DNA from: Burkholderiales bacterium | GTDB taxonomy: Bacteria; Pseudomonadota; Gammaproteobacteria; Burkholderiales; SG8-41 | Reading direction: 5' to 3' | DNA: 36,195 nucleotides | NCBI GenBank assembly: GCA_026125585.1 | Contig: JAHCLD010000002.1 | Span: 1-36,195 of the forward strand | Shown here: piece by piece, positions 1 through 36,195 of the stretch | Layout: every line of letters starts with the position of its first letter | How positions within the stretch are numbered: the stretch's first letter is position 1 | Notes under the pieces: model-generated | Databases searched by the model: none | Seen by the model: the letters and a program-made list of their open reading frames with translations, nothing else | Told to the model about the DNA's origin: nothing | Made by a program: the position numbers and the translations under genes

Positions 1-1
1 G

Positions 2-427
2 CGGCGACTGGCGACCACGGATGCCGCCTGCCTGTGCCCCGGAGTGGCGGAGGAACTCGCGCGCATCGCCGAAACTGCGCCCGGAACCGGCGAGCCGCGG
101 GGAGTCACGCTGGCAAGCCGCGCCGACGGCACTGCCGGCGAGGCCGCGGAACTGCTTGCGCAATGGGAGCGCCGCGACACGCCGGCCATCGTGTTCACCG
201 GCTACCTGCCGCCGGGCACGCCGGCCGAACGGTTGACGCGCAATGGCCGCGCGCAATACCTGCGCTGGAACGTGCATCCGCGGCTGTCGGACAACGCGGC
301 ACTGGTGCGCGGCACCGGCGCGCGCACCGTGCTGCCGGCTTTCGGCGATGCGAAGAAACACCGGGCGGCCTGGGAACGGGCGTTCGCGCCGGCCCGGGTG
401 GCCACCGCGGGCCCCGTCGCGCTGTGA
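2..427 (+). CDS. 3' fragment of a CDS entering from upstream of the window. Product unassigned; the C-terminal region is only weakly reminiscent of MBL-fold/beta-CASP hydrolases.
   Basis: The frame of ORF 44..427 is open back to the window edge, with GC3-rich codon usage. Stop TGA 425-427 overlaps the GTG of the next gene (GTGA coupling). Confidence 0.45.
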   Translation, partial: RRLATTDAACLCPGVAEELARIAETAPGTGEPRGVTLASRADGTAGEAAELLAQWERRDTPAIVFTGYLPPGTPAERLTRNGRAQYLRWNVHPRLSDNAALVRGTGARTVLPAFGDAKKHRAAWERAFAPARVATAGPVAL

Positions 428-969
428 ACGCGACACCGCTGTTCGGCGGCCCCTTCTGCTTCCTGCGCCACGGCGAAACCGAAAACAACCGGCTCGGCCT
501 GGTCGCCGGCGCCAGCGACGTGCCGCTGAACGCCACCGGGCAGGCCCAGGCGCGCGCCGCGGCGGAACGGCTGGCCGGCAGCGGCATCGACGCGATCTGG
601 TCGAGCCCGCTGCAGCGCGCGCACGATACCGCGCTGTGCGTCGCGGCGGTGCTGGGCCTGGACGTGCGCATCGTGCCCGAGATCGCCGAGCGCAGCTGGG
701 GCGAGCTCGAAGGCAGGCCGCGTTCCCTGCGGGTGCGCGGCACGACGCCGCCGGGCGGAGAAAGTCCGGAGGCCTTCGCCGCGCGCACGCTCGCGGGCCT
801 GCGGCGCATCGACGCCAGCCGGCTGCCGCTGGTCGTCGCGCATTCGGGCACCTTCCGCGTGCTCGGTGCCCGGCTGGGACTGCCGCCGCAGGAAGCGCAG
901 GTCGCCAACAGCCAGCCCCTGCGCTTCGCGGCCCGGCCCGACGGCCGCTGGCACTGCGTCGCCCTCTGA
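424..969 (+). CDS. histidine phosphatase family protein (phosphoglycerate-mutase-like)
   Basis: N-terminal FLRHGETENN (RHG catalytic motif) and downstream SSPLQRAHDTA and VVAHSG motifs. GTG at 424 overlaps the upstream stop. The longer ORF 34..969 upstream part is Arg/Ala-rich out-of-frame overlap with the previous gene. Confidence 0.8.
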   Translation: MNATPLFGGPFCFLRHGETENNRLGLVAGASDVPLNATGQAQARAAAERLAGSGIDAIWSSPLQRAHDTALCVAAVLGLDVRIVPEIAERSWGELEGRPRSLRVRGTTPPGGESPEAFAARTLAGLRRIDASRLPLVVAHSGTFRVLGARLGLPPQEAQVANSQPLRFAARPDGRWHCVAL

Positions 970-1189
970 GGGCCGGTCTCCGGGGAACCGCGATAAAATA
1001 GCGGCGCGGCACACGCGACCGCGGCAACCGCCGCCGGTTGACAAGAAACGTGGCCACGAAAACTGATTCCGTCCGATCCGCCAGCCCGGAGAACCGCGCC
1101 GATGAACGATCCCCGGTTCCGCTTCACCGCGAATGTCCGCGCGCGGCCGGCCTGTCCGTGATTTTTCCAATGATTCGAGGCCCATCGCA

Positions 1190-2098
1190 ATGACAGACAA
1201 CAGCACACAACGACCGACCTCCCGCCTGCGCGCGCTGCTGGCGCGTCCCGGCTGCCTGGTCGTGCCCGGCGTCGCCGACGCCTTCGCCGCGCGCATGGTG
1301 AAAATGGAGGGCTTCGAGGCGGTGTACATGACCGGCTTCGGCACCAGCCTGACGCGGCTCGGCATGCCCGACGTCGGCCTGCTGACCGCGAACGAGATGA
1401 TCGACAACGCGGGCCGCATCGCCGACGCCTCCGGCCTGCCGGTGATCGCCGACGCCGACACCGGCTACGGCAATCCGATCAACACCCGGCGCACGATCCG
1501 CGACTACGAAAAGGCCGGCGTCGCCGGCGTGCACCTCGAGGACCAGGCCTGGCCCAAGCGCTGCGGCCACCTCGCCGGCAAGCGCGTGATCCCGACCGCG
1601 GAAATGGTGGCCAAGATCAAGGCCGCCTGCGACGCCCGGCGCGACGGCGATTTCGTCATCATCACCCGCACCGACGCGATCGCGGTCGAGGGCATGGATG
1701 CCGCGCTGGAGCGCGGCGAGCGTTACCGCGAGGCCGGCGCCGACGTGCTGTTCATCGAGGCGCCGGTCGGCCGCGAACAGGTGGACATCGTGTCGAAGCG
1801 TTTCCAGGGCGTGCCGCTGCTCTACAACATGGCCTCCAGCGGCAAGACGCCGGACCTGCCCGCCGAAGAACTCGGCAGGCTCGGCTTCAAGATCGCGATC
1901 TATCCGAACTGGATCATGCTCGCGGCGATTCCCGCGATGCAGAACCTGCTGCGCGAACTGAAGAAGACCGGCTCGATCGCCCACATGCGCGACAAGGTCG
2001 CGAACTTCAAACAGTTCACCGACATCGCGGGCCTGCCGGAAATCCAGGAACTGGAAAATCGCTACGGCCTGCCGGAAGACCAGCGCGCCGCACTCTGA
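1190..2098 (+). CDS. isocitrate lyase / PEP mutase family lyase (2-methylisocitrate-lyase-like, substrate unknown)
   Basis: Family motifs are present: PGVADAFAARM, DADTGYGN, HLEDQAWPKRCGH (K-R-C-G-H catalytic loop), FIEAP. ATG at 1190 (MTDNST) chosen inside ORF 1133..2098. Confidence 0.85.
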   Translation: MTDNSTQRPTSRLRALLARPGCLVVPGVADAFAARMVKMEGFEAVYMTGFGTSLTRLGMPDVGLLTANEMIDNAGRIADASGLPVIADADTGYGNPINTRRTIRDYEKAGVAGVHLEDQAWPKRCGHLAGKRVIPTAEMVAKIKAACDARRDGDFVIITRTDAIAVEGMDAALERGERYREAGADVLFIEAPVGREQVDIVSKRFQGVPLLYNMASSGKTPDLPAEELGRLGFKIAIYPNWIMLAAIPAMQNLLRELKKTGSIAHMRDKVANFKQFTDIAGLPEIQELENRYGLPEDQRAAL

Positions 2099-2101
2099 TG
2101 A

Positions 2102-2126
2102 ATTTTATAAGTATTTGATTTTATTG
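2102..2126 (+). repeat. AT-rich 25-bp element ATTTTATAAGTATTTGATTTTATTG, copy A. It fills most of the 36-nt spacer before the leuC-like start.
   Basis: Exact reverse complement of 12405-12429. It contains the reverse complement of an IHF-like WATCAANNNNTTR match and the core GATTTTATTGA. Confidence 0.9.
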
Positions 2127-2134
2127 AATATTTT

Positions 2135-3550
2135 ATGACTTCGCCACGCACCCTGTTCGACAAGATCTGGGACAGCCACGTCATCATCCAGCGTCCCGGC
2201 GGCGACACGCTGCTGCACATCGACCGCAATTTCGTGCACGAAGGCTCCTTCCATGCCTTCGGCGCGCTGGCCAAGGAAGATCGCAAGGTACGCAAGCCGC
2301 GGCAGAACTTCGCGGTCGCCGACCATTACGTGCCGACCGTCGGCCGCGAGCGCGGGCTCGACGCGACCGAGGACGCCGATGCGCGGCACATGATCCAGCT
2401 GCTCGAGGAAAACTGCCGCGTCAACGGCGTCGCGCACTTCGGCATGGACGACGCGCGCCAGGGCATCGTCCACGTGATCGGCCCGGAGCTCGGCATCACC
2501 CAGCCGGGGCTGACCATCACCTGCGGCGACTCGCACACCTCGACCCACGGCGCGCTCGGCGCCTATGCGCTGGGCACCGGCGCCTCGCAGTTGAAGCAGA
2601 TCCTCGCCACGCAGTGCCTGTGGCTGAAAAAGCCGAAGACGCTGCGCGTGACCGTCAACGGCAGGCTCGGCCCCGGCGTCACCGGCAAGGACGTGGTGCT
2701 GGCGATCATCGCCAAAATCGGCGCCGCCGGCGCCACCGGGCATGTCATCGAATTCGCGGGACCCGCGATCCGCGGCCTGACCATCGAAGGCCGGCTGACG
2801 GTCTGCAACATGGCGATCGAGGCCGGCGGGCGCGCCGGCATGATCGCGCCCGACGACGCGGTCTATGAATACCTGCACGGCCGCGAGTACGCGCCGAAAG
2901 GCGCCGACTGGGAACGCGCGCTGGCGCAGTGGCGCGCGCTGCCGACCGACGACGGCGCGCGCTTCGACCGCGAGGTGACGCTCGACGGCGCCGCGCTGGA
3001 GCCGATGCTGACCTGGGGTACCAGCCCCGAGGAGGCGCTGCCGGTGTCGGGCCGCATCCCCGACCCGCAGTCGCTGGGCGACGCCGACAAACGCGCGCAC
3101 GCGCTGCAGGCGCTGGCCTACATGGATCTGAAGCCGGGCATGGTGCTGACCGACATCCGCATCGACCGCGCCTTCATCGGCAGCTGCACCAACGGCCGCA
3201 TCGAGGACCTGCGCGCCGCGGCCGCGGTGCTGAAGGGCCGCAAATCGATGATCCCGGCGTGGATCTCGCCCGGCTCCACCGCGCTGAAGGCGCAGGCCGA
3301 GGCCGAGGGGCTGCACCGCATCTTCCTCGACGCCGGCGTCGAATGGCGCGCCTCGGGCTGCTCGAGCTGCGCGGCGATGAACGGCGACAAGGTGCCGCCG
3401 GGCCTGCGCTGCGCCTCGACCTCGAACCGCAACTTCGAAGGCCGCCAGGGCAAGGGCGCGCGCACCCACCTGATGAGCCCGGCGATGGCCGCCGCGGCGA
3501 TGGTTACCGGCCGCGTCACCGACGTGCGCGCGCTGCTTTCCGGGAACTGA
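2135..3550 (+). CDS. leuC: 3-isopropylmalate dehydratase large subunit family (aconitase-superfamily hydro-lyase, LeuC-type). Probably a paralog rather than the leucine-pathway enzyme.
   Basis: 471 aa. N-terminus TLFDKIWDSHV..LHIDRNFVHE, plus CGDSHT, GSCTNGR and ASTSNRNFEGRQG motifs (Fe-S cluster Cys ligands). Confidence 0.8.
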   Translation: MTSPRTLFDKIWDSHVIIQRPGGDTLLHIDRNFVHEGSFHAFGALAKEDRKVRKPRQNFAVADHYVPTVGRERGLDATEDADARHMIQLLEENCRVNGVAHFGMDDARQGIVHVIGPELGITQPGLTITCGDSHTSTHGALGAYALGTGASQLKQILATQCLWLKKPKTLRVTVNGRLGPGVTGKDVVLAIIAKIGAAGATGHVIEFAGPAIRGLTIEGRLTVCNMAIEAGGRAGMIAPDDAVYEYLHGREYAPKGADWERALAQWRALPTDDGARFDREVTLDGAALEPMLTWGTSPEEALPVSGRIPDPQSLGDADKRAHALQALAYMDLKPGMVLTDIRIDRAFIGSCTNGRIEDLRAAAAVLKGRKSMIPAWISPGSTALKAQAEAEGLHRIFLDAGVEWRASGCSSCAAMNGDKVPPGLRCASTSNRNFEGRQGKGARTHLMSPAMAAAAMVTGRVTDVRALLSGN

Positions 3551-3551
3551 G

Positions 3552-4166
3552 ATGAAGCCTTTCTCCACGCTCACCGCCGTCGCCGCGCCGATCGACATGG
3601 CGAACATCGACACCGACCGCATCATCCCCGTGCGTTTCCTGCGCAAGCTGCGCAACGAGAAGGCGGGCTACGATCCCTACCTGTTCCACGACATGCGTTT
3701 CGGCAACAACGGCGGAGAAAACCCGGATTTCGTGCTCAACCGCCCTGCATACCGCAATGCCGGCATCCTCGTCGCCGGCGCCAACTTCGGCTGCGGCTCC
3801 TCGCGCGAGGGCGCGGTGTATGCCCTGCTCGACTACGGCATCCGCGCGGTGATCGCGCCCTCCTTCGGGGACATCCATTACGCCAACGAGCTGCAGAACG
3901 GCATGCTGCCGGTGACGCTGCCGGAGGAAATCTGCCGCGGCCTGCGCGCCCAGCTGCAGGCGCAACCCGGCGCGACGCTGGCCATCGACCTGCCGGCGCA
4001 GACGGTCACCGATACCGAAGGCACGGCGCATCCCTTCATGATCGATCCGGTCTACAAGGAGCGCCTGCTGAAAGGCCTCGACGACATCGGCCTGGTTCTG
4101 GAAAACACCGCCGCCATCGAGGCCTTCGAAAAAGGCTATCACGCGCAACGGCCCTGGCTGGCCTGA
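3552..4166 (+). CDS. leuD: 3-isopropylmalate dehydratase small subunit family (LeuD-type swivel domain)
   Basis: 204 aa starting 1 nt after the large-subunit stop. Motifs DTDRIIP, NFGCGSSREGAV and VIAPSFGDI. Confidence 0.8.
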   Translation: MKPFSTLTAVAAPIDMANIDTDRIIPVRFLRKLRNEKAGYDPYLFHDMRFGNNGGENPDFVLNRPAYRNAGILVAGANFGCGSSREGAVYALLDYGIRAVIAPSFGDIHYANELQNGMLPVTLPEEICRGLRAQLQAQPGATLAIDLPAQTVTDTEGTAHPFMIDPVYKERLLKGLDDIGLVLENTAAIEAFEKGYHAQRPWLA

Positions 4167-4182
4167 ACGCGGAGACGCCGCC

Positions 4183-5148
4183 ATGCTGATCAACAGCGTC
4201 GCCTACAGGGATGGACGGAAGGTCGCCGACGTCGCGCGTGAGGACATCCGCACCTGGCGCGGGCGCAGCGACTGCATCCTGTGGGTCGCCGTGCGCGATC
4301 CCGAGCCCCACGAGCTGGAGCAGCTCGAGGAGGAATTCGACCTGCACCACCTCGCGGTGGAGGACGCGCGCCACGGCCACCAACGGCCGAAGTTCGAGGA
4401 ATATGGCGACTCGCTGTTCTTCGTGCTGCACATGCTGGAGCCCGACGGCGACGACCTGCACGTCGGCGAGGTCGACATCTTCGTCGCGAGCAACTACGTG
4501 CTGTCGGTGCGCAGCCGCAGCCAGCGCAATTTCGCCGACGTGCGCGCGCGCTGCGAACGCGAGCCCGGACTGATGCGGCACGGCACCGGCTACATCCTCT
4601 ACGCGCTGATGGATGCGGTGGTCGACCGCTACTTCCCGATCCTCGACGACATCGAGACCCGCCTCGAAACCATCGAAAGCCAGATCTTCGCCGGCAAATC
4701 GGCGCGCGACAACATCGAGGCGCTCTACGACCTGAAGCAGAAGCTGATGACGCTCAAGCACGCGACGGGGCCGCTGCTCGAAGCCGCCGGCAAGCTGCAC
4801 GGCGGCCGCGTGCCGCAGGTCTGCGCCGGGCTCAACGACTATTTCCGCGACGTATCCGACCATCTGGTGCGCATCAACCAGAACATCGACGCCGCGCGCG
4901 AGATGATCACCACGGCGATCTCGGTCAACCTGTCGCTGATCACGCTGCAGGAGAACGAGGTCACCAAACGGCTCGCCGGCTACGCCGCGCTGGTCGCGGT
5001 GCCGACGCTGATCGCCGGCATCTACGGCATGAACTTCCAGCACATGCCGGAGCTCGCCTGGCGCTGGGGCTACCCTCTTGCCATCGGCGCGATGATCGTC
5101 ATCGACAGCTATCTGTTCTGGCGTTTCCGCAAGGCGAAGTGGCTGTAA
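4183..5148 (+). CDS. corA: CorA family magnesium/cobalt transporter
   Basis: 321 aa with a C-terminal two-TM region carrying the signature YGMNF (GMN motif). Confidence 0.9.
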   Translation: MLINSVAYRDGRKVADVAREDIRTWRGRSDCILWVAVRDPEPHELEQLEEEFDLHHLAVEDARHGHQRPKFEEYGDSLFFVLHMLEPDGDDLHVGEVDIFVASNYVLSVRSRSQRNFADVRARCEREPGLMRHGTGYILYALMDAVVDRYFPILDDIETRLETIESQIFAGKSARDNIEALYDLKQKLMTLKHATGPLLEAAGKLHGGRVPQVCAGLNDYFRDVSDHLVRINQNIDAAREMITTAISVNLSLITLQENEVTKRLAGYAALVAVPTLIAGIYGMNFQHMPELAWRWGYPLAIGAMIVIDSYLFWRFRKAKWL

Positions 5149-6371
5149 GCCCTGCCGCCGTCATCGGCGGCGGCCCGGCCGGGCTGATGGCCGCGGAGGC
5201 GCTGCTCGCGGGCGGCGTCGCGGTCGATCTCTACGACGCGATGCCCTCGGTCGGCCGCAAGTTCCTGCTGGCCGGCAAGGGCGGCCTCAACATCACCCAT
5301 GCCGAGGACGAAGAATCCTTCCTGTCGCGTTATGGCGCGCGCCGGCCGCAGTTCGAACCACTGCTGAAAACCTTCGGCGCGGCGCAGTTGCGCGACTGGG
5401 TGCACGGCCTCGGCATCGAAACCTTCACCGGCACTTCGCAACGGGTGTTCCCGAAAGGGATGAAGGCGGCGCCGCTGCTGCGCGCCTGGCTGCAGCGGCT
5501 GCGCGCGGCGGGCCTGCGCATCCACGTCCGCCATCGCTGGACCGGCTGGAGCGAGGACGGCGCGCTGCGTTTCGCGACGCCGCAGGGCGAAAAAACCGTG
5601 CGCCCGCGCTGCACGGTGCTCGCGCCCGGCGGCGGCAGCTGGGCGCGGCTGGGCTCCGACGGCGCCTGGGTGCCCCTGCTCGAAGCGCGCGGCGTCGCGG
5701 TCGCGCCGCTGCGGCCGGCGAATTGCGGCTTCGAGGTTGCCTGGAGCGCCCATTTCCACGAACGTTTCGCCGGGCAGCCGGTGAAAGCGGTCACTGCCTC
5801 GTTCAGCGACGCCGCGGGCATATCGCACCGTCGCCGCGGCGAACTGCTGGTCAGCGAGTACGGCATCGAAGGCAGCCTGGTCTATGCGCTGTCGGCGCCG
5901 CTGCGCGACACGATCGCAGACCGCGGCAACGCCATACTCATGCTCGACCTGCTCCCGGACCACGACGCCGCGCGGGTATTGCGGGAAGTTTCGCACCCGC
6001 GCGGCTCGCGCTCGCTGGCGAGCCACCTGCAGGGCCGGCTCGGCTTGAAGGGCGTGAAAATCGCACTGCTGCGCGAGGTGCTGCCGGCCGCGGACATGCA
6101 CGATCCGGCGAAACTGGCCGCGACGATCAAGGCGCTGCCGCTGAAACTCACCGCGCCGCGGCCCCTCGATGAAGCGATCAGCAGTGCCGGCGGCCTGCCC
6201 TTCGAAGCCCTCGACGAACACCTGATGCTGAAGCGGATGCCCGGCGTGTTCTGTGCCGGAGAAATGCTCGACTGGGAAGCGCCGACCGGGGGTTACCTGC
6301 TGACTGCGTGTTTTGCGAGCGGCCGGGCGGCCGGATCGGGCGCCGCGCGATGGTCAGCGGGGCAGCAGTAG
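5139..6371 (+). CDS. NAD(P)/FAD-dependent oxidoreductase, HI0933/BaiN-like (TIGR03862-type flavoprotein)
   Basis: GTG at 5139 gives [20 protein letters not shown] (Rossmann GxGxxG) followed by [16 protein letters not shown] and a C-terminal [18 protein letters not shown]. The upstream 286 codons of ORF 4281..6371 overlap corA out of frame and are Arg/Ala-rich. Confidence 0.75.
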
Positions 6372-7490
6372 TTCGAGAATCCGGCGGTAGATCTTTTCGA
6401 GCGGCGCCACTTCCGCCACCGGCAGGCATTCGTCGACCTTGTGAATGGTGGCGTTCGTCGGCCCGAACTCGACGACCTGCGGACAGATGTCGGCGATGAA
6501 ACGGCCATCCGAAGTGCCGCCGGTGGTCGACAGTTCGGTGTCGACGCCGGTGATTTCGCGGATTGCCTGCGAGACCGCGGCGACGAGGTCGCCCTTGGGC
6601 GTCAGGAAAGGCCGGCCATCGAGGCGCCATTCGAGGTCATAACGGAGATCGTGCCTGTCGAGGATGCCGTGAACCCGGGTCTGCAGCGATTCGACCGTGC
6701 TCGCCGTCGAGAAACGGAAGTTGAACTGCACGCGCGCCGTGCCGGGAATGACATTGTTGGCGCCGGTACCGGCGTTGAAATTGGAAATCTGCCAGGTCGT
6801 CGGCGGAAAATATTCGTTGCCGCGGTCCCATTCGGTGGCGGCCAGTTCGGCGACCGCCGGCGCGACTTCGTGGATCGGATTCTTCGCCATGTGCGGATAG
6901 GCGACGTGGCCCTGCACGCCATTGACGGTCAGGATGCCGGTCAGCGAGCCGCGGCGCCCGTTCTTGATCGTGTCGCCGAGCCTTTTGACCGAGGTCGGTT
7001 CGCCGACGATGCAATAGTCGAGTTTCTCGCCGCGCCGCGCCAGCGCCTCGACCACGCGCACCGTGCCGTCGGTGGCCGGGCCTTCCTCGTCGGAGGTGAA
7101 CATGACCGCGATCGAACCCGGGTGGTCGGGATTGGCCCCGACGAACCCGCGGATCGCCACGACGAACGCGGCGATCGAGGTTTTCATGTCGGAAGCCCCG
7201 CGGCCGTAAAGGATGCCGTCCCTGATCGTGGGTGTGAACGGGTCGATGCCCCAGTTTTCGACCGGGCCGGTCGGCACGACATCGGTGTGGCCTGCGAAGC
7301 AGACCAGCGGCGCGGCGCGGCCGCGGCGGGCCCAGAGGTTGGTGGTGCCGTTGCTGGCAATGATTTCGCAGTCGAAACCCAGCGGCTTCAACTGTGCCAT
7401 CACCAGGTCGAGGCAGCCTGCGTCATCGGGCGAGACCGAAGGGCGCGCAATCAGTTGCTGTGTCAGTTCCAGGGTATCGATGATTTCCAT
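6354..7490 (-). CDS. dapE: succinyl-diaminopimelate desuccinylase
   Basis: 378 aa from ATG 7490 ([23 protein letters not shown]). Motifs [26 protein letters not shown] and RGSL. Converges on and overlaps the flavoprotein 3' end by 18 nt. Confidence 0.9.
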
Positions 7491-7596
7491 TGAATGGGCT
7501 TTTCGCGGGGATCTGGCGGGGTACCTGTGTCGTGCATGGTAGCAAAGAGCGGTTAAAATCTCCGCTCTTCCGCAGCTCCCTGCCGTGCACACCGCC

Positions 7597-8592
7597 ATGA
7601 CCACCCTGCTCGTTTCCCACCGACTGCACGCCGAACACGGCGCGGATCTCGCCGCGCGGGCGCGGCAAATGGGCATGGGGCTGGAGCTGGTCGTGCTGCC
7701 CGCCGATCCCGAAGGCCGGCTCGAAGCGGCGGAATGCGCGCGGCTCGATCTCGCATTTTTCTCTTCCGACGTGATTCCGCAGCACGGGCGGCAATTTTTT
7801 TCGACCGTGCGCAAGGCGCCGGCACTGAAATGGCTGCATGTGTTCAACGCCGGTGTCGATCATCCGGTCTTCAGCGAAATGCTCCAGCGCGGCGTGCGCC
7901 TGAGCACTTCGTCCGGATCCACGGCCGTGCCGATCGCCCAGACCGCCATCGCCGGACTGCTGATGCTGGCCCGCAATGTCCCGCGCTGGCTGCGCGGCCA
8001 GCAGGAACGCCGCTGGGACCCGATGCGGTCCCCGGATTTTCCGCGCGATCTCGCCGGCCAGACGGTACTGATTTACGGCCTCGGCAGCATCGGGCGGGAA
8101 ATCGCCCGGCTGGCGCGCGTACTGGGGCTCCGGGTCATCGGCATCCGCCGCAGTCCGCAGCAGCCCGGCGATCCGGTCGACGAACTGCATCCGCCGCAGC
8201 GGCTGGCGGCGCTGCTGCCCCGCGCCGACTGGCTGGTCCTGGCCGCGCCGCTGACCGACGAAACCCGCGGCCTGATCGACGCGGACATGCTGGCACGCCT
8301 GCCCGCAGGGGCGCGCATCATCAATGTTGCGCGCGGCGAGATCATCGACGAAACTGCGCTGGTGGCAGCCCTGCGCGACGGCCGGCTCGGCGGCGCCTAT
8401 CTCGACGTGTTCGAAAAGGAGCCGCTGGCCGCGGATTCGCCGCTGTGGACGCTGCCCGATGTGCTGGTTTCCCCGCACAATTCGGCGGCGGCGCAAGGCA
8501 ACGATGGCCGGGTGTACGAGATGTTTCTGGCCAACCTGAAACGCTGGCATCTGGGCGAACCACTCGACAACGAAGTGCCGGCAAACCAATAA
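7597..8592 (+). CDS. D-isomer-specific 2-hydroxyacid dehydrogenase family protein
   Basis: NAD-binding [17 protein letters not shown], then [13 protein letters not shown] and VSPHNS. ATG 7597 preferred over GTG 7585. Confidence 0.8.
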
Positions 8593-8604
8593 AAAGGAGG
8601 AAAG

Positions 8605-9570
8605 ATGAGGAAAATCAACAGTTTGATTGCAGGTCTCGGATTGCTGGTGGCGGCGGCGCCGGTACTGGCCCAGAACTGGCCCGCGCGCACGGTGCGCATC
8701 ATCGTGCCCTATGCCGCGGGCGGCAATACCGACTATACGGCGCGCACCGTTGCCGCCAAGGTTTCGGAAATGTGGGGCCAGCAGGTGATCGTCGACAACC
8801 GGCCCGGCGGCGGCACCAACATCGGCTCGGAGCTCGCAGCCGCTGCCGCACCCGACGGTTACACGCTGTTCATGGGCGGGGCCTCCAATGCGATCAACAT
8901 GACGCTGTACGCGAAGCCCCCGTATAACACCGCGCGCGATTTCCAGCCGGTGGTCTGGTGCGTGCAGGGCGCCGCCCTGCTTGCCGCGCATCCCTCGCTG
9001 CCGGCAAAAAACGTGAAGGAACTGATCGCGCTGGCCAAGGCGCGCCCGGGCCAGCTCAATTACGGCCACGCCGGACTCGGCAGCTCCAACCACATGGCGG
9101 GCGAGCTGCTGAAATACATGACCGGGATCAACATCGTGCACGTGCCGTACAAGGGCAACACGCCTTCCATCACCGATGCCATCGCCGGCAACGTCGAGAT
9201 GGTGTTCAGCGGCGTGCCCGCGCTGGTGCCGCACATCAAGACCGGACGGCTGCGCCCGATTGCCATCAGCAGCCTGGAGCGTTTCCCCGCGGTGCCCGAG
9301 ATTCCCACGTTCCACGAGTCGGGTGTCAAGGGTTATGAAGCCAGCAACTGGTTCGGCCTGATGGCACCGAGCAAGGTCTCCCGCGACATCGTCAACAAGG
9401 TGAACACCGACGCGAACAAGGCGCTGGCCATGAAGGACGTGCGCGAGAGGTTCGACCGCGACGGCCTCATCACCAAGGGCGGCACCATCGAGGAGTTCGA
9501 CAAATTCATCCGCGCCGAAACCGAGAAGTACGCCAACGTCATCAAGAAAGCCGGCATCAAGCAGCTGTAA
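8605..9570 (+). CDS. Bug/TctC family periplasmic substrate-binding protein (tripartite tricarboxylate transporter receptor)
   Basis: Strong SD AAGGAGG. Signal peptide, then NWPARTVRIIVPYAAGGNTDYTAR, VDNRPGGG and VPYKG motifs. Confidence 0.85.
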   Translation: MRKINSLIAGLGLLVAAAPVLAQNWPARTVRIIVPYAAGGNTDYTARTVAAKVSEMWGQQVIVDNRPGGGTNIGSELAAAAAPDGYTLFMGGASNAINMTLYAKPPYNTARDFQPVVWCVQGAALLAAHPSLPAKNVKELIALAKARPGQLNYGHAGLGSSNHMAGELLKYMTGINIVHVPYKGNTPSITDAIAGNVEMVFSGVPALVPHIKTGRLRPIAISSLERFPAVPEIPTFHESGVKGYEASNWFGLMAPSKVSRDIVNKVNTDANKALAMKDVRERFDRDGLITKGGTIEEFDKFIRAETEKYANVIKKAGIKQL

Positions 9571-9601
9571 TGCAATCCACCCCTAGCGAGGAGAAATTCC
9601 C

Positions 9602-10576
9602 TTGAAACTGCTGATCATGATATTCGCCGCCGCCTTGGCGGTGCCCGCAGCCCAGGCCCAGCAGGGCTGGTCGCCCACCCGCAACGTCGAGATCGTCGTC
9701 GGCTCCGCTCCCGGGGGCAGCAACGACAAGACCGCGCGCACGGTCGAGAAGGCCATCGTCGAGGCCAAGCTGATCCCGACCTCGCTGACCGTGGTCAACC
9801 GTCCCGGCGGCGGCAGCTCGATCGCCTTCAACTACGTCAGCCAGCGCAAGGGGGATCCGCACACGCTGCTGATCGGCACCACCGCGCTGCTGACCAACCA
9901 CATCGTCGGCACCAGCCCGCTGAGCTACATGGATTTCACGCCGGTGGCCTCGCTGTTCAACGACTACGTGGTGTTCGCGGTCAACGTTAACTCGCCGATC
10001 AAGACCGGCAAGGACCTGATCGCGAAGCTGAAGGAGAACCCCCAGTCGGTGTCCATCGGCTTCGCCACCACGCTGGGCAGCCACAACCACATTGCCGCCG
10101 GGCTGCTCGCCAAGAGCGTCGGCGTCAACGCGCGCAACCTGAAGGCCATCGCGTTCAAGGGCTCCGCGGAAGCCATCACCCAGGTGCTGGGCGGCCATAT
10201 CGACATGGTGACCACGGCGGCGGGCAACGTCGCGGGCCATCTCGCCGAGGGCCGGATACGCGTGATCGGCGTGTCCTCGGACAAGCGTTTCCCCGGGGCC
10301 TTCGCCCAGGTGCCGACCTGGAAGGAGCAGGGCGCCGACCTGGTCTACGGCGGCTGGCGCGCGATCATGGCGCCCAAGGACATCACGCCGGCCCAGGTTG
10401 CCTACTGGGAGGGTGTGCTGCGCAAGGCGGTATCGAATCCGGACTGGAAGGCCGATCTCGAGAAAAACTACTGGTCGGACGACTTCGTCGGCAGCGCGCA
10501 GTTCAGCAAGGATATCGTCAAGGACTACAACGACATCAAGGCCGTTCTGGTCGACATCGGCCTCGCCAAGCAGTAG
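9602..10576 (+). CDS. TctC family periplasmic substrate-binding protein (second subfamily)
   Basis: TTG start preceded by GAGGAG. Signal peptide ending AQAQQ, then GWSPTRNVEIVVGSAPGG. It is a paralog of the genes at 18756, 19900, 22180 and 29760. Confidence 0.8.
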   Translation: MKLLIMIFAAALAVPAAQAQQGWSPTRNVEIVVGSAPGGSNDKTARTVEKAIVEAKLIPTSLTVVNRPGGGSSIAFNYVSQRKGDPHTLLIGTTALLTNHIVGTSPLSYMDFTPVASLFNDYVVFAVNVNSPIKTGKDLIAKLKENPQSVSIGFATTLGSHNHIAAGLLAKSVGVNARNLKAIAFKGSAEAITQVLGGHIDMVTTAAGNVAGHLAEGRIRVIGVSSDKRFPGAFAQVPTWKEQGADLVYGGWRAIMAPKDITPAQVAYWEGVLRKAVSNPDWKADLEKNYWSDDFVGSAQFSKDIVKDYNDIKAVLVDIGLAKQ

Positions 10577-10591
10577 GCGGCGAGCCGCCGG

Positions 10592-10620
10592 AAACGGGCT
10601 CCCGGCGGAGCCCGTTTTTT
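10592..10620 (+). terminator. rho-independent terminator after the second binding-protein gene
   Basis: Stem AAACGGGCTCC / GGAGCCCGTTT with a 4-nt loop CGGC, followed by a T-run (TTTTTT), 16 nt after the stop. Confidence 0.85.
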
Positions 10621-10668
10621 GTTGATTCACCCATTCCGAAAAAACAGCAGGCAACCAGGAGCACTGAC

Positions 10669-11445
10669 ATGAATGCACCCGTCGTCGTCACCGAACGCCC
10701 CGCCGAAGGCGTCGGCCTGATCCGCATCAACCGGCCCGAAGCGCGCAATGCGCTCAACCTGGAGGTGCGCCGGCTGCTCGCCCGGCACCTGACCGAGATG
10801 GGCGACGACGATGCCGTGCGCTGCATCGTGCTGACCGGCAACGACAAGGCCTTTGCCGCGGGCGCCGACATCAAGGAAATGGCGGACGCATCGACCATCG
10901 ACATGCTGCTGCGCGGCACCCAGAAGATGTGGCGCACGATCTACGCCTGTCCGAAGCCGGTGATCGCCGCGGTCAGCGGTTTCGCATTGGGCGGCGGCTG
11001 CGAGCTGGCGATGACCTGCGACATCATCATCGCCGGCGAATCGGCGAAGTTCGGCCAGCCCGAAGTGAAGATCGGCATCATCCCCGGCGGCGGCGGCACC
11101 CAGCGTTTTCCGCGCACCGTCGGCAAGTACAAGGCCATGCGTTACGTGCTGACCGGCGACCTGTTCGGCGCCAGGGAAGCCGCCGAGATGGGGCTGGTCA
11201 GCGAAATCGTGCCCGATGCCGAAGTCGAGAAGCGCGCGGTGGCGATGGCGACGCAGATCGCCGAGCTGCCGCCGCTGGCCATCCAGCAGACCAAGGAATC
11301 CGTGCTGAGGGGCATGGACGCGTCGCTGGAAACCGGGCTCACGCTGGAAACACGCACGCTGCAGATGCTGTTCGCCTCGCAGGACCAGAAGGAAGGCATG
11401 GCTGCGTTCATTGAAAAACGCAAACCCAAATTCACGGGACGCTGA
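10669..11445 (+). CDS. enoyl-CoA hydratase/isomerase (crotonase) family protein
   Basis: 258 aa with SD AGGAG. Motifs INRPEARNAL, FAAGADIKEM and VSGFALGGGCELAM. Confidence 0.85.
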   Translation: MNAPVVVTERPAEGVGLIRINRPEARNALNLEVRRLLARHLTEMGDDDAVRCIVLTGNDKAFAAGADIKEMADASTIDMLLRGTQKMWRTIYACPKPVIAAVSGFALGGGCELAMTCDIIIAGESAKFGQPEVKIGIIPGGGGTQRFPRTVGKYKAMRYVLTGDLFGAREAAEMGLVSEIVPDAEVEKRAVAMATQIAELPPLAIQQTKESVLRGMDASLETGLTLETRTLQMLFASQDQKEGMAAFIEKRKPKFTGR

Positions 11446-11627
11446 ACCGGCGCCGGCCGCGCCGATCCTCTCCGGGTCGTGCCGCGGCATGAAACACCGC
11501 GGCCCGGCTGCCGGAGGCTGATCTGGCGACGCCCGCGCGGGAGTGGCTGGCACTGGCCGCACTGTTCGCGGGTGCCACTGCCATCGCCACCGCGCCGCTG
11601 TTCGTCAAGGTCAGCGAAACCGGGCCG

Positions 11628-12410
11628 GTGGCCACCGCGTTCTGGAGGGTGTTCCTGGCGCTGCCGTTGTTGTGGCTGTGGACTCTGGCGAGTGAAGGCT
11701 TCACGCGCCAGGCAGGCCATTTTCGCGGGCATCGCGGCGGACTCTTCGCGGTTGGCGCTTTTTTTGCTGGCGACCTCGCGGTCTGGCACTGGTCGATCCT
11801 GCTGACCTCGGTCGCCAACACCACGCTGCTGGCCAATCTGGCGCCGATTTTCGTCACTGCCGCGGCCTGGCTGCTCTACCGGCAGGCGCCGCGAAAACTT
11901 TTCGTCACCGGACTGGCCGCCGCGATGGCCGGCACCCTGCTGCTGGTCGGCGCCAGCTTCGGCCAGGGCGGCACGGCGCTGCTCGGCGACGGCCTCGGCG
12001 TCATCACCGCGATGTTTTATGCGGCCTACCAGATCGCCGTGACCCGACTGCGCGCGCACATGCCGACAGCGAGCCTGATGGCCTGGAGCAGCACGATCAT
12101 GGCGCTGCTGCTGTTGCCGGTCGCCTGGCTGTCGGGGGAACAGTTGCTGCCGGGCAGCAGCACGGGCTGGCTGAAACTGGTCGGCATCGCGCTGTTCGCG
12201 CAGGTCATCGGGCAAAGCCTGATTGCCTGGGCAATGGCCCATCTGCCCGCGACGTTTTCATCGGTGGGACTGTTGCTGCAGCCGGTGATGGCGACGCTGT
12301 TCGCCTGGCTGCTGCTGGGCGAGACCCTAGGGCTACTGCAGTTCGCCGGTGCGGCGCTGGTGCTCACCGGCATTGCCCTCGCGCGGCGAAGCGCTATAAA
12401 AACCCAATAA
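11628..12410 (+). CDS. DMT superfamily (EamA-like) transporter; the 5' end is unresolved
   Basis: Multi-TM hydrophobic protein with two EamA-like halves. An in-frame TM1-like segment continues upstream to about 11523 without any ATG/GTG/TTG codon (see findings). Confidence 0.65.
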   Translation: MATAFWRVFLALPLLWLWTLASEGFTRQAGHFRGHRGGLFAVGAFFAGDLAVWHWSILLTSVANTTLLANLAPIFVTAAAWLLYRQAPRKLFVTGLAAAMAGTLLLVGASFGQGGTALLGDGLGVITAMFYAAYQIAVTRLRAHMPTASLMAWSSTIMALLLLPVAWLSGEQLLPGSSTGWLKLVGIALFAQVIGQSLIAWAMAHLPATFSSVGLLLQPVMATLFAWLLLGETLGLLQFAGAALVLTGIALARRSAIKTQ

Positions 12411-12429
12411 AATCAAATACTTATAAAAT
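12405..12429 (-). repeat. AT-rich 25-bp element, copy B, inverted relative to copy A. It lies in the gap between convergent genes and includes the EamA stop codon.
   Basis: CAATAAAATCAAATACTTATAAAAT is the exact reverse complement of 2102-2126. It contains AATCAAATACTTA, which matches WATCAANNNNTTR. Confidence 0.9.
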
Positions 12430-12440
12430 ATCTGCGGGTG

Positions 12441-12833
12441 TTAGCCTTCGATCTTCTTTTTCAGCTTCGCCTGATATTTGTCGAGATCGACGACGAAGCG
12501 GTCATGCTCGCATTCACCGACCTGCTCCACGTCGTCGAAGACCCTGATCTTGAAACTCAGGCGCCGCCGGTCAATGCCGGTGAGTTCCACTTCGGCGCGC
12601 ACGCGTTTGCCCATCGGCGTCGGCCCCATGTGGCGGATGGTCACCACCGTGCCGACCTGGCCCTGTCCCGGCTTGAGATGCGGCGCCACCAGTTGTCCGG
12701 CGGCGCTTTCGCAGAACTGCACCATGTTCGGTGTGGAAAAAACCTTGTACTCGCCGCGCTGCGTGGTCATCGCCTCGGTGACCTCGCGCTCGACGGTGAG
12801 TTTCATGCCGGTTTGCAGTGTGTCCATTGCCAT
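12441..12833 (-). CDS. hotdog-fold thioesterase (fluoroacetyl-CoA-thioesterase-like family)
   Basis: 130 aa. The layout LTVEREVTEAMT..FSTPNMVQFCESAA..GTVVTIRHMGPTPMG..V.AEVELTGIDRRRLSFKI is typical of this small thioesterase family. Confidence 0.65.
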   Translation of the reverse strand: MAMDTLQTGMKLTVEREVTEAMTTQRGEYKVFSTPNMVQFCESAAGQLVAPHLKPGQGQVGTVVTIRHMGPTPMGKRVRAEVELTGIDRRRLSFKIRVFDDVEQVGECEHDRFVVDLDKYQAKLKKKIEG

Positions 12834-12975
12834 CCATCCTTGCCTGATTGAACCGCGGGCATTGTAGCCGCCGCCGGTCTGAAAATCAGTGTCGGCCGGG
12901 CCTGTAGCAACAGCGGAAACCGGGATGGGCGAGATGCTTCGTCAAAACGGACGCAAGGCCGGGGCCGCGCAGCGG

Positions 12976-13215
12976 CTATTTTTCGGGATAGGCATCGAAG
13001 GCAATGGCATCGGCGTCGCAGCCCAGCGCCTTGGCCATGCCGGCCAGCGCATCCTCGGTGAGCGCCACCACCGAATACTCGGCCTCGATGCCCTTCGCGG
13101 CAAGGAAGGCTTTTGCCCTGTCCCCGGAGGTCCAGGTCACCACGAGATCGGGCTGGCCGCCGCCGACACTGCGGCTGACCGGAAAACCATCGGATTTGCT
13201 GACGATTGCAAACAT
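12976..13215 (-). CDS. hypothetical small protein (79 aa)
   Basis: ATG 13215 (MFAIVSKSDG...) inside ORF 12976..13311. GC3-rich codons and no recognisable motif. Confidence 0.4.
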   Translation of the reverse strand: MFAIVSKSDGFPVSRSVGGGQPDLVVTWTSGDRAKAFLAAKGIEAEYSVVALTEDALAGMAKALGCDADAIAFDAYPEK

Positions 13216-13468
13216 GGCTGGACCCCCTGCTGTTTGTCGACTGCGCCCGGTTGCCCCGGGCTTCTCCGGCCTGCTGACCCGGTCGGCGGACCTTGAAGCC
13301 GATTCTCCCATAGTCTCCGGGCAACCGTGCGCGCTGCGTTTCCCGCATTGCCGCGGCGCGCAAATGCGGCTGCCGCCCTCGATCCGCAGTGACGGCCATG
13401 CCGGACCGGCGCGCGGCCGGTCAAAAGCATGACGCGCCGGATAGGCGGGAACCGCGAACGCAAACCGG

Positions 13469-13789
13469 TTACCGGTAGATTTTCTCGAAGCCGCTGATGC
13501 TGAAGCCGTTCATCCGGCGCTTGTCGACGAATATGACCGGAACACCCCTTCCGCCGAAGGCCCTGTAGTCGCGACGGGCCGCGGCGTCCTTCTCGATGTC
13601 ATGCTCGACGTACGGAATGCCCTGCTGGCGGAAATAATTGCGGGCCTGCTGGCAGTACGGACACCAGCTGGTGGCGTACATCACGACCCGTCGCTCGTTG
13701 TAGTCGGCCAGTCCGGCCGCCGCGGCCGGGAACGACGCCCAACCGGCCAGTAGGCTGAGGAACATCCGGCGTCTTGCGCGATCGGTCAT
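13469..13789 (-). CDS. glutaredoxin-family protein with an N-terminal export signal
   Basis: CPYC active site in YATSWCPYCQQARNYF, plus GVPVIFV. The N-terminus RARRRMFLSLLAGWASFPAAAAG resembles a twin-arginine signal. Confidence 0.75.
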   Translation of the reverse strand: MTDRARRRMFLSLLAGWASFPAAAAGLADYNERRVVMYATSWCPYCQQARNYFRQQGIPYVEHDIEKDAAARRDYRAFGGRGVPVIFVDKRRMNGFSISGFEKIYR

Positions 13790-13859
13790 GGCGGTGCGGC
13801 TCCGGTGGCTGAAGCCATACTCTACGCCGCACCGGCCGCAAACGCATCTCGGACGAGCT

Positions 13860-14780
13860 TCAGCCGTCGCGTTTCAGCACGGCCTCGATCTCCTCCGCCG
13901 GAACCTTGATGCTGACGCCGGCACGCTCCTGCTGCAGGATCAGGTACGAACGCGAATCGCGCTTTTCCCAGCCACGATTCAGCCCCTCGGTCATTTCGGC
14001 ATAGGTCAGGTTCGCCAGCCGCATCGGCACGCCGATCTCGCGCGCCAGTTCAGTGGCCAGCGTGACGTCCTTGTGCGCGAGCGCCAGCGCGAAATTCGGC
14101 GGGTCGAATTTGCCCTGCAGGAACTGTTCGCCGATGCGGTCGAAAGAACGCTTGCGGCCGAGCGCGCCCTGGCGGATCGCCGCCCACAGCGGCAGCGGTT
14201 CGACGCCGGCCTTGACTCCCATCGTGAACAGTTCCACCAGCGCCAGTTGCATCGAATATCCGGCGCAGTTGTGCACCAGCTTCGCCACCGAGCCGGCGCC
14301 GACCGGTCCGATGTAGATCACCTGGTCGCCGACGGCATCCAGCACCTTGCGGCAGCGCTCGAATTCGGCCTTGTCGCCGCCGACCCACAGCGCCATCTTG
14401 CCGGATTTCGCGCCCGAAGGCCCGCCGCTGACCGGCGCATCCAGGACCGACACTTTTTTCTCCGCAAACCGCGCATGCAGTTCGCGCACCACCGTCGGCG
14501 AATTGGTCGACAGGTCGAACCACACCGTGCCCGGGCGCATGGTCTTGATCAGGCCCTCGGCAACCGCCTTCACTTCCTTCGGTCCCGGCAGCGAGGTCAG
14601 CACCACGTCGGCATCGCGGCCGACATCCTCGACGCTGTCCGCCCAGATCGCGCCCGCCTTGAGGTGGGGCGCCGCGGCCTCCTTGCGCACATCATGCACC
14701 TTCAGCGCAAAACCACCCTTCATCGCGTTGAGCGCAATCGAGGCGCCCATCGTGCCCAGCCCTATGAATCCCACTTGCAT
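13860..14780 (-). CDS. NAD(P)-dependent oxidoreductase, 3-hydroxyisobutyrate dehydrogenase / 6-phosphogluconate-dehydrogenase-like family
   Basis: ATG 14780 with SD AAGGAG gives MQVGFIGLGTMG (Rossmann fold), followed by DAPVSGG and LAHKD motifs. Confidence 0.85.
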   Translation of the reverse strand: MQVGFIGLGTMGASIALNAMKGGFALKVHDVRKEAAAPHLKAGAIWADSVEDVGRDADVVLTSLPGPKEVKAVAEGLIKTMRPGTVWFDLSTNSPTVVRELHARFAEKKVSVLDAPVSGGPSGAKSGKMALWVGGDKAEFERCRKVLDAVGDQVIYIGPVGAGSVAKLVHNCAGYSMQLALVELFTMGVKAGVEPLPLWAAIRQGALGRKRSFDRIGEQFLQGKFDPPNFALALAHKDVTLATELAREIGVPMRLANLTYAEMTEGLNRGWEKRDSRSYLILQQERAGVSIKVPAEEIEAVLKRDG

Positions 14781-14814
14781 CTTCCGCTCCTTTGCCGATC
14801 CGGCATTGTCATCG

Positions 14815-15816
14815 TCAATCAACCTGGATTCCCGCCCTTTTCACGACACCCTCCCATTTCACGATTTCGGCGGAAATGTGCTTTTGGTACTCCGCTGGCG
14901 TCGATCCCACCAGTTCCACCCCGTCACCCCTGAAACGCTCCTGCATTTCCGGCGTGCGCAGCACATCGACAATCCCGCGGTTCAGGATGTCGACGACCGC
15001 GGCCGGGGTCGCCACCGGGGCAAGCACGCCGTACCAATTGGTCACTTCATATCCCGCGACGCCGGTTTCCGCAATCGCCGGCAGCTCGGGCATCGCCGGT
15101 GAACGTTTCGGGCTGGTGACCGCAAGGGCGCGAAGGCGTCCGGTCTTGATGTGGGGAACCGATTCAAGGGGCGTGGCAAACACCATGCTGATCTGCCCGC
15201 CCAGCACGTCGGCAAGCGCGGGACCGCCGCCCTTGTAGGCCACATGCAGCAGCTCGGTGTTCGTCAGCGTTCCCAGCAGCGCTCCGGACAGGTGCTGCAG
15301 GCTGCCCTGTCCGGCGGAACCGTAGGCCAGGCTCCCGGGTTTGGCCTTTGCCAGCGCAAGCAGGTCGGGGATGGACTTCGCCGGTACGGCAGGATGCAGG
15401 ACCAGCACGTACGACTGGCGGGTCATCTGGGTCACCGCCCTGAAATCCTTCAGCAGATCGTACGACAGGCGCCCGTAATGCGTGGCGCGGCGCGCGGTGT
15501 GGGTTCCGGTGATCAGCACGATGGTGTGTCCATCCGGCTGGGCGCGGGCGGCGGTTTCCAGGCCGATGGCCCCGGTGCCGCCGGGCCTGTTGTCGACGAC
15601 GACCGATTGCCCCCACAGGGTGCTGAGCCGCGGCGCGACGGTACGCGCGGTAATGTCCACGCCGCCACCCGGCGCGAGCGGAACGATGAGGCGGACAGGA
15701 CGCTGCGGAAACTGCTGTGCCGAAGCCTCCTCCGGCATGGCGGCGGCAAACATTGCGCAGACGAAACAGAACAGTGATGCAAGACGGGACAGGCCGGCAA
15801 AATGCGGAGCATTCAT
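14815..15816 (-). CDS. Bug/TctC family periplasmic substrate-binding protein
   Basis: SD GAGGAGG. Signal peptide, then QFPQRPVRLIVPLAPGGGVDITAR, VDNRPGGTG and VAYKGG. Same subfamily as the gene at 8605. Confidence 0.85.
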   Translation of the reverse strand: MNAPHFAGLSRLASLFCFVCAMFAAAMPEEASAQQFPQRPVRLIVPLAPGGGVDITARTVAPRLSTLWGQSVVVDNRPGGTGAIGLETAARAQPDGHTIVLITGTHTARRATHYGRLSYDLLKDFRAVTQMTRQSYVLVLHPAVPAKSIPDLLALAKAKPGSLAYGSAGQGSLQHLSGALLGTLTNTELLHVAYKGGGPALADVLGGQISMVFATPLESVPHIKTGRLRALAVTSPKRSPAMPELPAIAETGVAGYEVTNWYGVLAPVATPAAVVDILNRGIVDVLRTPEMQERFRGDGVELVGSTPAEYQKHISAEIVKWEGVVKRAGIQVD

Positions 15817-15888
15817 GAATACCTCCTCGTTGTGGACAGGTATTGCAGAACCCGCGGCTGAAGCCGCTGTTATCGTGACCTGAAGTCC

Positions 15889-15917
15889 ATTCTTTGCCGC
15901 GCCAGACCCAGCGTCAA
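15889..15917 (-). promoter_or_regulatory. possible internal sigma70-like promoter (TTGACG-17 nt-AAGAAT) ahead of the 14815 binding-protein gene
   Basis: Hexamers read on the - strand in the 128-nt spacer after the Fe-ADH gene. Sequence match only. Confidence 0.2.
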
Positions 15918-15944
15918 GCTGCCGACCGCACTATGGAGCCCGCG

Positions 15945-17141
15945 TCACCAGGCGGCTTCCAGCGCGGCCATCAGCGCGCCGCGCTCGCGCAGGAACTCCC
16001 GCCCGGGATCGGCGTTGAAATTCTTCAGCGAAGCCTCCAGCACGTCGCCCAGGCTGTCACGCGGGATGTCGAGTTCGCGCAGCCGCGCCGGCATGCCCGC
16101 TTCGGCAAAGGCCTGTTCGACTGCAGCCGCGGCACGCTCGTGCGGCGGGCGTCCGTCCATCACGCCGAAAGCCCCGGCGATCAGCGCCATCGCCTCCGGA
16201 TCGCGCGCGCCGAAATGGCGGATCACGGTCGCGGTCAGCGCCGAATTGGCTTCGCCCTGGCCGACATGCGCATGCCGGTTGAACAGGGCCGTGGCCAGCG
16301 CATAGGTCACCCGCGCCGGCCAGTGTTTTTCGGTCAGCGCGCCGCCGTCGTCGGCGTCGCGGTTCTGCAGGAAGGCGGCGGCGCACATCTCAATGCGCGC
16401 CGCGGCGTCCGCGGGATCGCCCATGCGCGGATAGGCGCCCCGTGCCAGGCGGAAAGCCTGGAGGCGGTCGCCTTCCGACAACGGCGCCATGCCCGGGGCG
16501 CCGAGATTCATGATGGCGCGCCAGAACACGGAGGTGCCCGTGGTGCGCGCCAGCGACACCGGCGCGGTCAGCAGCGCGTCCTCGTCCCAGAACAGCGCGG
16601 CCGGACGCGTCTTGGGATCGAAGAACTCCATGCGGTTGGGCCGCGCCGGGTCCTTGACCGCCGAGCCGGCGCGGTTCTGCGCCGTGGTTGCCGCGGTCAG
16701 CACGTTGATGATCGGCAGCTTCGGCGCCAGCAGTTTCGGGCTGATCGCCGGCGCGTTGGCCGGATACTGCGTGATCAGCTGTTCCACCGGCGCCTGCTCG
16801 GCGAGCAGGATCGCCACCACGCGCGTGCCTTGGATCACGCTGCCGGCGCCGACGCCGATCAGCATATCGGCGTTGGCCACGCGCGCGGCGGCCGCGGCGG
16901 CCTGCACCGATGCCAGCGTCGTGTCTTTCTCGATTTCGTCGTAACAGCCGGCATAGGCCGGGCCGAGGATTCCGGCGATGCGATCGACCAGATCGGTCTT
17001 GCGCGACACGCTGCGCCCGCACACCACGAAGGCGCGCCGCGATTTCCGGCGTTTCAGTTCCGCCGGCAGATTTTCCAGCGCATCCCTGCCGCTATACAAG
17101 CGCAGCGGATAAGCAACCGCGCGGAAATCGTGCCTGATCAC
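15945..17141 (-). CDS. iron-containing alcohol dehydrogenase family protein (maleylacetate-reductase-like fold)
   Basis: GTG 17141 overlaps the upstream stop (GTGA). It has an Fe-ADH layout with a dinucleotide loop GVGAGSVIQGT and a His-rich metal region NRHAHVGQGEANS. Confidence 0.7.
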   Translation of the reverse strand: MIRHDFRAVAYPLRLYSGRDALENLPAELKRRKSRRAFVVCGRSVSRKTDLVDRIAGILGPAYAGCYDEIEKDTTLASVQAAAAAARVANADMLIGVGAGSVIQGTRVVAILLAEQAPVEQLITQYPANAPAISPKLLAPKLPIINVLTAATTAQNRAGSAVKDPARPNRMEFFDPKTRPAALFWDEDALLTAPVSLARTTGTSVFWRAIMNLGAPGMAPLSEGDRLQAFRLARGAYPRMGDPADAAARIEMCAAAFLQNRDADDGGALTEKHWPARVTYALATALFNRHAHVGQGEANSALTATVIRHFGARDPEAMALIAGAFGVMDGRPPHERAAAAVEQAFAEAGMPARLRELDIPRDSLGDVLEASLKNFNADPGREFLRERGALMAALEAAW

Positions 17142-18718
17142 GGCCGTACGCCGTATTTTGCCTTGGGCCCGAGCTCCGTTGCCAAACGCGGTTGCATGGC
17201 CTTGATGAACCGGCACAGATAAGGACGGGTCTGGCGCGGATCAATCAGGTCCTCGACGGCAAAGGCTTCCGCGGTCAGAAACGGCGAAGTGATTTTTTTC
17301 AGCTCGGCTTCCAGTTCCTTTTCACGCTGCTTCGGATCGGGTGCATTCTGGATTTCCCGCTTGTACACGGCGCTGACGCCGCCTTCCACTGCCAGCGAAC
17401 CCCATTCGCCCGAAGGCCAGGCAACCTTGAAATCGAGCCCGTATTTGTCGATGCCGACACCGCCGCCCATGCCGTAGCATTTGCGCGTGACCACCGAAAT
17501 GATCGGCACGGTAGCCTGGCATTTCGCGTGCACCGCGCGCGCACCCTCGCGCAGGATCGCCGCCTCTTCGGATTCCTTGCCGATCATGAAGCCCGGCACA
17601 TCCATGAAAAAAACGATGGGAATGTGGAAGCAATCGCACAACTCGATGAAATGCGCCTGTTTGCGGGCCGACTTGACGTCAATGCGCCCGCCGACCATCG
17701 GATTGTTGGCGATCACGCCGACGGAATATCCGCCCATGCGGGCCAGTGCCGTAATCGCGGAACGGCCATAAGTTTCCTGAAGCTCGAACAGCGAGCCGCG
17801 GTCAACCACCATTTCCAGCACTTTCTTCATGCTGTACGGCTTGCGCGGCTCGCGCGGCACGATACGGATCAAATCGTCTTCACAGCGGTCAACGGGATCG
17901 TCGGACGGCACGAATGGCGGCAGCTGCCAGACATTGGTCGGCAGGTACGACAGAAAACGCCGGATCATTGCAAAACACTCTTCCTCGCTCGCCGCAGTAC
18001 TGTCGATGGTGCCCGCCTTGTCGACGGCAACCTTGTGGCCGCCCAGTTCCTCCTTGGTGACTTTCTGGCCGAGGCCGCGTTCGACGATGGGCGGCCCGGA
18101 TGCAAAGATGGTGCTGTTTTTCACCATGACCGACCAGTGCGCCATCACCGCGCGCAGCGCAGGGCCGCCCGCGGCGACTCCCAGCACGGCGCTTACCACC
18201 GGCACCATGCCCAGCAATTCCGCGACGTTGACGCCGGGATCGTTGGTATGTCCGGGAAACACCGTGAAGCCGCGCTTGGCCGAAGCCACGCCGCCGCCAT
18301 AACCGTCAATCAGGCGGACCAGCGGAATGCGGTACGAATGGGCAAGATCATCAATGAAACCACCCTGCCCGCCCTTGCGCCGGCCATGCCCCCAGCTGGT
18401 GCCACCGCGCACCGTGGTGTCTTCCCCGCCGATCGCGACCGGACGGCCGTCGATTTCGGCGATGCCCATGACGTAGGGCGCCGGAGTCACCTTGACGAGT
18501 TTGCCGTCCTTGTCGTATTCCCCCTTGCCGGTCAGCTTGCCGACTTCCTGGAAGGAGCCGCGGTCGACGATGCCCGCAATGCGTTCGCGGACGGTGAGAA
18601 ATCCTTTTTCATGGCGCAGCCGCACGGCTTCTTCGCCACCCATGCCTTCAGCCCATTGATAACGCTGTTTGATTTCCTCGGCTTCGCGTTCCCAGCCTGC
18701 TGTTTCAGCTTTGCTCAT
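17138..18718 (-). CDS. acyl-CoA carboxylase carboxyltransferase subunit (PccB-like, 526 aa), here called CT1
   Basis: Two-domain carboxyl_trans architecture. Motifs RERI..VDRGSF.E, DGRPVAIGGED, VPVVSAVLGVAAGG, GVIANNP, DVPGFMIGKESE and VVTRKCYGMGG. Close paralog of the gene at 30767..32335. Confidence 0.85.
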   Translation of the reverse strand: MSKAETAGWEREAEEIKQRYQWAEGMGGEEAVRLRHEKGFLTVRERIAGIVDRGSFQEVGKLTGKGEYDKDGKLVKVTPAPYVMGIAEIDGRPVAIGGEDTTVRGGTSWGHGRRKGGQGGFIDDLAHSYRIPLVRLIDGYGGGVASAKRGFTVFPGHTNDPGVNVAELLGMVPVVSAVLGVAAGGPALRAVMAHWSVMVKNSTIFASGPPIVERGLGQKVTKEELGGHKVAVDKAGTIDSTAASEEECFAMIRRFLSYLPTNVWQLPPFVPSDDPVDRCEDDLIRIVPREPRKPYSMKKVLEMVVDRGSLFELQETYGRSAITALARMGGYSVGVIANNPMVGGRIDVKSARKQAHFIELCDCFHIPIVFFMDVPGFMIGKESEEAAILREGARAVHAKCQATVPIISVVTRKCYGMGGGVGIDKYGLDFKVAWPSGEWGSLAVEGGVSAVYKREIQNAPDPKQREKELEAELKKITSPFLTAEAFAVEDLIDPRQTRPYLCRFIKAMQPRLATELGPKAKYGVRP

Positions 18719-18755
18719 GGTTTCCCTTTTTTGGCCTGCGTCCGCGGCGGCAGCA

Positions 18756-19778
18756 TCAATTGATCCGTTTGGCGAGGCCGAGGTCGGTCAGTATTTCCCT
18801 TATCTCGACATATTGCGCATCGAAAAACCTTTGCGCCTCCCGGCTATTCAGATAACTGTTCACCCTGAAATTCCTGTTCAAATCGTCGCGCCACTCCTCG
18901 CTGCCGGCCATTGCGGCGAAAGTCCGCTCCCAATACGAAACCTGGGCCGGATCCAGTCCTTTTGCCCCGACGATGCCAAGCCAATTGGAGAAGCTGGCAT
19001 CCGCGCCCTGTTCCCGCCATGTCGGCACGGCTGCCAGAGCGCCCGGCAAACGCTCGCTTCCACTGAAGCCGATCACCCGTATCCGGCCGGCATCCAGGTG
19101 CGGCAAAACGGTTCCGAAAGTCGACGCCACCACATCAACATGGCCTCCCAGCAACTGGGTCACGGATTGGCCCGAGGATTTGAAGGCCACGACCCGCATT
19201 TTCCGCACATCGACGCCCGCAGCCTTCATCGGGATGGCGACACCCATGTGAATCGAGTTGCCGATGGCTGTCGCGACGGCAATGCTCAGGGAAGACGGGT
19301 CGCGCCTCAGTCTGTCAATGAAATCCTTTCCGTCCTTTATCGGGGAATCTTTTCTCACGCTCAAATACACGTACTGGCCAAACAGCAGGCAGATCGGAGA
19401 AACATCGGTACGCTGAAAATTCGAAGTTCCCGTGATCTGGCTGGTAAACAGCGTCATCGAAAACGTCAACAACATGTGCGGATTGCCCGCATGCTGGCTG
19501 AGATAGGCACCGGCAACGGCCCCGGCGCCTCCAGGCTTGTTGACGACTTCGGCAAAAGGGCCGCCTTTCTGATCGCGCCAGATTTTCTGGATTGCGCGTG
19601 CGGCAATGTCCAGATTGCCGCCGGCGGCGGCTGTGGTAATCAGCTCAACCGTCCGGTTCGGCTTCCAGTCGGCGGCGGAAACCTGCTGCGCCGCAAGCCC
19701 TCCCGAAGCCGCACTGGCACACACCACGATCATCCACCACCTGATCCGCTGTCGATATCCAGCCGTTTCCGTCATCAT
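18756..19778 (-). CDS. TctC family periplasmic substrate-binding protein
   Basis: Start chosen at ATG 19778 (MMTETAGYRQRIRWWMIVVC...), preceded by GGAG. Mature part ADWKPNRTVELITTAAAGG. Confidence 0.75.
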   Translation of the reverse strand: MMTETAGYRQRIRWWMIVVCASAASGGLAAQQVSAADWKPNRTVELITTAAAGGNLDIAARAIQKIWRDQKGGPFAEVVNKPGGAGAVAGAYLSQHAGNPHMLLTFSMTLFTSQITGTSNFQRTDVSPICLLFGQYVYLSVRKDSPIKDGKDFIDRLRRDPSSLSIAVATAIGNSIHMGVAIPMKAAGVDVRKMRVVAFKSSGQSVTQLLGGHVDVVASTFGTVLPHLDAGRIRVIGFSGSERLPGALAAVPTWREQGADASFSNWLGIVGAKGLDPAQVSYWERTFAAMAGSEEWRDDLNRNFRVNSYLNSREAQRFFDAQYVEIREILTDLGLAKRIN

Positions 19779-19899
19779 GCCCAACTCCTGATCGGTCAAC
19801 TTCATGACTCTCGAATCTTGCGCAAACACGGACACTTTCAGTTGCGCTGCGGTCTTGCCCTTGCCCCTCCTTGCTGCTGTTACGCCCACATCCCCGTCA

Positions 19900-20901
19900 T
19901 CAATTGGTCCGTCTGGCCAGCCCCAGCTCCGTCAATGCCTCTTCCAATTCCCGGTACTGTTCATCCCAGTAACGGCCGGCATCCCTGCCGCCCAGAAAAT
20001 GATTCACGCGGAAATTCTTCTCGATGTCCTTTTTCCATTCCTCGGTCTTGCCAAGCTCGGCAAAAATCTTTTCCCAGTAGGCTTTTTGTTGCTCACCGAT
20101 GCCCTGCGCGCCCACCACGCCGCGCCAGCTGTCGAACACCGCGTTTGCCCCCTGTTCTTTCCAGGTGGGAATCTCCGCAAGGAGGCCCGTCATCCGCTGC
20201 GGCGCGCTGACGCCGATGATGCGGATCGCTCCGGATTTGACGTGTGGCAACAGCGCGCTGAACGTGGATGCGGCGACATCCACGTGCCCTCCCATCACCG
20301 CCGTCAGCGATTGCCCGGATGATTTGAAAGCCACCACTTTCATGCGCTTGATGTCGACTCCCGCGGCCTTCATGGGCAGGGCCACCCCCATGTGGATGTG
20401 ATTGCCGAGGGCGGTGGCAATGGCGACGCTGACGGAGTCCGGCGCTGCCTTCAGTTTTTGAATCAGCTCCCGCCCGTTCTTGATCGGCGAATCCGCCTTC
20501 ACCGTCGTGAAAATGTATTCGTTGAACAGCATTGCCAGCGGCGTGTAGCTGCTGTGATCCACCTTGCTTGTGCCCATGATCCGGCTGGTCAGCAGCGTTG
20601 GCGCCAGCATCATCAGGTAATGCGGATCGTTTGCATGCTGGGAAAGGTAATTGGATGCGATCCCGCCGCCGCCGCCGGTTTTGTTCGCCACCACCGCGGA
20701 AGGCACCATCTTTTTATCCTGCCAGATGCCCAGGATCACCCTGGCGGTAAGATCCTGGTTTCCTCCCGGCCCGGCGCTGACGATGAGCTCGGTGGTGCGT
20801 TCCGGCTTCCACTGCGCCCACGCGTTTCCGCCGCAGGCCGCCGCCAGCAGGCAGCCGGCCAGTATCGGTGAAAACCGTTTCTTGCCCTGTTTCAGCGTCA
20901 T
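19900..20901 (-). CDS. TctC family periplasmic substrate-binding protein (tandem paralog of the gene at 18756)
   Basis: Signal peptide then AQWKPERTTELIVSAGPGG. The start overlaps the upstream CoA-transferase stop (ATGA). Confidence 0.85.
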   Translation of the reverse strand: MTLKQGKKRFSPILAGCLLAAACGGNAWAQWKPERTTELIVSAGPGGNQDLTARVILGIWQDKKMVPSAVVANKTGGGGGIASNYLSQHANDPHYLMMLAPTLLTSRIMGTSKVDHSSYTPLAMLFNEYIFTTVKADSPIKNGRELIQKLKAAPDSVSVAIATALGNHIHMGVALPMKAAGVDIKRMKVVAFKSSGQSLTAVMGGHVDVAASTFSALLPHVKSGAIRIIGVSAPQRMTGLLAEIPTWKEQGANAVFDSWRGVVGAQGIGEQQKAYWEKIFAELGKTEEWKKDIEKNFRVNHFLGGRDAGRYWDEQYRELEEALTELGLARRTN

Positions 20902-22154
20902 GATGATTTCCCTCCTCGTTTAACCGCTGCCGGCGGTTTGGTGCTGATGATCCCGTCATGTTCCAGTTGTTCGATTTCGCCGGCTGACAGGCCGAACATG
21001 TCGTGCAGAACCTCAAACGTATCGCGACCGATACGACCGCCGCTCTTGTGTATGGCGCCGGGCGTGCGGGTAAGACGCGGAACGGGTGCCGCCATCGCGA
21101 CCGTGCCGAGCTCTTCATCGGGAATGCTTGGAATCATCCCGCGCGCCTTGAAATGCGGATCCCTGAAAATGTCGGCCATGGTGTAGATGCGGGTGAACAC
21201 CACGTCTTCGGCCGACAGGGCCTTTTCCACCGCTTCATAGTCGCGCGCGCCAATCCATGCGGCGACCATGCCGTCCATTTCGTCGCCGTTCTTGACGCGT
21301 TCGAGGCGCGTGTTGAACCGCGGATCATCCAGGATGTCCGGCCGTCCCATTGCCAGGCACAAACGACGAAAGCTGTTGGTTTGCGAACCCTGGACATGCA
21401 CATAATGCCCGTCGCGGGTCTGGAACAGGTTATTGACCACGCTGCCGGTATGACCGGCACCCTCGCGGCCAACGACGTAACCGGTCTTCTCATAGGCCGC
21501 GATATGCGCCTCCATGAAACTGAATGCGCACTCATACAGGGCCGTATCCACAACCTGCCCTTCGCCCGTGCGCTCACGGTGGCGTAACGCCATCATGGTG
21601 CCGAAAGCGGCGTAGAGCCCGGTGATGCAATCCGTAAGCGCGATATTGGCGCGCGCCGGAGGGCGGTCGGCGTCACCGGTGACATGGCGCAGCCCGCCAA
21701 CCGCCTCGCAAACCACGCCATAACCGGGCCGCTGGCTGTAAGGGCCGGTCTGTCCGTATCCGGAAACCCGGACCAGCACCAACCCGGGATTGATCTGCGA
21801 AAGCGCCTCGTAACCGAGCCCCCACTTTTCGAGGGTGCCGGGACGGAAATTCTCGATCACGACATCACATTTTTTGACGACCCGGCGCACCAGGTCCTGT
21901 CCGGCCGCCGTGCGCAAATCGATGACGATCAACTTCTTGTTGCGCATCAGGCTTGTTGCGTATAAAGGCTTGTCCTTGTAGCGCTTGGCGGATGTGCGGA
22001 TCGGATCACCTTCGGCGGATTCAACCTTGATCACTTCCGCGCCAAAATCGGCGAGCAACCGCGCACAAAACGGCCCCGCAATCGTCGTGCCGAGTTCCAG
22101 CACCCGGATGCCATGCATCGGTTTCTCCGGACTGTCCCTGCCGTTCTCTTGCAT
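20898..22154 (-). CDS. family III CoA-transferase (CaiB/BaiF)
   Basis: Motifs GIRVLELGTTIAGPFC..LADFGAEVIKVE, VVIENFRPG and GYGQTGPY. The alternative start ATG 22118 (MHGIRVLELG) has a better SD (GGAG). Confidence 0.85.
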   Translation of the reverse strand: MQENGRDSPEKPMHGIRVLELGTTIAGPFCARLLADFGAEVIKVESAEGDPIRTSAKRYKDKPLYATSLMRNKKLIVIDLRTAAGQDLVRRVVKKCDVVIENFRPGTLEKWGLGYEALSQINPGLVLVRVSGYGQTGPYSQRPGYGVVCEAVGGLRHVTGDADRPPARANIALTDCITGLYAAFGTMMALRHRERTGEGQVVDTALYECAFSFMEAHIAAYEKTGYVVGREGAGHTGSVVNNLFQTRDGHYVHVQGSQTNSFRRLCLAMGRPDILDDPRFNTRLERVKNGDEMDGMVAAWIGARDYEAVEKALSAEDVVFTRIYTMADIFRDPHFKARGMIPSIPDEELGTVAMAAPVPRLTRTPGAIHKSGGRIGRDTFEVLHDMFGLSAGEIEQLEHDGIISTKPPAAVKRGGKSS

Positions 22155-22179
22155 GGCTTTTTCCCGGTCAACTTCCTGT

Positions 22180-23151
22180 TTACTTGGTGAGCAGATCGTT
22201 CAGCACGCCGCGCAGCTCTTCGTACTGGGAGGCGAAAAATTTCTGGCTCTCGGCGCTGCCCAGGTAATTGTTCACCCAGTAATTTTTCTGGATGTCCTCG
22301 TTCCATTCAGGAGTCTGCACCAGTTTCTGCAAGGCGCCGTCCCACCACGCCGTCTGCGCAGCCGTCATGCCTTTGGGACCGAGCACGCTCCGCCAGTTGG
22401 ACACAACGACGTCAACGCCCTGCTCTTTCCAGGTCGGCACATTCGCCAGCGCGCCCGGCAGGCGCTGCGGGGCCGCAATTCCGATGATCCGCAACTGGCC
22501 GTTGGCGACATGCGGCGCCGCATTGGCAACCGCCGTCGCCACGACATCAATATGCCCGCCCAGCACCTGGGTAATGGATTCGCTGCCGGAGTTGAAAACC
22601 GCGATGCGCATCCTGCCGACATCCGCGCCGACGCTTTTCGCAATCCTTCCCACCGCGATGTGCTGCATTCCGCCGCGAGCCGTCGCGACTGCCGCGCTGA
22701 CGGACGCGGGATCTGCCTTCATTTTCTGGATCAGGTCGGCTCCGGTCCTGATCGGCGATTCATTGCGGACGGCAATTACGATGTATTCGCTGAACAGCAA
22801 CGCCAGCGACGTCACATCGGTGTGGCTGAGCCCGCTTTTGCCGGAAATGTGATTGAGCAGCACCACGGGGGAACTGACGGCGATATAACGCCCGTCGCCG
22901 CCCTGCTGGTTGAGATACGCCATGCTGATGGCCCCGCCGCCGCCGGGCTTGTTGACGACGTTCACCGGCACGGGAACGATATTGCGTTCTTTCCAGATCT
23001 TCTGCATCGTCCGCGCAGTCCTGTCCTGCGCGCCGCCGGCGCCCGAGCCGGCGATGATTTCGACCGCACGGTCAGGAGTCCAGGCCCCGGCTGCGTGTGC
23101 CGTTCCGGCGATACAAACTGCCGCGATCATGAAAATCAGATTCCGCAACAT
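22180..23151 (-). CDS. TctC family periplasmic substrate-binding protein
   Basis: Signal peptide MLRNLIFMIAAVCIAGTAHA, then AGAWTPDRAVEIIAGSGAGG. Confidence 0.85.
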   Translation of the reverse strand: MLRNLIFMIAAVCIAGTAHAAGAWTPDRAVEIIAGSGAGGAQDRTARTMQKIWKERNIVPVPVNVVNKPGGGGAISMAYLNQQGGDGRYIAVSSPVVLLNHISGKSGLSHTDVTSLALLFSEYIVIAVRNESPIRTGADLIQKMKADPASVSAAVATARGGMQHIAVGRIAKSVGADVGRMRIAVFNSGSESITQVLGGHIDVVATAVANAAPHVANGQLRIIGIAAPQRLPGALANVPTWKEQGVDVVVSNWRSVLGPKGMTAAQTAWWDGALQKLVQTPEWNEDIQKNYWVNNYLGSAESQKFFASQYEELRGVLNDLLTK

Positions 23152-23246
23152 GTTTATTCCCCCGCAAAACCCGCATTTCCGAATGCCCCGGATGCACGAT
23201 GCCGCTGCGTGTTCCGGCTCACCCGGACTCGATATTCACTTCTCCC

Positions 23247-24686
23247 TCACCTGTCGCGCGCAGACTTGAATCGTTCGAAGCCCGCCAACGCGGCCAGTGG
23301 ATGGCCGGCGTTGGCCATCTCGTCGTAGACCGGCACGCCCAGCGCCACCGCCTTGTCGCGGAATTCGCGCTTGCGCGCCTCCAGCGCCGGCTCGCCGTCG
23401 GAGCGCAGCACCAGGATGAAATGCGACTGCCCCGGATATTTCTCCTGCACGCGCAGCGCGGCGGCGATCAGGTTGTCGAGCACCTCCGGCTTGGAGCGCC
23501 CGACGAACGCCGACAGGTTCAGGTGCATCACCAGCGCCTCGGGCCTGCCCTGGCCGCAGATGATGTCGAGGATTTTTTCGGCGACGCGGCCGTCGTCCTG
23601 CTGCAACGTGCCGACCGGGCAGTCCACCGGGTTGGTGATGCTGGTGCCGGGCGGCAGTTTCAGCGCCGCCAGCGCGTCGATGGTGCCCTGGTCGAAAGGC
23701 AGCACGTCGAGGCCGAGGCGGGCGAAATAATCCGTGGCCAGCACGCTGGTGCCGCCGCCGTTGCCGAACAGCACGACTTTCCGCGTCGGCTGCTGCGGGC
23801 GCGGCGTCAGCGCCTGGAAAATGAGCAGCGTGTCGATGAAGTGGTCGAGCGTGTCGACCAGCATGCAGCCGGTCTGGCGCGCCAGCGCCACCCACACGCG
23901 GTCGTCGCCGGCCAGAGAACCGGTGTGTGAAGCCGCGGCAGCGAGGCCCTGCTGCGTGCGGCCGCCCTTCAGGATGACCACGGGCTTGGACGCCTTCGCA
24001 TTGCGCAGAATGTCGAACAGCCTGCGGCCGTCTTTCGCGGTCTCGATGTACATGCCGATCACCTTCGTCTGCGGATCGGCGAGGTAGAACTCGAGCAGGT
24101 CGGAAGGCGTCACGTCGGCGCAGTTGCCGACCGTCACCAGGCCGGAGAACTTGAGCCCCCGCGACAGGCCGCGGCGGATGATGTCGGTGCCCAGCCCGCC
24201 GCTCTGCGACACGATGCCGACGGGGCCGGTTTCCTTCGGCCCGATTTCGGTGAACGTGACGCGGCCGCGCGGCGTGTAGATGCCGAGGCAGTTCGGCCCG
24301 ATCAGCCGCATGCCGCCGTCCCGCGCGGCCCGCACCAGGTCGTCCTGCAGGTTCTTGCCTTCGTCGACTTCACCGAAACCGCTGGAGATCACCTGCGCGA
24401 AGCGCACGTGGCCCTTGGCCGCGGCCAGCATGCCGGGAATCTGCGCGCCGGACACGGCGATATAGGCGTAGTCCACCGGCTTGGGCGTGTCCGCCAGCGT
24501 CTTGTAGGCGGGCAGCCCGTCGATTTCCGCGGCCCCCGGATGAATCGGATAGATGTCGCCGCTGAACCCGAATTCGCGGATGCGGCGGATGAATATGTTG
24601 GGCAGCGCGTTGCCCTTGCTCGATGCGCCGATCACGGCGACAGTCTTCGGTGCGAACAGCGGGGTGAATTGTTCGAGGATGCTCAT
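23247..24686 (-). CDS. ADP-forming acyl-CoA synthetase, CoA-binding / ligase-CoA subunit (acetate--CoA ligase family, alpha-type)
   Basis: 479 aa. Motifs KTVAVIGAS (CoA-binding Rossmann), RLIGPNCLGI and SQSGGLG, plus a phosphohistidine-loop-like AAASHTGSLAG. Confidence 0.8.
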   Translation of the reverse strand: MSILEQFTPLFAPKTVAVIGASSKGNALPNIFIRRIREFGFSGDIYPIHPGAAEIDGLPAYKTLADTPKPVDYAYIAVSGAQIPGMLAAAKGHVRFAQVISSGFGEVDEGKNLQDDLVRAARDGGMRLIGPNCLGIYTPRGRVTFTEIGPKETGPVGIVSQSGGLGTDIIRRGLSRGLKFSGLVTVGNCADVTPSDLLEFYLADPQTKVIGMYIETAKDGRRLFDILRNAKASKPVVILKGGRTQQGLAAAASHTGSLAGDDRVWVALARQTGCMLVDTLDHFIDTLLIFQALTPRPQQPTRKVVLFGNGGGTSVLATDYFARLGLDVLPFDQGTIDALAALKLPPGTSITNPVDCPVGTLQQDDGRVAEKILDIICGQGRPEALVMHLNLSAFVGRSKPEVLDNLIAAALRVQEKYPGQSHFILVLRSDGEPALEARKREFRDKAVALGVPVYDEMANAGHPLAALAGFERFKSARDR

Positions 24687-24702
24687 GTTCTGTTTCCGGT
24701 GC

Positions 24703-25410
24703 TCAACCCAGGATGAAGCGCGCGTCGACCGCGACCGCGCCGGTTTCGGACACGATCAGCGGATTGATGTCGGCCTCGCTGATGTCGGCCGCGTGCTTCA
24801 GCAGCAGGCCGTCCTCGCCGCCGATCTTCAGCAGCACGTCGATGATGGCCTCGCGCGAAGCGGGCTTGCCGCCGCGCGCGCCCTTCAGGATCGCCGCGGC
24901 TTTCAGCTCGTCGAGCATTTCCTCGGCGTCGATGCGCGCGATCGGGCACAGGCGGAAGGACACGTCCTTGAAGATCTCGACGAAAATGCCGCCGAGACCG
25001 ACCATCACCAGCGGGCCGAACTGCGGATCGCGCAGGCCGCCGACCACCAGTTCGTGGCCCGCGGGCGCCATTTCTTCGACCAGGAAACCCTCGATGCGCG
25101 CGCCCTTGATCTTCGGCGCCGCGAGCATGCCTTCGATCGCGGCCTTCACTTCGCCGGCGCTGCGCAGGTTGACCTTGACGCCGCCGGCATCGCTCTTGTG
25201 GAGGATGTCGGGCGACATGACCTTCACCACCACCGGCGCCTGCAAACCGTTCATCACGGCCTCGACGTCGGCCACGCCCTTCGCGACGCGCGACTGCGGC
25301 ACGCGGATGCCATGGCCGGCCAGCAGCGCCTTGCCGGCGCTTTCGTCGAGCGCGTTGCGGCCTGCGGCCATGGCTGTAGAGACGATTTTATCTATTTGAT
25401 TTTTAATCAT
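24703..25410 (-). CDS. ADP-forming acyl-CoA synthetase, ATP-grasp subunit (beta-type)
   Basis: 235 aa with VVKVMSPDILHKSDAGGVKVNL and PLMVGLGGIFVE-like motifs of the ATP-grasp_5 domain. Its ATG overlaps the biotin carboxylase stop (ATGA). Confidence 0.8.
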   Translation of the reverse strand: MIKNQIDKIVSTAMAAGRNALDESAGKALLAGHGIRVPQSRVAKGVADVEAVMNGLQAPVVVKVMSPDILHKSDAGGVKVNLRSAGEVKAAIEGMLAAPKIKGARIEGFLVEEMAPAGHELVVGGLRDPQFGPLVMVGLGGIFVEIFKDVSFRLCPIARIDAEEMLDELKAAAILKGARGGKPASREAIIDVLLKIGGEDGLLLKHAADISEADINPLIVSETGAVAVDARFILG

Positions 25411-25416
25411 ATTTTC
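25385..25416 (+). repeat. degenerate copy of the AT-rich element (ATTTTATCTATTTGATTTTTAATCATATTTT) lying across the BC / ATP-grasp gene junction
   Basis: By-eye alignment with 2102-2134. It forces rare A/T-ending codons on both genes: AGG AAA ATA TGA, and ATG ATT AAA AAT CAA ATA GAT AAA. Confidence 0.6.
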
Positions 25417-26756
25417 CTGCCCGTCACTTCGCCGATGATGCCGGTGTGGACACGCCCTTCGCGAAACTGGCTCGAGCGCAGGATGTTCACCACGGCCGGG
25501 ATGTTGTGTTTCAGGCCCTGGATGTCGAAACCCTCCAGCGCCTCGATGAGCCTGTCGATCGCGGCGCTGCGCGTGGCCGCACGCACGATGACCTTGGCGA
25601 TCATCGGATCGTAATGCGGCGTCACGTCGCGGCCTTCGGCGTAGCCGGTGTCGATGCGGATGCCTTCGCCTTCGGGCGGACGGAACACCGTCAGCTTGCC
25701 CGGCGACGGGAAAAAATTCTTCGGATCCTCGGCGTAGACCCGCGCCTGGATCGCATGACCTTTCACCTCCGCCTTGCCCGGCAGGATGTCGGACAGTTTT
25801 TCGCCGGCGGCGGAGCGGATCTGCGACCGTACCAGATCGACGCCGGTGACTTCCTCGGTGACGCCGTGCTCGACCTGCAGCCGCGTGTTCATTTCCAGGA
25901 AATTGAACGAGCCATCGGCGCCGAGCAGCATTTCGACGGTGCCGATGTTGTCGTAACCCATGCTTTTCATGATGCCGGCGATCTGGTCGGCGACGCCGAC
26001 GGCCTTGTCGCGCGGAATTTCGGGCCCCGGCGCTTCCTCGATGACTTTCTGGTTGCGGCGCTGGGTCGAGCAGTCGCGCTCGAACAGGTGCATCGCGCCG
26101 CCGTGGCGGTCGCCGAGGATCTGGAACTCGACGTGGCGCGGGCGTTCGATCAGTTTTTCCAGATAGACCTCGGCGGTGCCGAAGCCGCGGCTGGCCATCG
26201 AGCGCGAGCGCTCGACCGCGATCAGCAGTTCGGCCTCGTCCTTCGCCGGCAGCATGCCGATGCCGCCGCCGCCGCCGGCGGGCTTCACCAGCACCGGGAA
26301 CCCGATCTTGCGCGCCGCGGCGAGGATCGCGTCATTGTCGTCGGGCAGCACGCCCGAGCCCTGGGACATCGGCATGCCGTACTGCGCGGCGATGTCGCGG
26401 GCGCGGGTCTTGTGGCCCATCGCGTCGATCCACTTTGGCGAAGGCCCGATGAAGTGCGCGCCGGCATCGATGACCTTCTGCGCGAACCCGGCGTTCTCCG
26501 ACAGAAAACCGTAGCCGGGATGCAGGCCGTCGGCGCCGGACTGTTTCAGCACCGCGACGATCCGGTCCTGGTCGAGATAGCTCTCGCGCGCCGGCGCCGG
26601 GCCGACCGCAAAGGTCTGGCTGGCCATTTCCAGATAGGGCGCATGGCTGTCGGCCTCGGAATAGATCGCGACCGACGGAATATTCATCGCGTTCAGCGCG
26701 CGCAGCACCCGGGCGGCAACGGCGCCCCGGTTGGCAACTAGGATTTTATTGAACAT
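25407..26756 (-). CDS. biotin carboxylase (AccC-type ATP-grasp subunit)
   Basis: 449 aa. Motifs MFNKILVANRG, KPAGGGGGIGM, ERDCSTQRRNQK and EMNTRLQVEH. Appears intact. Confidence 0.9.
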   Translation of the reverse strand: MFNKILVANRGAVAARVLRALNAMNIPSVAIYSEADSHAPYLEMASQTFAVGPAPARESYLDQDRIVAVLKQSGADGLHPGYGFLSENAGFAQKVIDAGAHFIGPSPKWIDAMGHKTRARDIAAQYGMPMSQGSGVLPDDNDAILAAARKIGFPVLVKPAGGGGGIGMLPAKDEAELLIAVERSRSMASRGFGTAEVYLEKLIERPRHVEFQILGDRHGGAMHLFERDCSTQRRNQKVIEEAPGPEIPRDKAVGVADQIAGIMKSMGYDNIGTVEMLLGADGSFNFLEMNTRLQVEHGVTEEVTGVDLVRSQIRSAAGEKLSDILPGKAEVKGHAIQARVYAEDPKNFFPSPGKLTVFRPPEGEGIRIDTGYAEGRDVTPHYDPMIAKVIVRAATRSAAIDRLIEALEGFDIQGLKHNIPAVVNILRSSQFREGRVHTGIIGEVTGRKI

Positions 26757-26802
26757 GTCTTTTCGTCATGGATCATGGATGTTTCGGAAACCGCCGCTGG
26801 AA

Positions 26803-26897
26803 CGCCGCGAGGCATGTGAAACGCGAAACGCTCTTCCGGACCATGCTCCGGCCCGGAAGTTGGGTGTGGGGAATCACGTTTCACATGCCTCGCGGCG
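26803..26897. repeat. 21-bp perfect inverted repeat (CGCCGCGAGGCATGTGAAACG / CGTTTCACATGCCTCGCGGCG) enclosing a 53-nt loop with a nested 7-bp hairpin
   Basis: Arms at 26803-26823 and 26877-26897. Nested CTTCCGG/CCGGAAG at 26833-26839 and 26853-26859. Located in the 159-nt spacer between CT2 and the biotin carboxylase gene. Confidence 0.9.
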
Positions 26898-26915
26898 CTC
26901 TCCTCGGCGCACGGA

Positions 26916-28450
26916 TCAGTAGCTCGTCGGCCAGGCGCGCATCAGGTGCTGGCCCACGCCCCTGGTCATGCGCAGCTTGTAGACGTCGAGCATGCGGATC
27001 AGGTAGTCGCGCGTGTCCTGCGGCCGGATCACCGACTGCGCGGCGTACACGGCGGCCAGGCCCCAGACGTCCGCGCCCTTGCGGATGTCGGCCAGCGCCT
27101 CCTCGAAGCCCGGTTCGCCGTGGCCGACGCCATGCACGATCTTGGTCGCAAAGTCGGGGCTCATGAAGCTGACTTCCGCGGTCGGCCAGGCGCCGACCTC
27201 GTCGGAGTGGCGGCCGCCGCCCATGCAGACATAGGCTCGGCCGTAGCTCTTGCGCACGATCACCGACAGGTGCGCATGGTGACCATCTGCAGGGCGTGCA
27301 TGAAGTTCATGATCTTGCCCGGCGCACCGGCGCGTTCGGCCTCGGTCCCGATCTGGAAACCCGGGGTGTCGACCAGCATCACGAAGGGGATGTTGAACGA
27401 GTCGCACATCACGATGAAATCGACGATCTTGCGGCAGGCGTCGGCATCGAGCGCGCCGCCGCGGTGCAGCGGGTTGTTGGCGATGATGCCGACCGACTTG
27501 CCGCCGAGGCGCGCGAGCGCCGTCACCGCGCTCTTGCCGAAACGCGGCTTCATCTCGAACAGCGAGTCCCTGTCGACGATGCACTTGATGACCCGCTTCA
27601 TGTCGTACACCTGCGTGCGGCTCTCGGGCAGGATGTCGAACACTTTCGCCATGTCGGCGCCGGAACCCGCGGGCACCGGCGCTTCCGGCGGCGCTTCGCG
27701 GTGGTGGCCGGGCATGTACGACAGGAATTTCTTGATCTGGTCGAACACCTCTTCCTCGGTGTCGGCCACCTGGTCGACGAGGCCCGTGACTTCGGCGTGC
27801 AGGCGCCAGCCGCCAAGCTCTTCGGCCGAGACCTTCTCGCCCAGCGCCATCGACACCAGCCCGGGACTGGACACCGCCATGATCGCGCTCTTGTGCATGA
27901 TGGCGAAGTCGGACTGGCACATCAGCCAGGTCGACGAGCCGAAGGACGGGCCGAAGGCCGCCGCCGCGGTGGGCACTTCGCGCAGGCGACGGAACTGGGT
28001 GTTGTCGTTGCCCAGCAGCAGTCCCATGCCGCGCGACCCCATCGCGTCGGGCAACCGCGCGCCGGTGGATTCCCCGATCAGCACCAGCGGCATGCCGCGC
28101 TCGACCGCGGTGCGTTTCATGTGCGAGATCTTCTTGCTGTTGGTGGCCGAGGTCGATGCGCCTTTCACCGTGAAGTCGTTGACCACCAGGCAGACGTCAC
28201 GCTCATTGATGCGGCCGAAGCCGGCGAGCTTGCCGTCCGTCTGGGTCTCGTCCTCCATCTCCGGATACACCGCCGAGGAACCGAACAATCCGGACTCGAT
28301 GAACGAGCCCTTGTCCATCAGGTAGTCGATGCGCTGGCGCGCATTCCACACCCCCTTGGCCGTGCGCTTGGCATATTTCTCCTCACCGCCGCCGGCCAGT
28401 GCCTTGGCGCGACGGGCTTCATATTCCTGCAGCAATGCTTCGAATGCCAT
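26916..28450 (-). pseudogene. carboxyltransferase subunit (CT2, divergent paralog, about 511 codons) interrupted by a 1-nt frameshift near 27273-27274
   Basis: ORF 27260..28450 (N-terminal 396 aa: FTVKGASTS, SSPGLV, GIIANNP, DTPGFQIGTEAE) ends ...ALQMVTMRTCR*. ORF 26916..27920 continues in another frame with HLSVIVRKSYGRAYVCMGGG to the C-terminus. Confidence 0.8.
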
Positions 28451-28484
28451 TGAATCGATTCCGTTATGTCAACAAATCGTGGGT

Positions 28485-28514
28485 TAAAAAATAATCAATA
28501 AAATCAATATGTTA
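28485..28514 (-). repeat. AT-rich element copy in the spacer upstream of CT2; on the - strand it reads CATATTGATTTTATTGATTATTTTTT
   Basis: Shares the 12-mer CAATAAAATCAA with copies A and B. AATCAATATGTTA matches WATCAANNNNTTR. It overlaps the CoA-transferase stop codon. Confidence 0.6.
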
Positions 28515-29747
28515 CGATAACTCTGCGCAGACTTCGCCCTGTGGATCGCTGTAAATCACGCCGGCCTTTTCCAGGTCCCGTACTTCGTTCGCGGTCCAGC
28601 CCATCTGCTCCAGCACGCTCCGCGTGTCCCGACCGACGCGCCCTCCGCTTCTGCGGATGCGCCCGGGCGTGCGCGACAACCTGGGCACCGGGCCCGTCAG
28701 CGTCACCGTGCCCAGATCGTCGTCCGGAACTTCGGCCAGCATGCCGCGCTCGCGGAAATGCGGGTCCCGGAAAATATCGGCCACATTGTTGATGCCCATC
28801 GCGGGAACATCCGCCGCGTCCAGGATCCTGCGGATTTCCTCCAGCGTGTGCCGGCCGGCCCAGTCCTGCACGATCCCGTCCAGCGCCTGCTGGTGCCGGC
28901 CGCGCGCGATGGCGTTCGCAAAACGCTCGTCGGCAGGCAGCTCGGGGCGGCCGATGGCCGGCGCAAAGCGGCGGAACACCGTGTTCTGCGCCGCCTGGAT
29001 GTGCACGAACTGGCCGTCGGCCGTCGAGTACAGATTGTTCGGCACGCTGCCGGCAATGCCGGAACCGGCACGGTTGGCAATCTCGCCGAGTTTGTCGTAG
29101 GCCGGCACATGCGGCTCGATGAAGCTGAACGCGCCCTCGGCCAGGGCCGCGTCGACGTACTGTCCTTCGCCGGTCCGGTTGCGATGCAGCAGTGCCATCA
29201 TCGCGCCAAAGGCCGCGTACAGGCCCGTGATGTAATCGGTCAGCGCCACCGCGACGCGCGCCGGCGGACGGTCGGGATCGCCGGTCAGATGCCGCAGCCC
29301 GCTGGCCGCTTCGCAGATGATGCCGTAGCCGGGACGCGCGCTGTAGGGGCCGGTCTGACCGAAACCGCTGATGCGGACCATGACCAGATCCGGGCGCAGC
29401 CGCGACAGGTCGGCATAGCCCAGCCCCCATTTTTCGAGGCCGCCCGGACGGAAATTCTCGACGACCACGTCGCATTGCGGCACCAGCCTGCGCACCAGCG
29501 CCTGCCCCCGGGCATGGCGCAGATCGACCGAGATCAGTTTTTTGTTGCGCAGGATGCTGGCCGCATACAGCGACTTGCCCTTGAACCGCTTGCCCGCGGA
29601 GCGCACGCCGTCGCCTTCCCGCGGTTCGATCTTGATCACCTCCGCCCCGAAGTCGGCGAACAGCCGGCCGCAGAAGGGCCCGGCGATGGTGGAACCCATC
29701 TCCAGGACGCGGTACCCGCTCAGCGGCCCCTGCGGAGAATCACCCAT
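28512..29747 (-). CDS. family III CoA-transferase (CaiB/BaiF), paralog of the gene at 20898..22154
   Basis: Motifs GYRVLEMGSTIAGPFC..FADFGAEVIKIE, VVVENFRPG and GFGQTGPY. Confidence 0.85.
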   Translation of the reverse strand: MGDSPQGPLSGYRVLEMGSTIAGPFCGRLFADFGAEVIKIEPREGDGVRSAGKRFKGKSLYAASILRNKKLISVDLRHARGQALVRRLVPQCDVVVENFRPGGLEKWGLGYADLSRLRPDLVMVRISGFGQTGPYSARPGYGIICEAASGLRHLTGDPDRPPARVAVALTDYITGLYAAFGAMMALLHRNRTGEGQYVDAALAEGAFSFIEPHVPAYDKLGEIANRAGSGIAGSVPNNLYSTADGQFVHIQAAQNTVFRRFAPAIGRPELPADERFANAIARGRHQQALDGIVQDWAGRHTLEEIRRILDAADVPAMGINNVADIFRDPHFRERGMLAEVPDDDLGTVTLTGPVPRLSRTPGRIRRSGGRVGRDTRSVLEQMGWTANEVRDLEKAGVIYSDPQGEVCAELS

Positions 29748-29759
29748 GCCTTTTTCTTT

Positions 29760-30746
29760 TTATTTGACAAGCCCGATGTCGGTGAGGATGCCCCGCAGTT
29801 CGGCGGCCTGGGTTTCGTAATATTTCGCGGCGTCCTTCGCCGGCAGGTAGTTGCCGTCCCAGTAGCTCGCGGCCAGTTCTTTTTTCCATTCGTCGGACTG
29901 CGAAAGCTTCTGGAACGCGCCTTCCCAGAAAGCGACCTGCGCGGCATTCAGTCCCTTCGGCCCGATCGCGCCCTGCGAGGCGGAAAACGTGCCGTCGATT
30001 CCCTGTTCGCTCCACGTCGGCACAGTGGCCAGCGCGCCGGGCATCCGCTGCGCGGACGTAATGGCGATGACGCGGATCGTGCCGGCCTGCACATGCGCAA
30101 TCACGTTGGGCGTCGTCGACGACACGACGTCGATATGGCCGCCCAGCAGGTTGGTCACCGACTCCCCCGAAGACTTGAAGGCGATGACTTTCATTTTGCG
30201 GATATCCACGCCCGCGGCCTTCATCGCCTTGGCGATGCCGATGTGGATGTGGTTGCCAAGGGTGCTGGCCACGGCGACCGACAGCGAGGACGGATCCTTT
30301 TTCAGGCGCGCGATGAGGTCCGCGCCGGTCTTGATCGGCGAATCCGCCCGCACCGCCACGGTCATGTATTCGTTGAAGAGCAGCGAAATCGGCGTGAAAT
30401 CGCTCCAGGTCAGCGGGCTGGTGCCGACCAGCTTGTTGGTCAGCAGCGTGTACGGCGCGATCGACACGTAGTGGCCGTCCCCGGCGTGCTGGTTGATATA
30501 GTTCCAGGCGATGGTGTTGCCGCCGCCGGGCTTGTTCATGACGATCGTGCTGACTTCGACGATTTTCTTCTCCTGCCAGATGCGCTGGACCGCGCGGTTG
30601 GCGCGGTCGACCGCGCCGCCGGCCGCGGTGCCCGAGATGATTTCGACATTGCGCTCGGGCTTCCATGTCGCCTGCGCCATGACCGTCGTCGCGGCAGCCA
30701 GCGCCAGGCCTGCGCCGGTCAGGGTTTTCAGCAAGGTTTTTTTCAT
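29760..30746 (-). CDS. TctC family periplasmic substrate-binding protein
   Basis: ATG 30746 (MKKTLLKTLTGAGLALAAATTVMA) preceded by GGAGGAGG. Mature part QATWKPERNVEIISGTAAGG. The upstream part of ORF 29760..31109 overlaps the CT3 gene. Confidence 0.85.
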   Translation of the reverse strand: MKKTLLKTLTGAGLALAAATTVMAQATWKPERNVEIISGTAAGGAVDRANRAVQRIWQEKKIVEVSTIVMNKPGGGNTIAWNYINQHAGDGHYVSIAPYTLLTNKLVGTSPLTWSDFTPISLLFNEYMTVAVRADSPIKTGADLIARLKKDPSSLSVAVASTLGNHIHIGIAKAMKAAGVDIRKMKVIAFKSSGESVTNLLGGHIDVVSSTTPNVIAHVQAGTIRVIAITSAQRMPGALATVPTWSEQGIDGTFSASQGAIGPKGLNAAQVAFWEGAFQKLSQSDEWKKELAASYWDGNYLPAKDAAKYYETQAAELRGILTDIGLVK

Positions 30747-30766
30747 CACAATCCTCCTCCGGATGA

Positions 30767-32335
30767 TCAGGGTCTGACACCGCTTTTGAATTTGGGCCCC
30801 AGCTGCGAACGCAGACGGCCCTGCAGGGCATCGATGAACTGGCAAAGGTACGGCCGCGTCTCGCGCGGATCGATGATGTCCTCGACGGCAAAGGCCTCGG
30901 CGGTGCGGAAGGGCGAGGCCAGCCGTTTCAGTTCCGCCTCCAGTTCCTTTTCCCGGGCGGCGGGATCGGGCGCGCTTTCGATTTCGCGCCGGTAGGCCGC
31001 CTTGACGCCGCCTTCGACCGGCAGCGAGCCCCATTCGGCGGAAGGCCAGGCGATCTTGAAATTGAGCCCGCCGCGATCGGTGAAGCCGCCGCCTGCCACG
31101 CCATAACACTTGCGGATCAGCACCGAAAACACCGGAACGCTGACCTGGAATCCGATGAAGCGGGCGCGCACGCCTTCGCGCAGGATCGCGTCGGACTCGG
31201 ATTCGACGCCGACCATCAGCCCCGGAACGTCGGCAAACAGGATGATCGGGATGTTGAACATGTCGCAGAGCTCGGTGAAATGCCCCTGCTTGCGCGCCGC
31301 CTTGTAATCCACGATGCCGCCGACCATCGGATTGCTGGCGACGATGCCGACCACTTTGCCGTTCATGCGGGCAAAGCCGGTAATCACCGCACGGCCGAAA
31401 GTCGGCTGGATTTCGAAGAAGGAGCCGCGGTCGACGATCATGCCGATCAGCTTCTTCATGTTGTAGGCCTGGCGGCCGGAGCGCGGCACGATGCTGGCCA
31501 GCGCGTCCTCGCAGCGGTCGACCGGATCGCCGCTGTCGACGACCGGCGGCAGTTCCCAGACGTTCTGCGGCATGTACGACAGGAAACGGCGGATCTGCTC
31601 GAAGCAGTCCTGCTCGCTTTCGGCCACGTTGTCGATGGTGCCGGCGGTATCGACGGCAACCCTGGTGCCGCCGAGTTCGTCCTTGTGCAGCCTCTGTCCG
31701 AACGCGCGTTCGACCACGGGCGGCCCCGCGGCGAAGATCTGGCCGCTGCCTTTCACCATGATCGACCAGTGCGACAGGATCGCGCGCATCGAAGGCCCGC
31801 CGGCAGTGGTGCCCATGACCGCGCTGACGACCGGAACGATGCCCAGCAGGTCGACGGAACGCTCCATGCCGTCCTGGCCGTAACCCGGAACCACGGTATA
31901 ACCCTTGCGCCGCGCGGTGTTGACCGTGCCGCCGGTACCGTCGATCAGATTGACCAGCGGCATGCGGTACTCGTACGCGAGGTCTTCGATGAACCCGCCC
32001 TGCCCGCCCTTGCGGCGGTCGCTGCCGAACCCGGTGCCGGCGCGGATGGTGTAATCTTCGCCGCCGATGGCCACCGGCCGGCCATCGATGCGCGCAATGC
32101 CCATCACGTAGGGTGCCGGTTCAAACGCGGTCAGCCGGCCTTCGGCATCGTAGCTGGCTTTGCCGGCCAGTTTGCCGACCTCACGGAAAGATCCCGGATC
32201 GATCAGCGCGGCAATTCGCTCGCGCACCGTGAGCTTGCCTTGGGCGTGGTGCTTGGCCACGGCCTCCGGACCGCCACAATCCTCCGCCAGCGCACGCCGA
32301 CGATGCAGCTCTTCAATTTCCGGCAGCCAGCTCAT
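30767..32335 (-). CDS. acyl-CoA carboxylase carboxyltransferase subunit (CT3, 522 aa)
   Basis: Collinear with CT1 over its whole length, for example APYVMGIARIDGRPVAIGGED, VPVVSAVMGTTAGG, GIVASNP, DVPGLMVG and LIRKCYGVAGG, with an identical C-terminal ...GVRP. Confidence 0.85.
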   Translation of the reverse strand: MSWLPEIEELHRRRALAEDCGGPEAVAKHHAQGKLTVRERIAALIDPGSFREVGKLAGKASYDAEGRLTAFEPAPYVMGIARIDGRPVAIGGEDYTIRAGTGFGSDRRKGGQGGFIEDLAYEYRMPLVNLIDGTGGTVNTARRKGYTVVPGYGQDGMERSVDLLGIVPVVSAVMGTTAGGPSMRAILSHWSIMVKGSGQIFAAGPPVVERAFGQRLHKDELGGTRVAVDTAGTIDNVAESEQDCFEQIRRFLSYMPQNVWELPPVVDSGDPVDRCEDALASIVPRSGRQAYNMKKLIGMIVDRGSFFEIQPTFGRAVITGFARMNGKVVGIVASNPMVGGIVDYKAARKQGHFTELCDMFNIPIILFADVPGLMVGVESESDAILREGVRARFIGFQVSVPVFSVLIRKCYGVAGGGFTDRGGLNFKIAWPSAEWGSLPVEGGVKAAYRREIESAPDPAAREKELEAELKRLASPFRTAEAFAVEDIIDPRETRPYLCQFIDALQGRLRSQLGPKFKSGVRP

Positions 32336-32340
32336 GACTC

Positions 32341-32385
32341 ACAATATTATTTATAAAAAACAATAACTTATATAAAAGCAAAGGC
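32341..32385 (-). repeat. AT-rich leader upstream of CT3, loosely related to the 25-bp element; on the - strand it reads CTTTTATATAAGTTATTGTTTTTTATAAATAATATT
   Basis: By-eye alignment to TTTTATAAGTATTTGATTTTATTGAATATTTT requires indels. No clear SD before ATG 32335. Confidence 0.4.
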
Positions 32386-32415
32386 TCACTTTTAAATGCT
32401 GGTGACTGCTTGCTT

Positions 32416-32637
32416 TTATTCTTCGACGATGGCCACCACCTGGCCTTCGGCAACCGGGTCCTTTTCCTTGACCAAGATCTCTTTCACCGTACCGCCGTCT
32501 TCTGTGATGACCGGAATTTCCATTATCATGGACTCGATCACGATCAGCGTGTCACCACTCTCGACCTTGTCTCCGGGCTTGGCCTTCAGCTGCCAGACCG
32601 TGCCAGTGATTTCGGATTTGACTTCGATGCGGGCCAT
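32416..32637 (-). CDS. biotin/lipoyl-attachment-domain protein (73-aa BCCP-like carrier) lacking the canonical biotinyl lysine
   Basis: It has the flattened beta-barrel pattern GTVW.L.AKPGDKVESGDTLIVIESMIMEIPV...GTVKEILVKEKDPVAEGQVVAIVE. The SD AAGGAG lies 6 nt before the ATG. The expected E(A/S)MKM reads ESMIM. Confidence 0.8.
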   Translation of the reverse strand: MARIEVKSEITGTVWQLKAKPGDKVESGDTLIVIESMIMEIPVITEDGGTVKEILVKEKDPVAEGQVVAIVEE

Positions 32638-32675
32638 GCGAGACTCCTTGAAATAGGGACGGAAGGTGGAAAAGC

Positions 32676-32704
32676 ATGCTATGCCTGCCCTATATTGTTG
32701 TCAA
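32676..32704 (-). promoter_or_regulatory. candidate sigma70 promoter of the carboxylase cluster (TTGACA-17 nt-TAGCAT)
   Basis: Read on the - strand: -35 at 32699-32704 and -10 at 32676-32681, about 40 nt upstream of ATG 32637. Confidence 0.5.
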
Positions 32705-32748
32705 GAAGATTGTTGACAATAATACAAATTGAATCTATTGTCGCAACA
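32694..32748. promoter_or_regulatory. candidate GntR-family operator boxes: ATTGTTGTCAA (32694-32704), ATTGTTGACAAT (32709-32720, palindromic ATTGT-N2-ACAAT) and ATTGTCGCAACA (32737-32748)
   Basis: Repeated motif overlapping both -35 hexamers and the -10 of the regulator promoter. Box 2 fits the generic GT-Nx-AC pattern of GntR operators. Confidence 0.45.
32713..32741 (+). promoter_or_regulatory. candidate sigma70 promoter of the GntR regulator gene (TTGACA-17 nt-TATTGT)
   Basis: -35 at 32713-32718 and -10 at 32736-32741, about 40 nt upstream of ATG 32781. Confidence 0.5.
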
Positions 32749-32780
32749 GTCCAGTTAATCGAGCGCAAGCCCCACTTCTC

Positions 32781-33491
32781 ATGTCAGCCGTCCATCCTTC
32801 CGTCGAAGTTCTTGCGCAACTGCGACAAGCCGCACCCCTGACGCAGTCGCTGCCCGAGCAAATCGCAGCGAGGCTGTCGGAACGGATCGTGTCCGGCGCC
32901 TATGCACCCGGCCAGCGCATCATGGAGCAGGCCGTCGCCGAGGAATTTGAAGTCAGCCGCGGCCCGGTCCGCGAAGCACTGCGCCTGCTCGAAAAAGACG
33001 GCCTGGTGATGATCCTGCCGCGGCGCGGCGCGCAGGTCACCAATCCGAGCATCGAGGAAGTCAACGAAATCTTCGACATCCGGGCGATGCTCAACGGCCT
33101 GCGCGACCGGCTGATCGCCGAAAGACCGAATCGCACGCAGCTGATCCTCGCGCTTGAGCAGGGCATCGCAAAGCTGGCCGAAACCGCCGCAACGCCGGGG
33201 CCCGGCGACGATTACATCGACATCGTGCTGCGCCTGAACCGGCTGCTGACCCAGGACGCCGGCAATCACCGCCTGCAGACCATTCTGGGTTCGCTCGCGG
33301 TGCAGACCGTGCGCTACACGCGGCTGGGCCTGTCCACGCCGCAGCGCCGGCAGCAGTCCGTGCGCAACTGGCAAAGCCTGCTGCAGGCCATCCGCGACGG
33401 CAACGGCGATGCCGCGGAACGCATTGCGCGCCAGCGCGTGATCGATTCGCGCGACGCCGCGGTCGAACATCTGCGCACCCAGACGGCCTGA
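32781..33491 (+). CDS. GntR family transcriptional regulator (FadR/FCD subfamily)
   Basis: N-terminal winged HTH (PGQRIMEQAVAEEFEVSRGPVREALRLLEKDGLV) and an all-helical C-terminal FCD-like domain. Transcribed divergently from the cluster. Confidence 0.85.
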   Translation: MSAVHPSVEVLAQLRQAAPLTQSLPEQIAARLSERIVSGAYAPGQRIMEQAVAEEFEVSRGPVREALRLLEKDGLVMILPRRGAQVTNPSIEEVNEIFDIRAMLNGLRDRLIAERPNRTQLILALEQGIAKLAETAATPGPGDDYIDIVLRLNRLLTQDAGNHRLQTILGSLAVQTVRYTRLGLSTPQRRQQSVRNWQSLLQAIRDGNGDAAERIARQRVIDSRDAAVEHLRTQTA

Positions 33492-33579
33492 ACTCCGCCG
33501 CGGCTTCGGTCGGTTGTGCCCCCCTGCGGCGGCGCTTAAGATAGCGCCCTTCGCTCCATTTCCACCGGAAATCCATGCC

Positions 33580-34386
33580 ATGACCGCACTGCCCAAGCTG
33601 ACCGATGCCACGCTGACACTCGACGGACGCATCGCGACATTGACCTTCAATCGCGACGACGTGCGCAACGCGCTGACCAGCACCGATCTGGTGTCGGACA
33701 TCGTCAATACGCTGCAGTGGACCGGCACTTGCCTTGACGCCTCGGTGCTGATCATCACCGGCGCCGGCAGCGCGTTTTCCGCCGGCGGCAACATCAAGAC
33801 CATGGGCGAACGCGCGAAGGCCCCGCCGCACGAACTGCAGCGCAACTACCGCACCGGCATCCAGCGCATCCCGCTGGCAATGCAGGACGCCGACATCCCG
33901 GTGATCGCCGCGGTCAACGGCCCGGCGATCGGCGCCGGCTTCGACCTCGCCAACATGTGCGACATCCGCATCGGTTCGACCGAAGCGCAGTTCGGCGAAA
34001 CCTTCGTCAATCTCGGCATCATCCCCGGCGACGGCGGCGCGTGGTTCCTGAACCGCCTGCTCGGCTACCAGCGCGCGGCGGAGCTGACGCTGACCGGGCG
34101 CATCATCAAGGCCGACGAGGCCAAGGCGCTGGGCATCCTGCTCGAAGTCACCGAGCCCGGCGAACTGATGGCCGCGGCGCAGAAGCTGGCCGGCAGGATC
34201 GCCGCCAAGCCGCCGCAGGCCGTGCGTTACGCCAAGCGCCTGCTCAAGCTGTCGCAGCGGCAGAATCTCGACGAACATCTCGACGCCTGCTCGGCCTTCC
34301 AGGCGATCTGCCACAAGACCGAAGACCACCAGGAGGCCCTGCGGGCGTTTTTCGACAAGCGCAGGGGCGAATTCAAGGGTTACTGA
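33580..34386 (+). CDS. enoyl-CoA hydratase/isomerase (crotonase) family protein
   Basis: ATG 33580 (MTALPKLTD...). Motifs FNRDDVRNAL, GAGSAFSAGGNIK and VNGPAIGAGFDLA. Confidence 0.85.
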   Translation: MTALPKLTDATLTLDGRIATLTFNRDDVRNALTSTDLVSDIVNTLQWTGTCLDASVLIITGAGSAFSAGGNIKTMGERAKAPPHELQRNYRTGIQRIPLAMQDADIPVIAAVNGPAIGAGFDLANMCDIRIGSTEAQFGETFVNLGIIPGDGGAWFLNRLLGYQRAAELTLTGRIIKADEAKALGILLEVTEPGELMAAAQKLAGRIAAKPPQAVRYAKRLLKLSQRQNLDEHLDACSAFQAICHKTEDHQEALRAFFDKRRGEFKGY

Positions 34387-35093
34387 TGCGCATCCTGCGC
34401 CGCGGCATCTGCATGCTGTTGCTGGCCGCGGTTCCGGTCCTGCCGGCGCATGCCCAGCAGAAAAAGCCGCCGGCCAAACCGCAGGACGGCGTGTTCGCGC
34501 CGCGCGACGAAGCCGCCGGCGATCCGTCATGGACGCGCTTCCGCGACCGCCTGCTGCAGGCCGTGCAGGAGCGCGACAAAAAATTCGTGCTCGGCATCGT
34601 CGCCCGCAACGTGCGCAATGGCCTGGAGCAACCGGCGGGGCACGGGGAATTCATCCGCCAGTGGGACATCGAGGCCGAGGACAGCCCGTTGTGGCGCGAA
34701 CTGCCGCGCGCATTGCATCTCGGCGCCGCCTGGTACAGCCACGAAAAAATGCCGCGCAGTCTCTGCGCGCCCTACGTGTTGCCGCGCTGGCCGAAGGATG
34801 CGGATCCCCACGACCACGGCGCGATCACCGCGAGGGAAACCGCGCTGCGCGCCGGCCCCTCGGGCAGCGTGGAGATTCTCGCCAATCTCGGCTATTCCAT
34901 CGTCCGCGTCGTCGACTGGGAAGTTGCCGACAGCGATGCCGACAACCGGCAAAAATGGGTGAAGATCAGGGCCGGAGAGCGAGAAGGCTTCATTCCCGAG
35001 GAGCATATCCGCAGCCCGCTTGAACACCTGGCCTGCTTCCGCAAGGGCGAGGGCGGCTGGCGGCTGACTTCCTTCCTGGCCGCCGGCGAATGA
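34386..35093 (+). CDS. exported hypothetical protein with a C-terminal bacterial SH3-like domain
   Basis: The ATG overlaps the upstream TGA by 1 nt. Signal peptide MRILRRGICMLLLAAVPVLPAHA. SH3_3-like segment ALRAGPSGSVEILANLGYSIVRVV...WVKIRAGEREGFIPEEHI. Confidence 0.55.
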   Translation: MRILRRGICMLLLAAVPVLPAHAQQKKPPAKPQDGVFAPRDEAAGDPSWTRFRDRLLQAVQERDKKFVLGIVARNVRNGLEQPAGHGEFIRQWDIEAEDSPLWRELPRALHLGAAWYSHEKMPRSLCAPYVLPRWPKDADPHDHGAITARETALRAGPSGSVEILANLGYSIVRVVDWEVADSDADNRQKWVKIRAGEREGFIPEEHIRSPLEHLACFRKGEGGWRLTSFLAAGE

Positions 35094-35105
35094 GATGAAG
35101 GCTCC

Positions 35106-36083
35106 ATGCGCCGGGTCCTGCTTGCCGCGGCGCTGCTGATGGCCGCAGGCGGCGTGGCAGGCCTCGACCTGCAGGGTCATCGCGGCGCCCGCGGCCTGTT
35201 GCCGGAAAACACGCTGCCGGCCTTCGCCCGCGCGCTTGCCATCGGCGTCACCACGCTGGAGCTGGACGCCGCGATCACCCGCGACGGCGTGGTCGTGGTC
35301 AGCCACGACGCCACCCTGAATCCGGACATCACGCGCGGCCCTGGCGGCGGATGGATCACCCGCGGCGATCTCGCCATCCATGCGCTGACCTGGCAGGAGC
35401 TGCAGTCTTACGACGTCGGGCGCATCCGTCCGCAGACGGCCTATGCGCAACGCTTCCCTGAACAGCGACCGGTCGATGGCAGCCGCATTCCGCGGTTGGC
35501 CGAGGTATTTGAGCTGGCGCACCGCGCGGGCAACAACAGCGTGCGCTTCAACATCGAAACCAAGATCTCGCCGGAGCAGTCGCGGCTGACCGCGTCGCCC
35601 GAGGTTTTTGCGCGGACGCTGATCGGATTGATCCGTTCGGAAAATCTGGAATCCCGGGTCACGATACAGTCCTTCGACTGGCGCACGCTGCAGGTGGTGC
35701 AGCGCGAAGCCCCGCGCATTGCCACGGTATATCTGACCGCGCAGCAACCTTGGCTCGACAACATTCGCGCGCACGATGTTTCATCGCCATGGACGGCCGG
35801 CCTTCATGTCGGCAATCACGGCCGCTCGGTGCCGCGGATGGTCAAGGCGGCGGGCGCCGCCGCATGGTCGCCTCATTTCGGCGACCTGACCCGCGGGCAG
35901 TTGCGCGAGGCCCGTCAGCTGGGCCTGAAGGTGATCGTGTGGACCGTCAACGACGAAGCCGACATCGCACGGATGATCGACTGGGGCGTCGACGGCATCA
36001 TTTCCGATTATCCCGACCGTCTGCGCCGGCTTGCCGCCGGACGCGGACTGGCACTGCCGCCCGCGACGCCGGTCGCGCCCTGA
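35106..36083 (+). CDS. glycerophosphodiester phosphodiesterase family protein (periplasmic, GlpQ-like)
   Basis: Signal peptide, then LQGHRGARGLLPENTLPAF, LELDAAITRDGVVVVSHD and VWTVND motifs. Confidence 0.85.
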   Translation: MRRVLLAAALLMAAGGVAGLDLQGHRGARGLLPENTLPAFARALAIGVTTLELDAAITRDGVVVVSHDATLNPDITRGPGGGWITRGDLAIHALTWQELQSYDVGRIRPQTAYAQRFPEQRPVDGSRIPRLAEVFELAHRAGNNSVRFNIETKISPEQSRLTASPEVFARTLIGLIRSENLESRVTIQSFDWRTLQVVQREAPRIATVYLTAQQPWLDNIRAHDVSSPWTAGLHVGNHGRSVPRMVKAAGAAAWSPHFGDLTRGQLREARQLGLKVIVWTVNDEADIARMIDWGVDGIISDYPDRLRRLAAGRGLALPPATPVAP

Positions 36084-36088
36084 CCCGC

Positions 36089-36195
36089 CTACAGGCTGCC
36101 GTAGGAGTGCAGCCCCGACAGGAACATGTTGACGCCGATGAAGGCGAAGGTCGTCACGAAAAGCCCGACGATCGCCCACCAGGCCAGGATCGGTC
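36089..36195 (-). CDS. ccsA: 3' end of the cytochrome c biogenesis protein CcsA/ResC gene (partial; continues beyond the window)
   Basis: The - strand translation ends ...PILAWWAIVGLFVTTFAFIGVNMFLSGLHSYGSL*. The GVN...GLHSYGS terminus is characteristic of CcsA proteins. Confidence 0.6.
   Translation of the reverse strand, partial: PILAWWAIVGLFVTTFAFIGVNMFLSGLHSYGSL

Follow-up and report, generated by a model that had tools for sequence, protein, structure and literature searches.

A regulator-controlled operon of uncultured Burkholderiales with a split biotin-dependent carboxylase and a possible role in acyl-CoA carboxylation

The gene cluster at 13860-32637 of the window, by which we mean the whole 36,195-nt stretch of contig JAHCLD010000002.1 analysed here, is a real, regulator-controlled operon whose hosts are uncultured freshwater and soil Burkholderiales. 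We consider it somewhat probable that the cluster is a chromosomal operon under GntR control, catabolic or assimilatory in function and organised around a shared biotin-carboxylation engine, which would carry out the ATP-dependent carboxylation of short acyl-CoAs. A search of the literature found no characterised or named equivalent of the operon, and no core protein other than the small carrier reached an NCBIfam equivalog cut-off, in keeping with an earlier sequence-only reading that had recognised no characterised pathway.

Results

Pfam annotation of the window gives 16 genes, all on the minus strand, between 13860 and 32637, and profile searches agree with the gene order and domain content first proposed for them. 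A GntR/FCD regulator (32781-33491, plus strand; PF00392 and PF07729) is divergent from the operon and is followed by a co-directional crotonase-family enoyl-CoA hydratase (33580-34386, plus strand; PF00378), again as proposed. The conserved unit runs beyond 13860, first with a glutaredoxin-like protein (Grx; 13469-13789, minus strand; PF00462) that has a signal-like segment at its N-terminus and often follows the core in relatives (12 loci), and then with a FlK-type hotdog thioesterase (12441-12833, minus strand; PF22636 at 106 bits), which marks where the conserved cluster ends downstream and whose family lies downstream of the core in 35 loci. Three junctions are translationally coupled, with 4-nt overlaps between the biotin carboxylase (BC) and the beta subunit of an ADP-forming acyl-CoA synthetase (ACD; ATGA), between the CoA-transferase CaiB1 and the receptor TctC3 (ATGA), and between the carboxyltransferase CT1 and the ‘Fe-ADH’ (GTGA); of the four overlapping junctions originally counted, the fourth is absent.

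The divergent promoter/operator region between the GntR and carrier genes (32676-32730, not assigned to a strand), located by promoter scan and inverted-repeat search, contains an inverted repeat, TATTGTTGTCAAGAA/TTGTTGACAATAATA, together with a promoter on the minus strand, TTGACA-17-TAGCAT. Of 27 orthologous intergenic regions, 26 preserve both ATTGTCAACAATCTTCTTGACAACAAT and TAGCAT almost unchanged amid diverging flanks. GntR adjoins the carrier gene in 31 loci and the crotonase adjoins GntR in 22. The conserved core consists of carrier, CT3, CT2, BC, ACD beta, ACD alpha, ‘Fe-ADH’, in some cases Grx, and the FlK thioesterase, with GntR and crotonase divergent; CT2, BC, ACD beta and ACD alpha are contiguous in 46 of the 79 related loci, in uncultured bacteria only, the ‘Fe-ADH’ comes immediately after ACD alpha in 47 loci, and CT3 adjoins CT2 in 26. 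With synteny kept in dozens of species and an operator/promoter nearly invariant in all but one of the intergenic regions compared, the arrangement is far beyond chance. The promoter scan also returned a promoter-like site at 15917-15889, upstream of TctC1.

The carboxylase is split. Its biotin carboxyl carrier (32416-32637, minus strand; PF00364) is a 73-aa protein that scores 79.3 bits against a cut-off of 75 for NF004547, a mycobacterial TB7.3-type model, whereas archaeal AccB is longer. The free 449-aa BC (25407-26756, minus strand; PF00289, PF02786 and PF02785) has no fused carrier and matches the NCBIfam accC-like model at 510 bits, under cut-off. ACD beta (24703-25410, minus strand; PF13549 at 234 bits) is an ATP-grasp protein with an HKSD His motif, and its best NCBIfam match is the ADP-forming 3-hydroxypropionate (3HP)-CoA ligase, at 188 bits against a cut-off of 1300. 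ACD alpha (23247-24686, minus strand; PF13380 and PF13607) has an SHTG phosphohistidine motif at residue 253 and finds its closest PDB matches in archaeal ACDs and the N. maritimus 4HB/3HP-CoA ligases. The description of this layout as archaeal in style is apt for the ACD and the free BC but not for the TB7.3-type carrier.

All three carboxyltransferases score highest against PccB/MmdA-type enzymes, at 270-300 bits; MCC, GCC and GcdA lie far behind, and the best NCBIfam match of all three is the mmdA subfamily. CT3 (30767-32335, minus strand; PF01039 at 313 bits), a 522-aa PccB-type protein whose closest PDB matches are PccB/MmdA-type (~299 bits), is the second carboxyltransferase of the conserved beta-type core. 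CT1 (17138-18718, minus strand; PF01039 at 321 bits) is its paralogue, with 64% identity; CT3 and CT1 score 80-90 bits against GcdA and ~290 against PccB. The core carboxyltransferase CT2 (26916-28450, minus strand) shares only 32% identity with either. When repaired (see below) it has 511 aa and matches PF01039 at 314 bits, and its best 120 database homologues have 511-521 aa, nearly all 511. CT3 is Gly-rich at the position of ScPccB residues 421/422. At the equivalent of D422, a specificity residue of S. coelicolor PccB, CT2 has Val, a comparison that draws on mutagenesis of a protein just ~30-35% identical. This Val, together with the closeness of CT2 to PccB/MmdA-type enzymes, hints that its substrate may be a small acyl-CoA with a C2-C4 chain, of propionyl or acetyl type.

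The 19 kb had been taken as one unit; synteny and GC3 show that it is not a single ancestral unit but the conserved core with two inserted paralogous cassettes, TctC5-CaiB2 (cassette A) and TctC4-CaiB1-TctC3-TctC2-CT1 (cassette B). The order CT3-TctC5-CaiB2-CT2 occurs in only 5 of the 79 loci and CT1 in only 3; GC3 is lower in cassette B (0.78 in TctC4, 0.74 in CT1) than in the core (0.83-0.90). CaiB2 (28512-29747, minus strand; PF02515 at 399 bits) and CaiB1 (20898-22154, minus strand; PF02515 at 402 bits) are family III CoA-transferases with 59% identity. The closest characterised PDB match of CaiB2 is a SUGCT-type succinate-hydroxymethylglutarate CoA-transferase (217 bits), and its Asp motif, LTDYITG, conforms to the LTD(Y/C)ITG present in CaiB proteins. 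TctC5 (29760-30746, minus strand), a periplasmic TTT-family solute receptor assigned by TctC homology, carries a signal peptide; it is 43-53% identical to TctC4 (22180-23151), TctC3 (19900-20901, overlapping the CaiB1 stop codon) and TctC2 (18756-19805), all on the minus strand and all PF03401 proteins, and its counterpart in a 98-99% identical relative (L002) is a PF03401 gene. The start of TctC2 was set to match a 349-aa gene called in another related locus (L001). TctC1 (14815-15816, minus strand; PF03401 at 203 bits) belongs to a different TctC subfamily, ~25% identical to TctC2-5. Neither TctA nor TctB was found within the window.

TctC1 lies between two oxidoreductase-like genes, and the order ‘Fe-ADH’-TctC1-HIBADH recurs in 11 loci. 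The ‘Fe-ADH’ of the conserved core (15945-17141, minus strand) has the fold that its name implies (PF00465 at 100 bits) but, of the four Fe ligands that are canonical, it lacks three (D196 is S, H200 is R and H277 is Q, aligned to FucO), and the replacement motifs are kept in 41 orthologues. The HIBADH/tartronate-semialdehyde-reductase-type NAD(P) oxidoreductase (13860-14780, minus strand; PF03446 and PF14833) starts with an ATG at 14780 preceded by an AAGGAG site, and its best NCBIfam match, 2-hydroxy-3-oxopropionate reductase, scores 193 bits, under the 397 cut-off. The best matches of the crotonase are generic; against NF006699 it reaches 320 bits, under the 354 cut-off.

The window copy carries two apparent lesions. 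CT2, previously taken as an intact ORF, has a deletion of 1 nt at 27273, mapped against the 98-99% identical relative, and reads as two ORFs that lie in different frames; around the deletion there are 8 changes within 30 nt, and ~50 orthologues retain NFMNAMTL(V/L)TVP here. The carrier reads ESMIME where 42 of 42 orthologues have ESMKME: the codon for the biotinyl-Lys, at 32524-32526, reads ATA (Ile) here and AAA in relatives, so that biotinylation is impossible as sequenced (K38I). Together the substitution and the frameshift predict that this copy of the operon, as sequenced, is inactive. Both lesions, like the missing ligands of the ‘Fe-ADH’, had escaped the sequence-only reading.

Each activating enzyme is associated with a carboxyltransferase type of its own. 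The CT2 type always adjoins ACD, including in a second carrier'-ACD'-CT2' set in three loci (L017, L069 and L075), and CT1 and the CaiB genes lie in cassettes beside CT3-type genes; six loci have CT2 without a second carboxyltransferase type. The quartet of CT2, ACD, BC and carrier is also present in cultured Alphaproteobacteria (Aureimonas, Alsobacter, Lutibaculum and Sulfitobacter), with a fused ACD, the carboxyltransferase directly upstream, and identities to the window proteins of 59-63% (CT), 54-62% (ACD), 46-50% (BC) and 48-52% (carrier). The alphaproteobacterial contexts differ from the betaproteobacterial ones, with an MR/MLE enzyme, a MaoC-like hydratase, an SDR and a CitE-like lyase, and function may therefore not transfer.

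Discussion

The anatomy of the core is observed; the chemistry that we infer for it would begin with ACD beta and alpha activating a free short-chain acid as the CoA thioester. The free BC would load CO2 onto the 73-aa carrier and CT2 would pass it to the acyl-CoA, for a net ATP-dependent carboxylation, while CT3 and its paralogue CT1 would draw on this BC and carrier too, in much the way that AccA3 serves the AccD paralogues of actinobacteria. Periplasmic TctC receptors would deliver organic acids, which are probably dicarboxylates, to a TctAB channel whose genes lie elsewhere; the SUGCT-like CoA-transferases, a likeness that suggests dicarboxyl-CoA substrates, would form thioesters with CoA donated by succinyl-CoA or by the carboxylated product, and CT3 and CT1, with their Gly-rich specificity pocket, would carboxylate these. 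The ‘Fe-ADH’, HIBADH-type reductase, crotonase and FlK thioesterase may process substrate or product. The presence of BC and the absence of a membrane decarboxylase subunit point to carboxylation, and the conservative view that imported acids are activated with CoA and then carboxylated fits best, with activating enzymes that each have their own carboxyltransferase type.

We know of no precedent for alpha-carboxylation of a dicarboxyl-CoA, so CT3 and CT1 might decarboxylate or transcarboxylate instead. CaiB would then activate imported malonate-, methylmalonate- or glutaconate-type dicarboxylates, as the TctC receptors and SUGCT-like transferases would suggest, CT3 and CT1 would move the carboxyl to the carrier, and CT2 would pass it to an ACD-made acyl-CoA in a relay like that of the P. 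shermanii transcarboxylase, with BC merely topping up the carboxybiotin pool. One small carrier common to two very different carboxyltransferase families, its likeness to small transcarboxylase and decarboxylase carriers, and the mmdA matches all agree with such a scheme. We nevertheless think it unlikely, since BC is invariably there and is coupled to ACD beta, the Na+-pumping beta subunit is absent, CT3 and CT1 match GcdA far more weakly than PccB, and the lineages with CT2 alone cannot transcarboxylate between two carboxyltransferase types. Slightly more doubtful still is assimilation of 3HP, acrylate or propionate by a bacterial pathway partly analogous to the thaumarchaeal 3HP branch, in which ACD would make 3HP-CoA or propionyl-CoA, the crotonase would dehydrate 3HP-CoA, the Fe-ADH-fold and HIBADH proteins would either convert 3HP and malonate semialdehyde into each other or act as reductases of the enoyl-CoA, and CT2 with BC and carrier would carboxylate propionyl-CoA. 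The ligase matches of both ACD subunits and the PccB-like CT2 speak for it, and the parts list matches the Halomonas acrylate/3HP genes, which include the family III transferase AcuN, the crotonase AcuK and the Fe-ADH DddA. Against it, all of these scores are far under the family cut-offs, the ‘Fe-ADH’ is without its metal ligands, the crotonase matches are generic, and acryloyl-CoA reductase and methylmalonyl-CoA epimerase are absent from the Pfam annotation of the window, as are malonyl-CoA reductase, 4-hydroxybutyryl-CoA dehydratase and the mutase. For want of the last three enzymes in that annotation, the operon is not a 3HP/4HB cycle, as the sequence-only reading had already concluded.

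The lesions raise the question of whether the unit works here at all. A 19-kb stretch assembled by accretion from independent modules, with its shared carboxylase now being lost, would accord with the mosaic structure, and the lesions strike the two most conserved small targets of one enzyme and occur neither in the 98-99% identical relative nor in any orthologue. It seems to us an improbable account, because pN/pS is 0-0.3 in every gene, 11 synonymous against 3 non-synonymous differences are found past the CT2 frameshift, the promoter and operator are intact, and a single-nucleotide event accounts for each lesion, with the one in CT2 lying in a patch that resembles a local consensus or assembly error. 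The two apparent knock-outs could reflect sequencing error or very recent loss.

Organisation of the cluster

Gene calls were based on Pfam scans of GC3-supported open reading frames (ORFs), the window being high in GC (∼0.66) and rich in spurious ORFs. These scans bear out the gene order proposed in an earlier sequence-only reading, which had described a 19-kb one-strand cluster of carboxylase and CoA-transferase genes. On the minus strand the order is carrier (32416-32637) and carboxyltransferase CT3 (30767-32335), both called by Pfam scan, TctC5 (29760-30746), the CoA-transferase CaiB2 (28512-29747), CT2 (26916-28450), free biotin carboxylase (BC, 25407-26756), the beta (24703-25410) and alpha (23247-24686) parts of an ADP-forming acyl-CoA synthetase (ACD), TctC4 (22180-23151), CaiB1 (20898-22154), TctC3 (19900-20901), TctC2 (18756-19805), CT1 (17138-18718, Pfam scan), an Fe-ADH-fold protein (15945-17141), TctC1 (14815-15816) and a HIBADH-type reductase (13860-14780). 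A GntR/FCD regulator (32781-33491) and a crotonase (33580-34386) are divergent from the cluster. Of four overlapping junctions originally claimed, three of 4 nt were recovered (BC/ACD beta and CaiB1/TctC3, ATGA; CT1/Fe-ADH-fold gene, GTGA), while the fourth vanishes because the HIBADH start is placed at an ATG behind an AAGGAG site. The original observation, with five corrections, is real and non-random.

The 143 bp between GntR and the carrier contain divergent sigma-70-like promoters. The minus-strand promoter, TTGACA-17-TAGCAT at 32704-32676, overlaps a 15-nt inverted repeat (32693-32724), and both ATTGTCAACAATCTTCTTGACAACAAT and the TAGCAT -10 element vary hardly at all across 26 of 27 orthologous spacers, amid surrounding sequence that has diverged. 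No convincing minus-strand terminator was found inside the cluster, and a weaker promoter-like site lies upstream of TctC1. The conserved elements are good evidence that a GntR-operated promoter drives the operon. The carrier gene is unusually rich in AT for this genome (GC 0.545), and the 80-nt spacer between it and CT3 (32336-32415) is very AT-rich, with no terminator or Rfam family detected there; an Rfam search of the window gave no match at gathering score.

A conserved core with inserted cassettes

Scanning a genome collection with ACD alpha as query identified 79 loci, all in uncultured Burkholderiales or Betaproteobacteria apart from a few in Alphaproteobacteria, with sources including lakes, groundwater, soil and bioreactors. 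The window proteins were mapped onto these loci, many of which are cut by contig ends, so that the counts of arrangements are minima. ACD beta and alpha are adjacent in at least 71 of the 79 loci, preceded by BC in at least 58 and by CT2 and BC in at least 46, and the Fe-ADH-fold gene directly follows ACD alpha in at least 47. At the other end, carrier-CT3-CT2 is found in at least 26 loci and carrier-CT2 without CT3 in at least six, with GntR adjoining the carrier in at least 31, and an FlK-type thioesterase family (window 12441-12833) lies downstream in 35 loci. In contrast to this conserved core, both CaiB-containing stretches are rare insertions: CT3-TctC5-CaiB2-CT2, which includes cassette A (TctC5-CaiB2), occurs in five loci, the CaiB1 cassette follows ACD alpha in seven, and CT1, the last gene of cassette B (TctC4-CaiB1-TctC3-TctC2-CT1), is present in three. 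The cassettes are paralogous (CT1 and CT3 64% identical, CaiB1 and CaiB2 59%, TctC2-5 43-53%), whereas CT2 shares just 32% identity with CT1 and CT3. Cassette B has a GC3 of 0.70-0.78, below the 0.83-0.90 of the core, in agreement with a GC dip at 17-23 kb. The cautious interpretation of the sequence-only reading, a catabolic route for imported organic acids through CoA activation and carboxylation or decarboxylation, was largely right but took a mosaic for a single unit.

Other lineages have different insertions at the same points. A FadB-like protein is found between BC and ACD beta, and a sulfite-oxidase-family molybdenum enzyme, together with ETF beta/alpha, is inserted between carrier or CT3 and CT2 in 11 betaproteobacterial lineages (related loci L037, L051, L054, L056, L057, L060, L061, L064, L068, L074 and L076); the enzyme is cytoplasmic-looking, with Oxidored_molyb and Mo-co_dimer domains. 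In three further loci (L017, L069 and L075) a second carrier-ACD-CT2 set follows the first, downstream of ACD alpha, with identities of 77-80% for the carrier, 60-64% for ACD and 51% for the CT2-type carboxyltransferase; TctC genes accompany it, and in two of the three loci (L017 and L075) it has its own LysR regulator. The locus appears to be a hotspot for the accretion of carboxylation modules. Adhesin, HAD hydrolase, aminotransferase, pseudouridine synthase and cytochrome c assembly genes found downstream in other lineages were considered as members, but are unrelated housekeeping genes that mark the cluster boundary. Between HIBADH and the FlK thioesterase, the window has a glutaredoxin with a signal-like N-terminus (13469-13789, minus strand) and a small conserved ORF of ∼90-97 aa (12979-13251, minus strand), 79% identical to an ORF of the related locus L055.

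Lesions in the sequenced copy

Two lesions were overlooked in the sequence-only reading. A crotonase-fold carboxyltransferase (PF01039) is expected to have ∼510-530 aa. CT1 and CT3 are intact, whereas CT2 is broken into two frames; when one base is inserted, it reads as 511 aa and matches PF01039 in full. Comparison with GCA_019635025.1, a metagenome-assembled genome (MAG) that is 98-99% identical to the window at the DNA level and has an intact 511-aa gene (loci L001 and L002), places the lesion at a single missing C at 27273. Eight nucleotide differences from this relative surround the deletion within ∼30 nt (27262-27292), and the patch converts NFMNAMTL(V/L)TVP, invariant in ∼50 orthologues, into NFMHALQMVTM. 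It has the appearance of a local artefact of consensus or assembly, or of a templated repair; gene conversion from CT1 or CT3 was rejected as its source, as the patch resembles neither paralogue. In the carrier, codon 32524-32526 is ATA where relatives have AAA, giving ESMIME in place of the ESMKME found in 42 of 42 orthologous carriers, including that of the 98-99% identical relative; the biotinyl-lysine motif (A/S)MKM is thus missing from the window's carrier as sequenced and present in the orthologous system. Read literally, these sequences predict that the shared carboxylase would be dead, and the window's particular copy may be defective. However, every cluster gene compared with its nearest relatives has a pN/pS of 0-0.3, indicating purifying selection, and even 3′ of the frameshift CT2 has 11 synonymous against three non-synonymous differences. 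The lesions are therefore assembly or consensus errors, or a very recent inactivation.

Carboxyltransferases and activating enzymes

By PDB bit-score ranking, all three carboxyltransferases are nearest to PccB/MmdA/12S-type enzymes (270-300 bits), with MCC beta, GCC beta and GcdA scoring much lower, and their best NCBIfam match is the mmdA subfamily. Aligned with Streptomyces coelicolor PccB, CT2 reads RKSYGRAYV, with Arg at G419 and Val at D422, and has a C-terminal extension ending in WPTSY; its Sulfitobacter orthologue likewise has Arg and Val at these positions, and in Thermotoga and Sulfolobus enzymes position 422 is Ile. CT3 and CT1 have instead a Gly-rich loop, RKCYG(V/M)(A/G)GG, that is one residue shorter than in PccB. 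None of CT1-CT3 has the combination of Asp at D422 and GG/GA oxyanion motifs that defines PccB strictly, so that they resemble PccB but are, strictly speaking, not members of it. Hydrophobic substitution at 422 reportedly relaxes the specificity of PccB mutants toward acetyl- and butyryl-CoA, and we treat Val 422 of CT2 as a lead only, hinting at relaxed specificity. CT2 orthologues abound in metagenomes, the best 120 clusters all being at least 82% identical.

The activating enzymes have the features of their families. ACD alpha carries PF13380 and PF13607 with SHTG at residue 253 (His-254) and ACD beta carries PF13549 with an HKSD His motif, so that the domains, phosphohistidine and beta His of NDP-forming acyl-CoA synthetases are all present; the nearest structures are archaeal ACDs and the 4HB- and 3HP-CoA ligases of N. 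maritimus, and the NCBIfam scores of ACD fall far short of the cut-offs. CaiB1 and CaiB2 match PF02515 at 402 and 399 bits over 366 of 366 profile positions and retain the catalytic Asp motif LTD(Y/C)ITG (LTDCITG and LTDYITG), as expected of family III CoA-transferases. They are nearest to SUGCT-type dicarboxylate transferases, with scores of 256-258 against an equivalog cut-off of 750. BC contains PF00289, PF02786 and PF02785, all at full length, and the 73-aa carrier passes NF004547, a mycobacterial TB7.3-type model. No core enzyme reached an NCBIfam equivalog.

Five of the seven TctC genes in the window lie within the cluster. No TctA or TctB match was found in the window by tblastn with the Sulfitobacter proteins, and hence no full TTT transporter; orphan TctC receptors are usual for Burkholderiales. 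The Fe-ADH-fold protein retains its fold (PF00465, 100 bits), but of the FucO iron ligands D196, H200, H263 and H277 three are replaced (D196 by Ser, H200 by Arg, H277 by Gln), and the replacements are conserved in 41 orthologues; it is therefore probably not an iron-dependent ADH. An AlphaFold2 model had a pLDDT of 66.9 from a shallow alignment (38 sequences, at least 82% identical), and a Foldseek search with this low-confidence model returned generic Fe-ADH, maleylacetate reductase and AdhE at TM ∼0.47, with no functional gain.

Relatives in Alphaproteobacteria

The quartet of CT2, ACD, BC and carrier also occurs outside MAGs. A plasmid of Sulfitobacter sp. LC.270.F.C4 (NZ_CP136685) encodes a CT (61% identical), a fused ACD (55-57%), a BC (49%) and a carrier (49%), and its CT, used as query, revealed orthologous clusters in Aureimonas sp. 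OT7 (CP062167), Alsobacter soli, Lutibaculum baratangense and others. Their layout is MR/MLE-CT(511 aa)-fused ACD, then TrmB-(BioY)-BC-carrier and, continuing, MaoC-like hydratase-(alpha/beta hydrolase)-SDR, with a TctABC set and often a CitE-like CoA-ester lyase nearby. These clusters share with the window the CT2-type CT (59-63% identical), ACD (54-62%), BC (46-50%), a 73-74-aa carrier (48-52%) and TctC-family uptake. They differ in their fused ACD, in a TrmB rather than GntR regulator, in partners (MR/MLE, MaoC-like hydratase, SDR, CitE-like lyase, BioY and full TctABC) and in lacking CT3/CT1 types, CaiB, the Fe-ADH-fold protein and the crotonase. Since the quartet is constant amid such different contexts, CT2-type CT, ACD, BC and mini-carrier form an evolutionarily stable unit, around which the chemistry varies. 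No source gave a specific name for the alphaproteobacterial clusters.

In alphaproteobacterial MAGs the surroundings of the CT2-ACD pair are very variable. In one (L071, 6417-7569) its neighbours are a split TPP enzyme (ComDE- or Ppd-like), RraA-like aldolases, an M20 peptidase and an MFS transporter, and in another (L080, 11419-12339) they are TauD and PhyH dioxygenases. A phosphonate connection, prompted by a PEP-mutase-family gene, the split TPP enzyme near CT2-ACD and a weak phnR-like GntR match, was ruled out, as the proteins of this family show the lyase motif KRCGH and no EDKxxxxxNS. Next to the Sulfitobacter and Alsobacter clusters lie PF03601 "sulfate exporter" genes, and the Alsobacter cluster (L085, 6472-7674) includes a 28% identical homologue of the molybdenum enzyme.

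Proposed mechanism and comparison with known systems

The most economical model suggested by the sequences is an ATP-dependent carboxylation of acyl-CoAs made in situ. Acids would be delivered by the TctC receptors, ACD would supply acyl-CoA to CT2, the CaiB-type transferases would supply CT3 and CT1, and one BC and one carrier would be common to all carboxyltransferases, with GntR sensing an imported acid or pathway intermediate. The model builds on observed domain identities, catalytic motifs, conserved linkage and a shared promoter, and each activating enzyme is paired with its own type of carboxyltransferase. We infer the direction of carboxylation because BC is present and a membrane decarboxylase subunit is absent; the substrate class, CoA donor and accessory-enzyme roles are likewise inferred.

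A rival explanation is that CT3 and CT1 act as transcarboxylase or decarboxylase. The Propionibacterium transcarboxylase (12S/5S/1.3S) and the Na+-translocating decarboxylases (Mmd, Gcd) likewise have a PccB-fold CT and, apart from it, a small free biotin carrier, but the window has a BC and lacks a 5S-type (pyruvate) CT as well as the membrane beta subunit. ATP synthesis by BC reversal on decarboxylation was rejected as thermodynamically too poor in energy, malonate-type decarboxylation yielding about -20 kJ/mol. The cluster could alternatively be a 3HP, acrylate or propionate route. It shares with archaeal acetyl/propionyl-CoA carboxylase and the ADP-forming 3HP/4HB-CoA ligases of the thaumarchaeal 3HP/4HB cycle a free BC, a free carrier, a PccB-size CT, an NDP-forming acyl-CoA synthetase in beta-then-alpha order and a nearby crotonase. 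However, it lacks the defining enzymes of that cycle, has a short TB7.3-like carrier (NF004547), is GntR-regulated and surrounded by TctC receptors, and belongs to a heterotrophic Burkholderiales lineage. The full cycle was rejected, as malonyl-CoA reductase, methylmalonyl-CoA mutase/epimerase and 4-hydroxybutyryl-CoA dehydratase are absent: consistent with the gaps already pointed out in the sequence-only reading, none of these enzymes was found in the Pfam and NCBIfam annotations of the window ORFs scanned or among the recurrent families of the 79 related loci. Finally, the cluster could be a non-functional accretion, a view to which the rare cassettes and the lesions would lend themselves, and against which stand the purifying selection on every gene compared.

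Returning to the carboxylation model, the nearest precedents for several PccB-fold CTs on one BC and carrier are the actinobacterial systems, AccA3 with AccD1-AccD6 and S. coelicolor PccB/AccB, and the window CTs are closest to the PccB/AccD5/MmdA clade (240-300 bits). In contrast to these carboxylases, the window's BC and carrier are separate proteins, the carrier being just 73 aa, no epsilon subunit was seen, and a single operon holds all the CTs, each next to an activating enzyme of its own (ACD or CaiB) and TctC receptors. The CaiB proteins share full-length PF02515 and the catalytic Asp with CaiB/CaiC- and SUGCT-type systems, SUGCT being the nearest characterised structure, but differ in their coupling to carboxyltransferases; to our knowledge such coupling is part of no characterised family III pathway. 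Full-text searches on combinations of a synthetase and BC/CT with CoA-transferase, TctC, MaoC or lyase returned nothing relevant, and the earlier remark that no characterised pathway could be recognised holds, with no counterpart found in the full-text literature or NCBIfam.

All enzyme families involved are already known. The system, frequent among uncultured Burkholderiales, is a biotin carboxylase with multiple CTs that has dedicated activation modules and is partnered by an ACD. We found no description of an archaeal-type ADP-forming synthetase in conserved pairing with a dedicated 511-aa CT, free BC and mini-carrier. It is a rather unlikely idea that CT2, ACD, BC and carrier constitute an undescribed "activate-then-carboxylate" module for a non-classical acyl-CoA substrate, widespread in Alpha- and Betaproteobacteria and turned into a plug-in platform in Burkholderiales. 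On such a platform, cassettes of receptor, CoA-transferase and CT would be added onto one BC and one carrier, allowing abundant uncultured Burkholderiales of freshwater, groundwater and activated sludge to incorporate CO2, driven by ATP, into several of the organic acids they import. More speculatively, some versions of the module could process sulfonated acids, because a sulfite-oxidase-family molybdenum enzyme is associated with the operon in 11 betaproteobacterial lineages and Alsobacter, and because PF03601, TauD-like or split-TPP (ComDE-like) genes neighbour alphaproteobacterial loci; the molybdenum enzyme and PF03601 neighbours may indicate a sulfite or sulfonate connection. If carboxylation is correct, the cluster would represent a heterotrophic CO2 incorporation route in widespread uncultured Burkholderiales and a natural case of CTs exchanged as modules on a common BC and carrier, useful for new-to-nature carboxylases. 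As clusters occur in cultured Aureimonas, Alsobacter, Lutibaculum and Sulfitobacter, the function is directly testable. On a practical level, genome annotation of these proteins as "acetyl-CoA carboxylase carboxyltransferase", "methylmalonyl-CoA decarboxylase alpha" or "iron-containing ADH" is probably wrong.

Other features of the window

The first kilobase of the window (1-1461) has a GC of 0.75 and long ORFs overlapping on both strands, of which a 419-aa minus-strand ORF had no Pfam match. At 1133-4166, LeuC and LeuD, both above equivalog-domain cut-offs, are directly preceded by a PrpB/ICL-family lyase that has a KRCGH motif and scores below the prpB cut-off; a 47% identical homologue of the lyase is found near the CT2-ACD pair in two alphaproteobacterial MAGs (L078 and L080), with Iso_dh and TauD. 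A conserved 235-aa protein, encoded on the plus strand at 34386-35090 between the divergent crotonase and a GDPD phosphodiesterase, has an N-terminus resembling a signal peptide; it has no Pfam match and occurs in 19 related loci. The plus-strand block at 7585-11445 encodes a D-2-hydroxyacid dehydrogenase, two further TctC receptors and a crotonase (NF006007, 387 bits, above cut-off), and in many betaproteobacterial loci this block, along with EamA and DapE, shows synteny with the carboxylase cluster.

Follow-up and report, generated by a model that had tools for sequence, protein, structure and literature searches.

Isoleucine at the biotinyl-lysine position of a single-domain biotin carrier from an uncultured Burkholderiales: a recent null allele or a consensus error

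Can a biotin carrier without its acceptor lysine be a natural, retained component of a carboxylase operon? The question is raised by a gene in a 36,195-nucleotide stretch of Burkholderiales DNA (assembly GCA_026125585.1, contig JAHCLD010000002.1, positions 1 to 36,195), which was analysed as a whole and is referred to here as the window. A preliminary description, made from the letters alone, had reported that this gene encodes Met-Ile-Met at the tip of the hairpin, and had pointed to a possible natural lysine-less BCCP at the head of an otherwise intact operon. The gene, the codon concerned and the elements in front of them are the following.

32416-32637, minus strand: gene for a 73-residue single-domain biotin/lipoyl carrier, BCCP-like, of the BLAP/NF004547 type (open reading frame, PF00364, NF004547, 1Z6H)
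32524-32526, minus strand: codon 38, ATA (Ile), at the biotinyl-lysine position (read from the sequence)
32644-32649, minus strand: Shine-Dalgarno sequence AAGGAG, 6 nt before the carrier ATG (read from the sequence)
32676-32704, minus strand: sigma-70-like promoter-like site of the carrier gene, TTGACA-17-TAGCAT (consensus scan)
32693-32724, no strand assigned: 15-nt inverted repeat TATTGTTGTCAAGAA/TTGTTGACAATAATA, lying over the -35 boxes of the divergent carrier and GntR promoters
32781-33491, plus strand: gene for a GntR/FCD-family regulator, divergent from the carrier gene (Pfam GntR 3.5e-20, FCD 2.1e-15)

Translation of the minus-strand reading frame 32416-32637 gave a protein of 73 residues, MARIEVKSEITGTVWQLKAKPGDKVESGDTLIVIESMIMEIPVITEDGGTVKEILVKEKDPVAEGQVVAIVEE. 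The plus strand reads CATTATCAT at 32521-32529, corresponding to ATG ATA ATG on the coding strand, and the protein has Met-Ile-Met (ESMIME) where its family has Met-Lys-Met. The domain itself was readily recognized. Pfam Biotin_lipoyl (PF00364) matched residues 11-70 with E = 5.7e-13, the biotinyl/lipoyl barrel-sandwich domain was covered over its full length, and the NCBIfam model NF004547, “biotin/lipoyl-binding carrier protein”, scored 79.3 bits, above its cut-off of 75. The gene is thus predicted to encode a canonical single-domain biotin carrier of a known kind, which lacks the acceptor lysine of the E(A/S)MKM motif at the hairpin tip. The nearest solved structure was that of Bacillus subtilis BLAP (PDB 1Z6H, 2.3e-12), and in this alignment I38 was placed opposite the Lys of ESMKMEIP. 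The lysines closest to codon 38 are K24 and K52, none of them at the hairpin tip. Both the replacement of the biotinyl-lysine and the lack of a substitute lysine nearby were therefore described correctly.

The composition of the gene was also as described. ATA is used in 16 of the 10,063 codons of the window genes, which amounts to 2.7% of the Ile codons. The GC content of the carrier gene is 54.5%, compared with 65.2% for the other genes of the window, although a low value is a family-wide trait (carrier family mean, 55.9%). For this reason a foreign origin of the gene, suggested by its lower GC content, was rejected.

The similarity to BLAP extends beyond the fold. BLAP is likewise a stand-alone biotinyl domain of about 72 residues encoded next to acyl-CoA carboxylase subunit genes, and its hairpin motif aligns column for column with that of the window carrier. 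It is biotinylated by BirA and has been proposed as the carrier of the neighbouring carboxylase (PMC4016012). The differences are the motif of the window protein, ESMIMEIP, with Ile for the acceptor Lys, and the setting in a Burkholderiales operon with three carboxyltransferases, CoA transferases and TctC receptors.

In its normal form, such a carrier would receive biotin from biotin protein ligase on Lys38, at the tip of the β-hairpin. The biotin carboxylase of the operon would then carboxylate the Lys38-biotin, and the swinging arm would bring CO2 to the carboxyltransferases CT1, CT2 and CT3, acting on an acyl-CoA. This role follows from established knowledge of biotin-dependent carboxylases. 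Engineered apo-BCCPs with a substituted Lys, used as non-biotinylatable controls, show that a point substitution leaves a domain that can fold and cannot be biotinylated; those mutants were made in the laboratory, whereas the Ile38 of the window comes from an environmental assembly. The Ile38 apo-protein would be expected to fold without biotin attachment, the loss of Lys38 would abolish carrier function, and the dedicated carboxylase would be unable to turn over.

The genes that the carrier would serve are found downstream of it on the same strand, and the main ones are listed below.

30767-32335, minus strand: carboxyltransferase CT1, 522 residues, intact (Pfam Carboxyl_trans 3.2e-93, full length)
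29760-30743, minus strand: TctC receptor, downstream of CT1
28512-29747, minus strand: family III CoA-transferase, downstream of the TctC receptor
26916-28450, minus strand: carboxyltransferase CT2, frameshifted (tblastn with the L031 orthologue)
25407-26756, minus strand: biotin carboxylase, 449 residues, intact, without a fused carrier domain (Pfam Biotin_carb_N, CPSase_L_D2 and Biotin_carb_C; NCBIfam matches)
23247-25410, minus strand: ADP-forming acyl-CoA synthetase, split in two genes
17138-18718, minus strand: third carboxyltransferase paralogue, CT3, 526 residues (Pfam Carboxyl_trans 1.5e-95)

The interval from the acyl-CoA synthetase to CT3 holds additional TctC and CoA-transferase genes. 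As a whole, the minus-strand cluster 13860-32637 comprises three carboxyltransferase paralogues, one biotin carboxylase, one carrier, the split ADP-forming acyl-CoA synthetase, two family III CoA-transferases, several TctC (Bug) receptors, an Fe-alcohol dehydrogenase and a 3-hydroxyisobutyrate-dehydrogenase-like gene. A protein identical to CT1 is encoded in GCA_019635025.1. Association of the carrier with carboxylase genes was also observed in four related loci (L001, L031, L113 and L119). The scores of the cluster enzymes against NCBIfam equivalogs were all far below the cut-offs, and no substrate was assigned by them. No second biotinyl domain is encoded within the 36-kb window. Except for CT2 and the carrier, the genes gave full-length profile matches and no other broken gene was detected in the 36 kb. 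One long stretch, 5050-6450, had no Pfam match and kept a single codon frame; it contains a minus-strand reading frame of 370 residues (5109-6221) with a consistent codon-position GC bias and likewise no Pfam match.

In order to interpret the isoleucine, the state of the family at this position has to be known. Among the 120 best homologues of the carrier, 118 have MKM, one has MQM and one has MIM. At the codon level, 83 gene copies representing species comprised 54 with AAA, 28 with AAG and one with ATA, which gives Lys in 82 of 83. At larger distances, Lys was present in 179 of 181 aligned domains from 147 representatives (clustered at 50% identity), and the two exceptions were weak extra domains of multi-domain proteins; no lysine-less clade near the carrier was found among these 147. 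MIM as a family state was rejected on these three counts, Lys being present in about 98% of the family, and the comparison left open by the preliminary description, MIM or MKM, is answered by MKM, encoded as AAA or AAG. A comparison of the carrier gene with that of L002 gave 23 synonymous and three non-synonymous codon differences, which points to strong constraint over the deeper divergence.

The closest relatives date the change. The window carrier with Lys at position 38, and with the other 72 residues identical, exists as P0145 (MBX3666395.1, MCW5603992.1) and was found on five other contigs of the lineage, with an AAA codon and the gene order of the window, at nucleotide identities of 93-99.6%. 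These orthologues from uncultured Burkholderiales also share the promoter/operator region, and differ from the window by AAA instead of ATA and by a CT2 gene that is intact (511 aa). The reading of a natural lysine-less carrier fails because the orthologues have AAA at this codon. The nearest of the five contigs, L122 (GCA_026125425.1, JAHCLC010000100.1), overlaps window positions 28981-35830, that is 6.85 kb, at 99.6% identity. Outside one patch in CT1, a single difference separates both sequences, at window position 32525 (AAA->ATA): the plus strand has A in the window and T in L122, L121, L119 and L120. K38I is thus a one-base change, private to this contig and very recent. The codon is in line with this, since ATA is a rare Ile codon one step away from AAA and has not drifted to the preferred ATC. 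In the patch, 25 differences are crowded into 136 bp of CT1 (31312-31447). As most of them occur in L122 alone, it is L122 and not the window that appears to hold a stretch recombined from a paralogue or a chimeric assembly.

In a collection comprising 15 billion proteins, a single contig encoded the Ile form. Look-ups of the exact products of the carrier, the biotin carboxylase and the truncated CT2 revealed no independent contig of the window strain, and those of GntR and CT1 returned known sibling contigs only. The look-up of ATP-grasp_5 was more productive, as it gave two short Logan contigs, L124 (SRR12908354) and L125 (SRR12908353), 100% identical to window positions 24127-25560. The carrier and CT2 lie outside their span. 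Runs SRR12908353 and SRR12908354 contain the strain of the window. A literature search with the assembly and run accessions found nothing.

The frameshift in CT2 reported in the preliminary description is present in the sequence. It results from a 1-bp deletion at 27273/27274, where the coding strand ATGCCGCAC has become ATGCGCAC, with one C missing. When the intact 511-residue orthologue of L031 was aligned by tblastn, it matched the window CT2 in two frames (93% and 92% identity), with the change of frame at ...MVTM | HLSVIVRK. The extra base is present in L119, L120 and L121, the three relatives covering this site, and all the other indels between them and the window are intergenic. The deletion lies in a CC dinucleotide and not in a long homopolymer. 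The operon therefore bears more than one disabling lesion, K38I and the CT2 deletion, both absent from the covering relatives. These private lesions of the contig both fall in the carboxylase operon, at about 5 kb from each other.

The other MIM sequence among the homologues, P0010, comes from L001 (GCA_041491195.1, JBGPUM010000040.1) and also has ATA at the biotinyl-lysine codon. Its gene is 84.5% identical to that of the window. A single MIM clade of both sequences was rejected, since the closest neighbours of each carry Lys and the order of the surrounding genes is not the same. A regulator sets the L001 carrier apart from the carboxyltransferase genes, and in L001, L113 and L114 the carrier gene is flanked by an enoyl-CoA hydratase gene on one side and the GntR gene on the other, which indicates that the carrier can be its own transcription unit. 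L001 is near-identical to six contigs from other MAGs or runs (L026, L113 and L115-L118), from each of which it departs internally at one position only, L001:10113 (AAA->ATA). The Lys twin of P0010, P0144, is found on 11 contigs, the Ile form on one. Four error-like differences lie within 50 nt of the start of the L001 locus, near the end of the contig itself. Both MIM cases were ascertained through the motif, one by the reader of the preliminary description and one by a query that contained it. A mutational hotspot for A->T (quasi-palindrome or template switch) was considered by eye and rejected, since no template specifies T. The same inspection placed codon 38 in the loop formed by a short TCCAT/ATGGA inverted repeat; the context upstream of the codon differs between the window and L001 lineages.

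Other changes at or next to the acceptor were also seen. JGI metagenome contigs were scanned for second-position changes of the Lys codon with the pattern GARTCNATGABRATGGARATHCC; no further MIM carrier was among the hits, which comprised an MTM sequence within the family, two MRM domains belonging to BCCPs of other types, and unrelated sequences. The MRM domains are located at L094 1365-1387 and L082 5247-5269, one of them at the C-terminus of a reading frame of at least 391 residues. Within the family, P0004 has K38Q as its one difference from P0006, a protein found on 70 contigs; L085 565-587 has K38T (ACG); and P0131 (MGA0034082.1) has M37I (ESIKME). The four K38 changes seen in the carrier family are all transversions. 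In 208 unique family sequences there were about 60 rare residues over 53 conserved columns, including radical ones elsewhere (I4N, V51G, V68D and L55S), and the K38 column held three, the window included. Young singletons on a clonal background are what deleterious alleles and assembly errors alike should produce, so that the null model is enough; nothing calls for a systematic error or recurrent selection, and the background rates of rare variants would be enough to explain the recurrence of AAA->ATA.

Two readings account for most of what was observed. We favour, with a probability of about 0.5, a real and very young null allele which, together with the CT2 frameshift, would represent early inactivation of an accessory carboxylase pathway at the strain level. 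A single coding-strand A->T change (AAA->ATA) would have removed the acceptor lysine in one contig, and the 1-bp deletion in CT2 would point to the same inactivation; the most likely reading is that K38I is carried by the organism itself rather than by the consensus alone. The halves of CT2 that are still 92-93% identical to the orthologue, the lack of wider damage in the window and the lack of an alternative carrier domain in the 36 kb argue for it. It is weakened by the fact that the Ile allele is on one contig only and that neither lesion was found in an independent assembly. Moreover, a modest consensus error rate would also yield one substitution and one 1-base deletion in about 5 kb. As the 6.85-kb overlap with L122 holds no further private difference, the lesions are too young for selection to be measured on them, and relaxed selection cannot be demonstrated. 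The carrier search covered the 36 kb, and an AccB could exist elsewhere in the genome. Ranked close behind the real null allele is a consensus, assembly or base-call error, the organism having AAA and an intact CT2. Each lesion is a singleton in sequence that is otherwise the same as in the relatives, the Ile protein stands on one contig against five for its Lys twin, and L001 is likewise the sole contig with T against six near-identical ones, with error-like differences near its end. Radical singletons at other conserved columns (I4N, V51G, V68D) are also comparably frequent. Against an error, codon 38 lies away from the contig ends and outside repeats, the CT2 deletion is in a dinucleotide and the rest of the 36 kb contains no other broken gene. 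The contigs of SRR12908353 and SRR12908354 match the window at 100% elsewhere, which indicates that the assembly is accurate where checkable. To our knowledge, A->T is not a typical damage or homopolymer artefact.

The remaining explanations are much less probable than either of these. Recurrent, positively selected loss of biotinylation, by which K38I would rise to the majority in natural Burkholderiales populations, is unlikely, as is either of its conceivable drivers, the sparing of scarce biotin or a dominant-negative off-switch of an accessory carboxylase. It would draw on the independent and identical AAA->ATA in the L001 lineage, with its diverged gene and other gene order, on this change being the only internal one there, and on the other singletons at codon 38, K38Q and K38T. 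On the other hand, each allele was seen once, with no persistence across samples, K38 is no clear outlier against the rare-variant background, both MIM cases carry the selection bias of motif ascertainment, and a selected loss should mostly use the larger target of nonsense and frameshift changes. In other bacteria, several carboxyltransferases are known to use common carrier and biotin carboxylase subunits, and the pathway might work through another carrier, such as the housekeeping AccB or a small BCCP elsewhere. This appears more doubtful still: the 36 kb encode no other biotinyl domain, all the relatives keep a dedicated Lys carrier beside these genes, and CT2 is also broken in the window contig. 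Least probable of all is an evolved unbiotinylated decoy or regulator similar to the plant BADCs, BCCP homologues that lack the biotinyl-lysine and act as inhibitors of heteromeric acetyl-CoA carboxylase (10.1101/634550). That precedent and the otherwise intact protein, with its good promoter and Shine-Dalgarno sequence, speak for a decoy, and the window carrier resembles the BADCs as a biotinyl-domain protein without that lysine. However, plants keep the BADCs as conserved paralogues alongside functional BCCPs (10.1101/634550; PMC12706156), whereas the window has a private single-base loss in the only carrier gene of its operon. Ile is conserved in no clade and is one base from an identical Lys protein in the lineage, no Lys carrier coexists within the 36-kb window, and the ATA codon speaks for a very recent change. 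With Lys present in the five sibling contigs, the decoy reading is essentially refuted on the available sequences. From the four explanations of the preliminary description, a dead carrier with early decay and a base-call error still lead, while a decoy and another carrier found no support.

As it stands, the window protein is best regarded as a known kind of biotin carrier in which either a null allele has arisen sporadically or the assembly is wrong, and the case matters little in itself. An annotation pipeline would still call the protein a carrier. The case advises caution: striking active-site substitutions in MAGs should be checked against near-identical sibling assemblies before they are read biologically. 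If both lesions are real, they would provide a small and clean case of the first steps in the loss of a pathway in an uncultured strain. If the recurrence in L001 were selected, it would suggest that biotin economy shapes accessory carboxylases in nature.

The surroundings of the carrier gene were also analysed. The spacer between the carrier and CT1 (32336-32415) is 80 bp long and AT-rich, and an 11-bp stem at 32372-32419 spans the carrier stop codon. A terminator or attenuator in the spacer was rejected, since its folding was no better than that of shuffled sequences (z = -1.05). On the upstream side, the good promoter and Shine-Dalgarno sequence reported earlier do precede the gene. The promoter-like site has 10 of 12 consensus matches, in a region where four sites were found and 0.4 were expected. 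The AAGGAG of the carrier is kept in L119-L122 and L031. The inverted repeat at 32693-32724 is probably the operator of the adjacent GntR/FCD regulator, since it is also kept in L031, a relative at about 82% nucleotide identity.
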